In this document: in pieces, positions 1 through 64,000 of the stretch
Layout of the letters: the number at the start of each line of letters is the position of its first letter
Position numbering within the stretch: the stretch's first letter is position 1
The notes under the pieces: model-generated
The model's input: only the letters and a program-made list of their open reading frames with translations
Database searches by the model: none
Told to the model about the DNA's origin: nothing
Virus record (IMG/VR): IMGVR_UViG_3300045961_000282
Span: 124,001-188,000 of that record
Strand: one strand, 5' to 3'
Length of the DNA stretch: 64,000 nt
Program-made: the position numbers and the translations under genes

Positions 1-8
1 AGCCTCGC

Positions 9-233
9 GTGAAGAAGGCCGAACCGGCACCCGCCGCGAAGAAGCCTGCGCCCAAGCCCGAGCGGGCCGCCGTCCCCGCCACCCCGGCGTCACAGGCAAC
101 CCCCGCCACCCCGGCGTCACAGGCAACCCCCGCCACCCCGGCGACACCACCGCCGCCGCCCGAGCCGCCGAAGCCCCCGGTGACTCCGCCTGCTGGCGAG
201 CCGGTGTCCGACGAGGTCCCCCCGCTGCCCTGA
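9..233 (+). CDS. Pro/Ala-rich low-complexity C-terminus of a protein probably starting left of the window
   Basis: Open frame at the left edge; PATPASQAT repeats; TGATG stop/start overlap with the next ORF. Confidence 0.55.
   Translation: MKKAEPAPAAKKPAPKPERAAVPATPASQATPATPASQATPATPATPPPPPEPPKPPVTPPAGEPVSDEVPPLP
75..143 (+). repeat. 27-bp tandem repeat (~2.5 copies) encoding PATPASQAT
   Basis: cccgccaccccggcgtcacaggcaacc repeated directly. Confidence 0.9.
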
Positions 234-709
234 TGAGGCCGCGCCGTCCGCGGGGGATGGTGTTCCGGGCCGACCCGTCGTCGCAGATGGCGGCCTACAT
301 GGCCTACATGCGCTCCCCCGCGTGGCGGGCGTTCCGCGCCGCGTGGTTGGCGACGTACGACAGCAAGTACAAGGTGCGGCGGTGCTATGTCTGTCGCATC
401 TCACAGGCCGAGTTCGGGAAGTCGTTGGATCTGCATCACCGCACGTATGAGCGGGTGGGGGGCAACGAGAGGTTCACGGATCTCGTGTTGGTGTGCCGTC
501 CCTGCCATCGGCGCATCACCCGGGAGTGGCGCGCGCGGGGGAAGACCGGCCTCACCCTGACGCTGTGGGAACTGACGAGCCTGCACCGCGCGAGGGCGGG
601 TAGCCCAAAATCCGGCGGCACTCATCGTCGTTCTTCGGGTGCCCCTTCCCCCGCGGGATCCCCAGCGCGTCGCAGCAGTGGGCGCAGCGCGGGGCGGAAA
701 GCCGGGTGA
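233..709 (+). CDS. HNH endonuclease
   Basis: CYVC ... LHHRTY ... LVLVCRPCH zinc/HNH pattern; the C-terminal tail overlaps the convergent ORF. Confidence 0.75.
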   Translation: MRPRRPRGMVFRADPSSQMAAYMAYMRSPAWRAFRAAWLATYDSKYKVRRCYVCRISQAEFGKSLDLHHRTYERVGGNERFTDLVLVCRPCHRRITREWRARGKTGLTLTLWELTSLHRARAGSPKSGGTHRRSSGAPSPAGSPARRSSGRSAGRKAG

Positions 710-893
710 ACAGGCCGGGCAGCGTCAGGTGCCCTGAGCGCCCACAGACGGTCACGCCGGGGCCTGAGGTCCAGTAGTCATCGGGGTCGTAGTGGTAGTC
801 CTCGGCGCTGCGCACGGCGTGGATGGCACGCCAACTGGGCAGCATGGCCCACTCGGGCCACGTCGTGTCCCGGGCGGCGAGGAACGTGGCCAT
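552..893 (-). CDS. hypothetical Cys-containing protein (leaderless)
   Basis: TGC-TAACCT -10 element 6 nt upstream of the ATG; VCG..CAHC pattern. Confidence 0.5.
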   Translation of the reverse strand: MATFLAARDTTWPEWAMLPSWRAIHAVRSAEDYHYDPDDYWTSGPGVTVCGRSGHLTLPGLFTRLSAPRCAHCCDALGIPRGKGHPKNDDECRRILGYPPSRGAGSSVPTASG

Positions 894-923
894 GCCCAAA
901 GGTTAGCATGCTAAGATTCAAGA

Positions 924-1127
924 ATGGATCTGGTGCAGGAAGCCAAGGCTGCGGTCAAGGAACTGTGGGACCGCCACTGGGACGACAGGGACATCTATCC
1001 GCCGCCCACCGACCACGACATCGTTGTGGCAATTGTGCAACGGATCGAGCCGGTGATCCGTGCCAGCGAGCGGCAGCGGATCGTGGACGCGCAGTATGGG
1101 CCCGATGGGAGCCGGTGGAATGGCTGA
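924..1127 (+). CDS. hypothetical protein (leaderless)
   Basis: TGC-TAAGAT -10 element 6 nt upstream of the ATG; overlaps the next gene. Confidence 0.6.
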   Translation: MDLVQEAKAAVKELWDRHWDDRDIYPPPTDHDIVVAIVQRIEPVIRASERQRIVDAQYGPDGSRWNG

Positions 1128-1311
1128 GTACACGTGGAACCAGCCGATGTGCGATGCCTGCTGGCGGCGCGAGCGCGGCGAGCGCACCCCCGTGCGGGTC
1201 CGTGAGTCCGAACTGGAGCAGTGCGCCTTCTGTGGGTTCGGCACGTCGAGCGGCATCTACGTGCGACAGGACCCGCTGACCGTCAAGTATCCGCGGATCA
1301 AAGAGGACTGA
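1120..1311 (+). CDS. small zinc-ribbon-like protein
   Basis: CDAC and CAFC pairs; coupled start/stop overlaps on both sides. Confidence 0.6.
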   Translation: MAEYTWNQPMCDACWRRERGERTPVRVRESELEQCAFCGFGTSSGIYVRQDPLTVKYPRIKED

Positions 1312-1574
1312 TGATCGAGTTCTGGTGGGAGGTCTTTCTGGGAATGCTGCTGGTCGCCTCACCTTTCCTGCTCATCTACGGCGGCGTCGCCATCTGGGCA
1401 GTGGTCGACCTGATCATCCAGCGGCGCCGATGTCCCGCATGCAAGGGTCACACCGCCGCCGTTCTGGCGGTCGGCCCCGACCTCTCCCTGTTGTGCAGTT
1501 ACCACAGGACTCGCCTGCGCATCATCGAGCGCAAGGAGGCTGAGGTGCTCGGCGAGTGGCCGAACATCTCCTGA
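1311..1574 (+). CDS. small membrane protein with a CPAC motif
   Basis: Hydrophobic N-terminal segment; TGATG overlap. Confidence 0.6.
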   Translation: MIEFWWEVFLGMLLVASPFLLIYGGVAIWAVVDLIIQRRRCPACKGHTAAVLAVGPDLSLLCSYHRTRLRIIERKEAEVLGEWPNIS

Positions 1575-1575
1575 C

Positions 1576-2700
1576 CTACTCCATCGTCGCGGCGACGGCG
1601 TCCAACTGATCCGCCGAAGCCCGCAGCGCAGCCGCCTTGGCGCGCAGGTCCGCCACCGCTGGGTGCGGCTTGGACGTCTCCGGCTGCGGCTCGGGTTCCC
1701 ATGCGACCGAGCGCAGGAACTGGTCGCGGGCGATGACGCCCCATGAGGTCGGCTTGACGTTGCTCCCGTCGGTCAGGGCATTGACGTCGAACCACGGGCC
1801 GAACAGGAACGGGATGGCCCCGGCGAAGTTGGGTGAGTCCTTGAACCTGCTGGCGAAGAACGCACAGGCGTCCTTGGTCCACTGCTCGCTGACCGTGTCC
1901 GGCGTTCCGTTGTAGTTGCCGAACTCGCTCTCTTCCATGACGTGCTTGGTCGAGGTGCCGCCGTTGTCGGCGATCCACTTCGCCCGATCCCACTTCTTGT
2001 CCTTGAACTCGTTGGCGTAGTCATGGCGGCAGAACATCAGTTGGTGTGTGCCGTTCATCCCCGGCTGCGCTGCGTCGTGGGCCTCCAGTTCCGACATCCG
2101 CCCGTCGTCATAGGAGTGGCTCCAGTGAATCGTGTTGATTGCCAGCACGCCGCGGTAGCCGATACTGCGCCAGTGGCTGACGGCGGCCTTCATCGACGGC
2201 GTCCACTGAGCCCACGTCACGTTGTTGGGCTCATTGAAGGGCTCGTAGATGACCGCCGGGTTGTCCTTGAACAAGGCGTTCACCTTGGCCATCATGTCGA
2301 AAGCCTCGGTTGCTCGGCCGGGCCATGCCGACCCTTGGCTCAGGGAATCCCACCAGCAGATCTGCGTGTACATGCCCGCCTTGGTGGCCAGATCGACCCA
2401 CTCCTTGGTGCGGTCGAGGTACTGCTGCTTGGTCAGCCCCCACTTCTGCCCGTTGTAATCGGTCGCATCGAGGCGAAGTCGCACGAGGTTGGCACCCCAC
2501 GACCTGATGGTGTCGATGACCGTCGTGCGGCCCTTCCACTGATGCTCGGCGTGCTGCGCATGCCACTGGTCGTACCCGGGCACCCCCCACACGCAGACGC
2601 CCGCGACCTGCAGGCGGGGACCCTTGGCCGATCCACGGCGCAATGAAGCGGGCGAGGATGAGGTGGCGGGGACGATGACGGGGCGTTCGAGGGCTGCCAT
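1576..2700 (-). CDS. glycoside hydrolase family 5 (cellulase-type)
   Basis: NLVRL; IYEPFNEP acid/base motif; SEFG nucleophile motif; leaderless TACCGT promoter before MAALERP; no signal peptide. Confidence 0.8.
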   Translation of the reverse strand: MAALERPVIVPATSSSPASLRRGSAKGPRLQVAGVCVWGVPGYDQWHAQHAEHQWKGRTTVIDTIRSWGANLVRLRLDATDYNGQKWGLTKQQYLDRTKEWVDLATKAGMYTQICWWDSLSQGSAWPGRATEAFDMMAKVNALFKDNPAVIYEPFNEPNNVTWAQWTPSMKAAVSHWRSIGYRGVLAINTIHWSHSYDDGRMSELEAHDAAQPGMNGTHQLMFCRHDYANEFKDKKWDRAKWIADNGGTSTKHVMEESEFGNYNGTPDTVSEQWTKDACAFFASRFKDSPNFAGAIPFLFGPWFDVNALTDGSNVKPTSWGVIARDQFLRSVAWEPEPQPETSKPHPAVADLRAKAAALRASADQLDAVAATME

Positions 2701-2728
2701 GCGTCCACGGTAGCCCACGGGTCAACCG

Positions 2729-3727
2729 TCAGGAAGCAAGAGACGCCGCAGCCTGCGGCCACCACACTCCTGCGGGCGGCTCGCCCCGGCCGCACTCGCC
2801 ATCAGAGTTTCCGGGCTGCTTGATCCACAGGTAGGCGTCGGCGCCGGGCTCATCGGTGCCAGTGGTGGGGCTCTTCCCCAGCCGCGCCGTCATGCTGTTG
2901 CACCAGTCGCCCGGTTCGACGGGGGCGCCGTTGCGGCTGACGTCGATCACGTAGCGCGTGACGCCAACCCGACGGCCCATCTCGCGTGCATATTCGGCGC
3001 TGCGGGCCGTGGAAACGTGGTTGGACACGTTCACTGCGATGCCGGTGGCCCGACGAACTCCGGAACGCCCCAGCGCCCGCGCGAGTTCTGTGCGATCCAG
3101 TTTCCATGTCGCGTTTCCTGCGTCGAGGTAGACACGGGTTTCCCCCTCGGTCAACAACGTCACCGCCTCGGACAGCAGGGCGTACCGATTCTTCGTCCCA
3201 CCTTGGACCTGACATCCGTCGACGGCCTGCGCGACCGCATCTGGCTCAATGATCACGATGGCCCGACGACCCCCGATGCCAGCCGCGATCTGCTGAACCC
3301 AGCGCAGGTACTGCGCGTCCGTCCGAGCCCCGCCCTTGGAGTACAGGCCGCAGTCGCGATCAGGGATCCCGTAGACGACGATCATCGGGACCTGCCGGGC
3401 GACGGCAGCCTCATCGACCAAGCGATCCACGGCTGCGGTGGGATCTCGGAAGGGATCGGTGAACCATACGGCCGTCGGTTGGGCGGCTATCCGGGCAGTT
3501 GCTTGCACCAGTTCCGACGGCGCATCGTCGGGCAGGTTGTTCAGTGCCCAGACCGCCGAGCCCTGCGGACTTCGGTACAGCGTTGCCCCAGCCAGCGGAT
3601 TGCTGACCGACTCGGGAGCGTTGGCCACCTCCGCCGATGGGCGGCACGCCGTCATCGCGAGGGTGGCAACAACAACGAAGGGCACCCAGAAGGGTGCCCT
3701 TCGTTGGTTTCGATCAACTCTCGACAC
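2729..3727 (-). CDS. cslZ: GH6 endoglucanase lipoprotein, CslZ-like
   Basis: AQPTAVWF, VYGIPDRDC, IEPDA, YLDAGN, VIDVSRNG, DAYLWIKQPGNSDGEC; lipobox-like LAMTAC; GTG start overlapping the glxA stop. Confidence 0.85.
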   Translation of the reverse strand: MSRVDRNQRRAPFWVPFVVVATLAMTACRPSAEVANAPESVSNPLAGATLYRSPQGSAVWALNNLPDDAPSELVQATARIAAQPTAVWFTDPFRDPTAAVDRLVDEAAVARQVPMIVVYGIPDRDCGLYSKGGARTDAQYLRWVQQIAAGIGGRRAIVIIEPDAVAQAVDGCQVQGGTKNRYALLSEAVTLLTEGETRVYLDAGNATWKLDRTELARALGRSGVRRATGIAVNVSNHVSTARSAEYAREMGRRVGVTRYVIDVSRNGAPVEPGDWCNSMTARLGKSPTTGTDEPGADAYLWIKQPGNSDGECGRGEPPAGVWWPQAAASLAS

Positions 3728-5624
3728 GGACCCACTTCGCAATCGAGGGCACTCCGTTGCTGTCGATGGCGAACAGCATGTAGTAGCCGGAGGGCACCAT
3801 CCCGAGGGAGTCGGGCACGATGCCGGTGGCGATTCCATCCTTGACGGCAAGGTCCTCCAGCGCGATCGAGCGCTGCTCGGGGTCGGTCAGGTGAGTCACC
3901 GCGCTGGGGCGGATCAACCGCATCCGATCGATGTCGCCCGTGACCTCGACGCTGATCCGCTCCCCGCGCTCCACGCTGGCCGGGGCCGCAAGGATCTCGG
4001 GCCGCGGCGTCCCCGTGAACAGGTACGGCGGGCGGTAGACCTCGATGCGGGTCTCGAACGTGCCCGGCGTGTGATTGTGCTCGTCGCCGAACAGCGGGTC
4101 AGACCCAATCGTCATCACCGAGCCGTCAGGCAGCAGCGCCGCCGTCGAGTGGTAGTTGCGCCCGATGTGGTTCGGCGCCGCCTCGATCAGCGTGTTGGTC
4201 GCCGGGTCCAGCATCATGGTCAGGCGCAGGTCGGACAGGCTCCTGCCCCGGTAGTCCCGCGAGCCGCCCGTGAGCAGAGTCTTGTCGTCAGGCAGGGTCA
4301 CGGCGCTGATGTACCGGCCCGGCTCAGGGTAGTCCGGTCCCGGCTCGTAGCGCGGCGTGTCGCTGGCATCGAGGTCGACGATGTCGATCCGGTTGGTCGA
4401 CTTGTCGCTCTCGCCCACGCCGCCGCCGCCGATAATCGCCACGCGCTGATCCTGTGCTGGGGCGAGCATGACCGACGACGACGTCTCGTTCATCTCTGGA
4501 TCGCGCAGTCCATCGACGTCCTGCCATGAGTTGTCCGACACGTCCCACAGGCCGGGCTGGCGGCCCTCATCGGCAGCGCCGTAGCCCGTGCTCGACCCGG
4601 AGTAGAACAGCCGCCCATCGGCCATGCGGAACAGTGACGGGTAGGTCGGGAAGAACCGATCCACCTTCCCGTCGTAGTGCCACGTCCCGTCACCGACGTT
4701 GAAGACCTCGTTCTGCCCCTCAAGGATGTAGCCGTGCTCGTCGAGGCCGGACACCGCGATGATGTTGTCGCCGTTGAGCGACACGAGCGTCGGATACCAG
4801 CGGGCGAAGTTCATGTCCTCGGTCTTGATGTACTTGCGCTGCTCGACGGAGTAGATGTAGGACGAATCCAGCCCGGCGTAGTTCTGCTTGTCCATCGTGA
4901 TGACGTTCGACCAGCCGTACAGGTTCTGCTGCTCGGCGTTCGAGAGGCGGGTCAGGTCGATGCGCTCAGCGTGCTCGGTCATGGCGTATTCCTTGCCCTC
5001 TTCGACCGCCTCGACCCACACGTTGGCCTGCCCCGAGGTCCACTTCCCATCCACGTCGCGGGCAGCGGGGATCACCCGATCCTCGGTGGTCACGTACTCC
5101 ATGCCGTTGGCGCGGCGCCAGACGTCGCCCTTCTTGACCTCGAACGGCTCTCCGGACTCGTTCTTGATCCACAGCGCCCCCGCAGCCTTCTTGACGTTGT
5201 CGGGCAGCACCTCGTACTTGGAGGTTCCTCCGGCCACCAGTAGGTCGCCGTTGGGCAGGTAGGCGTGGCCACCGCAGAACAGGTCCTCGGGGGTGTCGAC
5301 CTTGGTCGTGTCTCCGGTGACCGGGTTCCACAGAACGGTCTCGAACGTGCCTGCCTCGAACGCCTTGCGGCTGTTCCCCGAGCCAGCCAGCAGCAGCACT
5401 TCGCCGGAATACAGCAGGGCCGTGTGGATCGCCCGCACGCGGTACTCGTCAGGCAGTTCGATGGTCTGCCACTGGCCGTGCTCGCGGATGTAGTCCGGGC
5501 GTCCCTCGCGGTAATCCTGATAGGCGCGGGCCCCTGCGGGCCCGATGACGACGGCGTTGATCGACAGAATTCCGACCACGGCGACCGCGGTCACTATCCG
5601 ATTTCTGGTCCGGGCTGAGATCAT
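3714..5624 (-). CDS. glxA: galactose oxidase-like copper radical oxidase (AA5), GlxA-like
   Basis: DLFCGGH (Cys), RWYPTL (Tyr), RNYHS (Tyr-His) and VTH (His) ligands; N-terminal membrane anchor; ATGA overlap with cslA. Confidence 0.9.
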   Translation of the reverse strand: MISARTRNRIVTAVAVVGILSINAVVIGPAGARAYQDYREGRPDYIREHGQWQTIELPDEYRVRAIHTALLYSGEVLLLAGSGNSRKAFEAGTFETVLWNPVTGDTTKVDTPEDLFCGGHAYLPNGDLLVAGGTSKYEVLPDNVKKAAGALWIKNESGEPFEVKKGDVWRRANGMEYVTTEDRVIPAARDVDGKWTSGQANVWVEAVEEGKEYAMTEHAERIDLTRLSNAEQQNLYGWSNVITMDKQNYAGLDSSYIYSVEQRKYIKTEDMNFARWYPTLVSLNGDNIIAVSGLDEHGYILEGQNEVFNVGDGTWHYDGKVDRFFPTYPSLFRMADGRLFYSGSSTGYGAADEGRQPGLWDVSDNSWQDVDGLRDPEMNETSSSVMLAPAQDQRVAIIGGGGVGESDKSTNRIDIVDLDASDTPRYEPGPDYPEPGRYISAVTLPDDKTLLTGGSRDYRGRSLSDLRLTMMLDPATNTLIEAAPNHIGRNYHSTAALLPDGSVMTIGSDPLFGDEHNHTPGTFETRIEVYRPPYLFTGTPRPEILAAPASVERGERISVEVTGDIDRMRLIRPSAVTHLTDPEQRSIALEDLAVKDGIATGIVPDSLGMVPSGYYMLFAIDSNGVPSIAKWVRVES

Positions 5625-7342
5625 GGAGCGGCCCTTTCAAGGCTTTGGGTGCTGATGATGTCGTCGTTGGACTTGCTGAGGTTCATGACCACCGGAGCAA
5701 GGCAGACGACGATCGCCAGCATCGCCCACATGCGCATCATGAAGTGGTCGTGGCCCAACGGAACGGATGCCACAAACGCGGAGGTCAGCAGTGCCCCCCA
5801 TGCCAGATGACGCGTCCGCCAGAACGTGGACATCCTCTCACGGCCCTGCGGTGCCGGTCCCTTCGGAGTGACATTGAACGCGCCGGGCTTGCGGCTGACT
5901 GCGTGCCACAGAGCCGTGACGTACAGCGGGGCCGACAGAATGGACACGGCCATCCCCGACATGCCGGACGAACCATGCTCCTCGTGCGGGGACACGTTGT
6001 GGCGGCGGTTCCAGAAGTAGATGCCCAACTGCAGTGCAGCGGCGTTGAGGTACAGCATCAGCCACAGACCCGCGGTGACCACGACGCTGCCGATGCCGGT
6101 GAGCAGGTACATCACGAGGTTGAAGGTGCCGATGATCCACGTCAGGGCGGCAGTCGGGTAGTAGGACATCAACATCATGTAGTGCACCCGGCGCCGCCAC
6201 GGCAGGGTAGGCATCAGGGTGCGGAACTGCCGGACCACCACGTCGTCGGTGCCGCGCGACCAGCGCACCTGCTGAGTGAAGTAATCGCCCCAAAGCGATG
6301 GACCTTCGCCGACTGCAAGCACGTCGGGGGTGTAGACCGACTTCCACTTGTTCCCTGTCGCCGGGTTGACCGACGCGTGCCAGACGATGCTGGTCGCGGC
6401 GTCCTCGGTGATGGAGTCCTGCAGCCCGCCGATCTCCATGAGTGCCGAGATCCGCACGGCGTTGTTGGTTCCGACGAACATTGCGCAGTCCCACGTGTTG
6501 GCCGCGCGCTGCAGCACGGAGTGGAACAGGTACTGCTGGCTCTCCGCGGCGCGGGTCACGAAGTTGTCGTAGTTGCCGTAGACCTGCGGGCCGACCACGA
6601 ACGCGACGTCGGGGTCACGGAAGTAGCCCAGCAACCGCTCGGCGAAGTTGGGCAGCGGCACGTGGTCAGTGTCGACCGAGATCCAGTAGTCGTAGTTGTA
6701 CCCGTGGGTGAACAGCCACGAGTTGTAGTTGCCGTGCTTGGTCTTGGCCTTGTACCGACCCTCAGCGGTGTTCCACTCCTCGATGCCCTTGCGCGAGAAG
6801 TGCCGCACGCCGATCTCGGCGCACATCGCCTTGACCTCGTCGTCGTCGCCCTCGTCGAGCACCCAGACGTCCAGAACACCGGAGTGCCTGATCTGCAGGG
6901 CGGCCTCGAGGGTCCGCCGCAGCATGTGCAGCGGTTCCTTGCCGGGCACGATTGTGGTGATAAAAGCCACTCGGCTGTCGGTTTCCGGCAGGACCGGAAT
7001 CGGGTCACGGGCGTGCACGGTGGCCATCGCCAACGTGCCGACGTTGATCAAGCGGAACGTCTCGATGGCTCCGATGAACACGATCATCGTGACGCTGACG
7101 GCGAGTTGCCAGCCACTCTGCCCCTGCGGGTAGTGACTGGGCCACATGAGCCAGATCAGGAACACCGACTGGAACAGCAGCGCTGCGCTGACCAGAAGGA
7201 TGGACCACAGGCGAGCCCTGCCGTGATTGAGTCGACGGTACTCAACAGTGTGCTCAGGACCTGCCTCAACGGGCTCACCGGCCAACTCGCTGTACCGGTC
7301 GTAGTCGTAGTGATACGTCTGCACGGTCCCCTCTTCCTGCAT
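5621..7342 (-). CDS. cslA: cellulose synthase-like processive GT2, CslA-like
   Basis: LDEG, KHGNYN, VDTDH, FVVGPQVYGN, ITED, QQVRW; multiple TM helices; N-terminal YDYDRYSELAG resembles Streptomyces CslA; start approximate. Confidence 0.9.
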   Translation of the reverse strand: MQEEGTVQTYHYDYDRYSELAGEPVEAGPEHTVEYRRLNHGRARLWSILLVSAALLFQSVFLIWLMWPSHYPQGQSGWQLAVSVTMIVFIGAIETFRLINVGTLAMATVHARDPIPVLPETDSRVAFITTIVPGKEPLHMLRRTLEAALQIRHSGVLDVWVLDEGDDDEVKAMCAEIGVRHFSRKGIEEWNTAEGRYKAKTKHGNYNSWLFTHGYNYDYWISVDTDHVPLPNFAERLLGYFRDPDVAFVVGPQVYGNYDNFVTRAAESQQYLFHSVLQRAANTWDCAMFVGTNNAVRISALMEIGGLQDSITEDAATSIVWHASVNPATGNKWKSVYTPDVLAVGEGPSLWGDYFTQQVRWSRGTDDVVVRQFRTLMPTLPWRRRVHYMMLMSYYPTAALTWIIGTFNLVMYLLTGIGSVVVTAGLWLMLYLNAAALQLGIYFWNRRHNVSPHEEHGSSGMSGMAVSILSAPLYVTALWHAVSRKPGAFNVTPKGPAPQGRERMSTFWRTRHLAWGALLTSAFVASVPLGHDHFMMRMWAMLAIVVCLAPVVMNLSKSNDDIISTQSLERAAP

Positions 7343-7445
7343 GACGTGAGTATGGACGGTTGCGCCAGCAGGCCTTCCCTGTCTGACGAGTTGCCAAACC
7401 CTACCACGATTTGGATCCCTGCTAGTCCGTGCTAGGGTTTGCCCC

Positions 7446-7658
7446 GTGAGTGACATGGACCGCGACGCAGCGGTGGCCGGGGCCCTGTTCCTTGGATTCG
7501 TCGGAACCATCAGCCTGACAGTGGGGATCGCCATACTGTTCGGAGCCGGGTGGGCGTTCGTCGCCTTCGGGGGGATCACCTTGGTCAATGCATGGCTCAT
7601 GGGGGTGCGGAAGAGCCGCAGCAACGAAACCCTGCTTTTCGCCAACACCAACAACTAG
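7446..7658 (+). CDS. small two-TM membrane protein (leaderless)
   Basis: TAGGGT -10 element 7 nt before the GTG; hydrophobic. Confidence 0.6.
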   Translation: MSDMDRDAAVAGALFLGFVGTISLTVGIAILFGAGWAFVAFGGITLVNAWLMGVRKSRSNETLLFANTNN

Positions 7659-7669
7659 GAGCAAGTCTC

Positions 7670-8020
7670 ATGGCACGTGAAGTTCAGATCATGACGTGGT
7701 GCGACCACTGTCTCAATGAGGAGAACCTGCAGGTCGAGGGCATGACGTACGTCGGGCTGAACAGCGCCGGGGCGCGCGTCGAGATCGACCTGTGCGCCGA
7801 GTGCGCCGAGTCCTTCCTCACCCCCGCCCTGTCGGCGCTGGACGCCTACGGGCGCGATGAGCCCAAGCCAAAGCGGCGCAAGCGCGTCGAGAGCCCGGCG
7901 CCCGCGGGCGGCCAGTGTCCCGACTGCGACAAGACCTTCCCGACCAAGCAGGCGCTGGGCATGCACCGCTGGCGTGCGCACAACGTCCCGGGCGAGGGTA
8001 AGGGCAAGAAGTCGGCCTGA
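7670..8020 (+). CDS. Lsr2-like dimerisation domain fused to a C2H2 zinc finger
   Basis: VEIDLCAEC..FL...LDAYGR resembles the Lsr2 N-domain; CPDCDKTFPTKQALGMHRWRAH is a canonical C2H2; RBS AGGAG. Confidence 0.7.
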   Translation: MAREVQIMTWCDHCLNEENLQVEGMTYVGLNSAGARVEIDLCAECAESFLTPALSALDAYGRDEPKPKRRKRVESPAPAGGQCPDCDKTFPTKQALGMHRWRAHNVPGEGKGKKSA

Positions 8021-8052
8021 CCAACACAACCACCACCTACAAGGGGGGATCT

Positions 8053-8670
8053 ATGCGTTTGATCGTTGCACCGCACGCCGATGACGAAGTGCTGGGATGT
8101 GGCGGCCTGCTGGCCAAGTACCCAGACGAGTGCTGGGTCGCCGTACTCTCGGACAAGAACGATGGTCGGATGACGGAGTTCTACCGGGCCAAGGGTGTTC
8201 TCAGGTACAAGCACAGCACCAAGGCTGACTTCGTCACCGGGGAACTGGCGGCACGGTCCCGTGAGGTCACGACGTGGCTGGATCAGTTGATCAAGCAGAT
8301 CAAGCCGAATGAGTTGTACCTGCCGACGCCGGGTGCACATCAGGACCACATCGCGGCCTACGAGTCGGGCGTCCGGGCGGCACGCCTGTCCTACACCAAT
8401 GGGGCGTGGTTCGTCCCCGCGGTGTTCCTGTACGAGATCCCGTCATACAGCACGGACCTGTACACGATCCCGTACCCGTGGAACCGCTTCGAGGTGCTCA
8501 CCGAGGAGCACATGGATGCCAAGGCGAAGGCCATCGAGGCCTACGCCTCACAGATGAACGGCGCGTTCAATCCTGCGCACTTCGCCCGCGAGCACGCTCG
8601 ATTCATCGGGGCGCAGCGCAATGTCGCTTATGCCGAACAGTTTGCGGTGGTCAGGGAGGTCCGCGCATGA
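8053..8670 (+). CDS. PIG-L/LmbE family N-deacetylase
   Basis: APHADDEVLGCGG and HQDH metal-binding motifs. Confidence 0.9.
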   Translation: MRLIVAPHADDEVLGCGGLLAKYPDECWVAVLSDKNDGRMTEFYRAKGVLRYKHSTKADFVTGELAARSREVTTWLDQLIKQIKPNELYLPTPGAHQDHIAAYESGVRAARLSYTNGAWFVPAVFLYEIPSYSTDLYTIPYPWNRFEVLTEEHMDAKAKAIEAYASQMNGAFNPAHFAREHARFIGAQRNVAYAEQFAVVREVRA

Positions 8671-9323
8671 TTCTTGCGGCACATCAGTTGAACTTCATGC
8701 CGTATTCCGGTTTCTGGTACAAGATGGAGAAGGCCGATCTGTTCGACCTTCGCTATCAGGCCCAGTACACCGAGAAGGGGTACATCCGCCGGGTCAAGAT
8801 GCGCGACGCGTGGTGCGCAGTTCCTGTTGTCGACAAGCCGAAGTACGAGCCGACCAATGAGGTCCGCATCGACATCGCCAAGGCGCGAACGCAGATCTGC
8901 AACACCATCAAGGGTCGGTACGCAGGCGCCCCGTACTACAAGCAGCGTGGCGGCGACCTGATCGATCGGATCCAGAGTCTGGACACCGGCTACCTGTGGG
9001 AGTTCAACCTCGAACTCATCCTGTACCTGCGCGATGTTCTCGGGATCCAAACCCCCCTGACACTTGGAGTGGATACCATCGGCGGCAAGGCCGAGGGGGT
9101 CCTGAGTTTCATGCGGGTTTACCCCGGGGTAGAGACTTACCTGTCAGGGATCGGCGCCAAGGCGTATATGGAGGACACGTCGATCTTCGACGAGGCGGGG
9201 ATCAAGATCGAGTGGTCGAGGCACCGCGCGGTCACGCACGATTCGGTCGTCACCCTTCTGATGGACTACGCCGACCCCATGGAAATCATCATGCTTGAGA
9301 ATGAAGGGGACCAGAATGTCTGA
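8667..9323 (+). CDS. WbqC-family protein
   Basis: AHQLNFMPYSGFWYKM..AD and YLSGIGAKAYM motifs; ATGA overlap. Confidence 0.8.
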   Translation: MILAAHQLNFMPYSGFWYKMEKADLFDLRYQAQYTEKGYIRRVKMRDAWCAVPVVDKPKYEPTNEVRIDIAKARTQICNTIKGRYAGAPYYKQRGGDLIDRIQSLDTGYLWEFNLELILYLRDVLGIQTPLTLGVDTIGGKAEGVLSFMRVYPGVETYLSGIGAKAYMEDTSIFDEAGIKIEWSRHRAVTHDSVVTLLMDYADPMEIIMLENEGDQNV

Positions 9324-9402
9324 TTCGTGCGCCCGTGGGTGCCGCGTGTTCTCGCGCAAGGAAAAGACGCAGGTGTGCATTGTCTGTGGAAAAGCAGAGT
9401 GA
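9316..9402 (+). CDS. 28-aa Cys-rich mini-ORF
   Basis: Overlaps the wbqC stop and the next GTG; CARGC and CIVC. Confidence 0.35.
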   Translation: MSDSCARGCRVFSRKEKTQVCIVCGKAE

Positions 9403-9536
9403 GTGATCGCCTGCACGTTTATGGTCACACTGAGGATTGCGCGTGTCTTGCGTGCTCCTTCCTGAATGCCATAGCCGCCGCGCCCGGGGAGCGGACGTCG
9501 GACAAGATCAAATACGTTTTAGGAGACAGTGAATGA
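9399..9536 (+). CDS. 45-aa Cys/His mini-ORF
   Basis: GTGA and ATGA overlaps bridge it to the dehydrogenase; HTEDCACLAC. Confidence 0.4.
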   Translation: MSDRLHVYGHTEDCACLACSFLNAIAAAPGERTSDKIKYVLGDSE

Positions 9537-10777
9537 GCAAGGTGCTGATAGTTGGGATGGGCTACGTCGGCCTGCCTATCGCCGTACGTGCCGCCGAGGT
9601 TGGCCACGAGGTCATCGGCGTGGACGTGAGTCAGGACAAGATCGACTCGATCGCCACTGGGATGTCCTACATCGAGGACGTCAGCGACGAGCGGCTGCAG
9701 GCCGTGGTTGCATCAGGGGCCCTGCGGGCCACCGACCTCAGTGAGCGACACTCCTTCGAGATCGCGCTGATCACCGTGCCGACGCCGGTCGACGCGATGA
9801 AGCGGCCCGACCTGCAGTTCATCGAGGCGGGGGCGAACTACGTCGCCTCCTGCATGAACGGCGGCGAGGTTGTAGTGCTGGAGTCCACCACGTACCCCGG
9901 CACCACCGAGGATGTCGTCGCCGAGCGCATTCGCCGGATCGCTGGGCTGGAGCCGGAGCGCGACTACATGCTCGGGTACTCGCCTGAGCGCATCAATCCC
10001 GGCGACTCGGTGAACACCTTCGACACGGTTCCCAAGATCGTGTCCGGCACCGATGCGGCCTCGCTGGCGAGGATCCAGTCGTTCTACGACACGCTGGTCC
10101 AGCGGACCGTCCCCGTGTCCTCGCCGCGCGCGGCCGAACTGGCCAAGGTGTTCGAGAACACGTTCGCTCAGGTCAACATCGCGCTGGTCAACGAACTGGC
10201 ATTGGTCTGCTCCGAGTTGGGCCTCGACGTCGATGAGGTTCTCGACGCCGCCGCCACCAAGGGGCACTCGATCATGCGGTTCCGTCCCGGCCCCGGTGTC
10301 GGTGGGCACTGCATCAGCGTCGACCCGCTGTACCTGACGTGGATGCGGCGCAACATGGCGGGCAAGGCGTTCCGGTTCGCCGAACTGGCCGATGAGATCA
10401 ACGGCGGCATGCCCGAGCACGTGGTTCACCGGGCCCGCTCGGTGCTCAACGACCACGGGGTTCCGATCTGGAACTCGCGCATCGGCGTGCTGGGGGTTGC
10501 CTACAAGCCCAACGTCGCCGACATCCGGGAGTCTCCGGCTCTGGTTCTGGTTGAGCGACTGCGCGAGACCGGCGCGGAAGTCTCCGTGTTCGATCCGCAC
10601 GTCAACACCGCTGAGGATGCTGAACTGGCGGCAAAGTCCGCGGGGTCGTTCGACCTGATGATCGTGGCCACCGATCACGACGACTTCGACTACGAGGCCA
10701 TCCACAAGGGTGCCCGTGTCATCCTCGACACACGCAACCGCTACCCTCGGGGCACGGCGCGGGTCCACAAGTTGTGA
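9533..10777 (+). CDS. nucleotide-sugar (UDP-HexNAc/UDP-Glc) 6-dehydrogenase, WecC/WbpA/TviB-type
   Basis: GMGYVG Rossmann motif, ESTTYPGTT, KVFENTF..VNIALVNE, GGHCI catalytic Cys. Confidence 0.92.
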   Translation: MSKVLIVGMGYVGLPIAVRAAEVGHEVIGVDVSQDKIDSIATGMSYIEDVSDERLQAVVASGALRATDLSERHSFEIALITVPTPVDAMKRPDLQFIEAGANYVASCMNGGEVVVLESTTYPGTTEDVVAERIRRIAGLEPERDYMLGYSPERINPGDSVNTFDTVPKIVSGTDAASLARIQSFYDTLVQRTVPVSSPRAAELAKVFENTFAQVNIALVNELALVCSELGLDVDEVLDAAATKGHSIMRFRPGPGVGGHCISVDPLYLTWMRRNMAGKAFRFAELADEINGGMPEHVVHRARSVLNDHGVPIWNSRIGVLGVAYKPNVADIRESPALVLVERLRETGAEVSVFDPHVNTAEDAELAAKSAGSFDLMIVATDHDDFDYEAIHKGARVILDTRNRYPRGTARVHKL

Positions 10778-10820
10778 CCGCTTCCAAGGGGGGGTGTCTG
10801 CTGTGACCCAAGAATTCCTC

Positions 10821-10931
10821 ATGTCCTACGGACAGATCACCATCATCGGCCTCGGGTCGTTGATAGGGCTGAGCGCGGTCCTGATCCATCGCGTGCGCAC
10901 TCGCCATCACAAGTACGGGAAGGGATCATGA
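10821..10931 (+). CDS. 36-aa single-TM peptide
   Basis: Hydrophobic segment followed by a basic tail; ATGA overlap with the GT2. Confidence 0.45.
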   Translation: MSYGQITIIGLGSLIGLSAVLIHRVRTRHHKYGKGS

Positions 10932-12265
10932 CTCCGATAGGTCGCAACACCCCGGCTCGCGGTCTGGGCATGGTGGCCAGCCTGATCTTCATCGGGCTGT
11001 TCATCGGCTACTTCTCATGGTCGGCCATGGGCTGGATCAACCAGAGCGGCGCATGGTTGCTGGTCGGTTTCTTTGCCTTCTTCGCCACCATCACGCTGGG
11101 GAACATGATCTCCGGGCTGTTCTGGAAGTCGTTCACCGACCTCCCGGTCCCCGACGCCCGCGTGGTGGCCATCGTGCCGATCTATGCGGAAAAGACCGAG
11201 CGGGTCCACAAGGTGGTGCTCTCGCTGATCCATCAGACTCGCCCGCCGGACCACATCTACGTGGTCGACGACGGCTCCGAGCCACCGCTGGTGGGCTTCG
11301 AGCACCCGCTGGTGACGTGGATCCGACAGGAGAACGCAGGCAAGCGCCACGCGCAGGCACGCGCACTGGCCGAGTTCGACCGCGATGAGTACGACCTGAT
11401 CCTCACTGTCGACTCGGATTCGGTGTTCGACGCCGATGCGGTTGAGCACCTGATGCGCCCGTTCAACCACTCGGACATCCATGCCTCGACGGCGATGATC
11501 TACACGTCGAACTGGCGGGCCAACCTGATGACCCGGTTCACCGACATCAACCTGCAGATCTCGTGCTTGCAGATGCGGATGCTCCGCTCGTGGATGGGTA
11601 TTGTTACGCCGACCTCGGGGGCCATCGCCATCTACCGGCCGTGGGTGTTCTTCGACAACCTCGACGACTACCTGACCTCAGGCAACATCGGCGACGACCG
11701 ACGGCTGTCGTTCTACGCGCTCATGAAGGGCCGTGTCGTCACGGTCAACGAGGCGGCCTGCGAGACGCACCTGCCCGAGACGCCGCGCGGCATTTTCAAG
11801 CAGCGCACCCGTTGGGCCAAGTCGGCATGGCTGGGAACTCCCTTCGTGTGGACCAACCTCAAGCCGCTGGTGGTGTTCTTCTACACCTACCCGCTGCTGT
11901 TCGCCCTGCTGTGGCCGCTGTCGGTGGCGTTCCTGTCGTGGATCTGGATCGCCTACGGCATCCCGTCGCTGATGTACGGCGTCGCCTTCTGGTTCGTCAC
12001 GTCGTTCACGATGACCGGGGCTGCCTATGCCCAGCGGCCCTCGATGCCGTTCGGGCAGAAGGTGCTGCAGGTCGGGCTGTCCCTGCTCTACCCGATCTGG
12101 GGTCTGATCCTGCTGCGTCCCGCGGCGTACAAGGCGCTGGCCACCGTCCGCGATCAGAGTTGGGGGACCCGTGGAGCCGATGCTCCTGAGCCTGAGATGG
12201 ACGGCGTGGCCCCGGCCCCATCTGGTGGGCGCGTGATCGGCCTGCCCAAGAGGACTGCCGCCTGA
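10928..12265 (+). CDS. processive GT2 of the hyaluronan synthase/NodC type
   Basis: DDGS, GKRHA, VDSDS, GDDRRL and QRTRW motifs; N- and C-terminal TM helices. Confidence 0.85.
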   Translation: MTPIGRNTPARGLGMVASLIFIGLFIGYFSWSAMGWINQSGAWLLVGFFAFFATITLGNMISGLFWKSFTDLPVPDARVVAIVPIYAEKTERVHKVVLSLIHQTRPPDHIYVVDDGSEPPLVGFEHPLVTWIRQENAGKRHAQARALAEFDRDEYDLILTVDSDSVFDADAVEHLMRPFNHSDIHASTAMIYTSNWRANLMTRFTDINLQISCLQMRMLRSWMGIVTPTSGAIAIYRPWVFFDNLDDYLTSGNIGDDRRLSFYALMKGRVVTVNEAACETHLPETPRGIFKQRTRWAKSAWLGTPFVWTNLKPLVVFFYTYPLLFALLWPLSVAFLSWIWIAYGIPSLMYGVAFWFVTSFTMTGAAYAQRPSMPFGQKVLQVGLSLLYPIWGLILLRPAAYKALATVRDQSWGTRGADAPEPEMDGVAPAPSGGRVIGLPKRTAA

Positions 12266-12323
12266 GCGCTCACGGGGCTACTGTGGACGTACCAGAACGG
12301 TCACCTCACCAAGGAGTACACCC

Positions 12324-13526
12324 ATGCCCTCATTTCGCGAGGTCATCACGTCCATCTCGGGCTTGACCCACTACTACGCGCTGGACGACAAGACCAAGGC
12401 CACTGACTTGGTCGGCAAGATCAACGGCAAGGTCAACGGCAACGTCATGTTCGGCGCCAACGGGGCGACGTTCGACGGCAAGTCCAGCATCGAACTGGCC
12501 AACAGCGCCGACTTCTCCCCGGCTGGCACGGCGTCCAAGGCCCTGACCATCATCGCCTTCCACACCGTCACCGACTGGAAGCGCCAGTCGCACAACAACG
12601 AGTACGTCCACTGGATGGGCAAGGGCCGCACAGGCGCCCACGAGTGGGTGTTCCGGTACTACATCGACGGTGGCAGCGGTGAGGCGGCGACCCGCAAGCG
12701 GCGCACCTCGTTCTACTCGTTCAACCCGGCGGGCGGTCTGGGCACCGGCTCGTACTTCCAAGACGACGACGCCGCGGGCGTCGAGCGGGTGATCGGCGGC
12801 ATGGTCTGGGGCAACTCAGCCAGTGGCTCGACGCAGATGTGGAAGAACGGCGTGATCCGCGACACCGACGCGCTGAGCACCTACTCGGTCAACCCCAAGC
12901 ACACCGACGCCCCCGTGTTCCTCGGGTCGCGTGGGGACAACACGGGCTTCCTCGTTGGTCGGCTGCGCCGGGTGGCCTTCTTCAACCGCCGCCTCACCGA
13001 GGCTGAGATGAAGAAGATCTACGACGCCCGCAACTTCGTCGAGGTCGAGGAGGCCGTGACGCCTCCGCCGGTCGTGACTCCTCCGGCGGTGCTCGGCGAT
13101 GTCTACGTCGGCGCCAGCAAGCGGGCGTACAACGGGAAGAACGCAGCGCGCGCCGCGGACACGCTGGTCGTCTTCGACGATGCGTATGGTTCGAAGACCG
13201 ACACCAACGAGTGGGGGGCCGAAGTCCTGATCGAGAAGGGCAAGGTCACCGCCGTCCTCGACCAGCGCACGGGCGCAGAGGGAGCCAAGAACCTCGCCAT
13301 CCCCAAGGGCGGGGTCGTGCTGTCCGGCCACGGAGAGGCTCGCACGTGGCTGCTGGAACACGCGAAGGTCGGTGTGGTGGCTTCGGTGGGGTCCCCGCCC
13401 GTGGCGCCCGCTCCTGACCTCTCCGCGCAGGCCAAGGCAATCCGGGCGCAGGCCGCCGCGCTGCGCAAAACCGCGGATGAACTGGATGCCACTGCGGCGT
13501 CCATCGAGAAGGAGACGAGTGGCTAG
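12324..13526 (+). CDS. LamG/concanavalin-A-like domain protein with a second carbohydrate-associated module and a coiled-coil tail
   Basis: YYALDD, FDGKSSI, FLVGRLRRVAFFNRRLT LamG pattern; IPKGGVVLSGHG module; no signal peptide. Confidence 0.65.
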   Translation: MPSFREVITSISGLTHYYALDDKTKATDLVGKINGKVNGNVMFGANGATFDGKSSIELANSADFSPAGTASKALTIIAFHTVTDWKRQSHNNEYVHWMGKGRTGAHEWVFRYYIDGGSGEAATRKRRTSFYSFNPAGGLGTGSYFQDDDAAGVERVIGGMVWGNSASGSTQMWKNGVIRDTDALSTYSVNPKHTDAPVFLGSRGDNTGFLVGRLRRVAFFNRRLTEAEMKKIYDARNFVEVEEAVTPPPVVTPPAVLGDVYVGASKRAYNGKNAARAADTLVVFDDAYGSKTDTNEWGAEVLIEKGKVTAVLDQRTGAEGAKNLAIPKGGVVLSGHGEARTWLLEHAKVGVVASVGSPPVAPAPDLSAQAKAIRAQAAALRKTADELDATAASIEKETSG

Positions 13527-14382
13527 GAGCACCATCCTGCGGGTGGGGGCGGCGACAGGCGCCGCCCTCGCCCTGCTGCTCACCCTGACCGCAGGCGTCT
13601 GGTCGCATCAGGACCGCACCGACGCCTTCAGCATCACGAACCTGTACCGCTCAGACCCCACAGGGCAGCGCTGGGCCGCCGACTGGACCCGGGAGTGGTC
13701 CAATGACCCATGGGTCGAGCGCGGCAGCAACAACGTGCGCTACCGCACCGAGAACGGTGTGCTGACCGTCACTGGGCCGACCAGTCGGCTCTACGTGCGC
13801 AATCCCGACATGAAGACCCAGTGGGGCAACGTCGAGGTGACCGTATACGGATACCGGGTCGCCGACGAGAACATCGGGTACTCCGGAATCGTCACATCGG
13901 CACGCACCAACCACGGCGTCTCGGATCCACTGGAATCCGCCCCGTGCGACTCTCGGGCCATCGCGGCACGGATGCGCTTCGATGGTTCCATTGACTTCGG
14001 AAAGGAAACCTCACATCCGACATGGGAGGCCGTTCCAGCCGGGATATTGTTCCCCGGCGGTCTGCCGTACAACAAGTGGATCGGCTACAAGCACGTCGTC
14101 TATGACATCCCCGGCGGGACCCGGCAGGAACTGTGGGTCGACCTCACCGAGGGCCGCAATGGCGGGACGTGGCGAAAGGTGGCGACCCACGACGACACCG
14201 GTCAGGTCGGCGAAGTCGCCTGTGCGCCCGACGTCGATCCCGCCCTGCCGCTGACCCTTGGCAAGCGCGACGGCTCCGAGAGTGGGCTGCCCAACCTCTC
14301 CGTGCTGTTGCGTGCCGATGGCGTGGATGACCTGCGCTACAAGTGGTTCTCCGTGCGCGACATCATTCCGCCGCGCGGCTGA
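13519..14382 (+). CDS. secreted Trp-rich beta-sandwich protein (possible carbohydrate-binding or lyase-like)
   Basis: Signal peptide; KWIGYKHVVY..ELWVD..WRKV; GTG start overlapping the previous stop. Confidence 0.55.
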   Translation: MARSTILRVGAATGAALALLLTLTAGVWSHQDRTDAFSITNLYRSDPTGQRWAADWTREWSNDPWVERGSNNVRYRTENGVLTVTGPTSRLYVRNPDMKTQWGNVEVTVYGYRVADENIGYSGIVTSARTNHGVSDPLESAPCDSRAIAARMRFDGSIDFGKETSHPTWEAVPAGILFPGGLPYNKWIGYKHVVYDIPGGTRQELWVDLTEGRNGGTWRKVATHDDTGQVGEVACAPDVDPALPLTLGKRDGSESGLPNLSVLLRADGVDDLRYKWFSVRDIIPPRG

Positions 14383-14392
14383 GATATGGGGC

Positions 14393-14428
14393 GGCCCCCC
14401 CTCGCATATCCGACGAGGAGGGGCCTTT
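14393..14428 (+). terminator. intrinsic terminator between convergent units
   Basis: ggccccccctcg..cgaggaggggcc followed by ttt. Confidence 0.6.
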
Positions 14429-14479
14429 GGTTATCCCATTAGCAGTGGGTTCCTGCTTCATCGTCCCGACGGCACTTGA

Positions 14480-14615
14480 AGTGACGGATCATTTTCAAGG
14501 TCGCGGCGCCCTGCCATTAGGCCACCGAGACATGGGGTGTTGCTGCGGTCGCACAGGGCAACCAGAGTCTCGGACAGGAATTGAACCTGCATCTCCGCGA
14601 GGAGAGTCCGTCACT
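14480..14615 (-). ncRNA. circularly permuted tRNA-like RNA #2 (YrlA/Y-RNA-like)
   Basis: Order is T-arm (GCAGG TTCAATT CCTGT), acceptor CCGAGAC/GTCTCGG closed by a loop, then D-arm; TCGCGG/CCGCGA stem; 9-bp terminal stem AGTGACGGA/TCCGTCACT. Confidence 0.75.
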
Positions 14616-14634
14616 ATTCGATTCGGGTCGTACA

Positions 14635-14797
14635 GGTGGTGCTAAGACTGGAGCGAGAGCCTGAATCTGATGGGGGTCGCTGCCTCTACCGATTGGGCTA
14701 CGGACCCATGTGGTGGGCCCCGCAGGATTCGAACCTGCACTGTCACGACGTGTCCCTGAGTCTGAGCCTCAGCCTGAGTCTGTGCTCCATACCCACC
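14635..14797 (-). ncRNA. circularly permuted tRNA-like RNA #1 (YrlA/Y-RNA-like)
   Basis: T-arm GCAGG TTCGAAT CCTGC; GGGGCCC-A-CCA-CAT-GGGTCCG acceptor hairpin; Leu-like D-arm TAGCCCAATCGGTAGAGGC; GTCGT/GCGAC stem; outer TGGAGC/GCTCCA pairing; ends approximate. Confidence 0.75.
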
Positions 14798-14842
14798 CCC
14801 CACGGCCCGTGCAATACGGCGCAGGGGGAGTCTGTGTAGTTG

Positions 14843-15139
14843 TTACTCGCCGCACCAACCGTTCGGCGCGTCCCATGAGGGTACCGGCTGCAGCGCCGCC
14901 GCGGAGGCATCGCGCGACGTGCTGATGAAGCCCGCCCCTTCGATGCACAGGGCGACCATGGTCGGGTGCAGGTTCACGTTGGCGACCATCCGCACCTTGT
15001 CCGGGTCGGTGATAGGGACGCCCTTGAGGTCGCGGGCCTCCTGCGCGCTGCCGATCGGGCCGCCATCAGCGCAGGCGGCCACAGTCAGGCCGACCAGAGC
15101 GATGAGGGCTCCCGCGGCGACCGTGCGTGCGCGGTTCAT
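14843..15139 (-). CDS. small lipoprotein
   Basis: Signal peptide with lipobox VAAC; ATGA overlap. Confidence 0.7.
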   Translation of the reverse strand: MNRARTVAAGALIALVGLTVAACADGGPIGSAQEARDLKGVPITDPDKVRMVANVNLHPTMVALCIEGAGFISTSRDASAAALQPVPSWDAPNGWCGE

Positions 15140-15873
15140 CAGGCGCCCAGCAGGTAGTCGAAGATCTTCTTGCCGACGTGCACGTCGGTGATCTCCATCG
15201 AGTTGGCCTGCTCGCGGGCGAACTTGACCGCGTCCATCAGGGTGTCGACGCGAACGAGCAGTTCGGCGACCCGATCGGCCGGAACGGCACCGGAGAACTT
15301 GGTGGTCGACCAGTAGCCGACGACCTGATCCTCGTAATACATCTCGACCTGCGCCGGGTGCTTGTCGGTGGCCGGGGCCTTGACGTGGTTCTGCGGCACC
15401 TTCTTGGTCCGGGTGGTCTCGGTGACCTCGGTCGCCCACGCGCCCGCGGCGGCGTCGTGGTGCCACTTCTCTGAGGGATCCAGCGTCGGCAACTTCGAGA
15501 TGAAGGTGCGGATGTCGGTGATCTGCTTCTCGAGGAACAGCAGGCCGGTCACCGGGACATCGGCCAGCACGACGGTGCCGTCGACGACCACGTCGGCGCG
15601 GGCCTGCTGATTGGCGGCCTCCTTGGTCATGGTGACGTCGAAGAGCCGGGTCAGGTCGCGGCCGAGGTTGGCGAGGATCGTCTCGGCGTTCAACTGCACC
15701 AGCGTGGACTCCGAGGGCAGCCGGTCGCCCTCGTCGTCCTTGGGCCGGTAGGTGCGCGAGATGCCCGCGAACCGGGCTTCCTTCTGCAGCGCGTGGTAGG
15801 CGTCGGAGACTGCGCGGTGCGCGTGGGCCCGCACGCCCTTCTCGACAGCGAGGATCTGGTTCAACTTGGTCAC
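15139..15873 (-). CDS. conserved hypothetical protein (KLNQI.AVEKG / KHPAQVE family, common in actinobacteria)
   Basis: Recognisable family motifs GISRTYRPKDDEG, LLFLEKQ, TKKVP.NHVKA.AT.KHPAQV; own promoter and RBS. Confidence 0.8.
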   Translation of the reverse strand: MTKLNQILAVEKGVRAHAHRAVSDAYHALQKEARFAGISRTYRPKDDEGDRLPSESTLVQLNAETILANLGRDLTRLFDVTMTKEAANQQARADVVVDGTVVLADVPVTGLLFLEKQITDIRTFISKLPTLDPSEKWHHDAAAGAWATEVTETTRTKKVPQNHVKAPATDKHPAQVEMYYEDQVVGYWSTTKFSGAVPADRVAELLVRVDTLMDAVKFAREQANSMEITDVHVGKKIFDYLLGA

Positions 15874-15917
15874 TGTGTCATTCCTCTTTCAGGTGGTGCT
15901 GGGAACTGTATCACGGC

Positions 15918-16520
15918 TCAGGGGGTGGCAATCACCGAGGTGTCCGTGGTGATCACCGAGGTGTCCACCGAGGCCGTCTCGCCCAGCACATAGGACGACA
16001 CCGAGCGGGTCAGCCCGGCATAGGTGCTCGACGTCTCCGTGGCGGAGTAGGACACCGGGGCGAACCCGACCGACGCGCCGGTCCGAACCGCCGAGAGGTC
16101 TGAGGCGAGGAACACGAACTCCCACCCGTCGGCCTTCGCGGCGTCGATCAGGTCGGACACGGACTCCTTGGTGTACTCCCGTGAGGCGTTCTCGCCGCCG
16201 TCGGTGACGATGACCATCACGACCTTCTCGGCCGGGTTCTTGGCCACGTGCTTGCGGGTGGAGGACACCGCCTTGCCGATCGCGTCCAGCAGCGCCGTGG
16301 CGCCGCGCGGCGTCAAGGTGTAGCCCGGCCACGCCGAGGCAACCACGGGCTTCACGGCTTCGGTGATCTTGTCGTCGAAGTCCCACAGGGCGATCGACAC
16401 GTCGTCGTTGCCCGCGAACTCCGCGACGAACGACTCGATGCCGCCCTGCGCGTCCTCGCGGGTCATCTGCATCGACCCAGAGCGATCGATCACCAAGCAC
16501 ACGTGCGCGGATGCTGTCAT
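15918..16520 (-). CDS. stand-alone von Willebrand factor A domain protein
   Basis: MIDAS DRSGS, TALLDAIG, TDGGENAS. Confidence 0.85.
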   Translation of the reverse strand: MTASAHVCLVIDRSGSMQMTREDAQGGIESFVAEFAGNDDVSIALWDFDDKITEAVKPVVASAWPGYTLTPRGATALLDAIGKAVSSTRKHVAKNPAEKVVMVIVTDGGENASREYTKESVSDLIDAAKADGWEFVFLASDLSAVRTGASVGFAPVSYSATETSSTYAGLTRSVSSYVLGETASVDTSVITTDTSVIATP

Positions 16521-16864
16521 TGCGTCTCCTCGAATATCTCCACTGGGATTCCCGCCTCGCGGGCCAGATCGATGGTCATGTTGGTCCCCCGGGAACCGGG
16601 GCGCGGGAAGGCCAGCACCACATCGGGGCGCAGGGCGACCATCTCTGCGTTGCGCAGGTAGCCCGCCCGCTTTCCGAACTGGTTCCAGTCTGCCGGATGA
16701 GGGTCCTCGGGGACCCCGGTCATCTCACACCACTCGTGGGCGTACTGGTCGGCGCCGGTCGGGCACCGGCCGTTGATCACCAGCGTCGGGCTCTTGGCAG
16801 CCAGCGCGTCGTGCACGGTCTGGATGTCCGTCCAGTCCCGTGAACCAGTCACCATCACCCGCAT
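16517..16864 (-). CDS. SLOG-family (DUF2493/YspA-like) protein
   Basis: VTGSRDW, TGAD, ADW..GKRAG.LRN.EM, SRGT. Confidence 0.85.
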   Translation of the reverse strand: MRVMVTGSRDWTDIQTVHDALAAKSPTLVINGRCPTGADQYAHEWCEMTGVPEDPHPADWNQFGKRAGYLRNAEMVALRPDVVLAFPRPGSRGTNMTIDLAREAGIPVEIFEETQ

Positions 16865-16920
16865 TTGCAATCCTTTTGAAATCACTACCCCCACTCACCC
16901 CACATGCTACGGGCCGTGTC

Positions 16921-16954
16921 AAACACCCCCGGCTCGGAGGAACCGGGGGTGTTT
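16921..16954. terminator. intrinsic terminator hairpin
   Basis: aaacacccccgg..ccgggggtgttt. Confidence 0.7.
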
Positions 16955-16967
16955 GGGTGGATCGAGG

Positions 16968-17243
16968 TCAGACGGGGCGATCCGGGGACTTCAGGGCGAT
17001 GTAGCCCGCCACCACCGAGGACAGGGTGACCCCTGCCCACGCGACAGCCGTGTAGACCACGGCGCCGAGTACGGCGAACAGGGCGGGCCACGCATCGCCG
17101 AAGCCGCGGTCGAACAGCACGCTCAGCCACGTGATCAGCCCACCGAGGATGAACAGTGCGCCCACCACGACGACGACGGTGGCCAGTGTGCGGAAGATCC
17201 GCGACACCGCCTCGGCGCGACTGGCCACATTCAGTTCTGCCAT
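16968..17243 (-). CDS. two-TM membrane protein
   Basis: Hydrophobicity pattern; RBS AGGAGG. Confidence 0.7.
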   Translation of the reverse strand: MAELNVASRAEAVSRIFRTLATVVVVVGALFILGGLITWLSVLFDRGFGDAWPALFAVLGAVVYTAVAWAGVTLSSVVAGYIALKSPDRPV

Positions 17244-17286
17244 GACAACCTCCTAGGGGAAATGTTGGTCACGACTTTATGGCATT

Positions 17287-18753
17287 TCAGCGCTTCAAGT
17301 ACACGGCTTCCGACACCACGCCGAGGTAGCCGTACTTGCCCTTGACCACCACGCGGTACGAGCCCTTGGGCAGATTGATGGTGCGCGTTTCCGCTGAGCC
17401 CTTCGTCCGGTAGGTGCCGCCGCGGTACTTCCACGTCGAGCCCGTCCACTTCTGGACCCGGAAGGTCCAGTAGCCCTTGCCCTTGTTGGGGTTCACGTCG
17501 ACGTACAACTTGCTGGCCTTCGATCGCGCCGCGACGTAGACCGATGCCTGAGGAGTCGGTGGAGTCGCCACGGGCGGCTGTGGGGCCGGTGGGGTCACTG
17601 TCACCGTCGGGGTCGGTGTTGGGGTCGGGGTGGGAGTCGGTGTCGGGGTTGGGGTCGGTGTGACCGTCGGAGTCGGAGTCGGGGTTGGGGTCGGTGCAAC
17701 CGCCCTGGTCCTCGCCAGAATCGAGGTCCTTGCGCTGCGACCATTCTCATTCACGGCTTCGATCCAGACCGTGTAATCAGTATCAGCAGCGAGTTTCGTG
17801 AACGTGAAAGGATCAGGCACACCATTGCTGGTCGGAAAGGAATCTTCCCATGCGGGAACTGGCTTGCCTGAGGGGGTGCTCCAACCGAATCGATAAGCCG
17901 AAATGGTTCCGTTTGGGTCAGCGGGAACCGACCAGTTCAACGAAATCGTGCTTGCTGTGGTATCGCTGATGAATGCGCTGGGCGCTGACGGGGGCTTGGT
18001 CATCACCGTCTTCGGGATGAGGTTGATCACCGCTGGGTTGCTGGCCTTCGCTGCTGCCCAGTCCGTCTGCTGGTAGTAGTACCGATAGTCCACCGATTTC
18101 GTCGGCTGGTAGATGAAGGAGAACTCGTCACCGTTGACATCGACCGTGTCCACAGTCTTCCACGTGGTGCTGTCCAGAACTTGTAGGTCGATCCTCTCTG
18201 CCTTCTCCAGAACGACAGACAGGTACCCAGTGAGTCCAACCTTGTCGCCCTCGTTGACGGTCTGGGTGGCAGGAGAAGGGTTCGACAAATAGGGGGTTGA
18301 TCGACTGTAGAAGGTAAATGCAGTTCCGGGGTACAGGTATTTCTCTACCAATCTCACGTCGGCTGACTTCTGCTTGTAGTACACGACGATGTATGGGTAG
18401 TAGAACTTTCCGTACTGATCCTTGTACAGAATCGAATTTCTTCCTGCCAATGTCGCAGTGATTCCGTTGTCTGAGGTTTTGAGCATCGGGACGGTGCTGT
18501 AGCCACCAGTGGAGGCGTTGTACGCGTAGGCGAGCGCTGATGTGATAACTCCACAGGTCGTTGTCACCGACGCGGTGCTGCTCATGGTGGGAGCACTTGT
18601 GCCCGCCCCAGCCACGGACCCGCTGGCTGCAGTCACGGTGAGCGTGGGGCTCTGGGTGGCATCACAGTCCGCCGCCGACGCAGGGGGAACCACCACCACC
18701 CCCACCATCACCAGAGCAGCGGACAGGGCAAGGGCAAGGCGGCGGCGGATCAT
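17287..18753 (-). CDS. secreted surface protein with a fibronectin type III domain and a Pro-Thr linker
   Basis: Signal peptide; ISLNWSVP..TDYTVWIEAVN FN3 pattern; PT repeat; compact C-terminal domain. Confidence 0.8.
   Translation of the reverse strand: MIRRRLALALSAALVMVGVVVVPPASAADCDATQSPTLTVTAASGSVAGAGTSAPTMSSTASVTTTCGVITSALAYAYNASTGGYSTVPMLKTSDNGITATLAGRNSILYKDQYGKFYYPYIVVYYKQKSADVRLVEKYLYPGTAFTFYSRSTPYLSNPSPATQTVNEGDKVGLTGYLSVVLEKAERIDLQVLDSTTWKTVDTVDVNGDEFSFIYQPTKSVDYRYYYQQTDWAAAKASNPAVINLIPKTVMTKPPSAPSAFISDTTASTISLNWSVPADPNGTISAYRFGWSTPSGKPVPAWEDSFPTSNGVPDPFTFTKLAADTDYTVWIEAVNENGRSARTSILARTRAVAPTPTPTPTPTVTPTPTPTPTPTPTPTPTPTVTVTPPAPQPPVATPPTPQASVYVAARSKASKLYVDVNPNKGKGYWTFRVQKWTGSTWKYRGGTYRTKGSAETRTINLPKGSYRVVVKGKYGYLGVVSEAVYLKR
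17585..17700 (-). repeat. (Pro-Thr)n hexanucleotide repeat
   Basis: Imperfect ggggtc/ggagtc/ggtgtc tandem units. Confidence 0.85.
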
Positions 18754-18809
18754 GGAACTCACGGTAGCCCACGAAGGGCCGTGAACCATACGGTACCGAC
18801 GAACTTTCT

Positions 18810-19238
18810 TCAGCAGCCGCCCACGGCTCCATCACCCAAGTACCCACTGCTGTACTGCTGGATGTCCGCGACGTCCACGCGCGTCCAGCCGATGGCCGTC
18901 ACATCCGGTGGCTCTCCGACGATGGGGTAGATCACGAACTCTGTCCCGTCGGGGAAGACCTCCTGCGTCCCTGCGGCGCGCGACCCGTCGATGGTCAACC
19001 ACTGCTGAACCGACTCGGAGAAGATCGTCCCAGTCAGACCATCGACGTTCTTCCCGCGAACGGCCCAGACCATGAAGTCAAACGAATGTTCGACAAACTC
19101 TCCGGGATGCTCCACGAGGTTGCTGATCATGTAGATGCACCGCAGATCCTCAACCACTGGTTCCGATGTCGGCTGCGGTGCTACGGGAACCACGGAGCAG
19201 CCGGTCAGCAGCAGCACGGCCACCCATGTCTCACGCAT
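18810..19238 (-). CDS. lipoprotein
   Basis: Lipobox LTGC after a short signal peptide. Confidence 0.65.
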   Translation of the reverse strand: MRETWVAVLLLTGCSVVPVAPQPTSEPVVEDLRCIYMISNLVEHPGEFVEHSFDFMVWAVRGKNVDGLTGTIFSESVQQWLTIDGSRAAGTQEVFPDGTEFVIYPIVGEPPDVTAIGWTRVDVADIQQYSSGYLGDGAVGGC

Positions 19239-19599
19239 CGCTGTCCATCCTCGGCAGGACGTAGAACTCCGTGCGCCGCAGCACCTCTTGGGCACGCAGC
19301 ACCTCGATGGAGATCCGCTGAGCGGTCTCCCGCTTCTCCCACATGAACAATTGCTTTCGCGCGACCCGGCACAGATCCATTGCCTTCGCCAGCGATTTCA
19401 GTGCTACAGCACGTACCTCATCCTCGACGTAGGTCGGACCAGCAATGAACGCCCCGCGGGAGATGGTGTCGCTGACTTCGGCCAGCATCATCTCCGCCGC
19501 CCACACCTGCGCGTCGGAGTCGGCCGTAGTCAGTTCACCGAAACTCAGCAGCCCAGTAGCCGTGTCCAACTGCGCCACCAGCGCTGCGCTGTCGTTCAC
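19231..19599 (-). CDS. hypothetical helical protein
   Basis: GTGA overlap chain. Confidence 0.55.
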   Translation of the reverse strand: MNDSAALVAQLDTATGLLSFGELTTADSDAQVWAAEMMLAEVSDTISRGAFIAGPTYVEDEVRAVALKSLAKAMDLCRVARKQLFMWEKRETAQRISIEVLRAQEVLRRTEFYVLPRMDSDA

Positions 19600-20093
19600 G
19601 CTCCACTCCTGAATGCCCGATGCGCTCCGCCGATCCCTGCACCCTTCCACGCCTGCACCACTGCAGCGACGGATTCGGAGTCCACCGTCAGTTGCTGGCC
19701 AGAGGAGGAGCGATCAAGGGCAGGCATCGGATGGAACTCCACCGAGGAGCAGCGCTCCAGAGCCATCTCAGTCCACGACGACAGCATCCGAATTCGACTG
19801 AACAACATCTCCCCGTTCCGCGGGTAGGTCGCCGCCGCCCGCGGAAGTTGCTCGATCTGCTCGATGATGGAGGCCAGCAGTTTGTCCATGTGCACCTCCG
19901 TCTCCCGCGGTGCTACGTGGTGTTCGGCCTGCCAGATCTGCTGCGCCTTGGAGGAGTCCACAGCCAGATGCACGGCGTGACGGGAGACCGCAGCGGCGAT
20001 GATTTCCTCAGCGGCCTGTGGATCATGGATGGTCGCCGACACCACTGCCAGCCGATCGCGCATGTCGTTCATCGCTCGATAGAAGGCGCTCAC
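19596..20093 (-). CDS. hypothetical protein
   Basis: Overlap chain with neighbours. Confidence 0.6.
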   Translation of the reverse strand: MSAFYRAMNDMRDRLAVVSATIHDPQAAEEIIAAAVSRHAVHLAVDSSKAQQIWQAEHHVAPRETEVHMDKLLASIIEQIEQLPRAAATYPRNGEMLFSRIRMLSSWTEMALERCSSVEFHPMPALDRSSSGQQLTVDSESVAAVVQAWKGAGIGGAHRAFRSGA

Positions 20094-20686
20094 AGGGCCA
20101 CCTTGTAGACGTGCCGGGTCCCGTCCGGCTCGGTCAGGATGTAGGTGATCGTCCCCGTTGCGGAAGAGGTCTGCACGTCACACGTGGTCCCGCGCGGCAA
20201 CTCCCTGCCGTCGAGGTGGTAGATCGGAACCGACGGCGGCAGGACCACAGCAGCCATGCCGTCGACGTCGATGACCCGTTCCTCCTCGTCGGAGAACGAC
20301 ACCATCAGCGACGGCGCAGCAGGCATCGGACGAGGCGCGGACTTCGGCGCCTGAGGCAGGGGGTAGGAATCCACATTCCTCAACAGGGCTTCAAGGGTGG
20401 CGATCTGCGCGACGATCGACCACAGCGACCGCCGGGCCACATCTGCGGGGACCACCGGCAGTTCGCGTGCGCAGGACAGGATCGAGTGCACCGCTGCATC
20501 GATGGAGTCGACCACCTCAGGATCGCCGACCATCACCACCCGAGCGCTGACGACCGGCGAGAGTCGGGCAACCAACGCATCCACCTCGTGGGTGATCGAC
20601 TCTCCAGAGATGATCCCCTGCACCATTCGTTGCGCATCCAGCGTTGCGCGATGCAGCACTGGTTGCCAGTCGATGGCAGCGGTCAT
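20090..20686 (-). CDS. hypothetical protein (leaderless)
   Basis: TAGGCT -10 element 6 nt upstream of the ATG. Confidence 0.65.
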   Translation of the reverse strand: MTAAIDWQPVLHRATLDAQRMVQGIISGESITHEVDALVARLSPVVSARVVMVGDPEVVDSIDAAVHSILSCARELPVVPADVARRSLWSIVAQIATLEALLRNVDSYPLPQAPKSAPRPMPAAPSLMVSFSDEEERVIDVDGMAAVVLPPSVPIYHLDGRELPRGTTCDVQTSSATGTITYILTEPDGTRHVYKVAL

Positions 20687-20699
20687 CGCCAAAGCCTAT

Positions 20700-21300
20700 C
20701 AACCTATCCACCCATGCCCCCTCCGGTGCTACGCAGCGTATCGGTGCGGGCACCCCCGCTAGGGGGTGGGTGGACCCGAGGGTTCGACAGCGACGAGGCG
20801 GCACCGCGGGTCCCGCGGGTTCCGCGGGTTCGACAGGCGGGGCGGGACTCTTCCCGGGGGCGGATACGTGGCAAAGGCGAAATCGCAGATTTCGGCTGAT
20901 GGTGGAGCCGTTCCGCAGGAACGGATACGTTACGTAGCAGGACTTGAATTTTTTGATAGGTGGGGAGGGGGGACCCCCTAGGTATCCCACCGCCCCCCCA
21001 AACGTTTCCTGAAAGTGCCGGGGGGGTTCGGTCCAACGGTGCGTTTCGGTCCAACGGTGGCAACGGTGCAACGGCCCCCACCGACCCCGGTCGCGCGCAC
21101 GGGAGGCGGGGGGATCGTTTCGGTTCGAGGGTTTCGGACGGTTCCGGTCCCCATCGGCCCAACGGGACAACCGGACGTCAATCGTGTTCGTCGAATCACG
21201 TCGGGGCCAATGGATGCATGGCCCCCAAGCCAAGGGGCAGGCAAGGGGGGCCTCAGGGGGGCGAGGGAGCCTAGGGGCAGGCACAGGGGCTGGGCAGGAC
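20700..21300. other. non-coding repeat-rich region; candidate packaging, terminus or origin site
   Basis: No credible ORF; ccgcgggtt x3, caacggt x4, G/C runs and a prominent AATTTTTT tract; lies near the gene strand switch. Confidence 0.4.
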
Positions 21301-21350
21301 AAGCAAAAGGCCCCTAGGACCTGTGGGGTCCTAGGGGCCTCTGCTGGGGG

Positions 21351-21506
21351 CTACCAGTCACTCTGGGGGGCGTTGGGGCTGCCCAGAACCCAGAACGTGG
21401 CTTCGCGATCACTCATGCCTGCCCTGCGCGCCCTGCGAATCGCGAACAAGTCGCGCCAGCGCACGTGGGGCCAGACCTCGCCAGTCGCGCTGTTGATGAT
21501 CTCCAT
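21351..21506 (-). CDS. 51-aa ORF in a class-II leader cassette (not in the ORF track)
   Basis: TATAGT -10, TGAGCAGGGGAGAGTCCCC leader, AAGGAG RBS, terminator at 21308-21340. Confidence 0.65.
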   Translation of the reverse strand: MEIINSATGEVWPHVRWRDLFAIRRARRAGMSDREATFWVLGSPNAPQSDW

Positions 21507-21729
21507 GGGGGCTATCTCCTTTGCGTGGGGGGTCAGGGGACTCTCCCCTGCTCACCTAGATAACTATACATGATTGGACTAGCAAAGGCTACCTTGGCAG
21601 GGGGCTGGGAGCCTGCGCCCCCACAGGAGTGGTGCTCACCTGAGGCAGGTTTGACACGTAACAATATCTAGTGCTAAGGTTGTACCAACAGCCCGGGGAA
21701 AGGCCCCGGGGACCTGAAAGGAAACACTC

Positions 21730-22056
21730 ATGGACTTCCTCGTCACCATCCTCGCGATCGTCGTTCTGTTCAAGGTTCTGGCGTGGATGTTCGACAAGGT
21801 GCTTGGCCCCTTCCTGCTGGCCATTCCGATTGGCATCGTGATCTACCCGTTCGTGCTGCTCTGGCAGTTCAGCCCCGTGCTGTTCGTGATCCTCGTTGTG
21901 GTCGTGCCCGCGCTGGTCGCCAAGCCCGCGTGGAACGCCTACAAGGAGAACCGCGAGATCAAGGCGCAGGCCAAGGCCATCGCATGGCGGCGCATGATGG
22001 AGAAGCATCAGGAGACCGTCCGCGAACTGGAGAGCAAGGGCATCCAGTTCAAGTGA
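21730..22056 (+). CDS. membrane protein
   Basis: TTGACA/TAAGGT promoter, GAAAGGA RBS, hydrophobic N-terminal two-thirds. Confidence 0.75.
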   Translation: MDFLVTILAIVVLFKVLAWMFDKVLGPFLLAIPIGIVIYPFVLLWQFSPVLFVILVVVVPALVAKPAWNAYKENREIKAQAKAIAWRRMMEKHQETVRELESKGIQFK

Positions 22057-22064
22057 TGCACCAA

Positions 22065-22103
22065 CAGAACCCCCACCGTCCACGGTCGACGGTGGGGGTT
22101 CTG
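22065..22103. terminator. intrinsic terminator hairpin
   Basis: cagaacccccaccgtc / gacggtgggggttctg perfect 16-bp stem. Confidence 0.8.
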
Positions 22104-22134
22104 CCGTCTCCACCGCGCTTGCTATGGTTCCCCC

Positions 22135-22635
22135 ATGAGCGACCTTCCCGTGACCCCGTACCCCGACCCGACCGGCATCAACACGGCGGGGTGGTCGGGA
22201 AGCGAGACCTCGCATGAGGCGGCATTGCATGCCGTGGTTTCCGGCGATGACCGTCGGGTGCAGGCCCGGGCCCTTCGCATGCTGGCCGCGGCCGGGCCCG
22301 ATGGGCTGACCTCGAAGGAGTTCGGCATCGCCACGGGCATCCATCACGGTCGCTCGTCCGGCGCGATGAGCGTGCTGCATCAGGCCGGACTGGTCGCCCG
22401 GCTCAGGGATCGCCGTGGCCGCTATGAGATCTACGTGCTGCCCGATGAGGTGCGAGGCCGCAAGGTGTCGACCCGGCGGCACAACAAACCCAAGAGCGCC
22501 GCGGACTACAAGCGGGGATGGGATGAAGGTCGCGCCGAACTGCTGTCGATCCTCGCCGGGATGTCTCAGGAGGAGCGGGACTTCATCATCGAGCGGGCCG
22601 CGGCGCTGCATGACTCCCAGCCGCCGCTGTTCTGA
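22135..22635 (+). CDS. winged-helix DNA-binding protein
   Basis: GLTSKEFGIATGIHHGRSSGAMSVLHQAG HTH-wing; leaderless TATGGT promoter. Confidence 0.7.
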   Translation: MSDLPVTPYPDPTGINTAGWSGSETSHEAALHAVVSGDDRRVQARALRMLAAAGPDGLTSKEFGIATGIHHGRSSGAMSVLHQAGLVARLRDRRGRYEIYVLPDEVRGRKVSTRRHNKPKSAADYKRGWDEGRAELLSILAGMSQEERDFIIERAAALHDSQPPLF

Positions 22636-22716
22636 GCGTTTTGATTCTGCGCACCGCTAGTGCTATGCTTGATCCATGAGCGAGGGAGAGTCCCCCGCCT
22701 AGCGAAAGGGAACCCG

Positions 22717-22806
22717 ATGAACCCGTACACGATGGACCGAAGCCTGATCCGCTGGCTGGAAGGCCGCGAGGAGCCCGCCGAAGTGGAGCAGGACTGGGAG
22801 GACTGA
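22717..22806 (+). CDS. 29-aa acidic peptide in a class-II leader cassette
   Basis: Own promoter, leader, RBS and terminator (22815-22849). Confidence 0.55.
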   Translation: MNPYTMDRSLIRWLEGREEPAEVEQDWED

Positions 22807-22876
22807 TTCCCCCGGAAAGCCCCGGTTCCCGAAAGGGACCGGGGCTTTCGTATGCCCACCGCCGTATGATTGCCTG

Positions 22877-23794
22877 ATGACCAACGACACCCCCCGCAAG
22901 GCGCCCAAGATTGCCGCGGCGCGCGAGATTCTCTGGAACGCGGGATACAGCGGCCTGACGTGGCGCGACTACGCCGATGCGACCGGCGCCCACCATGGTG
23001 CGGCCTCCGGGATGCTGTCCCGGCTGCATCGCGATGGCGATGCCCTGCGGCTGGCCGAGAAGCGGGGCGCGGATTCGGTCTACGTCGCGCCGGAGTTCCG
23101 AATCAACCGGGATATTGTTCCGCCGAAGAAGCGCGCCGCGGAGCCGATCGCTCCCCTCCCCGTGGCTTCCGAGACTCCCCCGGCCATCGACATGGACGCC
23201 GTGTGGCGCGATGCCTACGCCGAGGGCGTGGCCGCCGGTCGCGCGCACGAGCGGACGATGGCCGAGAACGCCCGGGCTGAGCACGATGAGGCGATCCGGC
23301 TGGCCGGGTTCGCCGAGGGCGTGGCGCAGGGGGTGGCCGACCTCGAGGCCGCCCGAAGCGCGGCGTTCGCCGACGGGGTGGCCAAGGGCCGAGCCGACGC
23401 CCCGCCAACCGAGGATGCCGAGGCGGCCCGCCGGGAAGGCTTCGAGGCCGGTCGCGCGCAGGCCGAGGCCGAGTGGCAGGCCGGGTATGACGAGGGCGTC
23501 AAGGTCGGCGGCGACATCGCAATCGCGGAGATGAAGCAGCGGATGGTCGACGCCGGGGGCGAGCCGTACCTCAAGGGCCGCGCCGTGGGGCGCAAGGAGG
23601 GCGAGGAGGCGCTTCGGCGCCATGCGACCAAGGTGGCTGCCGAGATCGCCCGGGCCATCCGGGCCAACGGGTCTCCGGTCAAGACGCACCACAGCACGTG
23701 CTGGATGCAGCACCCGGAGTGCGCCGTGAAGGCCGTGGTGCAGGGCATCGGGGTGACGCCGGATCGGTTCCGCTCCGAGGTCAATGTCGCCTGA
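22877..23794 (+). CDS. winged-helix protein (paralog of 22135) with AxxxG coiled-coil repeats
   Basis: GLTWRDYADATGAHHGAASGMLSRLHRDG; repeated YAEG/FAEG/FEAG. Confidence 0.7.
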   Translation: MTNDTPRKAPKIAAAREILWNAGYSGLTWRDYADATGAHHGAASGMLSRLHRDGDALRLAEKRGADSVYVAPEFRINRDIVPPKKRAAEPIAPLPVASETPPAIDMDAVWRDAYAEGVAAGRAHERTMAENARAEHDEAIRLAGFAEGVAQGVADLEAARSAAFADGVAKGRADAPPTEDAEAARREGFEAGRAQAEAEWQAGYDEGVKVGGDIAIAEMKQRMVDAGGEPYLKGRAVGRKEGEEALRRHATKVAAEIARAIRANGSPVKTHHSTCWMQHPECAVKAVVQGIGVTPDRFRSEVNVA

Positions 23795-23854
23795 CTTGAC
23801 GCCGTTCCAGGAGTCGTGCTAAGGTTGTACCAACACCACGACGAAGGGAACATC

Positions 23855-23983
23855 ATGAAGACCTGCTACAACTGCGACGAGGCCCTCACCGGCCCGGTCA
23901 AGACGATCGGCGACTACGTGTGGGACGAGGTGGACGGCGAGGTGCACGAGGAGTTCCTCGTGCACGTCACCTGCCCCGCCTAG
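23855..23983 (+). CDS. 42-aa CxxC peptide
   Basis: TTGACG/TAAGGT promoter, A/C leader, RBS and terminator (23991-24032). Confidence 0.6.
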   Translation: MKTCYNCDEALTGPVKTIGDYVWDEVDGEVHEEFLVHVTCPA

Positions 23984-24038
23984 CGGGCACGCAAAAGGCC
24001 CCGGAACCCGAAAGGGAACCGGGGCCTTTTGCGTTGCC

Positions 24039-24389
24039 TCAGGCCTCGACGTGCTCCGGGGCCGGGGGGTTGTTCACGATGTAGGCATCCATGACGTGCT
24101 TCGGGATGCGGCCCCGATCCGGGACCGGCAGGCCGTTGGCCCGTGCCCACTGCCGGACCTCGCTGCCACCCTTCGAGCGGCGCTTGCCCGTGCGTGCGCG
24201 ACCGGCGATCGGGGTGCTGGTGGTCGGGCGGCCCGCGGCGATGAACGGGGCCAGCGCGTTGGCCAGCATCTCGCGGTTCGCCGCGCCGAGGTCGATCTCG
24301 TAAGACTTCCCGTCAAGGGCGAACGTCACGAGACGAACGCCGTCCTCGCTTCCATCGAGGTCGTCGATCTTCACCTGTCGCATTGCCAT
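24039..24389 (-). CDS. lsr2: Lsr2 nucleoid-associated protein / xenogeneic silencer
   Basis: DDLDG, FALDGKSYEIDL, VRQWARANG..V.DRGRIP. Confidence 0.95.
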   Translation of the reverse strand: MAMRQVKIDDLDGSEDGVRLVTFALDGKSYEIDLGAANREMLANALAPFIAAGRPTTSTPIAGRARTGKRRSKGGSEVRQWARANGLPVPDRGRIPKHVMDAYIVNNPPAPEHVEA

Positions 24390-24884
24390 CGTCATTCTCC
24401 TGTCGCTTTTTGGTGGGTGGTGGAGAAACAATATCGGACCCCACTGACATCGCGCGAGATGACATCACCACTTCAGCAGGATTCCGAGGAACAGGAACAC
24501 CCCCCATCCGAGCAGGAACACGGTCAGCAGGGCCATGTCGTCCTCGTGGTCGCGCTTCATGGACCGGAACCCTACACGCGCTGCTATGCTGGTGCCTTAA
24601 TTTGATTGGTTGGGCGAACCGGGACAGGCTTGGCTCCGCGTGTAGGAAGCCGGAGCGCTTTGCAAGGTCAGAGCATTTGACGTTTGACCTAGATTCCCGC
24701 CGCTCCCCGGGGAGCCAAGGCCCCGGCGCCTCATTCGAACGAGGTTGCCGGGGCCGCCTCATGCGCGCGACCGGCCCCGGTGGGGCAAACAAGCATTGGA
24801 CACCGATCCCGAACCCTCCCTAGAGTGAGTGCTGCCCGCGCTGGAACGCGGGCAGCACGAGCCCACCTAGGCAGAGGTGAACTG

Positions 24885-25586
24885 ATGACCAGTATGACCT
24901 GTTCGATCGACGGGTGCGACAAGCAAGCGCAGAAGCGCGGGTGGTGTATGGCGCACTACTCTCGATGGCACCGTCACGGGGACCCGCTCAAAGGCGGTCC
25001 CTCTAGGCAGTCGAGCGATGCTGTGACCTGTTCGGTCGATGGATGCGAGAAGAAGGTCCAGAGGCGCGGGTGGTGCGCGGCGCACTACACGCGATGGCGT
25101 CGCCATGGTGACCCGCTCAAAGGTGGCCCGACGATGCGTCCCAAGGACGTGCTCATCGAGGAGTGGTTTTGGACGCAGACCAAACCAAACGGCGACTGCC
25201 TTGACTGGACGCTGGAGACGAACAATCAAGGCTACGGACACTTCACATGGGACGGCGAAAACTGGCGCACCCATGTGTTCTCATGGCTCGTCACCAACGG
25301 ATCTACCAACGGCCTACAGGTTCTCCATCGCTGTGACCGACCGATGTGCGTGAACCCCGATCACCTGTGGCTTGGCACCATCTCCGACAACATGCGGGAC
25401 AAGGTGGAAAAGGGGCTTCAAGCACGAGGTTTCGCCCTGCCTCACACCAAACTATCCGATGATGATGTGCGCGAACTTCGCCTGCTGTGGGCGACCGGAA
25501 CGCTGTCGCAACAAGAAATAGCCTCCCAGTTCAGGATAACCGCGCCCTACGTATCTTTGATCGTGAACATGAAGCGGCGCCGGTAA
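24885..25586 (+). CDS. HNH homing-type endonuclease with a duplicated N-terminal zinc module and a C-terminal HTH
   Basis: CSIDGC..RGWC..HY.RW.RHGDP x2; VLHRCDRPMCVNPDHLWLGT..DN. Confidence 0.9.
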   Translation: MTSMTCSIDGCDKQAQKRGWCMAHYSRWHRHGDPLKGGPSRQSSDAVTCSVDGCEKKVQRRGWCAAHYTRWRRHGDPLKGGPTMRPKDVLIEEWFWTQTKPNGDCLDWTLETNNQGYGHFTWDGENWRTHVFSWLVTNGSTNGLQVLHRCDRPMCVNPDHLWLGTISDNMRDKVEKGLQARGFALPHTKLSDDDVRELRLLWATGTLSQQEIASQFRITAPYVSLIVNMKRRR

Positions 25587-25587
25587 G

Positions 25588-27432
25588 TTACCGCCTGCCC
25601 TTGTACGGAGAACGTTTTCCGAGGTTCGCTGCCCCTAGTGGCGGCAACCGATAGGCAGACATTGAGCGGGCACGCAGATTAGAATTGACGGCAAATGAAG
25701 CGCCCTTGACCTTGGTGGTGAGGGCCAGCGACGCCCAGACCATCGCGTCGAGACGTCCCGGAGATACCTTGGATTCCGCGGGGACCCATGAGGTGATCTC
25801 GGATTCCAACAGCGGGTGGTAGTTCAGCATATGCAGGCGGCCCTGCTCAGCAAGGGCCGCCACCGGCTCGGCGCGGGTTGCCTTGCCTGCTCGGGCGTGC
25901 ACGATGTAGACCGGCACGTTGGCATTCACCTGTCCGATGGCCATGCGGACCAGTTCGCCGCCCTGATTCCCCTCGGCCACCACTGGGCCGCCCCACTTGA
26001 TCGCCATGTCCACGACCCGCTTGGCCCAGACCGCCGGGCTGCCCAGCACGGTCGCATCCTCCACGACGTAGAGTTGGCGGCGGTAGAAGTCCCGCTCGGC
26101 GGTTCCCTTCACCACCACGATGCCCGCCTCGTCCTTGGGGCGCTCAGCAACACTGGGATCGACCCCGATCACCGTGTGCATCTTGATCCCGCCCGGCAGT
26201 TCGGTCACCCGTGCCGCATCGAGGTCGGACTGCATGAACAGCGCGCCCTCGATGTCGTGCAGCATCTCGCCCATCAGTTCCTGCTGGCCGATCCGGGTCC
26301 CTTCGTACAGGCCGAGGATCGTGGCGCGGAAGGACTGCGCAAGGTTGGCGAGGTTGTCATATGTCGTTCCACGGGTGATGACGATGCCGAACTCAGGATT
26401 CTCGGATTCCTCCAGCAGTTGGAACATCGAGGGAACGCGTCGCGGCGTGGTCGTGGCAACCATACGCGGCATGTCGCCATCAACCGGAAGTCGTAGACCC
26501 AGCCGCAAGTTGGCGAACGCCGTCAGACCATCGGCGCCGGAGACCTGCGGGTAGGAAGCAAACTCGTCGCAGTTGTGAATCAAGACTCCGGCGGCATAGA
26601 ACTCCGGCGCTCCGTTGATCGTGAGGTCATAGACATTGGCTCGACCCGCCGGGCGCACGGAAGCAACAGGAAACAGGGTGGTGCTCGAGTCTGTGCTGAG
26701 GCGGACGTGAACCATATCCCCGGCCTCGAGGTCGGCGGCCTGAACCCACGTGTCCCGCCTCGATTCGCTCGCCACCAACACGAGGTGATCGGGGGTGCAG
26801 CGCAATGTCGTCGGCCCGGCCTCGATCTCCACCACCTCGCGGTCGGTTCCCGTGCGCTGTGCGCGCGCGACCGGCCAGAAGCCGGAACGGGTGAGCACTT
26901 TCATCCCCGGCTGGATCTGTTCGATGGGCAGCGGCCCCAGCGAGGTGAGTACCGGCTCCCCTTCGGCTACGCACCACGCGGTGTCGAACTGGGGACCACG
27001 CAACTGGTCCGGCTCGTCGGCGGAGAAGGCCAATGCATACGCGCCGTTCGGCCACGACACCCGGCGCTTGGATGGCTCCCAGACGGGTACCTCGCCGGGT
27101 CGGGAGGACTCGATGATCCCCGACGGGCCGTTGACCATGACATCGCGGACGTCAGCAGCGGTGCGGCCCAGCAGCGCGATTCGCCTGCCGTGGCCATCGC
27201 GGACCCGTTCATTGATCCACTCAGCGGCGGTTCTCGTTTTCCCCCAACCCCGCCCTGCCATCGCCAGCCAAAGCACCCAGTCTCCGGACGGAGGGGTCTG
27301 GGAGGGCCTCCTCCAGAAGGCCCAATCGTGTATCAGCGACTCGGCATCAACCCCTTCAAGGGTCGCCTCGCGCTCCTCAGGGGGAAGCAGGGCGATGCGT
27401 TGGGCCATCGAGAGTTCGTGGCCGTAGGTCAT
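25588..27432 (-). CDS. terL: terminase large subunit (intein-containing)
   Basis: Walker A AGRGWGKT; LRGPQF..W-[intein]-CDEFA Walker B; TTTP; nuclease GVDPS, DEAGIVV and DAMVWA; leaderless TATGGT promoter. Confidence 0.92.
   Translation of the reverse strand: MTYGHELSMAQRIALLPPEEREATLEGVDAESLIHDWAFWRRPSQTPPSGDWVLWLAMAGRGWGKTRTAAEWINERVRDGHGRRIALLGRTAADVRDVMVNGPSGIIESSRPGEVPVWEPSKRRVSWPNGAYALAFSADEPDQLRGPQFDTAWCVAEGEPVLTSLGPLPIEQIQPGMKVLTRSGFWPVARAQRTGTDREVVEIEAGPTTLRCTPDHLVLVASESRRDTWVQAADLEAGDMVHVRLSTDSSTTLFPVASVRPAGRANVYDLTINGAPEFYAAGVLIHNCDEFASYPQVSGADGLTAFANLRLGLRLPVDGDMPRMVATTTPRRVPSMFQLLEESENPEFGIVITRGTTYDNLANLAQSFRATILGLYEGTRIGQQELMGEMLHDIEGALFMQSDLDAARVTELPGGIKMHTVIGVDPSVAERPKDEAGIVVVKGTAERDFYRRQLYVVEDATVLGSPAVWAKRVVDMAIKWGGPVVAEGNQGGELVRMAIGQVNANVPVYIVHARAGKATRAEPVAALAEQGRLHMLNYHPLLESEITSWVPAESKVSPGRLDAMVWASLALTTKVKGASFAVNSNLRARSMSAYRLPPLGAANLGKRSPYKGRR
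26572..26973 (-). mobile_element. 134-aa mini-intein (no homing endonuclease)
   Basis: Starts CVAEG; block B CTPDH; ends VYDLT...IHN followed by Cys+1. Confidence 0.92.
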
Positions 27433-27504
27433 GGGGCGAACCATATCCCGCCGTCTCGGGTGTCAACCGCGGTTCATGCTCGATTCACGCGCGATGAATC
27501 CCGC

Positions 27505-28464
27505 TCACCAGTCCCGCACCGGCACCATCGCTCGCCCGATCAAGTAGGTCCCCGCCTCGGTGTGGATGTCGACGTACTCCTTGGGTTCGATGTCGGCGCT
27601 GGCATGGACGTAGTAGGCCGGGCGCACCTCGTTCGGGCGCTTGTTCGGCGCCGCCGCGCGGGCCACGGCGAGGTCGATGTCCCGCAGGTACATCCGCACC
27701 GGGTCGATCAGCACGCGGGTCAACGACTGGGTTGAGTTGTGCACCGCCGAGGACCGCCAGCCCAGTGAGGTCGCCACCTCGGCCAGTGCGTTGACGATCT
27801 CAGGGCGCCGGGAGCGGATCACGACGTGGCGGCGCAGGCCGCGGTTGAACACACCCTTGCCATCGAGCGCCCCGGCCATCAAGTCACGGCGCACCTCCAC
27901 AGGCGCCCGCCGGTACGCGAGCGCGACCGGCTCGGAGAAGGCGTCGATGCGATGCAGCCGCTCCAGCAGCCCATCGACGTAGAGGTAGGCGTGCTTGCCG
28001 TGGGCAGTGCGGCGGCGAACCTTCAGGCCGCGGGCCTCGATCATCTCGGCGGCCCGGTCGGCGAGATTGGCCGGAACCGACACCGCATCCTCGATGCCGG
28101 TGGTCCGCCACAAACCATACGTCCACGGATCGAGCGGCGGCCCGGCCTCGAGCCAGTCCTCGGGGATCTCCCCGATGAGCGCGATCCGCTCGGTCACCAC
28201 CGGGTCGCGGCGCTCGGCCTCGCCGGGCCACGCCTTCATCGACACCCACGCAGTTCCCAGCACGAGGTCGTGGTCGGTCGAGCAGCGGATCGGCGGGCCG
28301 GAGATCCGCAGTTCGGTGGCTCGGGGCGGGGTCTCGCGGGCTACGCGCGCGACCGGGGTCGGCTTGCCGGAGGAGTCATAGAGCAGGTCGCCGGGAGCCG
28401 CGCGCCACGCCTCGATCCATCCGGTCGGGGAGACCAGCGGGGTCTCGGGATGGATGCTCGGCAT
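27505..28464 (-). CDS. free-standing intein-like Hint + degenerate LAGLIDADG protein without exteins
   Basis: Block A SIHPETPLVSPTGW..GDLLYD..GKPT; block B STDH; LDPWTYGLW and RRDLMAGALDGKG; TYLIGRAMVP block F/G; own leaderless promoter. Confidence 0.75.
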   Translation of the reverse strand: MPSIHPETPLVSPTGWIEAWRAAPGDLLYDSSGKPTPVARVARETPPRATELRISGPPIRCSTDHDLVLGTAWVSMKAWPGEAERRDPVVTERIALIGEIPEDWLEAGPPLDPWTYGLWRTTGIEDAVSVPANLADRAAEMIEARGLKVRRRTAHGKHAYLYVDGLLERLHRIDAFSEPVALAYRRAPVEVRRDLMAGALDGKGVFNRGLRRHVVIRSRRPEIVNALAEVATSLGWRSSAVHNSTQSLTRVLIDPVRMYLRDIDLAVARAAAPNKRPNEVRPAYYVHASADIEPKEYVDIHTEAGTYLIGRAMVPVRDW

Positions 28465-28482
28465 GAGCGAACCATAGCAATG

Positions 28483-28641
28483 TCAGCCCAGCACGGCGTG
28501 GATGGTGTGCCTGTCTCCAACTGTCATTCGGCTGATCTTCACCACCTCGATGTCGCGGCGCGCGTTGAGGGACTCAAGGATGTCGCCCAGCGCGATCTCG
28601 GCCTGCGCCTCGGTCCCAGTGATGTCCACGTTGATCTGCAT
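28483..28641 (-). CDS. 52-aa hypothetical protein (not in the ORF track)
   Basis: Open frame MQINVDITG..HAVLG with GC3-rich codons. Confidence 0.45.
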   Translation of the reverse strand: MQINVDITGTEAQAEIALGDILESLNARRDIEVVKISRMTVGDRHTIHAVLG

Positions 28642-28743
28642 GAGGAAGGAGGCTACCTGCTCGTGTTGATTCTGTCAGCCCCCTTGTGCTATGCTTATTC
28701 CTGTGAGCGAGGGAAAGTCCCTCCCCAACGAAAGGAAACCCCC

Positions 28744-28923
28744 ATGCAGGTGAACGTCCCGGTCCCCTTCCCCGGCACTGCCGAGGAACGCGCCGCCAAC
28801 CGCGCGACCCACTTCTTCGGCGGGATCGACGGGCGGTGCTTCGACTGCGACAGCCGCCCCACTCACGTGGCCGCCGACTACCCGTGCTGTGTCGAGCCGC
28901 CACGGATGTGGATCACCCGCTGA
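28744..28923 (+). CDS. 59-aa Cys-containing peptide in a class-II leader cassette
   Basis: Promoter, leader, RBS and terminator; CFDCD. Confidence 0.6.
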   Translation: MQVNVPVPFPGTAEERAANRATHFFGGIDGRCFDCDSRPTHVAADYPCCVEPPRMWITR

Positions 28924-28998
28924 CCCGATAGAGAACCCCCTCGACCAGATACCGGTCGGGGGGGTTTTCTGTGCTCGCCTCCGTGAGCCGCCGCCAGC

Positions 28999-30042
28999 CT
29001 ACCGCCAGAACTCGGGCACGGAGTGGTCGTGGTCCGTGCGGCGACACCACGGCGACGCCTCGCGCCACTTGTGGGCGTAGGACAGCGGCTCGTCGGTGTA
29101 GTCGTCGTAGTCCATCCCTTGGTGCTCGCACCACGCTCGATGCGCCGCCCGCGTGCACTCGGGGCGGGTCCACTGGCCCAGCCCCCGCAGCAGCGCCCGC
29201 ACCTCACGTGCGCGCGACCGGTGGGCTGGGGTGAACGTGCACGCCTCGACCACCAGTTCGTGGTGCATCGACCCCGGGATGGGCCGGGTGTCGGATTCCT
29301 CCCAGTTATAGCAGTCCGGCGGCAGGGCGCCCTTGCGCCACATCGTCACCGCCGTCATCCGGCTCGGCCCCCACTCGTGGTGCAGCCGCATGAACAGGGC
29401 GTCCACCGCGTCGAACGTGTTGCGGTTGACCCACTTGTTCTCCTTGCGCGGGATGGTCATGCCCGCCCGCTCCTCGAGGATGTCCTCGGTCCAGCCCAGC
29501 GCCATCAGTGCGCGGACCTGCCACAGCGTCCACTCCGCCGGGAACCGCTTGGCGTCGCGAACCATAAGGGCCGGGTTGGACTTCACCTTCTCGACCGTCA
29601 GCAGCAGCGTGCGTTCCGTGCTGCGCGCGACGTTGACCCGGCCCGGCGTGAGCACGCGGTCCAGCGCCCGGCGCTCCATCCCGGAGATGGCCTCGATCTG
29701 GGTCCACCGCAGGCCCTGCCCCCGCAGCCACGTCAGGGCCTCGACCGACGTCGCTGCCGGAACCCGGTCGTAGTCGCTGGGTATCCCCGCCTTCAGGCGC
29801 GCCCGACGCGCTCGCCACGTTTCCGCGTGGGCGTCCTTGCAGGGGCGACAGCGGCAGCCAAGTGAGTAAGAACTCTGTGACGGTGCGCTACATGTAAAGT
29901 CTTCATCTGTGCTCAAAGTTCCCCAACCTACTTTCTCTGGTCTGAACTTGTGTACGCTATCGTTGCCGCTGTTCACAGTGAAACAGGAGGTCGGCCATGA
30001 GTTATCCATGCGAGGTCGAAGGTTGCCATCGGGGAGATGCAT
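28999..30042 (-). CDS. phage DNA-binding protein (GCRC..C zinc motif plus HTH-like segments); true start probably near 29.9 kb
   Basis: YSLGCRCRPCK, WTQIEAISG and QVRALMALGW pattern seen in actinophage proteins. Confidence 0.6.
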   Translation of the reverse strand: MHLPDGNLRPRMDNSWPTSCFTVNSGNDSVHKFRPEKVGWGTLSTDEDFTCSAPSQSSYSLGCRCRPCKDAHAETWRARRARLKAGIPSDYDRVPAATSVEALTWLRGQGLRWTQIEAISGMERRALDRVLTPGRVNVARSTERTLLLTVEKVKSNPALMVRDAKRFPAEWTLWQVRALMALGWTEDILEERAGMTIPRKENKWVNRNTFDAVDALFMRLHHEWGPSRMTAVTMWRKGALPPDCYNWEESDTRPIPGSMHHELVVEACTFTPAHRSRAREVRALLRGLGQWTRPECTRAAHRAWCEHQGMDYDDYTDEPLSYAHKWREASPWCRRTDHDHSVPEFWR

Positions 30043-30812
30043 CCCGCCTCAGGGGAACGGAGGGCCCCCGCTTGTGCACCACCCACAAGCGGCAAATCAA
30101 GACGCGGGGCGAGGTGTGGCTGGTGGAAAAGTGGGTGAAGCCGCCCACCTGCGAAGGACCGGAATGCGACCGGGAGCCGAGGTTGCGCATCAAGGAAAGC
30201 GGGATCTGGCTGTGCAACTCCCACCGAATGCAACTGGCGAACGGGAAGCCGCTGACTCCGATCGGATCGACAGTTCATCGCGCCCCTGCGCGACCGGAAC
30301 GCCTCGCCCGAGAGTCCGACAAGGATCTGGCCCTGCGGCAGATGGTGGTCACCCCCGAACTGATCGGGAGGTTCTGGAGCAAGGTGGACGTTCGGGGAAG
30401 GGATGAGTGCTGGGAATGGAAGGCGTCGTTGACGGCGAGCGGATATGGGCAGTTCAGCCTTCGCTTCAAAGGCAAGTCCGTTCCTGTACCCGCCCACCGC
30501 GTGGCCAGAAGGTTCACCGAGGACGTGTCGGGGAAATGGGTGCTCCACTCCTGCGACAACCCCCCGTGCGTGAATCCTCAACACCTGCGGGTGGGGACGT
30601 CGAGCGACAACAACTCGGACATGGTCAAACGTGATCGTCATGTCTACGGCTCACGCAATCCCGTGGCCAAGGTGTCCGAAGAGCAGGTCAGCGAGATCAA
30701 GGCGCGCATCCGTGCCGGAGAACAGTTCACGGTGATCGCCGAGGACTACCCGATCTCTGCAGCGGGAATCGGGCACATCGCCGCTGGTCGCTCGTGGCGC
30801 CACGTCGAGTGA
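29997..30812 (+). CDS. HNH homing-type endonuclease
   Basis: CEVEGC, RFWSKVD, VLHSCDNPPCVNPQHL..GT..DN, C-terminal HTH. Confidence 0.9.
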   Translation: MSYPCEVEGCHRGDASRLRGTEGPRLCTTHKRQIKTRGEVWLVEKWVKPPTCEGPECDREPRLRIKESGIWLCNSHRMQLANGKPLTPIGSTVHRAPARPERLARESDKDLALRQMVVTPELIGRFWSKVDVRGRDECWEWKASLTASGYGQFSLRFKGKSVPVPAHRVARRFTEDVSGKWVLHSCDNPPCVNPQHLRVGTSSDNNSDMVKRDRHVYGSRNPVAKVSEEQVSEIKARIRAGEQFTVIAEDYPISAAGIGHIAAGRSWRHVE

Positions 30813-30843
30813 CTGGGTTCCACACGCGGGCAACGGCGGCCTC

Positions 30844-31269
30844 CTACTGGGCGAAGGGCATGAAGTAGACCTCGATGAGTTCGTGCTCCAACAGGTGGAG
30901 GACCTGATCGAGAACCGAGAGCGTAGTGGACAGGTGAGCCCGGGCGCGCGACACGTCCATCGGGTTCGGGTTGCTTCCGTCGCGCATCAGCCGACCGATG
31001 GCGTCGTCGGCCTTGATCACCCGGATGCGCGCACGCGAGAAGGTGTCGGCGACGAACTGGGGATGGTGGCCCGCGGCGATCTCGAGGCTGTCGTCGCCCG
31101 CCTCCTCGAGTTTGGTCATCAGGGTCACCACCCCGGCCAGTCGGTACCCGGCGTCGGCGAGGATGCGCTCGTTGGCCAGCGCGGCGTAGGTGTCCAGATG
31201 CAGCAGGGCGCTGGTGATCCCCTCCACCGCCTCGCGGATCAACGGGAGGAGGATGCGGTTGTCGGTCAC
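30844..31269 (-). CDS. hypothetical helical protein
   Basis: Overlap chain of minus-strand ORFs. Confidence 0.6.
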   Translation of the reverse strand: MTDNRILLPLIREAVEGITSALLHLDTYAALANERILADAGYRLAGVVTLMTKLEEAGDDSLEIAAGHHPQFVADTFSRARIRVIKADDAIGRLMRDGSNPNPMDVSRARAHLSTTLSVLDQVLHLLEHELIEVYFMPFAQ

Positions 31270-31655
31270 CGCAGGGCAGTCCTCGGAAGTGCGTACACCT
31301 CGGATCCAGCGAGGAGCGTCCCGGCGTAGGCAACCGAGCGGGCGAGGATGTCGACCTCGTCGCGCAGCGATCCGACCGGGACGATGCGGTCGGTCAGGTG
31401 CCGATGCGCCATGTACGCGCGCGACCGGAGATCGGTGAGCAGCGAGGTCGGGTCGAACGGGCTGACCACGACCGCCCCGCCAAGGAGCACCACGACGTTC
31501 GACAGGGACTCATGGGCGATCTGTACCTGCTTGTGCGCTTCGGTCCAATCGGCCTCGTCACCGCGACGGGTGTAGGCGTTCAGCAGCGCTCCTGCCCCGC
31601 TCAGCCTGATCTCGGCGCGGGCCACCAGTTGCTCGATCTCGTCGCCGAGCCTCAT
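31266..31655 (-). CDS. hypothetical helical protein
   Basis: Overlap chain. Confidence 0.6.
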   Translation of the reverse strand: MRLGDEIEQLVARAEIRLSGAGALLNAYTRRGDEADWTEAHKQVQIAHESLSNVVVLLGGAVVVSPFDPTSLLTDLRSRAYMAHRHLTDRIVPVGSLRDEVDILARSVAYAGTLLAGSEVYALPRTALR

Positions 31656-32137
31656 CGCATCGGCCCCCAGACCTCGCGGACCGACCCGTCGGGCAACTCG
31701 ATGCGCTCGTGGGACATCCAGCGCACCGGGCAGCGCAGCGGGTAGTGCGGGATGGGGCGCCCCATGCTGTGCACGGCTCCTCGTGCGGTGTCGACGGAGA
31801 TCCACTCGGTGAACATCCCGTCGGGCATCAAGTGGACCTCGATCCGCTCGGCGGCGTGGATCGTGCCGTTCAGGTAGTGGCGCATGTCCCCGACGGTGAT
31901 CCTCCCGTGGATCACCGCGTCGATCTCGATCTTGGCCTGGGACAGGCCGAACCGGAAAAGCATCAGGTCGTTCGGGTAGCCGATGTAGGTCACACCCTGC
32001 GGATCACGCAGCACATCGAGGTCGTCGGCCAGTTGGACAAACTCCTCGTGGCGAGCCGGTCCGTTGGGCATCCGGAAGATCATGTCCATCCGCTCCAACA
32101 GCGGGACTGTGAAGTCCGCGGCGTTCAGCGCGCCCAT
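31652..32137 (-). CDS. hypothetical protein
   Basis: ATGA overlap; GC3 bias. Confidence 0.65.
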   Translation of the reverse strand: MGALNAADFTVPLLERMDMIFRMPNGPARHEEFVQLADDLDVLRDPQGVTYIGYPNDLMLFRFGLSQAKIEIDAVIHGRITVGDMRHYLNGTIHAAERIEVHLMPDGMFTEWISVDTARGAVHSMGRPIPHYPLRCPVRWMSHERIELPDGSVREVWGPMR

Positions 32138-32490
32138 ACGGGTCCCCCATCACTCAGCGTCGGGAACCGCGAATCCGGCGGCATGGCATGACCCTCGACC
32201 CGGCGCGCGAGGTTGAGGGCGGCTTGGACGAAGGTGAGCGCCCACACCCCGGTGGTGGGGTCGAAGCGGTTCTCGAGGATCGCGCGGATCTCCTCCTCGG
32301 CCCGGTACAGGTGCGCGCACATCTCCTCCAGCACCTCAGCCGGGGCGACGTAGTGCACCCGCCTCCCCTCGCGGACGCGCCGCAGGTCGTCGGCGATGGC
32401 GCGAAGTCGAACCGGGTCGTTGGGCAGGGTGTTCAGCGCCGCCTGCAGGTCGTCGGCCAGCGGCTCGATCTGCCGGTAGACGCTCGTCAT
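32125..32490 (-). CDS. hypothetical helical protein
   Basis: ATGA overlap with the upstream gene. Confidence 0.6.
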   Translation of the reverse strand: MTSVYRQIEPLADDLQAALNTLPNDPVRLRAIADDLRRVREGRRVHYVAPAEVLEEMCAHLYRAEEEIRAILENRFDPTTGVWALTFVQAALNLARRVEGHAMPPDSRFPTLSDGGPVWAR

Positions 32491-32870
32491 GCCCACTCCC
32501 GGCCCTTCTGGTCCACGGCGATGATCCAGTTCGTCCTCGGCAGGACATGGACCTCGATCTCGGTCGCGGCGGCGTACGCCTCGGTGAGGAAGTGCATCGC
32601 CCAGTGCTGGGCCTCCTCGACCTCAGTGCCGTTGCGGGCGGTCATCAGCAGGGAGATCTCTCTCTTGGTCCGATCGAGGTTGATCCGCAGGGTCCGCTCC
32701 CGACCGAGCGGCCCGACGTAGACGAAGGACGATCCCTGAGCCAGCCGGTAGAGGGTGTCAACAATGGCATACAGCGGAGTCTTATCGTTGTGGCACACCT
32801 TGAAGGCCGAGCGCAGGTCCTCGATGATCGGACCCACCATCGAGTCGGCAGTGGTAGTAGTGGTGATCAT
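32487..32870 (-). CDS. hypothetical protein (leaderless)
   Basis: TGC-TATGCT -10 element 6 nt before the ATG. Confidence 0.65.
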   Translation of the reverse strand: MITTTTTADSMVGPIIEDLRSAFKVCHNDKTPLYAIVDTLYRLAQGSSFVYVGPLGRERTLRINLDRTKREISLLMTARNGTEVEEAQHWAMHFLTEAYAAATEIEVHVLPRTNWIIAVDQKGREWA

Positions 32871-33500
32871 CCCCAAAGCATAGCAGGCCGGTCGCGCGCA
32901 CCCGGGGGGCTCGAATCCACGACCCGACATGACAGAGGCCCCGAACCGCTTGACACGGGTCGGGGCCTCTGAAAAGGTTTGGTCCGTCTACGACAACCTC
33001 TGGGTCCCATGGTAATCCCGAACCGTGGCGCACGTCAAGCGTATTGACGCCCTGAGCGCGATGATCTGGGGCAGACCGTGGATATGCAGAGAGACCCTCC
33101 TGCATACAGGGAGCCGGGGATAGCAAGGGACCTCCGTCTTTGATCGGGAGGCCCCCCTACGAAATAGGGGGAGAAGGCCGTCAGAGGGCTAGTCAAGTTG
33201 AGCGTCCACCCGAGCGGGTTTCAGGAGCACCATCCCGCCACAGGCACAGAGGTGGGCGCATTGTTATGGCCCCGCAGGGATGCGGGATCCCAGCAGACCG
33301 TGCTGGCAGGGAGTAATCGCCCTGTCTATGGGCGCACCCGAGAGGTGCGTGCGGAACATCCGCCCTTGAGAATCCTCAGTTGCCGTACCCAGTTCAACGA
33401 TTGCTAATCCGCGAACTGGGTCGGCTCCTTGAGGATCGACCAGAACCCGCAGATCAAGGCCTCCCATGGGTTCCACAGATACAGGGAACTGCGGGACCCG

Positions 33501-33737
33501 CTAGATCTGCAGGTGCTTCCTGATATTGCTTTCCGTAACAGCCTTCCCACTCATCTCAAGTTCCATCGCCGCCATCAGCACGGCTCGATCAAGTGGGTCC
33601 ATGGCGAGGAGCGCGTCCAAGGTTGGTCCTCCGCCCGCTTGAATGTCGGCTAGTAGCGCTCTGTTCCGCTCCTTGTTCGTCTCCATCCGAACCTCTCGGC
33701 TGGGTGGACGCTTGCGCTTCTTGCTCTTTGGACTCAC
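33501..33737 (-). CDS. hypothetical protein with a basic N-terminus
   Basis: 78-aa ORF with lower-GC codon usage. Confidence 0.45.
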   Translation of the reverse strand: MSPKSKKRKRPPSREVRMETNKERNRALLADIQAGGGPTLDALLAMDPLDRAVLMAAMELEMSGKAVTESNIRKHLQI

Positions 33738-33983
33738 GTGGAAATCTTATCAACCGACCCACCTCGCGTAGGGGCGCGCGACCGGAAAGCGATCGCTCGA
33801 GGTCCTCCGTCTTCACTGAACATCGGGATATGGTTCGCCCATGTCTTCTCCGCCGCGCCTGTCCATCCAGCGCCCCGGCCAGCAGCCGACCTACTGTGCT
33901 GGCTGCGGGAAGTGGCCAGCCGATCACAACGGCCCTGATGGCGCCCGCTACTGCGGCGACTGCCATAAGCGACTGTTCGGGTC

Positions 33984-34637
33984 CTAGGAGGAGAACAACT
34001 GCCCCTGCGCCACAGCCTCGCGGGCGGCGGCGTTGACCTGCTTGGCCAGTTTCCGCGCCTCAGCAGCCGTCAGGTGCAGCGGGCCGTTGGAGGTGTGCAC
34101 CAGAACCTCACCATCGACAGCAGCGGCGTGGAAGTGCGCCCGCCCCGGCAGCACCTCGAAGCAGGTGTCGGGGCCGTCGGGCACCACCACCCGCAGGCCG
34201 GTCGCGCGCAGGGCGGCGGCGATCTCCTCGGGGTCGCCGATCCAGTGCAGGAACAGCGAATCCACCAAGTCGTTGTAGACCGTCAGTCGGGCGGTGATGG
34301 AGTCGGCAGCAGCCTCCTCGGCGTGGGCCTCCATCCACTCCAGCGCCGCCTCATCGTCCTCGGGAAGGCGGTCCCAGAAGTCGTCGGTCTGCGGCATCGC
34401 ATCGGCGTCGCCCAAGAAGGCTCGGGAGTCCGTCTGCTCGTGCCACCAGATCGTCTTGAGGTCCTCGGGGAACTCGCCGTCGGCGCCGACCTGCCGGGCG
34501 ATCTCAGTCCATCCGCACGTCGCGCAGCACATCTCCCACGCGGCGGGCATGATCAGGTAGTCCCGAAGGGCCAGTTCCGCCAGCGCCGCGGCGAGACGCT
34601 CGCGGTCGTTCGCATGTTCGCGCGACCGGTTGCTCAT
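33984..34637 (-). CDS. hypothetical protein with a CCxxC motif (DUF6891-like)
   Basis: MCCATCG..WWHEQTD; leaderless TACCGT promoter. Confidence 0.6.
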   Translation of the reverse strand: MSNRSREHANDRERLAAALAELALRDYLIMPAAWEMCCATCGWTEIARQVGADGEFPEDLKTIWWHEQTDSRAFLGDADAMPQTDDFWDRLPEDDEAALEWMEAHAEEAAADSITARLTVYNDLVDSLFLHWIGDPEEIAAALRATGLRVVVPDGPDTCFEVLPGRAHFHAAAVDGEVLVHTSNGPLHLTAAEARKLAKQVNAAAREAVAQGQLFSS

Positions 34638-34754
34638 GGGCAGCACGGTAACCCAGCGTCGTGACCCAAGGGTTTGCTTTCTTGCAACCAGATTCCGTTG
34701 ACACGGGCGCGGCGAACTTGCAGTGCTGCACCAATTGGTCCAATCTGGTGTCCC

Positions 34755-35156
34755 ATGACGGTGACGGTTATGGTTGTTCAGCAGGATCTGACCCTCTGGC
34801 ACCTGCACAGTGCGTGCGCCGACCCGGACATCTCCGCCGACATATGGTTTGACGACGCCGACACCGCGCGCCGGATCTGTGGTCGCTGCCCCGTGCGCAA
34901 CGCCTGCCTGCAATATGCGATGGACGTCGAGGCTGACGGCGAACGGCTGCATGGAGTGTGGGGCGGATTGAGTCCCATCCAACGGCAGCGACTGCGCGAG
35001 AATCCCGAATCGCTGGATCGAATGCGCCGCGTGAGGTCCAAGACCCGGCTGCGCTCCCTGCCCTCACCGCGGATCAAAGCCGAGCAGCCACAACCGAAGC
35101 ACGAACTCCACCCCGTCCAACTGACCCTGATTGATTTGACTCAGCACACCGCCTAG
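34755..35156 (+). CDS. whiB: WhiB-family Fe-S transcription factor
   Basis: C...ARRICGRCPVRNACL.YA...GVWGG. Confidence 0.92.
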   Translation: MTVTVMVVQQDLTLWHLHSACADPDISADIWFDDADTARRICGRCPVRNACLQYAMDVEADGERLHGVWGGLSPIQRQRLRENPESLDRMRRVRSKTRLRSLPSPRIKAEQPQPKHELHPVQLTLIDLTQHTA

Positions 35157-35217
35157 CGTATAGTTGTTCCTGTGAGCGAGGGAAGGACCCTCGCCCGAAT
35201 GAAAGGGAACAACCACC

Positions 35218-35364
35218 ATGAGCAACAACAACCGCCGCCCGCAGGCCTCCAAGCGCAACCGCGACGAGGCCTACCACAAGGCCTACGACCTCTGGGCCGC
35301 CGAGCAGGCCTACCAGCAGATGCTGGAGGAGTGGGAGCAGGACCTGCTCTACACCGAGCACTGA
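35218..35364 (+). CDS. 48-aa peptide in a class-II leader cassette
   Basis: Promoter, leader, RBS and terminator (35373-35408). Confidence 0.6.
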   Translation: MSNNNRRPQASKRNRDEAYHKAYDLWAAEQAYQQMLEEWEQDLLYTEH

Positions 35365-35413
35365 GGCAAAAAGCGAACCCCCCGTACCGAACTGGTACGG
35401 GGGGTTCGTCGTC

Positions 35414-35809
35414 TCAGCGGTTCGGCGAGAAGTGCGGGTCCTCCGTGAGCAGCACGCCCGCCATCCACGCGGCCATCGCGCCGGGCTGGGGTTCGATGTA
35501 TCCCCGCCACGGCCTGTCGAAGATCATGGCATCTCCTTCATCGCGATAGCGGCTTGCCCCCATCAGCACTTCGCGCCGCCCGTCCGGCAGGCCGGTGCCC
35601 ACCTTGTCGAGCACGGCCACGACGTAGAAGCGCCCCGACCCCCGCATCGGCGAGCGAGCGCGCACGCCCACGTGGCCGTCGGAGAAGGTCTCGACCTTGG
35701 TGACCTCGGCGCCGGGGACCAGCAGCGGGATCAATCGCTTGAGCAGCCAGTAGGGCGGCTCCTCAGCATCCACCGGAGCAGCGGCGCGAAGATCGGCGAG
35801 AAGGCTCAT
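35414..35809 (-). CDS. hypothetical protein
   Basis: ORF with GC3 bias. Confidence 0.6.
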   Translation of the reverse strand: MSLLADLRAAAPVDAEEPPYWLLKRLIPLLVPGAEVTKVETFSDGHVGVRARSPMRGSGRFYVVAVLDKVGTGLPDGRREVLMGASRYRDEGDAMIFDRPWRGYIEPQPGAMAAWMAGVLLTEDPHFSPNR

Positions 35810-35970
35810 GGGTCCTCACGGGAAAAGGGGAGAGCCCCAGTCTACGGGGGGGTCGACTGGGGCTCTCAGGCCGGACGAACGAAGTGTCCCTGATCGACGG
35901 GGGAGCAGATCTGGGTCCTTCATGAGTTCGTGCCGAACAAAAGGAATGCTAACCGAACCCCGCGCTGGGG

Positions 35971-36216
35971 TCAAGCCAGCACGTCGCCGGGCAGCACGGG
36001 GCCAGCGATCCGCTCGCCGTTGACGTCGAGGATCACGATGGGGTTGGGCGCCTCGGAGAACATCGCCGGGCGCACAACGGTGACCAGCGTTCCCTCGATG
36101 GCGAAGTCGCCGCTGTTCAGCCGGATGTACGAACCGACCATCGTCTGGAGCAGGGCGAAGCGCGTCGCTGGGTCATGGGGAAGGACCAGCGGAGCCCGGC
36201 AAGCCGTGGTGCTCAT
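35971..36216 (-). CDS. hypothetical protein
   Basis: RBS GAGAGG before MSTTAC. Confidence 0.6.
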   Translation of the reverse strand: MSTTACRAPLVLPHDPATRFALLQTMVGSYIRLNSGDFAIEGTLVTVVRPAMFSEAPNPIVILDVNGERIAGPVLPGDVLA

Positions 36217-36320
36217 GGTTCCCACCTCTCTCCTTCTCGAGGCTCGAGTCTGATCTCGTGCCCGACAAACCATACTGTCACACAAGAAAAGACCCATGTC
36301 AAGAACAGGCGCGCCAACTT

Positions 36321-36527
36321 TCAACAATCCGATTCCGGCTCCTCGAGCCCCTTCTCAGGCGCGCGCGACCGGCGCCGATTCCACCAGAGACGGATCGGGA
36401 CGATGGCGAAAACGCCGATGGCTAGGGCGATCTCGGCCAGCAGCGACCACACAAGGGTTGCAAACTGATCTGGAGTCAGGGCCAAAGGAAAAGCCCCCTC
36501 GACCAGCAGGTCGAGGGGGCTTTCCAT
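36321..36527 (-). CDS. small membrane protein
   Basis: Hydrophobic helix; RBS GGAG. Confidence 0.5.
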   Translation of the reverse strand: MESPLDLLVEGAFPLALTPDQFATLVWSLLAEIALAIGVFAIVPIRLWWNRRRSRAPEKGLEEPESDC

Positions 36528-36539
36528 GCTTGCTCCGGG

Positions 36540-36689
36540 TTATCGCTCTTTCAGGCCGACGATTGCGAGGACTCCGGCGAACCCAAGGGTGAGCGCGGCG
36601 TCCATGTCGTCAATGACATCGAGGATGCCCAGAACGGATGCTCCAACGCCCATCACCACCGCGGAGATGGTGACGTAGGCAGGTCTCAC
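36540..36689 (-). CDS. small two-TM protein
   Basis: GTGA overlap; hydrophobic. Confidence 0.5.
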   Translation of the reverse strand: MRPAYVTISAVVMGVGASVLGILDVIDDMDAALTLGFAGVLAIVGLKER

Positions 36690-36868
36690 AGTTCTTCGTC
36701 CAGCGTCACCGAGACGACGCGCTGGATCGGGACGGCCAGAACGACGACCCCGACCTCGGGGTCGATGATCTTGGCCCACGCCGGATCAAGGCTGACCTTG
36801 CCCGGTGCGGACTCGGCGAGGATCTTTCCATCACCCTGCTCGTACTCGATGGTCCATGACTGATTCAT
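36686..36868 (-). CDS. 60-aa hypothetical protein
   Basis: A/C-rich leader and AAGGAG RBS. Confidence 0.65.
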   Translation of the reverse strand: MNQSWTIEYEQGDGKILAESAPGKVSLDPAWAKIIDPEVGVVVLAVPIQRVVSVTLDEEL

Positions 36869-37528
36869 TGGGGTGCTCCTTCGTTGGTAGTGGTTGTTGT
36901 TTCACGCAATAGTAGCACCCCGCGCGAGGTCAGGACGAGGAGGCCCTCGCCGCCAACCGTGCCGCGCGCTCAGCCAACTGCGCCTCTCGAGCCGCCCGGC
37001 GCGTCTCGCGCTCCTTCTGCTCGCGCAGTGCGGCGGACATCGATGGGGACTTGGGATCCCACGAACGGACATTGGGAGAGGTGCTGACGGCCATGTTCGA
37101 CTCCGATGCGTGGAAGGTGGGGCGTCCCTGCGTCAGGTCAAGGATACGGATGTCGGGGACGCTGCACCCGGCGATTCCCTACCCTGCCGTGCATGAAGCC
37201 ACAGGATCTGGCCGCCGATGTCCTGTACCTGTCCCTTGCCGTCCCGGTCGCGCTCGCGATGCACGTGGCCATCGGCGCAGTGGAGGGGATCGAGTGGCTC
37301 AAGAGCCTGCGTCCCTGACTGCCGCCGGGGTCGGCGCGCTGGCCGGAGTGATCGCCGCCGCCCTCGCTGGGTACGTCGTGGCCGAGCGGGTGACGACGTG
37401 GATGAGTTCTGTCATGTCCCCGTCGCAGACTGGTTCCAGCACGGATTAGGTGATCCGCACTAGTTCGTGTAGTCTTATTCCTGTGAGCGAGGGAAGTGCC
37501 CCGCTCCTGATCCCTGAGGAGGGACCCC

Positions 37529-37801
37529 ATGTACGAGACCTACGAGGCCGCGATCGACGCGATTCAGGCGCTCATCGACGAGCCGTCCGTCCGTGACGAC
37601 GAGGTTGCCCAGTGCGAGGACTGCCTCCGCTACGGCGACGCTGAGAGCGACGACATGCGCTACGAGGACGAGCCGGGCGTCTGGCAGTGCGAGGAGTGCG
37701 CCGAGGCGTGGCACCGCCAGTGCATCGCGGACGCGCTCTACGACGTGCGCGGTCGCCTCGACTGGCAGGAGCGCACGGGGCGGCTGACTCTCTCCGTCTG
37801 A
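37529..37801 (+). CDS. acidic zinc-ribbon protein in a class-II leader cassette
   Basis: CEDC and CEEC; promoter, leader, RBS and terminator. Confidence 0.7.
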   Translation: MYETYEAAIDAIQALIDEPSVRDDEVAQCEDCLRYGDAESDDMRYEDEPGVWQCEECAEAWHRQCIADALYDVRGRLDWQERTGRLTLSV

Positions 37802-37886
37802 CCCCCCACGGCCCCCCGCTTCGGCGGGGGGCTTTCCCGTGCCCGCCTCGCGTGTGTGCGCGACCGGCGTTGCTAGGCTGCCGAGC

Positions 37887-38117
37887 ATGGCGCACCTCGA
37901 ATACTCCGAGCACTGGGCACGGCTGACTGAGCAGCGGCACGACGCCTACATGGACGCCCTGTACCAAGCGGCGCAGGACGGCGAGGACATGGAAACCCTG
38001 AGCGGCATCCCGTTCTGCGGCGAATGCTCAGAGTGCGAGCGCAGGGAGTCATGGGTGTTCCTGATGATGGAAGCCGTGAAGGCGCACCGCTGCGGGATAT
38101 TGAATCTCGTCGAATAG
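37887..38117 (+). CDS. hypothetical CxxCxxC protein (leaderless)
   Basis: TGC-TAGGCT 7 nt before the ATG. Confidence 0.6.
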   Translation: MAHLEYSEHWARLTEQRHDAYMDALYQAAQDGEDMETLSGIPFCGECSECERRESWVFLMMEAVKAHRCGILNLVE

Positions 38118-38136
38118 GCGTGCTAATATTGTTCCC

Positions 38137-38598
38137 ATGACCACCACCACCATCACCCTCGTCGACGCACCCGAGGTCACCTTCATCTCCGTCGGGGCGC
38201 CCGACGAGGACCTCGTGCAGCCGCTGAAGAACGCCTACTGGCACAAGCCTGAGGGCGGGATCTGGACCTGCCCCGCTGGCGCCGAGGAGAACTGGGCCAA
38301 CTGGTGCGCCACCGAGATGCCCGAGTGGATCGAGGGCACGGACACCTACCGCCTGACGCCGCGCGCCGGGACGCAGGTGGCGGTCATCGACTCGTTCGAT
38401 GACCTGCGCGCCCTGATCGAGGCCTACCCGCTGCGCGACGCGCTGAGCGGGACTGGCCTGAACTTCGAGGCCATGGCCCGCGACTTCGATGGGATCTGGC
38501 TGACCGCCCGTGGCCAGTGGGCCACCCGGTTCACGACCCCCGGCCTGTACGGGTGGGACGTCGAGACCGTGCTTTTCTTCCGGTGGAGTTTCCAGTGA
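38137..38598 (+). CDS. hypothetical protein (leaderless)
   Basis: TGC-TAATAT 7 nt before the ATG; GGIWT and FDGIWLT..G motifs. Confidence 0.7.
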   Translation: MTTTTITLVDAPEVTFISVGAPDEDLVQPLKNAYWHKPEGGIWTCPAGAEENWANWCATEMPEWIEGTDTYRLTPRAGTQVAVIDSFDDLRALIEAYPLRDALSGTGLNFEAMARDFDGIWLTARGQWATRFTTPGLYGWDVETVLFFRWSFQ

Positions 38599-38810
38599 TC
38601 CGCCCTGAGCAGCCCGAGCCCATCGAGGGGCTCTACGACGCCTTCTACGCCGTTGCCCTGCGCGGCAGGGAACTGGGCTCCGGCCCCTTCGATGGCGCGC
38701 TGTCCACCCTGCCCGATGGAGTGGTGGAGTACCTCGTTGCCATGAACATCCCCGTCGAGAACGCCAAGGGGATCGCCATGGGCATCGCCATCGGGCGGCT
38801 GCTTCCATAG
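38595..38810 (+). CDS. hypothetical protein
   Basis: GTGA overlap. Confidence 0.55.
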   Translation: MIRPEQPEPIEGLYDAFYAVALRGRELGSGPFDGALSTLPDGVVEYLVAMNIPVENAKGIAMGIAIGRLLP

Positions 38811-38993
38811 GCGCACACACGCGCGCACCACCGTCAAGAGCGCCCGCACCGTCAAGGTGAAGTGACCCTGAACCTTCCCAAGAAGGCCCCCGCTTCGGCG
38901 GGGGCCTTCGTCGTCTCCGAGAGTTGCTGTTCCTGAGGTTCCTGTGCTATGGTTTACCTACCAACACAACCACCACCACGAAAGGAGGCCCTC

Positions 38994-39443
38994 ATGAGGG
39001 ACGCAGTGATCATCGACGTTGATGGCACCCTTGCGAACGTCTCCGGCATTCGACATCACGTTCGTAAAACTGCGGATCATCCCTTCAAGGACTTCTCGAA
39101 GTTCCATGCCGAGAGCGTCGATTGCCCGCCGAACGAGCAGGCCGTGGCCATCGCCCGCGAGGCGCACGAGGCCGGGCTGGCCGTGCTGATCGTCACCGCC
39201 CGCCGAGCGATGTGGCGCCACCACACCGCGTGGTTCCTCGCCCTGCACGACATCCCCAGCGACGCGCTGTTCATGCGCGGCAACGACGACCACCGCCGCG
39301 ATGTCGAGGTCAAACGCGACATCCTCGCCCAGATCCGCACCCGGTGGAACCCGGTGCACGCCGTGGACGACAATCCAAGCATTTTGGCGCTCTGGGCCTC
39401 CGAGGGGATTCCGACCACCGTGATCCCCGGCTGGGAGGACTGA
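38994..39443 (+). CDS. HAD-family phosphatase (PseT/polynucleotide 3'-phosphatase-like)
   Basis: IIDVDGTLA, IVTAR, LFMR..D.R.D..VK, AVDDNP. Confidence 0.85.
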   Translation: MRDAVIIDVDGTLANVSGIRHHVRKTADHPFKDFSKFHAESVDCPPNEQAVAIAREAHEAGLAVLIVTARRAMWRHHTAWFLALHDIPSDALFMRGNDDHRRDVEVKRDILAQIRTRWNPVHAVDDNPSILALWASEGIPTTVIPGWED

Positions 39444-39456
39444 GTACCATATCTTT

Positions 39457-40029
39457 ATGGACCGAGTCGTTATGTGTTCCTACTGTGGCGAAAAGCCAAT
39501 AAAGGCTAATGGTCTGTGCTCTGGACATGCAGAGCAAATGCGATTAGGCAAGGAACTTAGGCCACTAGGCCGCAGGCGGCTCTGGTGGAATCCTGAATCC
39601 GTTCTGATCGACTACTCCAAACGCGATGCAGAAACAGGTTGTCTCATCTGGACCGCTGTCAAGAATCAGGCTGGATATGGCCTCTGCACCCTCGGCCTCG
39701 CTCACCGCGTCTCCTACAGAACATGGGTTGGCCCGATCCCCGAGGGCCTCTACGTCCTTCATCACTGCGACAACCCGCCATGCATCGAGCCGACTCACCT
39801 CTACGCCGGAACGCAGGCCGACAACATGCGGGACATGTACGCGCGCGACCGGCAACGACACTCTCCCCGACCCGGCGAAGCGAACCCCGCCGCGAAACTG
39901 ACCGAGGCGCAGGTGCTTGCCATCCGTGCCGACACCCGACCACAGCGCGCCATCGCGAAGGACTACAGGATCACGCAAGCGATGGTCAGTCTCATCAAGC
40001 GTCGAGAGAAGTGGACACACCTGCCATAG
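39457..40029 (+). CDS. HNH homing-type endonuclease
   Basis: AHRVSY, VLHHCDNPPCIEPTHL.AGT.ADN, KLTEAQV.AIR. Confidence 0.9.
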   Translation: MDRVVMCSYCGEKPIKANGLCSGHAEQMRLGKELRPLGRRRLWWNPESVLIDYSKRDAETGCLIWTAVKNQAGYGLCTLGLAHRVSYRTWVGPIPEGLYVLHHCDNPPCIEPTHLYAGTQADNMRDMYARDRQRHSPRPGEANPAAKLTEAQVLAIRADTRPQRAIAKDYRITQAMVSLIKRREKWTHLP

Positions 40030-40082
40030 ACGTGCTATGGTTTACCTACCAACACAACAACCACCAGAAAGAAGGAACTTCA

Positions 40083-40217
40083 ATGAAGTGGACTGGGGCA
40101 GATGATGTCCTTGCCGAGATACGCCGCGTCAACATCGCCTACCTCGAACACGAACTGCTCGACCCCCCGTACCTGCACACGGACCTGTGCAGGATCTGCT
40201 TCCCGCGCATCCGCTGA
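40083..40217 (+). CDS. 44-aa peptide
   Basis: Promoter and leader nearly identical to those at 38945; RBS. Confidence 0.55.
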   Translation: MKWTGADDVLAEIRRVNIAYLEHELLDPPYLHTDLCRICFPRIR

Positions 40218-40236
40218 CTCGACTGAGAGGAGTGAC

Positions 40237-40431
40237 ATGAAAACCGGCTTCGAGAACTACCACACCGATGCCCTCGCGTGGTGGGTGTGGCACATGGACA
40301 ACGACGGCTGCGAACGCTGCCCGGACGGCACCTCCCCCGAGGTCGCCGAGCGGGTCCGCGCCGAGTGGGCCACCCGCTCACAGGTCCTGCCCCGGCACCT
40401 GCGGGACGGGCGGTTCGACCGCATCCGCTGA
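40237..40431 (+). CDS. 64-aa hypothetical protein
   Basis: RBS GAGGAG. Confidence 0.55.
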   Translation: MKTGFENYHTDALAWWVWHMDNDGCERCPDGTSPEVAERVRAEWATRSQVLPRHLRDGRFDRIR

Positions 40432-40612
40432 CCAGCGCCCCGGCTTCCTCACGGAGGTCGGGGCGCTCTCGTGTGTACGTGCGCGCGACCGGCTCGTCGA
40501 TCGCTCGAGCCCCACCTCGACGACTTCGGGGGTCGTATGGTTCGGTTTGCATTAGGGCACCGCGGTCTGTATAGTTGTAGCCATCACCACCACCACGACG
40601 AAAGGAACTGAC

Positions 40613-40843
40613 ATGGTGAAGATTGAGTTCGAGACGAACAACGAGGCGTTCGCCGACGCCCCCGGCATCGAGATCGCCCGCATCCTGCGGCGGCTCGCCG
40701 ACACGCTGGAGCCTGCCATGGGCGGCGACTGGGGACCCCTGCTCATCAAGGACACCCTCGGCAACACGGTGGGCGCCGCGCGGGTGCAGGTGTGCCGCTC
40801 CGACTGCCTGCTGGCCGACGGTCACCCCGGCGAGTGCGTCTGA
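40613..40843 (+). CDS. hypothetical protein
   Basis: TTGCAT/TATAGT promoter, A/C leader, RBS; NEAFAD..EIARIL..D.LGNTVG pattern. Confidence 0.7.
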   Translation: MVKIEFETNNEAFADAPGIEIARILRRLADTLEPAMGGDWGPLLIKDTLGNTVGAARVQVCRSDCLLADGHPGECV

Positions 40844-40918
40844 GTTTGACATGGGCAGGCGATAGGCGTAATGTTAGTCATGTAAGAACAACAACACCAC
40901 AGAGAGAGCGAGAATGAG

Positions 40919-41146
40919 ATGACGTTCACGATGGACCTGCGCGGTTCGGGGGTCTACTCCTACGACGAGGAAGTCGCCATCGAGTGTGAGTGCGGCTCCA
41001 CGGAGGGCACCCGGTTCGTTGACGACTGGAAGGTCGCAGTAGTCACCTGCGACAACTGCCAGATGGAGCAGCCCGAGGAGGACGACGAGGACCCCGACTA
41101 CGCGCGGGACCTTTGGTTGGAGCAGGAGTACGAGGACCGCTACTGA
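40919..41146 (+). CDS. acidic zinc-ribbon protein
   Basis: CECG and CDNC; TTGACA promoter. Confidence 0.65.
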   Translation: MTFTMDLRGSGVYSYDEEVAIECECGSTEGTRFVDDWKVAVVTCDNCQMEQPEEDDEDPDYARDLWLEQEYEDRY

Positions 41147-41256
41147 CCCCGAAGGCCCCCGGGAAACCGGGGGCCTTCGTCATTGCCGCGTTTGACGTTT
41201 GACACAACGGGCATACTGGAATGAGCACGACCACCAACAACACGAAAGGACCACCT

Positions 41257-42222
41257 ATGAGCATCCGCACTGACACCTATGCGCTGGCCACGTCGGCTGG
41301 CCGCAAGCCCGGCACGCCGGGCCACGACGACGCGGTGGCCTACCTGCGCTGCCGCTTCGCCGACCTCGACCTGCTTCCCTACAGGGACACCGACGACTGG
41401 GAGCACTCCTACACCGCCAAGGCGCGCGGCAGGCGCGTCACCATGACCAACCTGATCGGCGTGATCCCCGGCACCGACCGCACGCTGGCGCCCATCGTGA
41501 TCGGCGCGCACTATGACTCGGTGATCGAGTCCTACTGCGCCGACGACAACGCCTCGTCCGTGGCAGTCGTCCTCAACGTGGCCGAGCGCCTGAGCGCCGC
41601 GCCCCTGCGCCGCGACGTGGTGATCGCCGCGTTCGATGGTGAGGAACCGCCGTTCTTCCACTCTCCCGCGATGGGATCGACCCGTCTGGTGGAGGACGTG
41701 CTGGGCGAGGTCCACCTTGCCATCGTCATGGACCTGATCGGCCACCCGACCACACTACCCGGCACCGACCCGCACCTGTCCGTGGTGACCGGCGTCGAGT
41801 CGCACCCGAACCTGCGCAGCGCGCTGATCGGGGTTGACCTGCCGCTGCTGGTCGTGGACAACAAGCGGGTCGGCGACATGAGCGACCACCACGCCTTCCG
41901 GCTGGCGGGCAAGCCGTTCCTGTTCCTGTCCTCCGGCGAGTGGGAGCACTACCACACCGAGGACGACCTGCCCGAGTACCTCGACTACACGAAGTTGCAG
42001 CGGGTCGCCGATGCTGTCGAGCGGTTCGCCCGCAACGCCGACGTGGTGGAACTGGGCGCTGCGCAGCCGCACGACATTGAGGACTTGGAGGCGGCGCGCT
42101 TCGACACCCACCTGCCCGCCGACCTCATCGAGCCGCTGCGCCACGGGGTGTCCACCCGCGAGGCCCTGCCGTACATCATCGGCGGACTGCGGGCGTCGAT
42201 GTGGGGCGAGCGGTTCGCCTAA
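41257..42222 (+). CDS. M28-family metallopeptidase
   Basis: GAHYDS, ADDNASS, FDGEE, MDLIG, SDH..F, YHT.DD. Confidence 0.88.
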   Translation: MSIRTDTYALATSAGRKPGTPGHDDAVAYLRCRFADLDLLPYRDTDDWEHSYTAKARGRRVTMTNLIGVIPGTDRTLAPIVIGAHYDSVIESYCADDNASSVAVVLNVAERLSAAPLRRDVVIAAFDGEEPPFFHSPAMGSTRLVEDVLGEVHLAIVMDLIGHPTTLPGTDPHLSVVTGVESHPNLRSALIGVDLPLLVVDNKRVGDMSDHHAFRLAGKPFLFLSSGEWEHYHTEDDLPEYLDYTKLQRVADAVERFARNADVVELGAAQPHDIEDLEAARFDTHLPADLIEPLRHGVSTREALPYIIGGLRASMWGERFA

Positions 42223-42301
42223 CTTGCTCTCTGCCACTGGCAGCGGTATAGTTGTCGGTGTGAGCGAGGGAGAGTCCCCCGCCGAACCGGAAGGAAACCT
42301 C

Positions 42302-42466
42302 ATGGCGAAGAACAGGGTGCCCGCGGGCGCCACGGCCAAGACGCCCGCGCAGGTGCAGGCCACTCTGGCCCTGCGCACCAGCGGAGCCAGCGGGCGGCAC
42401 GACTCGCGCCCGAAGCGGGCCAGAACCCGCGCCGCCAGCAAGCGTGCGGCCCTGCGGGAGTTCTAG
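42302..42466 (+). CDS. 54-aa basic peptide in a class-II leader cassette
   Basis: Promoter, leader, RBS and terminator; R/K-rich. Confidence 0.6.
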   Translation: MAKNRVPAGATAKTPAQVQATLALRTSGASGRHDSRPKRARTRAASKRAALREF

Positions 42467-42579
42467 TCCCCCCAGCCAGAAGCCCCAGCGAAACCCGCTG
42501 GGGCTTCTTGACTTTTGGGGCCAGAATCGGTATCGTAGATACGCGATAGAGAACACGACCAACACGAAAGGACAACGAC

Positions 42580-43326
42580 ATGACGACGACTGAACGCAAC
42601 GAGCGGATCGTTCAACTGGCCGCTGACGGCTGGACCCTAGCAGCGATCGGCACCGAGGTCGGGCTGACTCGCGAACGAGTGCGCCAGATCCTCAACGACC
42701 ACGGCACGCGCACCCTGCGCCACGACGACCTGCTGGCCAAGGCAGCCGCCGACTGGCGGGCGAGCGGGCAGGTCAGGCACGCGCACGACGTGCTGCGCGA
42801 GCACCGCCTCGCAGCCAACAGCCGCAACATCGCGATGCTGCGCCGGGCCGTGCCGGAACTGTGCCTGCCCGCCAGCCGCGAGCAGGCCACGACATGGACC
42901 GAGGGCGCCATCGTCTCCGCGGTGCGTGACCTCGCCCGCCAGCACGGGTTCGACTTCGCGGGCGGCTGGATGCGGCTGAAGGACTACACCCGCCTGCGCG
43001 GCCCGCACGACCCCGCCCCGGCGACCATCGGTGCGAACTTCCTGTGGAGCGATATCGCGGTGAAGGCGGGCTTCAACCCGGCCAACGCCCCGCGGCGCGG
43101 GCGGCGCGGCGGCACGCGGCCCCGGCAGATCGCGCAGGCCGACCTCGACAACGCCGTGCTGGACTACATCGGCAGCGGCGAGCGGCTGAGCGCGGCGGGC
43201 TTTGAGCAGTACCTGAAGGACCGCCCCCACCTGCCGTCGATGGCCACGATCCGCAACCGCTTCCGCGCGGAGGGGATCAACACCATCGCCGGAATCTTCA
43301 CCGACGTGCAGGAACGGCTCGGCTGA
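42580..43326 (+). CDS. DNA-binding protein: sigma70 region-4-like HTH plus homing-endonuclease-associated repeats
   Basis: TLAAIGTEVGLTRERVRQI; WTEGAIVSAV..PATI..W..AG; PSMATIRNRF. Confidence 0.65.
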   Translation: MTTTERNERIVQLAADGWTLAAIGTEVGLTRERVRQILNDHGTRTLRHDDLLAKAAADWRASGQVRHAHDVLREHRLAANSRNIAMLRRAVPELCLPASREQATTWTEGAIVSAVRDLARQHGFDFAGGWMRLKDYTRLRGPHDPAPATIGANFLWSDIAVKAGFNPANAPRRGRRGGTRPRQIAQADLDNAVLDYIGSGERLSAAGFEQYLKDRPHLPSMATIRNRFRAEGINTIAGIFTDVQERLG

Positions 43327-43565
43327 TCCGAACCGAACGCCCCCGACTCCGGTGAGAAGTCGGGGGCGTTCGCGTATACGCGCGCGACCGGCGCTCGAGG
43401 ACGTCCGGCCGCCGAAGTCGACGAGTTCGGCGGCCGTATGGTTTGCGGACCCTTCGGCCCTTCAGGGCCCTTCGGTCCTTTGGGACCCTTTTTGACAGGG
43501 CCAGCCGCATCCCGTATTGTTGTAGTCACAACAGCACGACCAACAACACCACAGAGGAGAACGAC

Positions 43566-43808
43566 ATGGCACGCATCACGTGCGCCCACTGCAAGCAGAC
43601 CCACGCCACGGTGGCCGAGGTTCGCGAATGCGCCTACGAGCAGTACGAGGGCGAGGCACAGGCCCGCGCCGAGCACGAGGCCGAGATGGCCATCGAGCGG
43701 TACTTCGAGGATCGCGGGTGGTACGAGGCGGCGTTGCAGGAGGAGATGGAGGCCCGCATGGGCGTCATCGGATTCGCCGAAGCAATGGCCTTGGCCGAAG
43801 GCCGCTGA
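43566..43808 (+). CDS. hypothetical zinc-binding protein
   Basis: CAHC..H...EVREC; promoter and RBS. Confidence 0.65.
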   Translation: MARITCAHCKQTHATVAEVRECAYEQYEGEAQARAEHEAEMAIERYFEDRGWYEAALQEEMEARMGVIGFAEAMALAEGR

Positions 43809-43903
43809 ACAGCACGGAGCCCCGGTTCCCCATCAAGGGAACCGGGGCTTCGTCGTTGGTGCAGGAGCCCGGCACTGTCGCTTCAATGCCGGGCTCCTGC
43901 GGC

Positions 43904-44230
43904 CTACTTGGCGAACAGCCGCAGGATGTTGGTGCGGCGCATCAGCGCCTTGTCGTCGCGGTCCATCCGCCCCAAGCCGGTGAAGGTGTAACCCTTCTCG
44001 TAGGCGTAGGTGCCAGTCACGATGTAGCCATTGCGATCCAGAATCTGCTTGCGCCGCGACTCGCACACGGTGCAGACCAGCACGCGCTCAACGTCGCCGC
44101 CCGGCAGCCATGCCGCCGAGTCAGGCTTCCAGTTGTGGCCCATGTCCCGACAGGCGAGGAATGGATCGGGGTAGCGCTTGAGAATGTCAGCGACCTTCTG
44201 CGAATGCAGGTTCTTCTTCGGGGAAGCCAT
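43904..44230 (-). CDS. hypothetical zinc-binding protein (leaderless)
   Basis: CRD.GH.W and CTVC; TAGCAT -10. Confidence 0.65.
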   Translation of the reverse strand: MASPKKNLHSQKVADILKRYPDPFLACRDMGHNWKPDSAAWLPGGDVERVLVCTVCESRRKQILDRNGYIVTGTYAYEKGYTFTGLGRMDRDDKALMRRTNILRLFAK

Positions 44231-44254
44231 GAGCGTGATGCTATCACAGGCCTA

Positions 44255-45037
44255 TCAAGGCTCCACGCTGGTCAGCCACGCCCACGACTTGCCGTTCTTG
44301 ATGTTGCTAACCGTCGCCTGAGATACCTCGAAGTTCCTTGCGATGACGGGTTGTAGGTCCGTCGAACGATAGATCGCCAGAACCACATCTTCAGTCAGTT
44401 TTGCCCGACTGCGCTTCGGCTTCGGTGCACCGGTCGGTCTGGTCAAGTGTGCCCACGTGTTTCCGTAACGGATGTTTTTGACCGTTGATAATCCAATCCC
44501 GTAGGACTGCGCGATGTTTGCATGAGAGTCGGGCGAGTGATAAATCGCCAGCACGATCTCATCGGTGAGTTTGGCCCGAGGGCTGCGTCCGCCTCTCAGG
44601 ATGTTTCCATCAGCCTCTCGGTCCGCCATGTTCTCAAGGACTGTCCCCCACGCGAGATGGTTCGGATTGACGCACCAGCGGGTCTCGGACCCGCACTTGT
44701 GTAACGCCTGCTTGCCTTCCGGGCAGGGCCCATTGAGGAGAGTGCATGCATACCGGTGGGCGCGATGCTTCTCGTTCTTATAGGAGAAGGACGAGTACCC
44801 ATCCTGATCCACCTTGCCGGTCCAAACCCAATGGTCCTCGGGCTCATCACCGGGCTGCGCGTAGAACCAGAATGCCTCCTCGATGGAGGTAAACGCGGGA
44901 TGGAGCCGCTCGAAACCATCTCCCTCATGCCATCGCCACCGCTGGTAGTGCTTCTTGCACATCCCCCGAGCCTCGTGCGGCAGCGCGCAGGGCCGTCCAT
45001 CTGTAACAACCTCACATGCACGGGATGCTCTCGCCAT
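44255..45037 (-). CDS. HNH homing-type endonuclease with a duplicated C-terminal HTH
   Basis: GMCKKHYQRW, AHRY, ALHKC..WCVNPNHL.WGT..EN, KLT..V.AIY x2. Confidence 0.9.
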   Translation of the reverse strand: MARASRACEVVTDGRPCALPHEARGMCKKHYQRWRWHEGDGFERLHPAFTSIEEAFWFYAQPGDEPEDHWVWTGKVDQDGYSSFSYKNEKHRAHRYACTLLNGPCPEGKQALHKCGSETRWCVNPNHLAWGTVLENMADREADGNILRGGRSPRAKLTDEIVLAIYHSPDSHANIAQSYGIGLSTVKNIRYGNTWAHLTRPTGAPKPKRSRAKLTEDVVLAIYRSTDLQPVIARNFEVSQATVSNIKNGKSWAWLTSVEP

Positions 45038-45079
45038 GGGCTCTACCGTACATTACAGTCCGATGGATCGCCAGAACCA

Positions 45080-45361
45080 CTAAAGCCCAATGATGCCTCC
45101 TGCTCCCCGCAGTTCCACTGTCGCGACTCCGACTGCGACTCCTTGGAAGCCCATCTCATTCACCACGTCTGCAAGCGATTGGACGACTTGATACGGGTCC
45201 ACGTCATTGCCGTGGGCCACCGTCATGGTGATGGTGGTGACATACGCCTCGACGTTCGGGTCGGCAACGAACTCCCCGCCCTCGTACCCGCGCGCGACCG
45301 GCTCGTGCTCGTGCGGCTCGCCGCTGTCGTGACTGTGCTCGTGCTGCCAGTTCTTCGTCAT
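45080..45361 (-). CDS. hypothetical protein with a His-rich N-terminus
   Basis: Leaderless TAGGCT promoter. Confidence 0.55.
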   Translation of the reverse strand: MTKNWQHEHSHDSGEPHEHEPVARGYEGGEFVADPNVEAYVTTITMTVAHGNDVDPYQVVQSLADVVNEMGFQGVAVGVATVELRGAGGIIGL

Positions 45362-45370
45362 GGTCGCAGC

Positions 45371-45859
45371 CTAGAACTTCGTGCCCGGCGCCCACGCCGC
45401 CGACAGGCGCAAACAGAACTCGACGGCGGGCGACATCGGCCAGACTTCGGAGGGGGCGAACCATATGTCGGTCGCCAACGGGCTGCGAACGTGGTCGACC
45501 GGCACCTCGGGCAGCGCAGGCCCCGGCCCCTCGGGCGCGAAGGCGTGCGGGCGGCCCCACATGTCGAGCACCGCCTCGACGTTGCGCGGGTCGCCCGTCT
45601 GGAAGGTCACGCCGCTCGGCTTGGCGTAGAGCCACGCATAGCGCTCGCCCGGCACCGCGCAGGTGACGTAGTGCGTCTTGAAGCCCGGCTGGACGTTGAA
45701 CTTCAGGTCCGGCTCGTACTCGGGCAGCCAGCACAGGAAGTCCCGCACCTCACTGGGCAGGGACTCGACCCCCTCGACGCGGTTGGCCTCGAAGAACTCG
45801 ATGGCTTCCTCGGGGGTGTCGAACAGGTGGGGGGTGCGGAACAAACGTGGCTTGCTCAT
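45371..45859 (-). CDS. hypothetical protein
   Basis: AAGGA RBS; GC3 bias. Confidence 0.6.
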   Translation of the reverse strand: MSKPRLFRTPHLFDTPEEAIEFFEANRVEGVESLPSEVRDFLCWLPEYEPDLKFNVQPGFKTHYVTCAVPGERYAWLYAKPSGVTFQTGDPRNVEAVLDMWGRPHAFAPEGPGPALPEVPVDHVRSPLATDIWFAPSEVWPMSPAVEFCLRLSAAWAPGTKF

Positions 45860-45966
45860 GGGAAACATCCTTTCTGTCGATGGCAGGACCCCTTTGGTCC
45901 CGTCCGTGTGTGAAGGGTACGCGAAAGGCCCGACCCCCCATAGGGAGCCGGGCCGTGACGAGGCCG

Positions 45967-46479
45967 TCAGGCGGCTGCGTGCACGCGGCGCAGACGCGCC
46001 TCGCACACCGGGCCGATCCCCCGCGCCGCGCTCTGCGTCGCAGTCAGGGACCGCCCGCAGACCACGCAGAAGCCGTAGCCGTTGGACAGCCGCCCAGCCT
46101 CCTCGACCGTCAGGGGCGTGAGGCCCTCGGCGGCGAGGTTGCGCCCGGCACCCGGGGCGTAGACCCACCGGCCCCGGCGAGCGCCGGACTCGGTGACGTG
46201 GGCCTCCAGCCGCTTGGCGTAGGTGGCCGTGCCCGCCTTGTTGGGCACGACGACGAACACCTCCTCGCCGCGGACGTAGTAGCCCTCGGTCGCGGCCTGC
46301 GCCGGGGCGGCAGCCACGCGCGGCGCGGCCATCAGGCGGTCGATGAACCGGCTCGCGTTGCGAGCAGTCATGTCGGCACGGGCGTCGAACAGCACCTGAG
46401 CCTCGGCGTCGAGCACGCGCTCGGTGGCGAGGCGCTCAAGAAAAGCGAGTTGGCGGGGGGTGATCATCTTGACGGGCAT
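45967..46479 (-). CDS. DUF6011-like zinc-finger protein
   Basis: C-terminal CVVCGRSLT...S.ARGIGPVC; A/C leader and RBS. Confidence 0.75.
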   Translation of the reverse strand: MPVKMITPRQLAFLERLATERVLDAEAQVLFDARADMTARNASRFIDRLMAAPRVAAAPAQAATEGYYVRGEEVFVVVPNKAGTATYAKRLEAHVTESGARRGRWVYAPGAGRNLAAEGLTPLTVEEAGRLSNGYGFCVVCGRSLTATQSAARGIGPVCEARLRRVHAAA

Positions 46480-46740
46480 TGTCAGTTCCTTTCGGTTGGT
46501 GGTGGTGGTGGCTGACAGACCTAAGCATAGCACCAGAATCAGGGGGAGTTCAAATCGACAGACTCGGCGGAGCGGGGTCCCGGGCGGCCCTCGAGGTCGT
46601 CGACCGAACCATACGGACCCCCGGCGGCCCTCGAGGGCGGGCCTACGACTTTCCTCGGCGAGCACTTCGAGCCCGGCCCGCCGGTCGCGCGCACACACGA
46701 GAAGGCCCCGACCCCCGAAGGGGCCGGGGCCTCCCCCCGA

Positions 46741-47088
46741 TCAGAACGAGAAGTCGAAGAACTTGTCCCGGTAACCGATGGCCAGCGTGCCGCCGTTGCC
46801 CTCGAAGCGCCCGCTCTTGCGCAGCGCGAAACGCTCGACCGAACGGTTCGGGTTCGGCAGGAACACGTACTCCTGCGACTCCGACATGCCGTTGCGGTCC
46901 ACCCGCTGGGTGTCGTCGCGCTGGGCGAGCACGGCCTTGACCTGCCCGGCGCAGGCACCGGACTTGAACCGCTCGACCCCGACGATCGTGTACGGGAGAC
47001 GGTCGGACCACATCAGCAGCGTGGCGCCCATGCCCACCTCGGGCTCGGGGGCGCCGATGGTGCTGGCGGCGAGAATGTTGTTGATCAC
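46741..47088 (-). CDS. conserved phage hypothetical protein
   Basis: PEVGMGAT..WSDR motif; promoter and RBS. Confidence 0.7.
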   Translation of the reverse strand: MINNILAASTIGAPEPEVGMGATLLMWSDRLPYTIVGVERFKSGACAGQVKAVLAQRDDTQRVDRNGMSESQEYVFLPNPNRSVERFALRKSGRFEGNGGTLAIGYRDKFFDFSF

Positions 47089-47367
47089 TTGCTTCCTCCT
47101 TGGTGGTCGTCGTTGTGGTACAACCATACCACCGCATTAGTAGTGATGTCCAACTGGCTGGGTGATCGCAGACCCTCGCGCCTCACGTGTGCGCGCGACC
47201 GGCGGGCCGGGCTACGGACTAGCCCGCCGAGTTTGTGTCAGACCCCCGTCGCATGATGGAGGCACAACAGAACAGGGAGCACGGATTATGCGATCCGCAC
47301 TAGGTTGTGTATTGTTATCCATGTGAACAGGGACAGGCCCTGATCCGCTCAGTAGGAAGGACTCGCC

Positions 47368-47601
47368 ATGAGGCCCCGTCGCACGATCACCTTCTCCACC
47401 CACACGCCGATCCGCGTGAACGCCTTGGAGGCGTACATGCCCTTCGTCGTCGAGACCTCGCCCATCGGCCCGGCCTACGCCGTGACCATGGCGCCGACCG
47501 CGACCCTCAACGGACTCGACGATGAGGACACCCGTCGCGGGATCGTCTGCCCGCTCTGCTTCGTGGAGCAGGGACTCACGGGAGTCTGCGACTCCCACTA
47601 G
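47368..47601 (+). CDS. hypothetical protein with a C-terminal CPxC..CD motif
   Basis: RBS GAAGGA. Confidence 0.6.
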   Translation: MRPRRTITFSTHTPIRVNALEAYMPFVVETSPIGPAYAVTMAPTATLNGLDDEDTRRGIVCPLCFVEQGLTGVCDSH

Positions 47602-47685
47602 GGGGGAGGGGCCGGTTTGACAAAGGCCGGCCCCAACCCTCATACTTGAACTACTACCGAACACCACCACTAGGAGGAACCCAGA

Positions 47686-48213
47686 ATGACCGAGAACACC
47701 ACCACCACCCCCGCCGTCGCTGACGCCCTTGTCGCCGCGGCCACCGCCCCCACGACCCCCGTGGTCGTCCCCACCGCCCTGTCGCCCGAGGCGCAGGCGT
47801 ACCTCGACGCGATCAACGCGCCGGGCGTGAACGTCCTGCACGTCGCGTGGGTGTCGCCCGAGAAGAAGGTCGCTGCCGCGTTCCGTGGGCACGTCCTGAC
47901 CAAGGAGTCCACCGCGACGGTCATGACCGGCGTGGAGTACCAGAGCCTGTCGGTCAACAACGACCGCGAAACGGGGGAACTCCCGTGGGGCGAGTGGGTG
48001 CCCGAGCACTACCCGTACCTGATCCAGCACAAGGGATCGTTCTACGCCCGGCTCTACACGGTGGACGGCACGATCCGCACCACCTACAAGATCGACGGGC
48101 GGATCGTGAAGCGCGAGGACTACCTCGCCATGCTGGTGCCCAGCGCCCGCGAGCCCAAGCGCCCGAACGGCGGGTGCATCACGGTTCACGTTGAGGGCTT
48201 GACCGTTTTGTAG
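47686..48213 (+). CDS. hypothetical protein
   Basis: Hairpin promoter, RBS; GELPWGEW..YPYLI.HKG..Y.R. Confidence 0.7.
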   Translation: MTENTTTTPAVADALVAAATAPTTPVVVPTALSPEAQAYLDAINAPGVNVLHVAWVSPEKKVAAAFRGHVLTKESTATVMTGVEYQSLSVNNDRETGELPWGEWVPEHYPYLIQHKGSFYARLYTVDGTIRTTYKIDGRIVKREDYLAMLVPSAREPKRPNGGCITVHVEGLTVL

Positions 48214-48299
48214 CGGGATGGCACGGGGGGCCGATTGCCACGGCGTCGGCCCCCCGTGCTATGATTCACCCATCACCACCACCACGAAGGAGAATGACC

Positions 48300-48647
48300 A
48301 TGGGAAACACAACCACGCAAGGACTGGCCGAGGCTGTGGCCGAGGGCATCGCGTCGCGGCGACAGGCCCTGACGGCCCACGTCACGACCGGCTTCTTTCC
48401 ACCGCTTCCCCGCGAGTACGTCGCCGTGGCCGAGGCCGTGCTCGACGCGCTGGAGGACGCCGGGGTCGTTGAGGACGACGACTTGGGATGGGACGTGATC
48501 GACCCGAGCGTCTGGCAGCGCGATATCGACCTGCCCGCGCTGAACCCGATGCCGCGCGAGGCGCGCGTCTACGACGACGGCACGGGCACCGCCACGGTCG
48601 CCGCCCTGTTCCGCGCCCTGCGGCTGGAGTACCTCGTCGGCGTCTGA
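48300..48647 (+). CDS. hypothetical protein
   Basis: Hairpin promoter, A/C leader, RBS. Confidence 0.65.
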   Translation: MGNTTTQGLAEAVAEGIASRRQALTAHVTTGFFPPLPREYVAVAEAVLDALEDAGVVEDDDLGWDVIDPSVWQRDIDLPALNPMPREARVYDDGTGTATVAALFRALRLEYLVGV

Positions 48648-48701
48648 CCGGCCCAAGGAACGCCCTCACCACGGTGGGGGCGTTTCTGCATGTCTGGACC
48701 C

Positions 48702-48992
48702 ATGACGGCCACTAGCCTGCCGCCTATGGACACCCCCAACGTCGTCAAAACCGTTGTCGCCGCCGTCATGGCCGCGGGCGGCGCCTTCCTGCTGGCATGG
48801 GAGGACGGCGTGATTGAGCCGTCCGAGTGGAGCACGATCCTGCTGGCGGGCTTCTCTGTGCTCACGGGCGGCGCCGCGCTAGCCGAACGATCCCGCGCCG
48901 AGAACGCCGAGGGCGAGGTGCTGCGCCTACGGATGCGCGAGGTGGCAGACTCGCCCATGCCCGAGGACACCGAGACGAAGGAAGCCCAATGA
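48702..48992 (+). CDS. two-TM holin-like membrane protein
   Basis: Two TM helices joined by DGVIEPSEW, resembling actinophage holin-like proteins; no endolysin nearby. Confidence 0.4.
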   Translation: MTATSLPPMDTPNVVKTVVAAVMAAGGAFLLAWEDGVIEPSEWSTILLAGFSVLTGGAALAERSRAENAEGEVLRLRMREVADSPMPEDTETKEAQ

Positions 48993-49336
48993 CCGACGAC
49001 ACGACGACCACTGAGGCCCCCGAGGCCCCCGCAGGCGACTCCTTCGAGGTGTCCATGCGCGCCGGAGACGACACGCGCACCGTCGCCTTCGCGGGGCGTG
49101 CGCTGTTCCGCGACGTGCGCCTGACGTGGGTGGCCGAGGTGCGTTCCGATGGCATCGCCATCCACCCGACCTATGACGGCGAGGCCCCCGAGGGCGCCGA
49201 GGCGCTGCTCGACGGCATGGCCGACATTCTGGGCCGCACCGTGGCGCAGGCCAACGCAAGCGCCGCCAACGCCTACCGGGCCGCCATCACCGAGTCGCTG
49301 GGCGAACTCACGGTGCAGCGGGCGCTGTTCCTGTGA
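48989..49336 (+). CDS. hypothetical protein
   Basis: ATGA overlap. Confidence 0.6.
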   Translation: MTDDTTTTEAPEAPAGDSFEVSMRAGDDTRTVAFAGRALFRDVRLTWVAEVRSDGIAIHPTYDGEAPEGAEALLDGMADILGRTVAQANASAANAYRAAITESLGELTVQRALFL

Positions 49337-49632
49337 GCCGCTCCATGCTGCTTGCCATGCTGATCGGCGCGCTTCTGGCCGTCACGGTCTCCATCGTGCT
49401 GGTGCGCGTCCTCGCGTAACGCGCGCGCGACCGGCGGCCCTCGAGGGTCCCGAGGATTTGGGGATCCCTAAACTCGACGAGTTCGAGGCTTCGTATGGTT
49501 CGCGCCGAGTTGTGTCATGCCCTCGATGCACACTGGTGGAACAACAGAACAGCGGGACGGTCGATTGGACTTGCATCACCCCATCCCGTAAACTAGTTGC
49601 TACAACAACCACCACAACAGAAAGGCGCTGAC

Positions 49633-49920
49633 ATGAACGAGCCGACCATCACCGGAGTCATCTCCGAGGGCACCCTGCGCAACTCCGACCTGATCCCGGC
49701 GTTCGCCCGTGTGCTGGCCACACTGGACCCCAACCACCCGAGCGGGCCGGAGTTCGTGGTCCAGATCGAGAAGATCGCCCGCACGGCGGCGTGGGACTCC
49801 GAGGAGGCTGACTTCCTCCTCGCTGACCTGCAGGACGGAATCGCCGAGGCGATGCCCGAGGGCTGGCACTTCGGTACCCACGAGGGCGACGGGGCGTGCT
49901 TCGGGATCTTTCAGGACTGA
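49633..49920 (+). CDS. conserved phage hypothetical protein
   Basis: GTLR..DLIPAF and FGTHEGDGA.FG motifs. Confidence 0.7.
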   Translation: MNEPTITGVISEGTLRNSDLIPAFARVLATLDPNHPSGPEFVVQIEKIARTAAWDSEEADFLLADLQDGIAEAMPEGWHFGTHEGDGACFGIFQD

Positions 49921-50009
49921 TCCCCACCACAGCGGGCCGATCTGACAAGGGTCGGCCCGCTGTGGTATGCTTGATCCACAACAACCACCACTACCGAAAG
50001 GAATCACTC

Positions 50010-50270
50010 ATGCAGTTCACTGACACCTACTTCGAGGGGCGCATCGGCACCACGCTCGTCATCTTCGACTCGATCTACGAGGTCGAGTTCGACATCTCCA
50101 CGGGTGACGTGGAAGGCCTGCGCTTGCAGGGGGAGTCCGTCGACTTCGACCACGCCCTGCTCGCCATCCTGTCCGAGACGGTCGACTTCGAGCGGATCGG
50201 CGACCGGCTGATCGACGCACTGGAAGCAGCCAAGGCCGATATCGAGGCCGCGCTCAACGAGGGCGACTGA
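50010..50270 (+). CDS. acidic hypothetical protein
   Basis: Hairpin promoter, leader, RBS. Confidence 0.65.
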   Translation: MQFTDTYFEGRIGTTLVIFDSIYEVEFDISTGDVEGLRLQGESVDFDHALLAILSETVDFERIGDRLIDALEAAKADIEAALNEGD

Positions 50271-50272
50271 CC

Positions 50273-50635
50273 ATGCTCAACACTCCGAGCGACCGCGCCA
50301 TCGCGGCCAACGCGATGCTGCACTGCGCCCTGTGGTCATCCACGGACGAGGACAGTGAGCCGCTGGATGCGTCCTACGACCCGCGCGACATCGCGCCCGC
50401 CACGGTGGCGGCGCTGACGGGCGACCTGTTCGACTTCATCGACGCCGAGATTGCCGACCTGATCGACCTTGACGCCAGTCAGGTCGGCCATGACTTCTGG
50501 CTCACGCGGAACCACCACGGAGCCGGATTCTGGGACCGTGGACTGGGCGAGGTCGGCAAGCGCCTGACCACGGCCGCGCAGGCGTTCGGCGAGGTCACCC
50601 TCTACATCGGCGACGACGGCTGGATCTACGCCTGA
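50273..50635 (+). CDS. conserved phage hypothetical protein
   Basis: GHDFWLTRNHHGAGFWDR motif. Confidence 0.75.
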   Translation: MLNTPSDRAIAANAMLHCALWSSTDEDSEPLDASYDPRDIAPATVAALTGDLFDFIDAEIADLIDLDASQVGHDFWLTRNHHGAGFWDRGLGEVGKRLTTAAQAFGEVTLYIGDDGWIYA

Positions 50636-50700
50636 CTTGACGAAACTCGGGCTGACAAGGTAAGGTTGTACCAACACCACAACGACGAAAGGAAACAACA

Positions 50701-51033
50701 GTGATTCTTCCCGAGATCAACAAGAGGCGCCGCGGCCATCGGTTCTACCCGATCTGGACCGACGAGGTGCCCGCCCTACGCAGCACCGAGGGTCAGGATG
50801 ACCCGATGGTCCGCGCCCACTACTTCGTGGGCTCGTGGGACTGGTACGTCGTCGAGTGGGACCCCGAGACGGGCGAGGCGTTCGGCTTCGTCAAGGGCCT
50901 CGATGAGGAACTGGGCTACTTCTCGCTGGTCGAGATGGAGGCCACCCTCGCCCGCGGCCTGTTCCCCATCGAGCGTGACCTCTACTGGGACCCGGTGCCG
51001 CTGAGCACCATCACCCGAACGGTGCGTGCCTGA
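50701..51033 (+). CDS. DUF2958-like protein
   Basis: WDWYVVE.DP....FG.V.G...ELGYFSL.E. Confidence 0.75.
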   Translation: MILPEINKRRRGHRFYPIWTDEVPALRSTEGQDDPMVRAHYFVGSWDWYVVEWDPETGEAFGFVKGLDEELGYFSLVEMEATLARGLFPIERDLYWDPVPLSTITRTVRA

Positions 51034-51090
51034 CCCCACGCGCAAAGGCCCCCCGCATCCGACATGGGATGCGGGGGGCCTTTGCCGTGC

Positions 51091-51258
51091 CTAACCCTTG
51101 GGCAGGATGCGGGTCATCTTCGTGCCGCACGCCGGACAGGTCCCCTTGGCCAAGCGAGTGGTCCGGTTGCCCTTCACCGACAACTCGATGGCACCCGTGA
51201 ACTCCCGCTTCGCCTTGCACTTCACGCAGTAGGCCTCGCCTGTGTAGGTGTCGCTCAT
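51091..51258 (-). CDS. DUF5679-like zinc-ribbon protein
   Basis: AYCVKCKAKRE...KGTCPACGTKM.RI. Confidence 0.75.
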   Translation of the reverse strand: MSDTYTGEAYCVKCKAKREFTGAIELSVKGNRTTRLAKGTCPACGTKMTRILPKG

Positions 51259-51413
51259 CAGCATCTCCTTCGTGTGTGCGTGCACACTACACGCGCGCGC
51301 GACCGGCTCGAGCCGCCGCCGGAGCCTCACCAGACCTCGATTGGGTGGGTGTCCTAGCGGCGTGCTATGCTTTGCAGGCAACAACCACCAACACAACCTG
51401 AAAGGAGAACAAC

Positions 51414-51605
51414 ATGACTCGACTTCCCGCAGGAGGAGAAACTCCCGCAGAGCGCATCGCCGTCCTTGAGGAGTTCATGGCGCTGGAGGAGCAGATTGCT
51501 CCCGCCGCGGACCCTGCCGCTCGCATGGAGGCGCTGCTGCTACTCGATGCCATGTCCGGGGGACTACCCCGGCACCCCAATGCCGCTGGCCCCCTGAACG
51601 TCTGA
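51414..51605 (+). CDS. 63-aa hypothetical protein
   Basis: Promoter, A/C leader, RBS. Confidence 0.6.
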   Translation: MTRLPAGGETPAERIAVLEEFMALEEQIAPAADPAARMEALLLLDAMSGGLPRHPNAAGPLNV

Positions 51606-51703
51606 GAGCACGACGCAGCGGATTTGCAAGATTTCGCTGCGTCGTGCTAGTGTTATTCCATAACCACCTAGCAACACCACCACCACCTGAAAGGATCACC
51701 ACC

Positions 51704-54226
51704 ATGACCACTGCTGCTGACCGCGCCAAGGCGCTCGCCGCGAAGTACGCCGCCACCACGAGTGAGCGCCAGCATGACCAGAACTTCATCCGCGACTTCG
51801 TGGGCGTGTTCACCGACCGCGACCCCGCGGACATCTTCCGGTTCCAGTACCCCGTCGAGACCCCGCGCGGCACGACTGGCGCGATCGACGCCCTGTGGGA
51901 GAGCCACATCCTGTTCGAGATGAAGTCGGCGGGCAAGGACCTGCACGCAACCCTCAAGGATCAGGTGCGCCCCTACGTCGCCCATCTGGCCCCGGCGAAG
52001 CACCCGCAGATGTACATCATCAGCGACTTCCAGAACTTCCTCGTCGTGGACCCCGACGGCACCAAGCACGAGTTCCCACTGGCGGACCTGCACGCCCACG
52101 TGTCCCTGTTCACCCCGATCTTCGACGGCCTCCCGGCCTACCTGCGCAGCCACGGCACCGTGAACGAGCAGGCGGCATCGCTGCTGAGCGCGGTCCTCAA
52201 GGGCCTGCGGAAGAACGGCTACTCCGAGACGGACCTGCCCGCGCTGGCCACCCGGTTGCTGTTCGCCCTGTACGCCGACGACAACTACGTCTGGAAGAAC
52301 GGCACGTTCCACGGCGACGTGCTGGGCACCCCGGCTGACGGGGCCACCCTTGGCCGTGTGATCGACGGCATCTTCCGACTGCTCGACAGCCCGAACGCCG
52401 ACGCAACAGACTACTGCTACATCAACGGCAGCATGTTCGCCGGGGACATCGCGGTGCCCGTGTTCGACGCGGATACCCGTGAGGCGCTGCTGGAGGCCTG
52501 CGAGTACGACTGGCGCGGCTTGGACCCGATGATCTTCGGGACGATCTACCAGTCAGCGATGGACGCCGACGAGCGCCACGCGGAGGGCGCGCACTACACC
52601 CACGAGCAGGACATCCTCGACGTGCTGGGTCCGGCGTTCCTCGACAACCTGAAGGCGCAGTATGCCGCCGCACAGGGGAGCGCGACCAAGTTGCGCAACT
52701 TCCTCAAGCGCCTGTCGGAGATCGAGGTCCTCGACCCGTCGTGTGGATCGGGCAACTTCCTCATGGTGGCCTACCGCGAGTTGCGCGCGCTGGAGACCGC
52801 CGCGTCGCTCGACCTCGCGGCGGGCGGCGCCAAGACGATCCCGGCGCAGCGCGTGTCACTGGCGCAGTTCCACGGCATCGAGTACAACGCCCTGTCGGCA
52901 TCGGTGGCCCGCACGAGCCTGTGGCTCACGCTGCACGCCGCCGATCAGCGGCACACCGAGGCAATGGGCGAGTTGATGTGGGACACGTTCCCGCTCAAGG
53001 ACGTGGCCGACATCCGGCACGCGAACGCGGTCACGACCGACTGGAACGCCGAGTTCCCGAACCTGACGGCCATCGTCGGCAACCCGCCGTACATCAGCGC
53101 GAAGAAGGAGCGCGACGGCGGACAGAATGCCCAGCAGGTCGCGGAACGCAAGGCGCTGGGCATCAAGGGCGGGATGATGGACTACGCCCACATCTGGATG
53201 GTCAAGTCTGCGCAGTACATCGCCGAGTTCCCCGATACCCGGTCAGGTCTCGTGGTGACGGATTCCGTCGCACAGGGCACGCAGGCATCGGGCCTGTGGT
53301 CACACCCGGCCATGCAGGACGTGTACCCGATCTTCGGGCGGCAGTCCTACGTCTGGCCCGGCGATGCATCGGTGCGCGTGGTGAACTACGGCCTTGGCTC
53401 CAAGCCTGAGGCAGTCGAGTTGCGCGCCGAGGATCGCAGCATGATCCCGGCTGCCTACCTGACCCCCTACCTCACGCCGACCGACATCCCCTCGCGGGCC
53501 ACGGCCAACGTGTCGCGCACGGCCCCGGCGTGGATGGTGAACCTGAAGAACGGTACTTCGTATGCCGACTTCGGCCACTACGCCAAGTTGGGCGACGACC
53601 TCGCGGTCATCCAGCGCGACCATCCCGAGATGCTGGTGAACAAGGTGTCATCCTCGAACCTGCTGTCAGGCAAGGATGATCCGGTGCTGTGGTTCGGAAA
53701 CCGAACCTCGAAGGCTGTGGCTCACAAGGCCATCGCGCCACGGCGCGAGGCTGTGCGGATCAAGCGTGGCGCCGGGCACCCGAAGGGACCGGAGTGGGTT
53801 CCGTCGTCCGTGGTCACCGGGACGTTCATGGTGGTGCCCGCGACGTTCAGCAAGAGTTACGAGCGCACGCCCGTCGTGATCCTGTCGGGCACGAACTACA
53901 TGACCCAGAAGGTCTACTACGCCCCGGTGGATTGGTTCATGGCCGGGCTGGTCATGTCCAAGCGCGCGATGGACGCCCAGATCGCAGGCGGCAGCAAGAT
54001 GGGCAAGGGCGGCGACGTTCAGTACGGCACCGGCTACCTGTACGGGATGCCTGCCCCGACCAACGACACCCCCGAGTTGCGGGCCAAGATCGCGGCCAAG
54101 GCACAGGAGTGCATCGCCGCCCGGCCCGGCCCGGCAGCCGAGTGCATGAAGGTCACCAACATGCCCGAGTCGCTGGCGAAGTTGCACCGCGAGTTGGACG
54201 CGCTGGTCGATGAGTGGTGGGGCTGA
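51704..54226 (+). CDS. MmeI-like type IIL restriction-modification enzyme (endonuclease-m6A methyltransferase fusion)
   Basis: IDALWESHILFEMKSAGKDL (PD-ExK), YINGSMF, DPMIFG, GAHYT, LDPSCGSGNFL, GIE, IVGNPPY. Confidence 0.88.
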   Translation: MTTAADRAKALAAKYAATTSERQHDQNFIRDFVGVFTDRDPADIFRFQYPVETPRGTTGAIDALWESHILFEMKSAGKDLHATLKDQVRPYVAHLAPAKHPQMYIISDFQNFLVVDPDGTKHEFPLADLHAHVSLFTPIFDGLPAYLRSHGTVNEQAASLLSAVLKGLRKNGYSETDLPALATRLLFALYADDNYVWKNGTFHGDVLGTPADGATLGRVIDGIFRLLDSPNADATDYCYINGSMFAGDIAVPVFDADTREALLEACEYDWRGLDPMIFGTIYQSAMDADERHAEGAHYTHEQDILDVLGPAFLDNLKAQYAAAQGSATKLRNFLKRLSEIEVLDPSCGSGNFLMVAYRELRALETAASLDLAAGGAKTIPAQRVSLAQFHGIEYNALSASVARTSLWLTLHAADQRHTEAMGELMWDTFPLKDVADIRHANAVTTDWNAEFPNLTAIVGNPPYISAKKERDGGQNAQQVAERKALGIKGGMMDYAHIWMVKSAQYIAEFPDTRSGLVVTDSVAQGTQASGLWSHPAMQDVYPIFGRQSYVWPGDASVRVVNYGLGSKPEAVELRAEDRSMIPAAYLTPYLTPTDIPSRATANVSRTAPAWMVNLKNGTSYADFGHYAKLGDDLAVIQRDHPEMLVNKVSSSNLLSGKDDPVLWFGNRTSKAVAHKAIAPRREAVRIKRGAGHPKGPEWVPSSVVTGTFMVVPATFSKSYERTPVVILSGTNYMTQKVYYAPVDWFMAGLVMSKRAMDAQIAGGSKMGKGGDVQYGTGYLYGMPAPTNDTPELRAKIAAKAQECIAARPGPAAECMKVTNMPESLAKLHRELDALVDEWWG

Positions 54227-54497
54227 CCTACCCCACGCCCCCGAAACCCCCCGGTTCCCCTGTGGAGCCGGGGGGTTTTGCGTGCTCGCCTCACGCGTAC
54301 GCGCGCGCGACCGGCAACCCTCGAGCGTTGATCGAGACTCCTCGAGACTCCTCCGGGAGGCCGTATGGTTCGCCGCCGGTGTTTGTGTCAGACCCCTGCC
54401 GCACACTGCCTGCACCAAACAGGATTTGGCGCAGGCAGGAAACTGCTGCTATGCTTGACCCACAACAGCACGACCACCACTACCGAAAGGACACACC

Positions 54498-54893
54498 ATG
54501 ACCACACATGCCGTTGCCCTCCCCGATGCGACCCTCGACCGGATCGCCGACGACCGCTCGATTGCCTACCGCTGGGAGCGCCCCGACGTTGACGTGCCCG
54601 ACAAGATGGACGACCACGGCGTCCGGTACGCGGAGTTGTACGTCTACCACTCCAAGCACAGCAAGGAGTACGTCGCGATGCTGCACATCATCGACGTGTT
54701 CCCGGGGTGGATCCAGTCGCACATCTCCCCGCGCCACGGCATCACGATCCTCAAGCGCCCCGTTGCGCGTCACAGCGCCAAGGCGCTGCAGCAGCACGCC
54801 AACGAGGCCATGCAGGTGATGATCGACCACATGGACGACAGCCGCGTGGCGACCCTGTTCAGCGGCCACCCGCTGCCGGACTCCCGCGCCTGA
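54498..54893 (+). CDS. hypothetical protein
   Basis: A/C leader and RBS. Confidence 0.65.
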   Translation: MTTHAVALPDATLDRIADDRSIAYRWERPDVDVPDKMDDHGVRYAELYVYHSKHSKEYVAMLHIIDVFPGWIQSHISPRHGITILKRPVARHSAKALQQHANEAMQVMIDHMDDSRVATLFSGHPLPDSRA

Positions 54894-54977
54894 TCCCACC
54901 ACGGAGGGCCGATTCGACAAGGGTCGGCTCCCCGTGGTAAGGTTCTACCAACACCACAACGACGAAAGGACACCGAC

Positions 54978-55304
54978 ATGAGCACGACGATCATCACGTT
55001 CGGCCCCGACCAGCGCCCCGAGCCCGGCGCCTACTTCGTGATTCGCGGCTGCGACCACGAGGCCGCCCGTGCCATCGCGTTCGCCCTGTTCGGCCCCGAG
55101 TTCTGCACGTCCTACGACGGCGACTCCGAGCGCGGGGCGAACATCCTCGACAACCCCGAGCGCACCATGATCGGCGGCGTCGAGGTTCACCTGCCCCCGA
55201 CCGGCGACCTGCCCGGCGAGTCCTCGCCGCTCATCGACGCCATGCGCCGCGGCGAGGCCCTGTTCATCGACGAGGCTGTCCTGACTGACGGGGACGACCA
55301 GTGA
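54978..55304 (+). CDS. hypothetical protein
   Basis: Hairpin promoter, leader, RBS. Confidence 0.65.
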   Translation: MSTTIITFGPDQRPEPGAYFVIRGCDHEAARAIAFALFGPEFCTSYDGDSERGANILDNPERTMIGGVEVHLPPTGDLPGESSPLIDAMRRGEALFIDEAVLTDGDDQ

Positions 55305-55867
55305 CCCGCCGCCTGAGCGAGTTCGCCAGCAACGGCGCCAACCGCTCGTGGAAGGTCGAGGACGACGGGCGGACCACGACGGTCACCCTGTGGACCATCG
55401 CGCTGCACGAGCCGACGTGTCGGTTCGCCAAGACCAACAGCCGCGGCGGGCCGTATCAGGTCCACGACTACCTGCCCAACTACGGGCAGGACAACCTGAA
55501 CTGGCTCAAGGTGCGCGGCGTGGACGGCCCGGCAGCCAGCGACCGCACCGTCGCGTGGACCGGCTGCAAGGTGTGCGGCACCGCCTCCATTCCCCGCGCT
55601 GAGTGGGGGGCGATGGTCGACGTCATGCGCGACGAGTGGGCCGAGGCCGACCGCCGCGAGCGGCTCGAGTACGCGGCCAAGCGAGCCGTCGAGGATGCCC
55701 GCGACGCCCGCAACCGCTACATCGCTGAGGCCGAGGCCGATGCCTACGACGCGGAGTTCCGCGACACAGTGGAGGCCCGCATGGCCGTGGTCCGTGCTGC
55801 CGCCCGCGCCAAGTGGGAGGCCGACAACGCCGAACTGGCGATGCTGCTGGGGGGCGACCATGCGTGA
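55301..55867 (+). CDS. hypothetical protein (Cys/His motifs, coiled-coil tail)
   Basis: GTGA overlap. Confidence 0.6.
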   Translation: MTRRLSEFASNGANRSWKVEDDGRTTTVTLWTIALHEPTCRFAKTNSRGGPYQVHDYLPNYGQDNLNWLKVRGVDGPAASDRTVAWTGCKVCGTASIPRAEWGAMVDVMRDEWAEADRRERLEYAAKRAVEDARDARNRYIAEAEADAYDAEFRDTVEARMAVVRAAARAKWEADNAELAMLLGGDHA

Positions 55868-56060
55868 GCGCCCCGGCCCGTCGTGGCCGTCGTTCTCCTT
55901 CGGCCTGCTGGTGCTGGTCGCCCTGCTCGTCACGGCGATGTACCGCGCTGAGCAGCGGCACCTGACCGAGACCCGCGACATGTGTCTGGCCGCAGCGGAC
56001 ACCGAGTACCAGAAGGACTCGTGCATCCGCGAGTACGAGATCAACTCCGGCTGGTTCTGA
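55860..56060 (+). CDS. small membrane protein
   Basis: TM helix; overlaps the previous stop. Confidence 0.55.
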   Translation: MRERPGPSWPSFSFGLLVLVALLVTAMYRAEQRHLTETRDMCLAAADTEYQKDSCIREYEINSGWF

Positions 56061-56118
56061 GTCCCGACGGGGATTTGACAGAACCGACGGGGAGCGCATA
56101 TGCTTTTACTAGAAGCGG

Positions 56119-56190
56119 ATCCGAGAGCGCAGGTTGAGCCGGACGGTCTCCAAAACCGTCTTCGTGAGAGTTCGAATCTCTCCTCGGGTG
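56119..56190 (+). tRNA. trnW: tRNA-Trp(CCA), short atypical D-arm, no encoded CCA
   Basis: Acceptor ATCCGAG/CTCGGGT, G73, anticodon arm ACGGT-CTCCAAA-ACCGT, T-arm GAGAG-TTCGAAT-CTCTC; TTGACA/TATGCT promoter. Confidence 0.8.
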
Positions 56191-56325
56191 CTGGCGCGAG
56201 TCAGGCGCGGAATCGGCAGCGAATGAGTCTGCAACGGCGCTGAAAGCCGAGAAAAGGGTCCCCTCGACCGCAGACCGGGGGGACCTGCCTGACACCACCA
56301 TCACCATCACGACGAAAGGAGCGAC

Positions 56326-56529
56326 ATGATGAAGGTCACGCACGGGATCCCCGTGCTCAACGGCAGGATCGAACTGAGCATCGACGAGTTCGACGGCACG
56401 CCGATCATCAAGATCCGCAGCGATGAGGACTGCTGCGACGACCAGACCATCCTGCACCTGAACGACAGTCAGGCTCGAATCCTGCTGGCGAGCCTGCGGA
56501 TGGCGCTGCGCGACCTGAAGGAGGGCTGA
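56326..56529 (+). CDS. hypothetical protein
   Basis: Leader and RBS. Confidence 0.6.
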   Translation: MMKVTHGIPVLNGRIELSIDEFDGTPIIKIRSDEDCCDDQTILHLNDSQARILLASLRMALRDLKEG

Positions 56530-56532
56530 GCA

Positions 56533-57141
56533 GTGGGTCAGTATTGGACCCCTGTGCTGAGTTCCGCCGCGTCCGCCGCCGACTTCACCGAGCGCATCGA
56601 CGGCTGGGCCTACTCCCACGACTGGAAGAACGGCCTCAAACTCATGGAGCACTCATGGGTCGGCAACAAGTTCGTGGACGCCATCGTGCGCGATCTGGTG
56701 TCCCGCCCGCGGCGCCTCGTGTGGGCGGGCGACTACGCAGACCCTGAGCCGGGCGTGCTCGTCAACGGAGATCTCGCGACCCTGTACCACTACGTCTACG
56801 AGACGGTGCACCTCGCGCCGTACCAGATCAAGCCCGCCGACCACGACAGGGTCTACCCGGCGCGCTATCTGGTCAATCACGACCTGAAGGTGTTCGTGGA
56901 CATGAAGAACCTGCCCGAGGACCGCGAGGGCTGGCAGATCCACCCGCTGCCGCTGCTGACCGCCGAAGGCAACGGGCGCGGCGGCGGCGACTTCGGCGGT
57001 CATGGCGGGCGGCACTCCAAGGATGCGGTCGGCTCATGGGCGCGCCACGAGATCAGCGTGCTCCCTGCGTCATCGTGGAAGCGCTTCGAGAGCCTGAAGC
57101 GCATGGGGTACGCCGAGGTCGTCCCCGAGTTCATGGAGTAA
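56533..57141 (+). CDS. conserved phage hypothetical protein
   Basis: MGQY, GLKLMEHSWVGN.FV, VWAGDYAD, HPLPLLTAEGNGRGGGD. Confidence 0.75.
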   Translation: MGQYWTPVLSSAASAADFTERIDGWAYSHDWKNGLKLMEHSWVGNKFVDAIVRDLVSRPRRLVWAGDYADPEPGVLVNGDLATLYHYVYETVHLAPYQIKPADHDRVYPARYLVNHDLKVFVDMKNLPEDREGWQIHPLPLLTAEGNGRGGGDFGGHGGRHSKDAVGSWARHEISVLPASSWKRFESLKRMGYAEVVPEFME

Positions 57142-57357
57142 TCCCCCGAACAAGAACCCCCGGCGTGCCCCTCGCGTCGGGGGTTCTTCGTGTGTACGCG
57201 CGCGCGACCGGCGGCTCGAGGTGAGGCTATGACTTTCTCGAGCCTCCTCCGGTGGGCCGTATGGTTCGCCCCGTTCCCTCGATTTGTTACGTTCCGAATC
57301 CACGTGCTATGCTTGGGGCAACACCGCACCACCACCACTACGACGAAAGGACTTCTC

Positions 57358-57666
57358 ATGGCACTCACCACCCTGCACACCGAGTACGGTCGGATGGACC
57401 AGTCGCTCGTGATGACCACCGTGGCCCGCCGCTCGGACGACAAGCGCTTCCGCGTGCGGATCAGGCGCAACGCCTACGACCACCAGAGCCACGCCATCGC
57501 TGAGGTCTGGACGGCCAACGGCTGGACCGAGGTCACCCGGCGGCTGGACTTCGCCTCCCTGAAGGTGGCGGAGTTCTCCTACGTCCACAAGGGCGAGACG
57601 TGGCACTACGCCGCAGACACCGACGCCCGCGCCCTCATGAAACTCGCGATGGAGTTGGTCCCGTGA
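57358..57666 (+). CDS. hypothetical protein
   Basis: Leader and RBS; NAYD.QS.A.AEVW. Confidence 0.7.
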   Translation: MALTTLHTEYGRMDQSLVMTTVARRSDDKRFRVRIRRNAYDHQSHAIAEVWTANGWTEVTRRLDFASLKVAEFSYVHKGETWHYAADTDARALMKLAMELVP

Positions 57667-57890
57667 CGCCCGATGAACTGTTGCAGCGGATCAACTACCC
57701 CCTGCTGCGCCAGCAGCGGGCCACCCTGAGCCAGATCATCGACGTCCTCGACGAGGCCGACCAGAACCCCGCAGCGATGGAGGCGGCGGTCAACCTGACC
57801 GGCCTGCGCTCCCTGATCTACGCGATCATGGACGTGGCCGACGACGCGGGCTACATGCCCGAGGACGACGATTTGGCGGACTCCGCATAG
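57663..57890 (+). CDS. hypothetical protein
   Basis: GTGA overlap. Confidence 0.6.
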   Translation: MTPDELLQRINYPLLRQQRATLSQIIDVLDEADQNPAAMEAAVNLTGLRSLIYAIMDVADDAGYMPEDDDLADSA

Positions 57891-57939
57891 CCGTGCTATG
57901 CTTCTGCTACCACCACAACAACGACGAAAGGAAGCGACT

Positions 57940-58383
57940 ATGACCTTCACGATCAAGAATGTCCGCGACACGGCGGGCGGGGCGTACTCGTTCTCGCTCT
58001 ACGAGGACGGCGAGCGCGTCGCCGTCATCACCAACGACGGGCGCGGCGGGCCTGACAACATCGAGCCCGTCCTGACCGAGGGCAAGGTCTGGCGCGATGA
58101 GGTCGCCCGCTTGGAGGCCACGCTGACCGCGTGGGCCGAGGCCGTCGTGCCCGAGTGGTACCTGACCGACCACGGCAACTACCCGCGCCTGACCCCCAGT
58201 TGGGAGTTGGCTCTGGGCTACCTGAGCGAGTCGGCGGAGTACGACCGCATGGCCCGCACCGCCGGGCCGGGGCGCTACCTGCTCCGCCTGCCCGACGGGC
58301 GCATGGGCTACGGCCTGCCCAACCACCCCAGCAACCGCGCTGCGCTGCGCTGGGAGGCAGGGGATTGGATTCCCGCCGCCTGA
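57940..58383 (+). CDS. hypothetical protein
   Basis: Leader and RBS; NDGRGG motif. Confidence 0.7.
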   Translation: MTFTIKNVRDTAGGAYSFSLYEDGERVAVITNDGRGGPDNIEPVLTEGKVWRDEVARLEATLTAWAEAVVPEWYLTDHGNYPRLTPSWELALGYLSESAEYDRMARTAGPGRYLLRLPDGRMGYGLPNHPSNRAALRWEAGDWIPAA

Positions 58384-58475
58384 CCATCGTGACCCCCGTC
58401 GGGTTGATTTGACAGATTGATCCGACGGGGATTGTGATTCCATCACCACCACAACAACGACAGAAAGGAACCGAC

Positions 58476-58940
58476 ATGCTGAACCCCATCGTGCTCGACG
58501 AGGCCGCGCTGCGTGCCCGCTTCGAGCAGACCGACGACTACGACGGCTTCTCGGAGTTCGACCCGATCAACTCGGGGGAGTTCGACTCCATGCTGGTCGC
58601 CATCATGACCGCGGTCAACGAGGCGCTGCCGGTGACCAACGCCGACCGGGCAGGCACCCGCCAGCACCCGTGGAGCAACTCGCTCGACCCGGTGCTGCCC
58701 ACCGAGAGCATCGACGTGTGCCTGATCGCTGACCTCGACGGCACGGTCGCTGGGTACATGTGGACCTACGACCTGTACGGCGCGCGACGCCTGTCGCTGG
58801 CCACCGGCTTCACGGAGTGGAAGAACATGCAACCCGAGGGCGAGGGCATCGACGCCTGCGTCGAGATCGCGAAGATCGTGATCGGCCACGTCAACCGCGC
58901 CATCGCCGACTTCACCGAGTTCGTCGGGGGTGCCAAGTGA
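58476..58940 (+). CDS. hypothetical protein
   Basis: Hairpin promoter, leader, RBS. Confidence 0.65.
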   Translation: MLNPIVLDEAALRARFEQTDDYDGFSEFDPINSGEFDSMLVAIMTAVNEALPVTNADRAGTRQHPWSNSLDPVLPTESIDVCLIADLDGTVAGYMWTYDLYGARRLSLATGFTEWKNMQPEGEGIDACVEIAKIVIGHVNRAIADFTEFVGGAK

Positions 58941-59497
58941 CCGAGATCATCGAGCGCGTGCTCGTGTCCGAGGGCTCGACGCTGACCGTGTGCGACCCCT
59001 GCTACCTGATCGACAGGTCCGATCCGAACGACCGGCTGGTCTACGGCCACACCGAGGCCCTGCCCGACCACGGACCGTTCGCCCTGTCGGCGATCACCGA
59101 GGCGCCGCTGCACCCCGGAACGTGGGAGGTCTACGCCCACGAGGCCGTGGAGGGTGGATGGGGACCGCGCATCTGGCACGCCGGGCTGCGTATGGTTCGC
59201 CCCCCGGCGGCGGACGACGCGACGACCACCGAGCAGGGCGTCGATGCGGGGATGGTTGGCTTCTTCGTCAACCGCCCCCGCATGACGTACAACGACACGT
59301 GGACCACCGACGACGGGGCGACCACGCTGGAACTGACCCGTCTGTTCCAGAAGGGTCACACCTTCGCGTGGATCACCGACTCGGGCTACGGCGACGGCGC
59401 CTACCCGGTCACGGCCATCTGGTCGCAGGGCCGGATCATTCAGGTCGAAGCCACCTACATCGGCTTCGACGGGGATGACGATAACGACGGGATTTGA
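58937..59497 (+). CDS. DUF4241-like protein
   Basis: DPCY, GVDAGM.GFF, SGYGDG.YPV. Confidence 0.6.
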   Translation: MTEIIERVLVSEGSTLTVCDPCYLIDRSDPNDRLVYGHTEALPDHGPFALSAITEAPLHPGTWEVYAHEAVEGGWGPRIWHAGLRMVRPPAADDATTTEQGVDAGMVGFFVNRPRMTYNDTWTTDDGATTLELTRLFQKGHTFAWITDSGYGDGAYPVTAIWSQGRIIQVEATYIGFDGDDDNDGI

Positions 59498-59557
59498 CCT
59501 AGATCCGACGGGGATGCTAGGCTTCTACCAACACCACCACAACAGGAAGGAACAGCC

Positions 59558-59827
59558 ATGCAGAAGATCATCTACGGGACCGACACGGGTTCCATCGAGG
59601 CATACGACCAATGCGTCGTGCTGCTCGTCTCCGACGACGCCGCGATGGACGACCTCATGGAGGGGGCCGATCCCGACATGCTGGAGGGCGTCACCGAGCA
59701 GAGCCTCGTGACGTGGGAGGACGTGCGCGACGCGCTCGTCCTCGCCATGCGGGCCGAGGGCATCGACCCCGTGACGCAGGCCAAGGTCGTGCTCACAGTT
59801 CTCGACGCAATCGACAACAACGACTGA
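59558..59827 (+). CDS. acidic hypothetical protein
   Basis: Promoter, leader, RBS. Confidence 0.6.
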   Translation: MQKIIYGTDTGSIEAYDQCVVLLVSDDAAMDDLMEGADPDMLEGVTEQSLVTWEDVRDALVLAMRAEGIDPVTQAKVVLTVLDAIDNND

Positions 59828-59836
59828 GGGGGAACC

Positions 59837-59992
59837 ATGGCGACATACCTTCGTGAGGACGACGGCTCGCTGAGCCTGCTGTCGAGGACCTTCCCCATGG
59901 GCAAGTCCGAGTTCGTCTGCTGCGTCCGCGAGGACGGCACGGTCATCATCGCCGCGCCCGAGGATGTGTTGGAGAAGGAGGACGTGGCATGA
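59837..59992 (+). CDS. 51-aa hypothetical protein
   Basis: RBS; ATGA overlap with the next ORF. Confidence 0.5.
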   Translation: MATYLREDDGSLSLLSRTFPMGKSEFVCCVREDGTVIIAAPEDVLEKEDVA

Positions 59993-60141
59993 GCGACAAG
60001 ATCAAGGTCGAGTACGCGGATGGCACCACGGGCGAGTTGTCCGTGCCGTCCGGTCCGCCGGACCGCAGCGCGTTCGATGCGGTCATGAGCATGTTCGGCG
60101 CGCTCGGCGCGTTCGATGTCATCCGCGAGGAGGAGGAGTGA
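59989..60141 (+). CDS. 50-aa hypothetical protein
   Basis: Overlap chain. Confidence 0.5.
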   Translation: MSDKIKVEYADGTTGELSVPSGPPDRSAFDAVMSMFGALGAFDVIREEEE

Positions 60142-60326
60142 GCGAGTACCGAACCCTTGGGTTCTACCTGCGGCTCGACTTCGCGCCCGACGGCGTGCTG
60201 GCGCGGCTGTTCGACATTGACGACGTGAGCGAGTCCGACCCGCTGGCCGAGGCCACCGGACCCACCGCTGACGCGGCGGTCGCCGAACTGGTCAGCACCA
60301 TCACCTTCGACACCACCGACTTGTAG
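60138..60326 (+). CDS. 62-aa hypothetical protein
   Basis: GTGA overlap. Confidence 0.5.
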   Translation: MSEYRTLGFYLRLDFAPDGVLARLFDIDDVSESDPLAEATGPTADAAVAELVSTITFDTTDL

Positions 60327-60337
60327 AGAGGAACGAC

Positions 60338-60601
60338 ATGACCACCAACGACGACAAGGGGCCGATCAACCTCGTGTGTCCCCGCTGCTCGAGGTTTGTC
60401 CCCAACAACGAGACGCCCGGCGCCTACCCCGGCGCGATGACCCGGTGGGGTGGCCGTCAGATCGAGATCTGCTCGCAGTGCGGGCAGGACGAGGCGATGG
60501 CCCAGTTCACCGTCATCGGCACGAACACCGACCCCATGCTGGTCGTCCACCCGACCAAGGGCGTGCGCCCGTGGGACAACCCGCCCAAGGGGCTGACGTG
60601 A
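60338..60601 (+). CDS. zinc-binding protein
   Basis: CPRC..PGA..R....ICSQCGQDEA. Confidence 0.65.
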   Translation: MTTNDDKGPINLVCPRCSRFVPNNETPGAYPGAMTRWGGRQIEICSQCGQDEAMAQFTVIGTNTDPMLVVHPTKGVRPWDNPPKGLT

Positions 60602-60834
60602 TGCCGTGGACCGTCATCTCCTATGACGACGACACCGGGCAGGTGATGGGCGACTGGGTGATGGCGCAGGACCAGTGGGAGGCGTTCGCCGTCGCGCGAG
60701 GCATGCGCAGCGACGTTCTCACCTTCATCACCTTCGTCGCTGCCGTGCCGGGCCACGTCACGGTCGACCCGCCCACGGAGACGGGCGTCGTCTGCGCCGC
60801 CGTGGACTACCCGGATTGGACAGTACCCGCCTAG
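60601..60834 (+). CDS. hypothetical protein
   Basis: TGATG overlap. Confidence 0.55.
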   Translation: MPWTVISYDDDTGQVMGDWVMAQDQWEAFAVARGMRSDVLTFITFVAAVPGHVTVDPPTETGVVCAAVDYPDWTVPA

Positions 60835-60884
60835 GTGTTATACACTTGGGCTACCAACATCACCACTACGAAAGGAGAACGACG

Positions 60885-61277
60885 ATGCAAGCACGACTCA
60901 TCGACCACGACGTTCGCGCCCTCGCCGAGTTCGAGGGGGTGCGCGTCGAGACGGTGCGTACCTCGCGCGGCTACGACAACGGGTTCGAGGTTGATCGCGT
61001 CGAGGTGCACGCCTTCTGGTGCGCAGCCAACCCGCAGTGGGACGAGCCCGAGGGCTGGTCCGTTCGGGTCAACGTCAAGGGCTGGCCCCTGACGGCCAAG
61101 GGAACCCGCGACAAGCGGGTCAGCGATCGCACGCTCGTCCACGACGTGCCCTCGTGGCCCGAGGTCGTCCACGAGGCCGCCCGCGCTGCCTACGATCTGG
61201 CGCTGAGCCGGGGCATCGCGTGGCGGGAGGTCCTCGGCGACGACGGCCAGCCCGGCACCACCCTGACCCTGCTCTGA
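60885..61277 (+). CDS. hypothetical protein
   Basis: Leader and RBS. Confidence 0.65.
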   Translation: MQARLIDHDVRALAEFEGVRVETVRTSRGYDNGFEVDRVEVHAFWCAANPQWDEPEGWSVRVNVKGWPLTAKGTRDKRVSDRTLVHDVPSWPEVVHEAARAAYDLALSRGIAWREVLGDDGQPGTTLTLL

Positions 61278-61386
61278 CAGCGCAGGGGGCGGATTCGACA
61301 CGGGTCCGCTCCCTGTGCTAGGCTTCTACCAACACAACCACCACCTCTGCTAGAAAAACTGGCAGACCCAAGAAAGGAGCAAGATC

Positions 61387-62118
61387 ATCGGACTCGACAT
61401 CTACCTGCACAGCCGCGGCTACGCCGCCGCCTCCCGCAAGGAGGCTGCGCTCTGGGAGGACTGGAAGGAGGGTGACCCCCATCCGGAGGTCGCCTACCCC
61501 GAGGAGCCCGCCTCCCGCGCCAGCGCGCTGCACCCGGGCAACATCTGCACGCCGACCTACCTGCGCTCGTCCTACAACGAGGGCGGGTTCAATCGGGCGG
61601 TGCCGCGGTTCCTCAAGGACAACGGCACGTCGCTGTACGGCATCTTCGAGCCGCTGATCGGCGGCGAGGATGGCGAGTACCTGTTCGAGGTCACCGACCC
61701 CGGCAAGGTGCTCATGGTCCGCGACCGTGCCCGCGACGTGGCCAAGCGACTGCGTGCGCTGGAAGCGCCGCTGACCACGATGAAGTTCCGCAACTGGCAC
61801 AACCCGTCCATGTCGGAGTTCGATGCCATCGAGTGGACCGAGAAGAACCTCGACAAGGCGAAGAAGGGGACCACCGAGTTCGACAAGATGGCCTTCACGG
61901 CCAAGGAGGGCTTCTTCGACCCCACCGGGGTCAGGGTCCACGGTGTGACGTTCGACCCGAGCGGCGAGGTCATCCTCGTGATCCGCGCGGAGACGGACGG
62001 AAAGCCGTGGTCCACGTCCTACGCCGACTCCGCAGAGATCCTCGCTGAGGAGTTCTGCCAGACCATGCTCGACCTCATCGAGTCCGAGGGCGGCGCAACG
62101 CTCGTCTGGAGCGCCTAG
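61387..62118 (+). CDS. conserved-type phage protein (GLDIYL N-terminus) with an ATC start codon
   Basis: Frame open 213 nt upstream of the annotated GTG; AAGGAG RBS 7 nt before ATC-GGA-CTC-GAC-ATC-TAC-CTG. Confidence 0.6.
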   Translation: MGLDIYLHSRGYAAASRKEAALWEDWKEGDPHPEVAYPEEPASRASALHPGNICTPTYLRSSYNEGGFNRAVPRFLKDNGTSLYGIFEPLIGGEDGEYLFEVTDPGKVLMVRDRARDVAKRLRALEAPLTTMKFRNWHNPSMSEFDAIEWTEKNLDKAKKGTTEFDKMAFTAKEGFFDPTGVRVHGVTFDPSGEVILVIRAETDGKPWSTSYADSAEILAEEFCQTMLDLIESEGGATLVWSA

Positions 62119-62121
62119 GTC

Positions 62122-62317
62122 GTCGTGGTCCGCACGGGGCGCGCCTGACCCGGCGTCCGAGTACGGGAACTTCCATGCCTCGTCATGCCGCGCATGACGT
62201 GACGAGGTATCCCGTGCTCAACCTATCCGCCGGGCGAACGACGCCCTCGACGCCTCCCGTTGGACATGCGGGGCACGGCGGGGAAAGGGTGCATCCGGCC
62301 CCCGTGCGGACCACGAC
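62122..62317 (+). ncRNA. candidate structured RNA (18-bp terminal stem, two long internal arms, U-tract)
   Basis: gtcgtggtccgcacgggg / ccccgtgcggaccacgac perfect pairing; nested stems; followed by TTTT. Confidence 0.55.
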
Positions 62318-62385
62318 TTTTCTTGCACAGGATTCCTGTGCTAGGATTTGAATACAACCACCACAACGACACGAAAGGAATCACA

Positions 62386-62592
62386 ATGACCACCATGAAT
62401 GTGACCCGCGAGCCCCTGCTCACGAAGGCGGACCGCTGCGAGGCCTGTGCTGCCGCTGCGATGGTGCGCGTGCGCACCGAGAACCTCGGCGTCTGGCTGT
62501 TCTGCGGCTCGCACTGGGACCGCAGCAAGGACGCCCTGCCCGGCGTGGTGCACGTCCACGACGAGCGCAACCCCTTGGGGGTGCGGTCATGA
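62386..62592 (+). CDS. small actinobacterial zinc-binding protein (DUF7455-like)
   Basis: LTKADRCEACAAAAMVRV..LFCGSH. Confidence 0.7.
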   Translation: MTTMNVTREPLLTKADRCEACAAAAMVRVRTENLGVWLFCGSHWDRSKDALPGVVHVHDERNPLGVRS

Positions 62593-62942
62593 TCCCGTTC
62601 TCGGTCGCCCGCGGGGCGGCCCAGTTCGTCATCGACCTCGTTGTCGTGGCCAACGAACTGCGCAAGCAGGACAACGAGCCTGAGCACGTCCACAAGTCCC
62701 TGACCCGCCACGAGGCCGGGCGCATCGGGCTGGAGATGGTCATGGTCATGCGGCAGTCCCGCGAGAACCCGGGCACCTTCCAGCCCATGATGCAGGCCAT
62801 CATGGACGACCTCGACTGCACCGAGCAGATCGTGGACGTGGCCATGTCGCTGGCGGGCATGGTCGCGGTTCTGGCCAAGGATGAGGACATGACCCGGTTC
62901 GGCGAGTTCATCCTTCGCCACGAAGTGCAGGAGATGCCATGA
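62589..62942 (+). CDS. hypothetical protein
   Basis: ATGA overlaps. Confidence 0.65.
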   Translation: MIPFSVARGAAQFVIDLVVVANELRKQDNEPEHVHKSLTRHEAGRIGLEMVMVMRQSRENPGTFQPMMQAIMDDLDCTEQIVDVAMSLAGMVAVLAKDEDMTRFGEFILRHEVQEMP

Positions 62943-63409
62943 GCGAGCGGCCCACGGCGGTGCAGATGCTGGAGCCCGCGCGCATCACGCGCGAGCGGGT
63001 GGAGCACTTCGTGCCCCAGATCCTGTACGTCCCGCGCAACGGCAGGCCACAGTTCGTCGCCGCCGATGGTGAGGGCTCTGCGCCCGAGGCTGTCGGCGCG
63101 GTGCTGGCCCAAGTGCGTGCGGCGCACGGCCCCGCCGAGTGGATCGCGGTGACTGTCGATGCCTACGCCAAGAACTTCGCTGAGGACCCCGGCTTCATCG
63201 CGCGCGGCGAACTCAGCGAGGCGTTCGCCGAAGGTGACCCCGCGGTGGTCGAGCAGATGATCGTCATTCTGGTCGACCGCTATAAGGGGGTCGAGGTCGC
63301 CTCGCAGAACTACCGCTACCTGCCCTCCGAGGGCTGGGAGTGGAGTGAGCCGGACACGCGGGGCGAGTTCGATGGCGACCTCATGAAGACCATCAAGTTC
63401 TACATGTAG
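62939..63409 (+). CDS. hypothetical protein
   Basis: ATGA overlap; GC3 bias. Confidence 0.65.
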   Translation: MSERPTAVQMLEPARITRERVEHFVPQILYVPRNGRPQFVAADGEGSAPEAVGAVLAQVRAAHGPAEWIAVTVDAYAKNFAEDPGFIARGELSEAFAEGDPAVVEQMIVILVDRYKGVEVASQNYRYLPSEGWEWSEPDTRGEFDGDLMKTIKFYM

Positions 63410-63551
63410 ATATCCCGAAACGTCCGCGCCTCGCGCGGAGCGCGCTTGTGGTGGGCGCGCGAAGGCCCCGAGCCGGGTTGAGTTTTCCTTTCCTCCCCGG
63501 CCTCGGGGCCTTCCCATGTCTCACGCGCCTACGCGCGCGCGACCGGTGTAG

Positions 63552-63623
63552 AGGCGGAAAAGAGAGTCGAACTCTTGTATGCAGATTTGCAGTCTGCCGC
63601 CTGTGCCGCTCGGCCATTCCGCC
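63552..63623 (-). tRNA. trnC: tRNA-Cys(GCA), no encoded CCA
   Basis: GGCGGAA/TTCCGCC acceptor, U73, GCAGA-CTGCAAA-TCTGC, AAGAG-TTCGACT-CTCTT. Confidence 0.93.
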
Positions 63624-63934
63624 GCTGATCATGATAATGCTGCGCTACCACCACGCCCAAGCCGGTGAACGGTGATTCGTATCACGGAAGGAAAGCCTCG
63701 CCTGCGCGCGCGACCGGCCCCGGCGCGCGCGCTATCTCCCGAACCTTTGGCGAACCATACGAGATATGGTTTATGACCCTGACACCGGCGAGGCCCCCCC
63801 TGCTTCGCCGGACAGACCCCCACCTCGTCAGCGGAGAGACCCCCCTTCGTAACCATAGATTTGACATGTGTCAGGGCTTGGGCTTACTCTTGTGTCAACA
63901 ACGCAACACCACCACCAACCGAAAGGGGAACGAC

Positions 63935-64000
63935 ATGAGCACGATGAGCATCGAGTCCGAGGGCCGCATGTGGGTCCACGCCGAACTGCCCGAGGGCGTC
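63935..64000 (+). CDS. N-terminus of a gene running off the window
   Basis: TTGACA promoter, A/C leader, GAAAGGGG RBS. Confidence 0.6.
   Translation, partial: MSTMSIESEGRMWVHAELPEGV

What the first reader, a model, noticed from the sequence alone, without database searches (positions are those of the whole stretch)
40482..57268. A composite ~65-90 bp module (CGCGCGACCGG - CTCGAG - [TCGACGA] - CGTATGGTTCG) sits between cassettes
Seen: six times the 11-mer follows a terminator, then CTCGAG, often TCGACGA, then CGTATGGTT(C/T)G 52-76 nt later, ahead of the next promoter. Copies: 40482/40534, 43381/43435, 46691/46615 (inverted along with its gene), 49424/49492, 54304/54362 and 57201/57258. A related TGTGTCAGACCCC box follows at 47233 and 54385. 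Inference: a multi-protein operator, or a recombination joint that shuffles promoter-gene-terminator cassettes in this hyperplastic arm (integron- or PeSL-like).
Basis: partly seen in the sequence, partly recalled or inferred. Interest (0 to 1): 0.62.

Follow-up and report, generated by a model that had tools for sequence, protein, structure and literature searches.

The report
Repeated regulatory joints between phage cassettes
In one arm of a 206-kb uncultured actinobacteriophage, a strictly conserved asymmetric DNA box and a promoter-like box recur behind terminators between small gene cassettes; they are almost the only intergenic letters kept in related metagenomic phages, so they are most likely binding sites of a transcription regulator, and cassettes often differ at them.

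Summary
CGCGCGACCGG (box A) is the commonest 11-mer of a 206-kb IMG/VR phage genome: 28 exact copies, 25 of them in 44 kb (window 21-64 kb). Six A-to-B pairs lie 52-76 nt apart (0 of 20,000 permutations reach six). A seventh module has a variant box B. About half of the box A copies lie outside the modules: two abut a -10 element and about eleven lie inside genes.

Five metagenome contigs from relatives carry the same layout: terminator, CTCR-(YR)n-box A, box B, then a sigma-70-like promoter. Box A, box B and a TTGTGTCA box are the only conserved islands in otherwise diverged intergenic DNA. One intragenic copy is kept between homologues that are 48% identical.

Intergenic copies nearly always point the way the downstream genes are transcribed.

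My best reading is a stoperator-like operator or roadblock for a phage DNA-binding protein, placed ahead of tandem promoters.

An integron-like mechanism is not supported. The genome has no integrase, the modules show no attC-like fold, and the cassettes carry their own promoters.

A PeSL-like role as crossover points is plausible. Gene content differs downstream of three of four conserved modules in a relative. The association is not significant, and the assembled contigs show no alternative joints.

The parts
21087..63717 (.). Cluster of 25 exact copies of box A (CGCGCGACCGG; extended form TACGYG-CGCGCGACCGG-C), plus about 5 variants that differ only at the first base. 19 copies are on + and 6 on -.
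33775..33987 (+). Module 1. Box A 33775-33785, CTCGAG 33796-33801, box B variant TATGGTTCG 33829-33837. The hexamer ends 6 nt before the ATG (33841) of a 48-aa zinc-ribbon-like ORF, which is the geometry of a leaderless transcript.
40430..40575 (+). Module 2. Terminator hairpin 40430-40473 (-32 kcal/mol), box A 40482-40492, CTCGAG 40504-40509, TCGACGA 40517-40523, box B 40534-40544, sigma-70-like promoter 40546-40575.
   Evidence: conserved in L069
43332..43520 (+). Module 3. Terminator 43332-43375, box A 43381-43391, CTCGAG 43394-43399, TCGACGA 43418-43424, box B 43435-43445, promoter 43492-43520.
46524..46733 (-). Module 4, inverted together with its genes. Terminator 46690-46733, box A 46681-46691, CTCGAG 46630-46635 and 46590-46595, box B 46605-46615, extended -10 at 46524-46532.
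   Evidence: homologous module in L069 at 7954-8080
47182..47246 (+). Partial module 5. Box A 47192-47202 and TTGTGTCAGACCCC box at 47233, with no box B. Positions 47182-47213 form a 32-nt, 94% inverted repeat with 46670-46701; the pair flanks the minus-strand gene 46741-47088.
   Evidence: (I2, D10)
49424..49523 (+). Module 6. Box A 49424-49434, CTCGAG 49440-49445, TCGACGA 49474-49480, box B 49492-49502, TTGTGTCA box at 49510. No strong hairpin upstream.
51296..51371 (+). Partial module 7. Box A 51296-51306 directly followed by CTCGAG 51307-51312, then an extended -10 (TGCTATGCT) at 51363-51371.
54238..54455 (+). Module 8. Terminator 54238-54281, box A 54304-54314, CTCGAG 54320-54325 and 54341-54346, box B 54362-54372, TTGTGTCA box at 54383, extended -10 at 54447-54455.
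57149..57313 (+). Module 9. Terminator 57149-57192, box A 57201-57211, CTCGAG 57215-57220 and 57237-57242, box B 57258-57268, extended -10 at 57305-57313. The downstream gene starts at 57358.
63536..63771 (+). Two box A copies (63536-63546 and 63707-63717) flanking tRNA-Cys (63551-63623, minus strand), followed by the palindrome AACCATA-N5-TATGGTT at 63753-63771.
32868..32898 (-). Box A 32888-32898 lies 5 nt upstream of an extended -10 (TGCTATGCT), so it occupies about -28 to -18 of that promoter.
37857..37879 (+). Box A variant TGCGCGACCGG (37857-37867) lies behind terminator 37810 and 6 nt upstream of the TAGGCT hexamer of the extended -10 TGCTAGGCT (37871-37879).
45291..45301 (+). Intragenic box A, antisense within gene 45080-45361(-). 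It encodes a conserved EPVAR island in an otherwise variable N-terminal tail, and is kept at the same place in the L069 homologue (48% identity).
42580..43326 (+). Candidate binding protein (inference only). 248 aa, N-terminal sigma-70 region-4-like HTH followed by helical modules of the homing-endonuclease-associated-repeat kind. Conserved at the same place in L069.

Best explanation
The module is conserved transcriptional punctuation of an accessory-gene arm, made of autonomous promoter-gene-terminator cassettes, in a lytic-looking actinobacteriophage lineage.

Box A, in full CTCR-(YR)n-CGCGCGACCGG, is an asymmetric binding site for a sequence-specific protein, probably phage-encoded. It sits just behind the terminator of one transcription unit and points toward the next one. 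There it acts as a polar roadblock or insulator, and where it abuts a -10 element it acts as an operator that occludes the promoter. This works like the operators and stoperators of Cluster A mycobacteriophages.

Box B (CGTATGGTTCG) is a second, independent element 40-70 nt downstream. It is a -10-like hexamer (TATGGT) that lacks the TG extension of the phage's regular promoters. Most likely it is a regulated secondary promoter or a regulator half-site, lying upstream of the regular sigma-A-type promoter and its CA-rich leader.

Because these boxes are the only sequence shared between otherwise unrelated cassettes, they probably also serve incidentally as crossover points.

Shown: the anatomy, the copy number, the orientation rule, the conservation in relatives, and the absence of recombinase genes. 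Inferred: protein binding, the direction of the regulatory effect, and the identity of the binder.
For: 1. Statistics. There are 28 exact copies, 25 of them in 44 kb; controls and shuffles are far lower.

2. Phylogenetic footprint. In alignments of three homologous intergenic regions with relative L069, box A (13-15 nt), box B (11-12 nt) and the TTGTGTCA box are identical or nearly so, while the spacers are unalignable. The same order (terminator, box A, box B, sigma-70-like promoter) recurs in L038, L051, L062 and L063.

3. Selection on the DNA itself. The antisense copy inside gene 45080-45361 is kept in a homologue that is 48% identical, as an EPVAR island in a variable tail, together with its upstream CTCG.

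4. Orientation. By my count, 15 of 16 intergenic copies in the window, and all intergenic copies in the relatives, point the way the downstream genes are transcribed. Intragenic copies are mostly antisense (11 against 3).

5. Position. Box A lies 10-38 nt behind strong hairpins. In three cases it lies 5-6 nt upstream of a -10 hexamer, covering about -29 to -18: window 32888 and 37857, and L069 2371.

6. The distance from box A to box B varies (15, 42-49, 59 and 67 nt), so box A is not a fixed part of the box B promoter.

7. Box B. Its TATGGT hexamer ends 6-7 nt before the ATG of two ORFs, which is leaderless geometry. The regular promoters use TGcTATGGTT or TGcTATGCTT (D3/D4). Promoter-like sites are enriched, 9 against 1.9.

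8. Gene content. DNA-binding proteins are encoded in the arm. The 248-aa sigma-region-4-like modular protein is conserved in L069, and is absent from the distant relative G001, which also lacks box A.
Against: No binding protein has been shown. The candidate rests on domain content and weak co-occurrence only.

The phage has no integrase or ParB, so a lysogenic repressor of the L5 kind is unlikely. A lytic-cycle regulator has to be assumed instead.

About half of the copies are intragenic and antisense, which the roadblock model explains only after the fact.

The palindromes AACCATA-N5-TATGGTT favour reading box B as a regulator half-site rather than a -10 element.

No RNA data exist for this phage.
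Confidence: 0.5

Rival explanations
1. The main role of the modules is to be recombination joints of the PeSL kind. Short conserved terminator/promoter modules provide the homology through which cassettes are swapped, inverted, deleted or circularised in a hyperplastic arm.
For: In L069 the genes downstream of three conserved modules differ from those in the window (after w40482, w43381 and w47192). The homologue of w47368 follows a different module in L069.

In L062 and L038, box A modules sit at junctions that differ among three genomes. L051 shows the order box A, gene, box A, gene, box A, gene.

A 32-nt, 94% inverted repeat that includes box A flanks the inverted gene 46741-47088 (I2).

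The arm also holds true PeSL-like hairpin promoters (definition in PMC2839356).
Against: Conserved identity between relatives is only 13-17 bp per box.

Of 13 comparable junctions, 5 of 6 with box A and 2 of 7 without it are variable. That gives a one-sided Fisher p of about 0.08, and the relatives were found by searching for the module itself, which biases the sample.

Homology to L069 starts at the start codon of the swapped gene, not at the module.

HNH homing-endonuclease indels explain other breakpoints.

Contigs of the only run are collinear, with no joints at the modules.

The model explains neither the conserved intragenic copy nor the strict orientation rule.
Confidence: 0.2
2. Box A is itself a promoter, or a promoter element, for phage-specific transcription machinery: an unrecognised phage RNA polymerase, a sigma factor, or a sigma appropriator of the MotA kind acting at about -30.
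For: The motif is long, asymmetric and almost invariant, and always points toward the downstream genes. Some copies lie inside upstream coding sequence, as T7-type promoters do (my own knowledge).

In three places it replaces the -35 and spacer of an extended -10 promoter.

The conserved 248-aa protein begins with a sigma region-4-like HTH.
Against: No RNA polymerase was found with PF00940 or with PHROGs scans of the large ORFs. The PF00940 search had no positive control.

The distance from box A to the nearest -10-like element ranges from 5 to 67 nt. Most intragenic copies would produce antisense RNA.
Confidence: 0.12
3. The element is structural DNA. The alternating pyrimidine-purine tract that ends in box A flips to Z-DNA under transcription-driven supercoiling, and so buffers or insulates neighbouring transcription units.
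For: Twelve of the 28 alternating tracts of 13 nt or more in the genome lie at box A, including three of the four 18-nt tracts. The spacer between CTCR and box A is mostly (YR)n of even, variable length. The position is between a terminator and the next promoter.
Against: The invariant ACCGG end, and copies with short tracts (for example 23448 and 34198), fit sequence-specific recognition better. Long alternating tracts also occur elsewhere in the genome without box A.
Confidence: 0.05
4. Box A is the target of a site- and strand-specific nuclease or nickase, comparable to the localised nicks of T5 or phiKMV-like phages, or to a homing-endonuclease target.
For: There is a strand bias of 19 + against 6 -. 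Four HNH_3 genes lie in the arm. HNH genes are indel polymorphisms between the relatives.
Against: Orientation follows local transcription (46681 and 32888 are inverted together with their genes) rather than one strand of the genome. The data are contigs and cannot show nicks. Repeatedly cutting its own genome would need a protection mechanism that has not been seen.
Confidence: 0.04

Closest known systems
Operators and stoperators of Cluster A mycobacteriophages (L5 gp71, TipsytheTRex repressor; PMC9283540)
   Same: An asymmetric site of about 13 bp in more than 20 copies. It occurs both at promoters and in intergenic spaces behind genes, and its orientation correlates with the direction of transcription. 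The host group is actinobacteria.
   Different: The sequence is unrelated. Copies are confined to 44 kb of a 206-kb genome instead of spread over the whole genome. About half are intragenic and mostly antisense. No integrase or partition genes were found and no Cluster A-type repressor was detected. The site is bipartite, with a variable (YR)n spacer, and is coupled to a second box (box B).
PeSLs (promoter-early stem-loops) of T4-like phages (PMC2839356, PMC4122927)
   Same: Composite terminator-plus-promoter motifs repeated in a hyperplastic arm full of small genes of unknown function. Gene content differs between relatives next to them.
   Different: A PeSL is only a sigma-70 promoter overlapping a stem-loop. 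This arm has such junctions as well (47601, 48219, 49924, 51606, 54896, 58388, 61277). The finding adds two further conserved boxes that PeSLs lack. Recombination at the modules and mini-circles have not been shown here.
Integron attC sites and gene cassettes (my own knowledge of the family)
   Same: A repeated element separates single genes or small groups of genes in an array. The L051 contig shows this most clearly.
   Different: There is no integrase, no imperfect inverted-repeat fold and no RYYYAAC/GTTRRRY core sites. The cassettes carry their own promoters and terminators.
Morons of lambdoid phages (promoter-gene-terminator units; my own knowledge)
   Same: The cassettes are autonomous transcription units, each with its own promoter and terminator.
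   Different: Morons are not bounded by a shared, conserved sequence box.

Membership tests
Cluster A-type stoperator system | Asymmetric site of about 13 bp present in more than 20 copies | tested here: met
   28 exact copies, with core YGCGCGCGACCGG.
Cluster A-type stoperator system | Orientation of the sites correlates with the direction of transcription | tested here: inconclusive
   15 of 16 intergenic copies in the window, and all intergenic copies in the relatives, are co-directional. Intragenic copies are 11 antisense against 3 sense.
Cluster A-type stoperator system | Sites both at an early promoter (operator) and in short intergenic spaces throughout the genome | tested here: not met
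   Promoter-abutting copies exist (32888, 37857) and so do intergenic ones. However, 25 of 28 copies lie in 44 of 206 kb, and about 12 are inside ORFs.
Cluster A-type stoperator system | Cognate monomeric repressor (N-terminal HTH plus stoperator domain) and a temperate lifestyle | tested here: not met
   No integrase, resolvase or ParB was found. A profile of the only conserved HTH protein matches sigma region 4 and no solved phage repressor. Foldseek found no match.
PeSL (T4-like phages) | Sigma-70-like early promoter combined with a stem-loop terminator in one short intergenic motif | tested here: met
   Hairpins of -30 to -36 kcal/mol lie upstream, and sigma-70-like promoters lie downstream within about 60-210 nt. 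The compact hairpin-promoter junctions of the same arm fit even better (D3).
PeSL (T4-like phages) | Preferential location in hyperplastic regions upstream of ORFans | tested here: met
   Most of the 82 arm proteins have no Pfam family. No near relative exists in GenBank phages or IMG/VR.
PeSL (T4-like phages) | Indel and replacement end points between related phages fall at the motifs | tested here: inconclusive
   Five of 6 junctions with box A and 2 of 7 without it are variable among the window, L069, L038 and L062. One-sided p is about 0.08, the sample is biased, and the relatives are too diverged to place the joints.
PeSL (T4-like phages) | Recombination products (mini-circles, deletions) between neighbouring motifs | not testable with these tools
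   Only Logan contigs of one run hold the phage. They are collinear and cannot show rare forms.
Integron | Tyrosine recombinase IntI next to the array | tested here: not met
   PF00589 and PF00239 gave no match in the 99%-complete genome, while the controls matched.
Integron | attC: an imperfect inverted repeat that folds as a single strand | tested here: not met
   Z-scores of the seven modules run from -2.1 to +1.1, and six of the seven are -0.5 or higher.
Integron | Mostly promoterless cassettes read from a common promoter | tested here: not met
   Each cassette has its own sigma-70-like promoter and terminator.

The most novel reading that the evidence does not exclude
Box A arrays form a recombinase-free cassette system. 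A polar boundary element (CTCR-(YR)n-CGCGCGACCGG) is bound by a modular protein built from a sigma-region-4-like HTH and homing-endonuclease-type repeats. This element both insulates super-cassettes of about 2-3 kb transcriptionally and is the preferred crossover point at which promoter-gene-terminator units are exchanged among a lineage of large actinobacteriophages. Functionally this would resemble an integron, built from regulatory DNA.
Probability: 0.12. Interest if true: 0.8.

Novelty: new variant of a known kind. Interest (0 to 1): 0.52.

Why it matters
Repeated regulatory boxes are among the few handles on gene control in uncultured phages.

Here a single 13-17-bp site marks about 25 places in the accessory arm of a 206-kb actinophage and is conserved in related metagenomic phages. 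That gives a testable regulon, a testable candidate binder, and a sequence tag with which further members of the lineage can be fished out of metagenomes.

If the boxes also guide cassette exchange, the PeSL idea would extend from T4-like phages of Gram-negative hosts to high-GC actinophages. It would also help explain how arms full of orphan genes turn over.

Tried and rejected
- **Near relatives.** Megablast of 18 kb against GenBank phages found none. Four IMG/VR scans found none either: two pattern scans gave only chance or coding matches, the terminase scan found only a distant relative without box A, and the scan with the HTH protein profile found nothing.
- **Literature.** The motif strings occur only as unrelated primers.
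- **Rfam.** Only the two tRNAs were found.
- **Reads.** One freshwater-sediment run holds the phage, as contigs only. They are collinear. The contig break at 51217-51242 coincides with short high-depth contigs, not with a module joint.
- **Integron idea.** Rejected.
- **ParB/parS idea.** Rejected; no ParB was found.
- **Phage RNA polymerase.** None was found, although the PF00940 search had no positive control.
- **Repeated peptide as the cause of intragenic copies.** Rejected, because the copies occupy all three frames. Copies inside HNH genes may be partly driven by coding (an RDR motif).
- **CTCGAG as a fixed -35 for box B.** Rejected, because the spacing is 10-27 nt and the site is absent from most L069 modules.
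- **Structure of the 248-aa protein.** The AlphaFold model has mean pLDDT 78 and pTM 0.40 and shows four helical modules. It has no significant PDB neighbour.

Full report
**Context.** The window is bases 124001-188000 of a 206,257-bp IMG/VR virus record that is 65% G+C and estimated 99% complete. It is an actinobacteriophage. A tail protein matches Streptomyces and Microbacterium siphophages, and the arm encodes Lsr2 and WhiB. It has no near relative in GenBank phages. An intein-bearing large terminase lies at window 25588-27444(-). Left of about 37 kb the genes run leftward. Right of it runs an arm of small, mostly unknown genes on the + strand. These include an M28 peptidase, an MmeI-family enzyme, HNH endonucleases and two tRNAs.

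**Observation.** CGCGCGACCGG (box A) is the commonest 11-mer of the whole genome and CGTATGGTTCG (box B) is among the top five.
- Box A has 28 exact copies against 1+1 for the reversed control. Twenty-five of them lie in 44 kb (p = 3e-14).
- The six A-to-B pairs, 52-76 nt apart, were never reached in 20,000 permutations.
- A seventh module lies at 33775, and partial modules at 47192, 51296 and 63536/63707.
- The seven modules align over about 100 columns (alignment A1).
- The box A logo extends to TACGYG-CGCGCGACCGG-C.
- A CTCR tetramer lies 2-12 nt upstream in 17 of 28 arm copies and 11 of 18 copies in relatives, against 20% in controls. The spacer is mostly (YR)n of even length.
- CTCGAG is rare in the genome (54 copies), yet 25 copies lie in this arm and 11 inside modules.

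**Anatomy of the arm.** Two kinds of junction punctuate the cassettes.
- *Compact hairpin promoters.* A hairpin of -30 to -40 kcal/mol carries a TTGACA-like -35 in its loop and a TGnTAnnnT -10 at its 3' foot, followed by a CA-rich leader and a GAAAGGA ribosome-binding site. They lie at 47601, 48219, 49924, 51606, 54896, 58388 and 61277. This is the anatomy described for PeSLs (PMC2839356).
- *The long module of the finding.* It recurs every 2-6 kb. Its order is terminator, then box A 10-38 nt later, then CTCGAG and/or TCGACGA, then box B, sometimes a TTGTGTCA box 10-13 nt after box B, and then a regular sigma-70-like promoter.

Box A also occurs without the rest of the module. At 32888(-) and 37857(+) it lies 5-6 nt upstream of an extended -10, which puts it at about -29 to -18. 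About eleven copies lie inside ORFs, in all three frames and mostly antisense.

Box B is not specific to the module. GTATGGTT precedes genes all over the genome. Its TATGGT hexamer ends 6-7 nt before the ATG of a 48-aa ORF (33841) and of the terminase gene, which is leaderless geometry. Twice it forms the palindrome AACCATA-N5-TATGGTT.

**Relatives.** A scan of metagenome contigs for box A followed by box B returned 44 loci. Most are chance single hits. Five carry several copies in the full context: L069 (9.8 kb, eight copies counting first-base variants), L038, L051, L062 and L063.

L069 shares genes with window 39-47 kb at 45-75% amino-acid identity. In three homologous intergenic regions, only box A, box B and the TTGTGTCA box remain identical; the spacers cannot be aligned. 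CTCGAG is kept in the L038/L051 lineage but is absent from most L069 modules, so it is optional.

The antisense intragenic copy at 45291 is kept at the same place in the L069 homologue (48% identity). It appears there as an EPVAR island in a variable N-terminal tail, together with the upstream CTCG. This is selection on the DNA rather than on the protein.

A more distant relative (G001, terminase 53% identical) has no box A.

**Orientation.** By my count, 15 of 16 intergenic copies in the window, and all intergenic copies in the five contigs, point the way the downstream genes are transcribed. The exception is 63536, which lies beside a minus-strand tRNA.

**Mechanism.** These features describe a sequence-specific, asymmetric protein-binding site that acts on transcription. 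They are invariance, asymmetry, an orientation tied to transcription, a place just behind terminators or on top of the -35 and spacer region, and a variable distance (5-67 nt) to the next -10-like element.

The closest working model is the operator/stoperator system of Cluster A mycobacteriophages. That system has 13-bp asymmetric sites in more than 20 copies, at promoters and behind genes, and it depends on orientation (PMC9283540).

I therefore read box A as a polar roadblock or insulator, and where it abuts a -10 element, as an operator. I read box B as a separate regulated promoter or a regulator half-site. This is inference; nothing here shows binding.

One candidate binder is the 248-aa product of 42580-43326. 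It has an N-terminal sigma-region-4-like HTH followed by helical modules of the homing-endonuclease-associated-repeat kind. The AlphaFold model shows four modules joined by low-confidence linkers. Such a beads-on-a-string protein would suit a long bipartite site with variable spacing. It is conserved at the same place in L069 and is absent from G001.

Membership in the stoperator family fails on three counts: distribution, lifestyle genes and repressor type.

**Recombination.** The integron reading is rejected. There is no tyrosine or serine recombinase, no single-strand fold beyond shuffles, and the cassettes have their own promoters.

The PeSL-like reading has some support.
- After the conserved module at w40482/L069:522, the window has two small genes and the M28 peptidase. 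L069 has homologues of w47368 and w50701, another box A and two new genes. The two genomes rejoin at the homologue of w42302.
- After w43381/L069:4181, and after w47192/L069:8600, the next genes also differ.
- L062 and L038 carry modules at junctions that differ among three genomes.
- A 32-nt, 94% inverted repeat that includes box A flanks the inverted gene 46741-47088.

The support is limited.
- Of 13 comparable junctions, 5 of 6 with box A and 2 of 7 without it are variable. That gives a one-sided p of about 0.08, on relatives that were found by searching for the module itself.
- Homology restarts at the start codon of the swapped gene, not at the module.
- HNH genes account for other indels.
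- The only run that holds the phage gives collinear contigs.

Cassette exchange at the boxes is therefore a plausible by-product of their conservation. It has not been demonstrated as a function.

**Other rivals.**
- *Promoter for phage-specific machinery.* No RNA polymerase was found, and the spacing to the nearest -10-like element varies.
- *Z-DNA-prone insulator.* Twelve of the 28 long alternating tracts lie at box A, but the invariant ACCGG end argues for sequence-specific recognition.
- *Nick or nuclease site.* Orientation follows local transcription rather than one strand of the genome.

**Verdict.** The feature is real, conserved and lineage-specific. It is a new variant of known kinds of phage regulatory repeats. 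It works most like stoperators, sits in an arm built like a PeSL region, and is not an integron.

**Limits.** There are no RNA data and no raw reads. Only five short relatives were found, and the gene calls are my own GC3-based ones, checked against one set of public calls.

Noticed in passing
whole genome (G000): GAGCTC has no copy in 206 kb, where base composition predicts about 70. CTCGAG is depleted outside the accessory arm (29 copies in 162 kb). This looks like avoidance of host restriction sites.
   Followed up: partly
window 47601, 48219, 49924, 51606, 54896, 58388, 61277: Compact terminator-promoter junctions. A strong hairpin carries the -35 in its loop and an extended -10 at the 3' foot of its stem, followed by a conserved CA-rich leader. 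The anatomy is that of T4-type PeSLs, here in a high-GC actinophage.
   Followed up: partly
window 25588-27444 (-); genome 43548-45608 (+): The large terminase subunit is interrupted by an intein (Hint domain at about residues 158-264) and carries a box A copy inside the intein. A second 686-aa ORF also shows an intein splicing domain.
   Followed up: no
genome 108008-119938 (-): A 3976-aa ORF whose only recognised domain is a DEDD/RNase_T exonuclease at residues 790-991.
   Followed up: no
window 3714-7654 (-): A pair of genes resembling the actinobacterial cslA/glxA pair: a family-2 glycosyltransferase and a galactose-oxidase-like GlxA protein, carried by a phage.
   Followed up: no
window 51704-54226 (+): A full-length MmeI-family restriction-modification/methyltransferase gene forms its own cassette between two box A modules.
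   Followed up: no
window 39457-40029; L069 6624-7220: Free-standing HNH_3 endonuclease genes are insertion polymorphisms between the window and its relative. Each sits at a different junction, and each carries a sense-oriented box A or box A variant inside.
   Followed up: partly
window 63753-63771; genome 205537-205555: Two 19-bp palindromes, AACCATA-N5-TATGGTT, built from the box B core. They suggest a dimeric binding site, or divergent -10 elements.
   Followed up: no
window 49345-49419 (+): A 24-aa hydrophobic ORF (MLLAMLIGALLAVTVSIVLVRVLA) ends 4 nt before box A at 49424, where the other modules have a terminator hairpin.
   Followed up: no
window 24895-25129: Two tandem copies of a 106-nt unit, 80% identical to each other (D11).
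   Followed up: no
window 51197-51246: Both Logan contigs of the phage end here. Short contigs of about three times the phage's depth overlap this spot, so it is a stretch shared with other organisms in the sample rather than a rearrangement joint.
   Followed up: partly

What the first reader, a model, noticed from the sequence alone, without database searches (positions are those of the whole stretch)
47608..61324. Terminator-promoter fusions: the -35 box is displayed in a hairpin loop
Seen: at 47608, 48221, 49927, 51607, 54899, 58395 and 61278 an 8-16 bp inverted repeat starts within about 12 nt of the previous stop codon. Its loop contains TTGACA, CTGACA, TCGACA, TTGCCA or TTGCAA, and in most copies its right arm runs up to the extended -10 (18-19 nt spacer). 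A further copy with a weak -10 is at 32933. Arm sequences differ between copies while pairing is kept. Known: T4-like PeSL elements and N4 hairpin promoters link stem-loops to early promoters. Inference: a compact unit that stops one cassette and starts the next, or a supercoiling-dependent cruciform switch.
Basis: partly seen in the sequence, partly recalled or inferred. Interest (0 to 1): 0.65.

Follow-up and report, generated by a model that had tools for sequence, protein, structure and literature searches.

The report
Overlapped terminator–promoter cassettes in actinophage early genes
In the early-gene region of a 206-kb high-GC phage from freshwater sediment, many genes are followed by a strong RNA hairpin built around the next gene's promoter (-35 box at the hairpin tip, -10 box at its foot). 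This is a compact stop-and-restart signal of a kind already described in T4-like phages and, recently, in bacteria.

Summary
Eight hairpins in the window and one 4.9 kb beyond it have a TTGACA-like hexamer at the apex. The right arm fills the 18-19 nt spacer and ends within 3 nt of a TAnnnT -10, usually TGn-extended. All are on the + strand. Eight of the nine start -1 to +10 nt after a stop codon. Folding energies are -26 to -42 kcal/mol.

A covariance model finds no other strong copy in the 206-kb genome. Chance expectation is about 0.15 per strand.

The promoter class has about 25 members, and most lack a hairpin, so the stem is an add-on and not part of the promoter. Uncultured relatives carry the same units at orthologous sites, with different arms and compensatory changes. 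The register between hairpin and promoter slides, from side-by-side to full overlap. G·U pairs make the + strand RNA the better fold in 8 of 9 copies.

Best reading: composite terminator (or attenuator) plus SigA-type early promoter. This matches PeSLs of T4-like phages and the "promoter-coupled terminators" of bacteria, but has no U-tract. The cruciform switch and N4-like readings are not supported.

No RNA data exist, so termination is inferred. I file it as a new variant of a known kind, of moderate interest.

The parts
47601..47646 (+). Unit 1. Hairpin 47601-47641 overlaps the last base of the TAG stop of ORF 47368-47601. -35 TTGACA at 47617-47622; -10 CATACT at 47641-47646. A G-poor leader, an AGGAGG RBS and ATG 47686 follow.
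   Evidence: (-33.7 kcal/mol, z -5.1)
48218..48265 (+). Unit 2. Hairpin 48218-48262 starts 4 nt after the stop of ORF 47686-48213. -35 TTGCCA at 48235-48240; 19-nt spacer; TGc TATGAT at 48260-48265. Downstream start is ATG 48300.
   Evidence: (-41.7, z -7.0)
49926..49971 (+). Unit 3. Hairpin 49926-49966 starts 5 nt after the TGA of ORF 49633-49920. -35 CTGACA at 49942-49947; TGg TATGCT at 49966-49971. Downstream start is ATG 50010.
   Evidence: (-38.4, z -7.1)
51607..51653 (+). Unit 4. Hairpin 51607-51648 starts 1 nt after the TGA of ORF 51414-51605. -35 TTGCAA at 51624-51629; TGc TAGTGT at 51648-51653. It drives the MmeI-like methyltransferase/restriction gene 51704-54226. The arms are unrelated to those of the other copies.
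   Evidence: (-31.4, z -6.9)
54406..54455 (+). Variant unit. Hairpin 54406-54438 has the -35 (TTGGCG, 54426-54431) in its right arm. The stem ends 11 nt before TGc TATGCT at 54450-54455. It lies upstream of ORF 54498-54893.
54898..54943 (+). Unit 5. Hairpin 54898-54938 starts 4 nt after the TGA of ORF 54498-54893. -35 TCGACA at 54914-54919; TGg TAAGGT at 54938-54943. Downstream start is ATG 54978.
   Evidence: (-31.3, z -4.3)
58394..58438 (+). Unit 6. Hairpin 58394-58430 starts 10 nt after the TGA of ORF 57898-58383. -35 TTGACA at 58409-58414; -10 TGTGAT at 58433-58438. The simple scan also called it terminator-like. Downstream start is ATG 58476.
   Evidence: (-26.4, z -3.8)
61279..61324 (+). 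Unit 7. Hairpin 61279-61319 starts 1 nt after the TGA of ORF 60675-61277. -35 TCGACA at 61295-61300; TGc TAGGCT at 61319-61324. It has four G·U pairs, so the + strand RNA folds 11.6 kcal/mol better than the - strand RNA. The downstream ORF appears to start at ATC 61384.
   Evidence: (-36.0, z -6.6)
32933..32971 (+). Degenerate or half unit. A strong hairpin with TTGACA in its loop, but with no credible -10, no CA-rich leader or RBS, and no + strand gene ending just upstream. It is the only copy that folds better as - strand RNA.
   Evidence: (-30.8)
50637..50666 (+). Promoter of the same class without a hairpin (TTGACG, 18-nt spacer, TAAGGT). The upstream stop codon abuts the -35. Shown as a control.
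   Evidence: -10.3 kcal/mol
56075..56104 (+). Promoter of the same class without an enclosing hairpin (TTGACA, 18-nt spacer, TATGCT). It sits in front of tRNA-Trp at 56119-56191.
59494..59523 (+). Promoter of the same class without a hairpin (TTGACC, 18-nt spacer, TGc TAGGCT). The stop codon of the upstream ORF (58988-59497) lies inside the -35.
   Evidence: -7.0 kcal/mol
63861..63890 (+). Promoter of the same class without the long hairpin (TTGACA, 18-nt spacer, TACTCT).
51042..51085 (.). Ordinary two-way terminator for contrast: a 17-bp stem whose base carries the A-run and T-run. No -10 or leader follows it.
54256..54285 (+). Ordinary terminator with a T-run just after the MmeI-like gene. 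It shows that the phage also uses U-tract terminators.

Best explanation
Each unit is two signals packed into one stretch of about 46 nt.

(1) A host SigA/sigma-70-type early promoter, with a GAT-TTGACA-like -35, an 18-nt spacer and a TGn-TAnnnT extended -10. It starts a short G-poor CA-rich leader with a GAAAGGA ribosome site.

(2) A GC-rich RNA hairpin of 15-19 pairs, made only when RNA polymerase arrives from the upstream gene. Its left arm is free sequence just after the stop codon. Its tip is the -35 hexamer. Its right arm is the promoter spacer, whose sequence is otherwise free.

The hairpin most likely stops or attenuates the incoming transcript a few bases before the next start site, and stabilises that transcript's 3' end. 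The A/T-rich -10 region is the only weak-hybrid stretch behind the stem. Polymerase sitting on the overlapping promoter may help by blocking the way.

Shown here: the anatomy, the non-random occurrence, conservation with compensatory change, the strand bias, and the independence of promoter and stem.

Inferred: that the promoters fire, that the hairpin terminates, and how efficiently.
For: Anatomy and statistics.

Family limits: a covariance model run over the whole 206-kb genome gives nine hits of 37-69 bits. All are on the + strand, within a 36-kb stretch holding the densest run of + strand promoters of this class. The next hit scores 26.7 bits.

The stem is an add-on: the same promoter, leader and RBS occur about 25 times. 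Region energies fall into two groups, -26 to -41 kcal/mol against -7 to -15.

RNA-level function on the + strand: there are 21 G·U pairs against one A·C mismatch, and the + strand RNA is more stable than the - strand RNA in 8 of 9 copies, by 3.7-11.6 kcal/mol.

Conservation: relatives were found through the neighbouring 614-aa vWA/CobT-like protein and carry the same units. At the site after that gene, this phage and loci L019, L014, L015 and L016 all have an apex -35 with different arms. L019 shows G-C to A-U and C-G to U·G changes.

Covariation: in 14 model-aligned units, 78.5% of cells are paired, 11 of 14 pairs change on both sides, and the covariation score is 0.362. Shuffled controls give 0.179 (0 of 500 reach the observed value) and slid controls give 0.10-0.17.

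Sliding register: hairpin and promoter sit in different registers at orthologous sites. They lie side by side in the distant relative DSL-LC01.

Precedent: PeSLs were shown to terminate and to promote. For promoter-coupled terminators, the -35 coincides with the stem-loop and the coupled promoter raises termination.
Against: - There are no transcript data of any kind. The only run holding this DNA is the probable source metagenome, and the host is unknown.
- There is no U-tract. The 9 nt behind the stems hold only 2-5 T, while the same genome has ordinary terminators with T-runs.
- A paper title and abstract seen (PMC3993855) state that mycobacterial RNA polymerase needs a U-tract at intrinsic terminators, with NusG helping at weak ones. 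Termination may therefore be weak or may depend on a factor.
- The TAnnnTT pattern behind the stem is shared by the hairpin-less promoters, so it is not specially adapted for termination.
- Part of the G·U excess comes from conserved promoter-flanking bases at the top of the stem.
- The covariation counts rest on paralogues and on an alignment fitted to the model.
Confidence: 0.72

Rival explanations
1. The hairpins do not terminate. They act only as 3' stabilisers or processing stops. Long read-through early transcripts are trimmed back by 3'-5' exonucleases to the hairpin, or cut next to it. The overlap with the promoter is then mere space saving.
For: - The hairpins are very stable and there is no U-tract.
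- The same genome uses T-run terminators where a hard stop is expected, such as after the MmeI-like gene and at convergent gene ends.
- The + strand bias fits any RNA-level role.
Against: - The stems always end at the A/T-richest spot available.
- In the cultured relative Zooman, the equivalent units do carry a T-run between the stem and the -10.
- PeSL stem-loops and coupled terminators were shown to terminate.
- Stabiliser and terminator roles do not exclude each other.
Confidence: 0.15
2. DNA-level switch. Under negative supercoiling the inverted repeat extrudes as a cruciform, which turns the promoter off or on by displaying the -35.
For: The repeats are long and nearly perfect, and they sit symmetrically around the -35. 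Their - strand counterparts also fold stably, at -20 to -36 kcal/mol as RNA.
Against: - The promoter class works with the same consensus without any repeat in most copies.
- The register slides between orthologous sites, down to side by side.
- Imperfections are G·U on the + strand, which are C·A mismatches on the other strand.
- From general knowledge: sigma region 4 reads a double-stranded -35, GC-rich stems with 5-11 nt centres extrude poorly, and DNA ahead of an incoming polymerase is positively supercoiled.
Confidence: 0.05
3. The inverted repeat is an operator for a dimeric phage or host regulator that overlaps the early promoters.
For: Several copies share an inner CCGAT...GTCGG core. 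The coupled-terminator preprint reports terminator palindromes that double as transcription-factor sites.
Against: - The arms are unrelated between copies (51624, 58409 and 47617 against 49942) and between orthologous sites, while pairing is kept.
- A protein site would conserve sequence, not complementarity.
- The shared inner core is explained by the conserved promoter flanks.
Confidence: 0.03
4. The units serve mainly as recombination sites for shuffling ORFan cassettes, as proposed for PeSLs. Transcription signals are a secondary role.
For: The genes around the units are almost all ORFans. The gene directly after the unit that follows the vWA/CobT-like gene differs among relatives: 135 aa here, an extra 173-aa gene in L014, a 191-aa gene in L019, and a DUF1281_C gene in L016 and L017.
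Against: - Only one variable junction was examined, and no pair of very close genomes is available.
- The arms differ, so the homology between units is confined to about 40 nt of promoter and leader, which the hairpin-less promoters share as well.
- This role would be additional to the transcription role, not an alternative to it.
Confidence: 0.05

Closest known systems
PeSLs (promoter-early stem-loops) of T4-like phages (Arbiol et al. 2010, PMC2839356; Comeau et al. 2014, PMC4122927)
   Same: Both are composite intergenic cassettes that begin at the upstream stop codon. They combine a strong sigma-70-type early promoter with a G/C-rich stem-loop that ends upstream transcription. Both are concentrated among small ORFans in the early region. 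The papers list subclasses in which the stem-loop overlaps the -35 or lies between -35 and -10.
   Different: The phage lineage and host phylum are unrelated: a 65% GC actinophage-like genome against AT-rich T4-like myoviruses. Here there is no AT-rich upstream region. One geometry dominates (apex -35, right arm as the whole spacer), with stems of 15-19 pairs. Terminator and promoter activity, recombination and mini-circles were shown for PeSLs but are untested here.
Promoter-coupled terminators of bacteria (Fletcher ... Grainger, bioRxiv 10.64898/2026.08.19.745784)
   Same: Terminator and promoter of tandem genes overlap. The DNA encoding the stem-loop also supplies the -35. The intergenic space is shortened. 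The proposed interplay is that polymerase bound at the promoter raises termination.
   Different: In bacteria a T-tract sits between the stem and the -10, with termination sites about 10 bp before the start sites. Here the stem runs into the extended -10 with no T-tract, so the predicted gap is only about 4-6 nt. The preprint's main text does not mention phages, Mycobacterium, Streptomyces or Actinobacteria.
Early region of Actinomycetia phage DSL-LC01 and Microbacterium phage Zooman (distant relatives by large terminase, 52% and 42% identity)
   Same: They share the cassette grammar: stop codon, hairpin, conserved promoter, CA-rich leader, GAAAGGA-type RBS, ATG. Zooman has units with the -35 in the hairpin loop (L011 2618-2699 and 6848-6924).
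   Different: In DSL-LC01 the hairpin and promoter lie side by side, and the promoter has a different consensus with no clear -35. Zooman keeps a T-run between the stem and the -10.
Hairpin promoters of phage N4 (recalled from general knowledge, not tested against a paper here)
   Same: A stem-loop is part of an early promoter region.
   Different: N4 hairpins are short, conserved in sequence, extruded in DNA and read by a virion RNA polymerase. Here the promoters are plain -35 / extended -10. The stems are long, variable and optional. No virion RNA polymerase was recognised in the 3976-aa giant protein.

Membership tests
PeSL (promoter-early stem-loop) cassettes | Strong sigma-70-like promoter (-35, about 17-nt spacer, -10) repeated in many intergenic regions | tested here: met
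   About 25 promoters share the consensus GATTTGAC / 18 nt / TGnTAnnnT.
PeSL (promoter-early stem-loop) cassettes | Stable stem-loop within the same short element, starting near the upstream stop codon | tested here: met
   Energies are -26 to -42 kcal/mol, and the stop-to-stem distance is -1 to +10 nt in 8 of 9 copies.
PeSL (promoter-early stem-loop) cassettes | Enriched in plastic regions full of ORFans, with indels between relatives ending at the elements | tested here: inconclusive
   ORFan context is confirmed. One junction with variable gene content next to a unit was found. No pair of near-identical genomes is available.
PeSL (promoter-early stem-loop) cassettes | Stem-loop terminates and promoter fires in reporter assays | not testable with these tools
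   No RNA runs exist. This needs bench work.
PeSL (promoter-early stem-loop) cassettes | [quoted passage not shown] | tested here: not met
   The upstream flank is the GC-rich left arm. The genome is 65% GC, and its terminase is nearest to actinophages.
Promoter-coupled terminators (Fletcher et al. 2026) | Stem-loop DNA coincides with the -35 of the next tandem gene's promoter | tested here: met
Promoter-coupled terminators (Fletcher et al. 2026) | Terminator T-tract placed just upstream of the -10 | tested here: not met
   The stem ends within -3 to +2 nt of the -10, so no T-run lies between them. The feature is met in Zooman.
Promoter-coupled terminators (Fletcher et al. 2026) | Mapped RNA 3' end within 35 bp (mode about 10 bp) upstream of a mapped 5' end | not testable with these tools
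   No RNA data. The geometry predicts about 4-6 nt.
N4-type hairpin promoters | Short conserved hairpin recognised by a phage virion RNA polymerase | tested here: not met
   The stems are variable and optional. The promoters have -35 and -10 boxes. The giant protein shows only an exonuclease domain.
Canonical intrinsic terminator | GC-rich hairpin followed at once by a 7-9 nt U-rich tract | tested here: not met
   The hairpin criterion is met. The tail has only 2-5 T in 9 nt, although 4-7 of the 9 are A/T against a 35% background.

The most novel reading that the evidence does not exclude
The full overlap is a working device and not just packing. A hairpin without a U-tract would terminate only because it is fused to a strong promoter. 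Possible mechanisms are:
- polymerase bound at the promoter acts as a roadblock;
- the released polymerase is handed straight to the promoter it has just reached;
- a ribosome sitting at a stop codon 10 nt or less from the stem masks the left arm, which would couple read-through to translation of the upstream gene.

Early cassettes would then be insulated or chained according to promoter occupancy and translation.
Probability: 0.15. Interest if true: 0.7.

Novelty: new variant of a known kind. Interest (0 to 1): 0.45.

Why it matters
It extends the idea of fused terminator–promoter signals to an uncultured clade of large high-GC phages. That idea comes from PeSLs in T4-like phages and from promoter-coupled terminators just reported for bacteria.

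It also shows the tidiest possible overlap. The sequence-specific -35 sits where a hairpin needs no pairing. The sequence-free spacer supplies one arm. The -10 supplies the only A/T-rich tail.

The clade offers natural compensatory-mutation evidence that both signals are under selection.

It is a test case for an open question: whether Actinobacteria can terminate at hairpins that lack U-tracts.

The units are also candidate compact insulator parts for high-GC synthetic biology.

Tried and rejected
- DNA similarity search of 47001-55000 against phage records found only one short conserved stretch of about 135 nt (window about 50484-50619, inside a gene) and no relative.
- A 90-nt unit used as query gave only weak hits. 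One, in Microbacterium phage Rie18, is a similar hairpin without an attached -10.
- A promoter-plus-leader pattern found nothing in viral contigs.
- In metagenome contigs the same kind of pattern gave 120 or more stretches, nearly all chance matches in low-GC DNA. Only L052 (the known contig), L076 (a clear new unit) and possibly L072 were useful.
- Protein-anchored scans of viral contigs with three proteins of this region found no relative or only a 31%-identity relative without the architecture.
- One relative contig (the P0006 hit) could not be fetched.
- L018 (42% identity) has tightly packed genes at this locus and no units.
- Rfam finds nothing but two tRNAs.
- There are no RNA runs. The only holder is the probable source metagenome, kept as contigs.
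- A miniature mobile element was rejected because the arms are not repeated copies.
- Sigma-dependent pausing at the -10 as a substitute for the U-tract was considered and dropped. From general knowledge, such pauses occur about 10 nt too far downstream.
- My crude GC3 gene caller was used only as a guide.

Full report
**Where the window lies.** The window is bases 124001-188000 of a single 206,257-bp contig. The tool labels it a virus record, 99% complete and linear. It is 61-69% GC throughout. It encodes a large terminase split by an intein, at window 25588-27276 on the - strand. The nearest terminases are those of Actinomycetia phage DSL-LC01 (52% identity), of about 190-kb Microbacterium phages such as Zooman and A3Wally (about 42%), and of Gordonia phages. 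The only public run that holds the DNA is a freshwater-sediment metagenome, which is probably its source. No RNA run holds it. The host is therefore unknown, probably an actinobacterium, and nothing about transcription can be observed directly.

**The observation.** Reading the named sites shows the described arrangement at 47617, 48235, 49942, 51624, 54914, 58409 and 61295 (first base of the -35 hexamer).
- The layout is: stop codon, then a GC-rich inverted repeat with a TTGACA-like hexamer at its centre. The right arm fills the spacer (18 nt, or 19 at 48235) and stops at a TAnnnT -10.
- The -10 is preceded by TGn in five of these seven copies, and also in the extra copy at 68924.
- About 30-50 nt of G-poor, CA-rich leader follow, then a GAAAGGA-type ribosome site and the start codon.
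- As RNA the stems have 15-19 pairs and fold at -26.4 to -41.7 kcal/mol. The z-scores are -3.8 to -8.7, and none of 200 shuffles folds as well.
- The first two hexamer bases pair with a conserved GG downstream, so the RNA loop is only 3-6 nt, typically GACAA.
- The stems start -1 to +10 nt after the stop of a long, high-GC3 + strand ORF. They end -3 to +2 nt from the -10.

**Is it more than chance?**
- In 20 Markov-1 simulated genomes, a -35-like hexamer enclosed by a stem of score 12 or more occurs 0.15 times per strand (maximum 1). The + strand has 12.
- Eight of the 12 belong to the family. The other four are ordinary terminators with A/T-rich flanks, whose loops fit the loosened hexamer by accident.
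- A covariance model built from nine copies was run over the whole genome. It returns exactly those nine at 37-69 bits, all on the + strand, from window 32926 to 4.9 kb beyond the window (L008 5100-5167, or 68924 in window numbering). The next hit scores 26.7 bits.
- The copy at 32933-32971 is a true hairpin but has no credible -10, leader or RBS. It does not follow a + strand gene, and it is the only one that folds better as - strand RNA. I treat it as a degenerate half unit.

**The stem is an add-on to a larger promoter class.** The weaker model hits and a simple scan reveal about 25 promoters of one class. All but a few lie on the + strand, between window 21.6 kb and 79 kb. The consensus is GATTTGAC(A/C), 18 nt, TGcTAnGnTT, cTACCAACACCAC..., CGAAAGGA, 5-8 nt, ATG.
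- Most of them have no enclosing stem. Region energies fall into two groups, -26 to -41 against -7 to -15 kcal/mol.
- In the hairpin-less ones the upstream stop codon abuts or lies inside the -35. Examples are 50637, 59494 and 64607, and the recurrent TGATTTGAC in relatives.
- Variants exist. The -35 lies in the right arm at 54406-54438 and at 66989. It lies at the loop/right-arm border after the AAA_5 gene (about 66140). A hairpin sits just upstream of the -35 at 73600.
- The promoter therefore does not need the stem, and stem and promoter can sit in several registers.

**Relatives.** DNA searches and three protein-anchored scans of viral contigs found nothing close. The word search with the 614-aa vWA/CobT-like protein, which two units flank, found metagenomic relatives at 80, 80, 68, 60, 57, 54 and 42% identity. 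Six of their contigs were fetched.
- These contigs carry the same grammar and the same units. The -35 positions are L016 719, 1237, 1594, 2017 and 11832, L017 12978, L019 2324 and L014 5235, plus the truncated end of L015.
- One more unit comes from an unrelated metagenome, L076.
- At the orthologous site after the vWA/CobT-like gene, this phage, L019, L014, L015 and L016 all have an apex -35 and a stem reaching the -10, but with different arms. Against L019 there is a G-C to A-U double change and a C-G to U·G change.
- In 14 model-aligned units, 78.5% of cells pair and 11 of 14 pairs show changes on both sides. The covariation score is 0.362, against 0.179 for shuffles (0 of 500 as high) and 0.10-0.17 for slid partners. 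These counts mix paralogues and orthologues and use a model-fitted alignment, so they are supportive and not a formal test.
- At the site after the AAA_5 gene, the register slides from loop/right arm (here), to right arm (L014, L015), to side by side (L016).
- In the distant DSL-LC01, every early intergenic region is stop, hairpin, then a differently built conserved promoter, side by side.
- In cultured Microbacterium phage Zooman, some units have the -35 in the loop, with a T-run between the stem and the -10.

**RNA or DNA?** The stems contain 21 G·U pairs and a single A·C mismatch. The + strand RNA is more stable than the - strand RNA in 8 of 9 copies, by 3.7-11.6 kcal/mol. Some G·U pairs involve conserved promoter-flanking bases, but those in the lower stems of 61295, 54914 and 47617 do not. 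This bias, the position right after stop codons, and pairing conserved over sequence all point to a structure in the transcript coming from the upstream gene. They do not point to a protein site or a DNA cruciform.

**Mechanism.** The overlap is the one arrangement in which the two signals do not compete. The only sequence-specific promoter part inside the hairpin (the -35) occupies the tip, where pairing is not needed. The spacer, whose sequence is free, forms the right arm. The free sequence after the stop codon forms the left arm. The -10 region, with 4-7 A/T in 9 nt against a 35% background, is the weakest RNA-DNA hybrid available behind the stem.

I therefore read the units as terminators or attenuators fused to SigA-type early promoters. 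The predicted 3' ends lie about 4-6 nt before the next start site.

The weak point is the lack of a U-tract. The same genome has ordinary T-run terminators. A paper seen (PMC3993855) reports, by title and abstract, that mycobacterial RNA polymerase needs a U-tract and is helped by NusG at weak terminators. The 2026 preprint on promoter-coupled terminators offers a way round this. There the stem-loop DNA also provides the -35, and an active coupled promoter raises termination in vitro and in vivo. That may apply here but is untested. A role purely as a 3' stabiliser or processing stop remains the main rival.

**Comparison with what is known.**
- PeSLs of T4-like phages are the closest functional match. 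They are composite terminator/promoter cassettes that begin at upstream stop codons among ORFans, with five subclasses by stem position, including overlap with the -35.
- The genes here are likewise almost all ORFans.
- The gene just after one unit differs among relatives. This hints at PeSL-like shuffling and no more.
- The units differ from PeSLs in lineage, GC content and the absence of an AT-rich upstream region. They differ from the bacterial coupled terminators in lacking the T-tract.
- The N4 analogy fails. The promoters are plain -35/-10, the stems are optional, and the 3976-aa giant protein shows only an exonuclease domain.

**Verdict.** I file this as a new variant of a known kind, of moderate interest. 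Nothing in the work called for a referred step.

Noticed in passing
window 61351-62118: The ORF behind unit 7 is open and GC3-rich from an in-frame TAG at 61351. It has no ATG, GTG or TTG before 61600. A GAAAGGAG ribosome site at 61372 is followed at the usual distance by ATC ATC (61384, 61387). This is probably a non-canonical ATC start, or else a sequencing or assembly error in an ATG.
   Followed up: partly
window 3714-13526: A glycan-synthesis gene cluster sits in a phage. It holds a GlxA/galactose-oxidase-like protein (3714-5624, -), a family-2 glycosyltransferase next to it (5621-6925, -), a UDP-glucose/GDP-mannose dehydrogenase (9533-10777, +), a second GT2 (10928-12265, +) and a protein with a weak, below-cutoff lectin-like (Laminin_G_3) match (12324-13526, +). 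The GT2-GlxA pair recalls the cslA-glxA pair of Streptomyces (from general knowledge).
   Followed up: no
window 25588-27276 (-): The large terminase gene carries an intein or Hint insertion between its ATPase and nuclease parts.
   Followed up: no
window 51704-54226 (+): An 840-aa MmeI-like protein has the N-terminal, helicase-spacer and methyltransferase domains. It forms a single-gene cassette between unit 4 and a T-run terminator at 54256. It may serve DNA modification or counter-defence early in infection.
   Followed up: no
window 47653-47685, 48272-48299, 49978-50009 and all other leaders; also L010, L014-L017: The 5' leaders are almost free of G and rich in CCA/CAC repeats. They end in a conserved CGAAAGGA ribosome site. 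This is conserved as far as DSL-LC01, whose promoter is different. They are probably unstructured translation-enhancing leaders in a high-GC genome.
   Followed up: partly
window 56085-56097, 58420-58432, 59505-59517 (approximate): The promoters at 58409 and 59494 share almost the same spacer sequence (CCGACGGGGAT), and 56075 shares its first ten bases (CCGACGGGGA). At 56075 the related sequence CGACGGGGA also occurs as a direct repeat upstream. This suggests that promoters spread by duplication, with the left arm acquired later.
   Followed up: no
window 56119-56191 (+) and 63551-63623 (-): tRNA-Trp (CCA) has its own early-class promoter at 56075. tRNA-Cys (GCA) lies on the other strand.
   Followed up: no
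window 42580-43326 (+); also genome 203344-203442 (L142): A Sigma70 region-4-like helix-turn-helix lies in a 248-aa ORF. The match scores 26.4 bits, above the cut-off. The relative L018 has two such proteins after its helicase. These may be phage sigma-like factors for later genes.
   Followed up: no
genome 108008-119938 (-), locus L140 109-12039: A 3976-aa giant protein has only one recognisable domain, an RNase_T / DNA-polymerase-type exonuclease at residues about 790-1015. DSL-LC01 and Zooman have comparably large genes near their portal genes.
   Followed up: partly
L008 1296-5105 (window numbering 65096-68905): An AAA_5 ATPase and a 614-aa vWA/CobT-like protein lie two small genes apart. 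The arrangement is syntenic in all relatives and in DSL-LC01. It served as a good anchor for finding this clade in metagenomes.
   Followed up: yes

What the first reader, a model, noticed from the sequence alone, without database searches (positions are those of the whole stretch)
62122..62317. A 196-nt highly structured element that matches no RNA family I recognise
Seen: it begins 3 nt after a stop codon. A perfect 18-bp terminal stem encloses a ~90-nt rod (CCCGGCG/CGCCGGG, GAGTACGGGA/TCCCGTGCTC, CCTCGTCA/TGACGAGG) and a second ~50-nt arm, followed by TTTT and the next promoter. This is far larger than the local terminators. Inference: a 3'-UTR-derived ncRNA (6S-like polymerase decoy, protein sponge or Y-like RNA) or a MITE-like element; no target-site duplication is visible.
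Basis: partly seen in the sequence, partly recalled or inferred. Interest (0 to 1): 0.68.

Follow-up and report, generated by a model that had tools for sequence, protein, structure and literature searches.

The report
New structured RNA in actinophage spacer
The 196-nt element is real and belongs to a previously undescribed family of structured phage RNAs, kept in the same gene slot in eight related uncultured phages, with base pairs preserved by compensating mutations; what it does is still unknown.

Summary
Window 62122-62317 (+) folds into a perfect 18-bp closing stem around two arms, with z = -6.6 against dinucleotide shuffles.

It is neither a chance hairpin nor a mobile element. It is single-copy in its 206-kb virus genome, which is 65.7% GC and probably infects a Streptomyces-like host.

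Homologous elements lie directly upstream of the promoter of a DUF7455 gene in 7 further metagenomic phage contigs. Across the 8 sequences:
- 14 of 18 pairs in the closing stem and 6 of 7 in the second helix show changes on both sides.
- 91.7% of cells are paired, against about 47% when partners are slid.
- The junction block is about 95% identical, while third codon positions of the flanking genes are 65-69% identical.
- The long "rod" is only about 35% identical and is absent in one homologue.

No Rfam family matches, and no copy turned up in 185,000 bacterial genomes or in IMG/VR.

Best reading: a stable three-way-junction RNA made on the + strand. Its closing stem also serves as the terminator that abuts the next promoter. 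It most likely acts in trans through its conserved core and a pyrimidine loop, which in two relatives equals the 16S rRNA 3' end. Expression and function are untested. The 6S-like, Y-RNA-like and MITE readings are not supported.

The parts
61387..62118 (+). Upstream gene (244-aa family, no Pfam match). The element forms its 3' untranslated tail. The codon homologous to the start is ATC.
   Evidence: The frame is open over 61354-62118. Homologues are 47-73% identical and start MGLDIY. No Pfam, PHROG or NCBIfam family matches.
62116..62121 (+). Stop codon TAG overlapping a -10-like hexamer (TAGGTC here; TAGGCT or TAGACT in relatives) 1-3 nt before the closing stem.
   Evidence: Sequence read and the homologous upstream flanks. 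Three relatives have the extended form TGCTAGGCT, which matches the phage's own promoter consensus.
62122..62139 (+). P1 5' strand (18 nt).
   Evidence: Perfectly complementary to 62300-62317. 14 of 18 pairs show changes on both sides across homologues.
62140..62148 (+). Conserved junction block: CGC bulge, GCC (P1b 5' strand), UGA (J1).
   Evidence: Nearly invariant in all 8 sequences; mean pairwise identity 0.947. The GCC/GGC pairs are invariant.
62149..62155 (+). P2 5' strand.
   Evidence: Pairs with 62228-62234. 6 of 7 pairs show changes on both sides, e.g. C-G to U-A and G-C to C-G.
62156..62219 (+). Variable rod inside P2: a nested hairpin at 62159-62219.
   Evidence: Always a stable hairpin, but mean identity is only 0.345. 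Length varies, and the rod is absent in L018.
62220..62227 (+). Single-stranded pyrimidine-rich 3' side of the P2 internal loop. It corresponds to the CCUCCUUUCU loop of relatives and is degenerate in the window.
   Evidence: Alignment. The 10-mer in L013 and L019 equals the 16S rRNA 3' end of Streptomyces virginiae. It is unpaired in the MFE folds of L008, L019 and L020.
62228..62234 (+). P2 3' strand.
   Evidence: See P2 5' strand.
62235..62243 (+). J2 (CGAACG, consensus YGAACR) plus the lower part of P3.
   Evidence: GAAC is invariant in all 8 sequences.
62244..62289 (+). P3 arm:
- P3a: CCCU (62244-62247) pairs with AGGG (62286-62289).
- Conserved asymmetric internal loop: CGA (62248-62250) opposite GG+GAA (62281-62285).
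- C-stem: 62251-62254 pairs with 62277-62280.
- Variable apical hairpin: 62255-62276.
   Evidence: P3a is nearly invariant. The first C-stem pair is C-G, U-A or G-C in different homologues once the register is anchored on the loop. Apical hairpin identity is 0.45.
62290..62299 (+). J3 (7 nt) and the P1b 3' strand GGC.
   Evidence: GGCC is invariant; P1b pairs are invariant.
62300..62317 (+). P1 3' strand. Together with the following T run it is the probable terminator hairpin.
   Evidence: In all homologues it ends 0-7 nt before the -35 of the next promoter.
62318..62347 (+). Promoter of the downstream operon: T-rich -35 region at 62318-62323 and extended -10 GTGCTAGGAT at 62338-62347.
   Evidence: It belongs to the genome's GTGCTAnnnT promoter family. 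Relatives have TTGACA, 17-18 nt, then TACAAT, TAGAAT or TATGAT at the same place, with non-conserved spacers.
62386..62592 (+). DUF7455 gene (68 aa, Cys-rich). It is the invariable downstream neighbour of the element.
   Evidence: Pfam PF24254, E = 6e-12. It is the downstream neighbour in every locus that reaches that far, including L018 where the upstream gene differs. L013 is cut before it.

Best explanation
The element is the gene for a previously undescribed structured RNA of 135-197 nt, read on the + strand.

Architecture. A 13-18-bp closing helix (P1, extended by an invariant GCC/GGC after a 3-nt bulge) leads into a three-way junction with near-invariant single strands (UGA and YGAAC). 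One arm (P2) carries a dispensable, hypervariable rod and a single-stranded pyrimidine loop. The other arm (P3) carries a conserved asymmetric internal loop: CGA opposite NN-G(A/U)AA.

How it is made (inferred). In the window it is transcribed as the tail of the upstream mRNA. Its own -10-like hexamer is defective here (TAGGTC), whereas several relatives have a good extended -10. P1 plus the following T's ends the transcript directly against the -35 of the DUF7455 operon promoter. This leaves an RNA whose two ends are locked in a long helix and so shielded from exonucleases.

What it does (inferred, least certain). It most likely acts in trans as a stable RNA. The conserved junction and internal loop would be a binding platform for a protein, phage or host. 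The pyrimidine loop is the likely contact for purine-rich, Shine-Dalgarno-like RNA.
For: Shown:
- The fold is far more stable than shuffles.
- The same element sits in the same slot in 8 loci from different samples.
- The covariance model scores 71-159 bits on the + strand at these loci and nowhere else.
- Covariation: 22 of 35 pairs have changes on both sides against 9.8 +/- 1.9 in shuffles (0 of 500), and 91.7% of cells are paired against 33-48% when partners are slid. The P3 C-stem covaries once its register is fixed.
- Junction block identity is 0.95, against 0.65-0.69 at third codon positions of the flanking genes, and 0.35-0.45 in the rod and the apical hairpin.
- Distances between conserved blocks differ by non-multiples of 3, so it is not coding.
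- The wobbles (G-U or U-G) in P2 lie on the + strand.
- The pyrimidine loop is kept in L018, which lacks the rod, and equals the 16S 3' end in L013 and L019.
- The promoter abutting P1 is conserved in position and hexamers only.

Inferred: the transcript ends, its stability, and action in trans.
Against: - There is no expression data. The only sequencing run holding this DNA is the source DNA metagenome.
- Only 8 sequences (7 complete) from one small phage clade are available, so compensatory changes are few independent events.
- The window's own pyrimidine loop is degenerate, as is that of L022, which weakens any Shine-Dalgarno-pairing role here.
- Overall G-U versus A-C counts do not decide the strand (7 versus 6); the strand call rests mainly on context.
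- No partner protein or target was identified. The neighbouring proteins are all of unknown function.
- A purely cis role (terminator or insulator) cannot be excluded.
Confidence: 0.45

Rival explanations
1. A purely cis-acting element: an elaborate terminator, insulator or 3'-end stabiliser between the upstream gene and the DUF7455 promoter. The conserved core could serve as the docking site of a termination or antitermination factor, or act on RNA polymerase itself as HK022 put RNA does.
For: P1 belongs to the same CACGGGG/CCCCGTG hairpin family as the genome's ordinary hairpin-promoter units. P1 always ends next to the -35 of the following promoter. A relative (L016) has only a plain hairpin-promoter in this slot. 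The element is single-copy and position-fixed.
Against: A terminator needs neither a three-way junction with about 95% conserved single strands, nor covarying inner helices, nor a conserved internal loop. Dozens of other gene junctions in the same genome manage with 30-40-nt hairpins. A put-like role would be expected just downstream of a promoter and upstream of the terminators it overrides, yet a strong promoter follows the element.
Confidence: 0.25
2. A new self-cleaving ribozyme or RNA-processing module that cuts the polycistronic transcript between the two genes.
For: It has a compact three-way junction with a handful of invariant unpaired nucleotides (CUGA, GAAC, CGA, GAAA) and freely variable peripheral stems. 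That is the usual signature of small ribozymes, which are common in phage genomes.
Against: No hammerhead, twister, pistol, hatchet or HDV model matches, even at E <= 5-10. The junction strands do not fit the hammerhead core: no G8-A9 equivalents, since P2 starts directly after CUGA. The only HDV-like hit (23 bits, E = 1.7) lies in the coding sequence of L008 and is noise.
Confidence: 0.08
3. A ligand-sensing (riboswitch-like) aptamer that tunes read-through from the upstream gene into the DUF7455 operon.
For: The junction-centred conservation resembles that of an aptamer. The element sits between two co-directional genes, and P1 is followed by T's.
Against: P1 is 13-18 perfect GC-rich pairs and needs no ligand to form. 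No alternative antiterminator pairing is conserved: the candidate overlap I examined is absent in L019 and L020. The downstream operon has its own strong promoter. No riboswitch family matches.
Confidence: 0.07
4. A MITE-like or other mobile DNA element bounded by 18-bp terminal inverted repeats.
For: It has perfect 18-bp inverted termini and a discrete 196-bp unit.
Against: There is one copy in 206 kb and no TSD. No copy was found in IMG/VR, JGI metagenome contigs or 185,579 species genomes, apart from chance hits in coding DNA. It sits in the same syntenic slot in all relatives, and the 'TIRs' change by compensatory substitution.
Confidence: 0.02
5. A 6S-like polymerase decoy or a Y-RNA-like (Ro-binding) RNA.
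For: It has a long terminal stem, is about 200 nt, and shows a 7-nt resemblance (UGGUCCG) to the Ro-binding stem of Y RNAs in the window copy.
Against: There is no 6S, Y_RNA or YrlA hit. The rod is not conserved and is absent in L018. The stem motif is CUCCG, CUUCG or CCUCG in relatives, with no conserved bulge. No tRNA-like module was found, and the phage genome has no TROVE gene.
Confidence: 0.03

Closest known systems
Orphan structured RNA motifs found by comparative genomics in phages and bacteria (Rfam 'Gene; sRNA' and unassigned motifs; e.g. the phage-linked ROOL and GOLLD classes, cited from my own knowledge)
   Same: It is an intergenic, phage-borne fold supported by covariation. Junction nucleotides are invariant, peripheral stems are free to vary, function is unknown, and a tRNA gene lies about 1.2 kb away.
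   Different: It is much smaller (135-197 nt), shows no sequence or structure match to any of the 4227 Rfam models, and is confined so far to 8 contigs of one actinophage clade.
3'-UTR-derived / terminator-embedded bacterial sRNAs
   Same: It lies directly after a stop codon and ends in a GC-rich hairpin followed by T's. It may be released from the upstream mRNA or from an internal promoter, the -10-like TAGRCT.
   Different: Here the terminator stem encloses the whole RNA instead of forming only its 3' end. No chaperone such as Hfq is known in actinobacteria (my own knowledge), and no target has been identified.
The genome's own hairpin-promoter units (intrinsic-terminator-like hairpin overlapping the next promoter)
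   Same: P1 uses the same CACGGGG/CCCCGTG stem family and is fused to the next promoter.
   Different: Ordinary units have a 15-20-nt loop that holds the -35. Here about 160 nt of conserved, covarying RNA structure replaces the loop, and the promoter lies wholly downstream.
16S rRNA 3' terminus (anti-Shine-Dalgarno)
   Same: The P2 loop of L013 and L019 carries the identical 10-mer CCUCCUUUCU. L008, L020 and L018 carry 8-9 nt of it.
   Different: There is no other similarity to the 16S 3' minor domain. The window and L022 copies are degenerate, and the loop does not covary with the purine-rich GRAAGGG of P3.

Membership tests
Any Rfam 15 family | Covariance-model score at or near the gathering threshold. 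| tested here: not met
   The whole window at gathering threshold gives only two tRNAs. Region 61900-62500 at E <= 10 gives only noise of 11-19 bits. Seven homologous loci at E <= 5 give nothing on the element.
Y RNA / YrlA | Conserved Ro-binding helix with a bulge in the terminal stem. | tested here: not met
   P1 is a perfect duplex. The UGGUCCG-like string is not conserved, and there is no Rfam hit.
Y RNA / YrlA | tRNA-like module and linkage to an rsr (Ro60/TROVE) gene. | tested here: not met
   ARAGORN finds no tRNA-like element in the region. No TROVE match exists in the 206-kb genome, with positive controls ringing. The host genome is unknown.
6S RNA | Conserved rod with a central bubble that mimics an open promoter. 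| tested here: not met
   The topology is a three-way junction. The rod is about 35% identical, of variable length, and absent in L018. No RF00013 hit.
MITE / TIR transposon | Multiple copies, a target-site duplication, and TIRs conserved as sequence. | tested here: not met
   Single copy, no TSD, and arms that change by compensatory substitution.
Intrinsic terminator | GC-rich hairpin immediately followed by a U tract. | tested here: inconclusive
   P1 is GC-rich and followed by TTTT in the window, but by only 2-3 T's (the start of TTGACA) in relatives. The consensus scanner does not call it because its loop limit is 8 nt. Termination itself was not measured.
Hammerhead ribozyme | Core CUGANGA, stem II, GAAA, stem III, then a UH cleavage site around a three-way junction. 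| tested here: not met
   CUGA is followed directly by Watson-Crick pairs of P2, so there are no G8-A9 equivalents. J2 is YGAACR and J3 is 6-7 nt. No Rfam hammerhead hit.
Kink-turn | A 3-nt bulge followed by tandem sheared G-A / A-G pairs. | tested here: not met
   The loop is CGA opposite NN-GAA, so the bulge is only 2 nt. The second A is U in L020 and L022.
Retron msr-msd RNA | Flanking inverted repeats plus an adjacent reverse transcriptase. | tested here: not met
   No RVT_1 match in the genome, with positive controls ringing. The neighbouring genes are small proteins of unknown function.
tRNA / tmRNA-like | T-arm and acceptor features recognised by ARAGORN or Rfam. | tested here: not met
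   Searches find only tRNA-Trp and tRNA-Cys elsewhere in the window.

The most novel reading that the evidence does not exclude
The RNA is a phage-made mimic of the 16S rRNA 3' end, displayed on a rigid three-way-junction scaffold. It would either titrate Shine-Dalgarno sequences to re-programme translation during infection, or act as a decoy for a host factor or defence nuclease that targets the anti-Shine-Dalgarno tail. Equally novel alternatives are that its invariant junction is the active site of a new small ribozyme class, or a new aptamer.
Probability: 0.12. Interest if true: 0.85.

Novelty: new variant of a known kind. Interest (0 to 1): 0.6.

Why it matters
Structured RNAs of phages that infect actinobacteria are almost unexplored. 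This one has the hallmarks of a functional RNA: compensatory changes in the stems, an invariant junction and expendable peripheral stems. It lies in a jumbo-size phage that probably infects a Streptomyces-like host. It offers a compact, testable case (135-197 nt, 8 natural variants, one without the rod) for finding a new RNA-protein or RNA-RNA interaction used in infection. It also shows how these phages fuse an RNA gene, a terminator and the next promoter into one unit. If the anti-Shine-Dalgarno-like loop is functional, it would be a new way for a phage to interfere with translation.

Tried and rejected
- DNA similarity to 50,697 GenBank phages, using the element and the 6-kb surroundings in distant mode: no match.
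- Exact P1 arm in IMG/VR: two hits, both single arms inside coding DNA, so chance.
- Core patterns in IMG/VR: nothing, or chance hits in coding DNA.
- Core pattern in JGI metagenome contigs: one chance hit in an ATPase gene.
- Core pattern in 185,579 species genomes: 54 hits, all chance, many within conserved protein genes such as the ATP synthase alpha subunit.
- Model R1 on three actinomycete genomes and, with filters off, around their DUF7455 genes: only bare hairpins of <= 18 bits. The whole-genome search scored only 150 of about 10,000 candidates per genome, so it is weak evidence.
- DUF7455 relatives in IMG/VR: none.
- Pairing between the pyrimidine loop and the GRAAGGG motif of P3: examined by eye and rejected, because the loop does not change when GAAAGG becomes GUAAGG or CUAAGG.
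- An alternative hairpin that shares the P2 3' strand with the P3a 5' strand: not conserved in L019 or L020.
- Targets complementary to the window's loop in its own genome: nothing at ribosome-binding sites.
- Expression: the look-up of sequencing runs returned only the source DNA run (freshwater sediment).
- Literature: searches for DUF7455, actinophage structured RNAs and anti-Shine-Dalgarno mimics gave nothing relevant.
- Atlas look-ups of the neighbouring proteins: hypothetical phage proteins only.
I repeated it from file references.

Full report
**1. Observation**

The window is bases 124001-188000 of a 206,257-bp IMG/VR virus record with 65.7% GC. The TAG stop of the upstream gene is at 62116-62118. 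Three bases later, 62122-62139 is perfectly complementary to 62300-62317.

TTTT follows, then an extended -10, a CA-rich leader, an RBS and an ATG at 62386.

The + strand folds at -118.7 kcal/mol against -88.5 +/- 4.6 for 200 dinucleotide shuffles (z -6.55). The - strand gives z -4.41.

**2. It is neither repeated nor a known family**

The element occurs once in the genome. The only internal echo is a 17-nt match of its 3' arm to an ordinary hairpin-promoter unit outside the window.

Rfam 15 finds two tRNAs in the window and nothing on the element, even at E <= 10. The homologous loci give nothing either. ARAGORN finds no tRNA- or tmRNA-like gene there.

**3. Genomic setting**

This phage separates most genes in the 38-64 kb region with a compact unit. 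The unit is a GC-rich hairpin of the CACGGGG/CCCCGTG type with a -35-like TTCGACA in its loop. An extended -10, GTGCTAnnnT, runs on from the 3' arm. A G-free CA-rich leader and a GAAAGGA ribosome-binding site follow.

The finding sits at one such junction, but about 160 nt replace the usual 15-20-nt loop and the promoter lies wholly downstream.

The host is probably a Streptomyces-like actinomycete. The phage carries GlxA-like, CslA-like GT2 and GH5 cellulase genes.

**4. Homologues**

The upstream 244-aa protein has relatives at 47-73% identity in metagenome assemblies. The downstream 68-aa DUF7455 protein has six relatives at 69-82%. I fetched their contigs, which gave three outcomes.

- **Element present.** A long spacer of 216-283 nt precedes the DUF7455 gene in L006 (identical to L007), L008, L018, L019, L020 (identical to L021) and L022. 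L013 also holds the element but is cut inside it.
- **Different upstream gene.** In L018 the upstream gene is a different one, so the element travels with the DUF7455 operon rather than with the 244-aa gene.
- **Element absent.** More distant relatives of the 244-aa gene lack it. L016 has only a plain hairpin-promoter in that slot. L009-L012 have no spacer at all.

**5. Conservation pattern**

| Region | Mean pairwise identity |
|---|---|
| Junction block [C/A]GCGCCUGA | 0.95 |
| Third codon positions, DUF7455 gene | 0.65 |
| Third codon positions, upstream gene | 0.69 |
| P2 rod | 0.35 |
| Apical hairpin of P3 | 0.45 |

- Also invariant or nearly so: GAAC; CCCU-CGA; G(A/U)AAGGG; GGCC.
- The rod and the apical hairpin of P3 still always form hairpins despite their low identity.
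- L018 has no rod at all.
- Distances between conserved blocks differ by non-multiples of three, so no ORF is conserved.

**6. Covariation**

A covariance model built from seven sequences (R1) scores 87-159 bits on the seven complete + strand elements and 71.5 bits on the truncated L013. It scores 14-38 bits on their - strands, which share the palindromic P1, and at most 20 bits elsewhere.

On the model alignment A3:
- 91.7% of cells are standard pairs, against 33-48% when partners are slid by 1-3 columns.
- 22 of 35 pairs carry changes on both sides, against 9.8 +/- 1.9 in shuffles (0 of 500).
- P1 has such changes in 14 of 18 pairs and P2 in 6 of 7.
- P1b (GCC/GGC) is invariant and P3a (CCCU/AGGG) nearly so, so neither is informative.
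- The P3 C-stem is mis-registered in A3. Anchoring it on the conserved internal loop shows that its first pair is C-G (window, L020), U-A (L019, L022) or G-C (L006, L008).

RNAalifold on the MAFFT alignment independently predicts P1, P1b, P2, P3a and the C-stem.

Caveat: eight sequences from one clade represent few independent events.

**7. Consensus architecture**

- P1 is 13-18 bp, followed by a 3-nt bulge and then P1b.
- J1 is UGA.
- P2 has a large internal loop whose 3' side is pyrimidine-rich, plus an optional rod.
- J2 is YGAACR.
- P3 has an asymmetric internal loop (CGA opposite NN-G(A/U)AA), then a C-stem and a variable hairpin.
- J3 is 6-7 nt and leads into the P1 3' strand.

The internal loop resembles a kink-turn. 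It fails the definition because the bulge is only 2 nt and the second A is U in two sequences. The junction recalls a hammerhead but lacks its core.

**8. Strand and transcript ends**

The genes on both sides and the promoters are on the + strand. P2 has four wobbles (G-U or U-G) on the + strand against one C-A. Over all helices the count is 7 G-U to 6 A-C, so context is the main argument for the strand.

A -10-like hexamer lies 1-3 nt before P1 in all loci (in L018 the candidate hexamer overlaps the start of the aligned stem):
- TGCTAGGCT in L013, L020 and L022, matching the phage promoter consensus.
- TAGACT in L008 and L019.
- TAGGCT in L006.
- TAGGTC, which is defective, in the window.

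A start at such a promoter would fall inside the outer 5 pairs of P1. Those pairs nevertheless covary, so transcripts coming from upstream must matter too.

In the window the RNA is most simply the 3' tail of the upstream mRNA.

What follows P1 in relatives is TT(T)GAC, the -35 of a consensus promoter: TTGACA, 17-18 nt, then TACAAT, TAGAAT or TATGAT, with non-conserved spacers. The terminator's T's and the next -35 therefore overlap.

**9. The pyrimidine loop**

Six of eight sequences carry CYCCUUUC-like loops. L013 and L019 have CCUCCUUUCU, which is identical to the last ten bases of Streptomyces virginiae 16S rRNA.

The loop is kept in L018 although the rod is gone, and it is unpaired in most MFE folds. 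It does not covary with the purine-rich P3 motif.

The window and L022 copies are degenerate. I found no specific target in the phage genome. This is a lead, not a result.

**10. What it is not**

- MITE: single copy, no TSD, syntenic, arms change by compensatory substitution.
- 6S-like: junction topology, rod dispensable.
- Y RNA: no conserved Ro-binding helix, no tRNA-like module, no TROVE gene.
- Retron: no reverse transcriptase.
- Bacterial element: no true hit among 185,579 species genomes, nor next to host DUF7455 genes.

**11. Verdict**

I put the probability that this is a genuine, selectively maintained structured RNA of a new family at about 0.9. Its mechanism is inferred only.

| Reading | Probability |
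|---|---|
| Stable trans-acting RNA using its junction as a protein platform and its pyrimidine loop as an RNA contact, with P1 doubling as terminator | about 0.45 |
| Purely cis terminator, insulator or antitermination role | about 0.25 |
| Ribozyme | about 0.08 |
| Ligand sensor | about 0.07 |

No expression data exist. The only run holding the DNA is the source freshwater-sediment metagenome.

I referred no step, and met no sequence that looked human or toxin-related.

Noticed in passing
window 61372-61390: The upstream gene has a good RBS (GAAAGGAG), but ATC stands where its homologues have the ATG start (they begin MGLDIY). This is either a non-canonical ATC start or a lost start codon.
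   Followed up: partly
window 48219-48285, 49925-49991, 54897-54963, 61278-61344 and others; genome 192907-192960: Composite hairpin-promoter units recur. The stem is of the CACGGGG/CCCCGTG type, with a -35-like TTCGACA in the loop. An extended -10, GTGCTAnnnT, runs on from the 3' arm. A G-free CA-rich leader and a GAAAGGA RBS follow. There are at least 12 in the genome.
   Followed up: partly
window, 27 sites from 10559 to 63718 (e.g. 23234, 32887, 40479, 46680, 47189): The motif GCGCGCGACCGGC is strongly over-represented: 27 matches at <= 2 mismatches against 1.5 expected. The sites appear mostly intergenic and occur in both orientations. Two flank the tRNA-Cys gene. Its function is unknown; a regulator site or a second promoter class are possibilities.
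   Followed up: partly
window 1576-7654 and 9533-12265: The phage carries a glycan-synthesis module: a GH5 cellulase, a GlxA-like galactose-oxidase-type protein, two family-2 glycosyltransferases and a UDP-glucose dehydrogenase. It is reminiscent of the Streptomyces cslA-glxA locus and hints at the host.
   Followed up: no
window 25588-27444 (-): The large terminase subunit appears to be interrupted by an intein. The intein-splicing domain hit lies below Pfam's cut-off.
   Followed up: no
window 51644-54226 (+): An 860-aa MmeI-like restriction-modification / methyltransferase fusion is encoded by the phage.
   Followed up: no
window 63551-63623 (-), 56119-56191 (+); L006 3805-3876 (-), L008 3491-3562 (-): The window carries tRNA-Cys (GCA) and tRNA-Trp (CCA) genes. 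The minus-strand tRNA downstream of the DUF7455 operon is conserved in two relatives.
   Followed up: partly
window 28689-28741, 35158-35210, 37469-37521, 42246-42298 (inverted copy at 21536-21569): A second conserved intergenic motif class is present: GTATAGTT.., then a TGAGCGAGGGA hairpin, then an RBS. It may be a different promoter or leader type used for another gene set.
   Followed up: no
window 62939-63409 (+): The third gene of the DUF7455 operon (156 aa) has an Atlas model whose nearest named structural neighbour is a phage lambda Ea47-domain family (TM 0.69 by query). This is a lead only.
   Followed up: no
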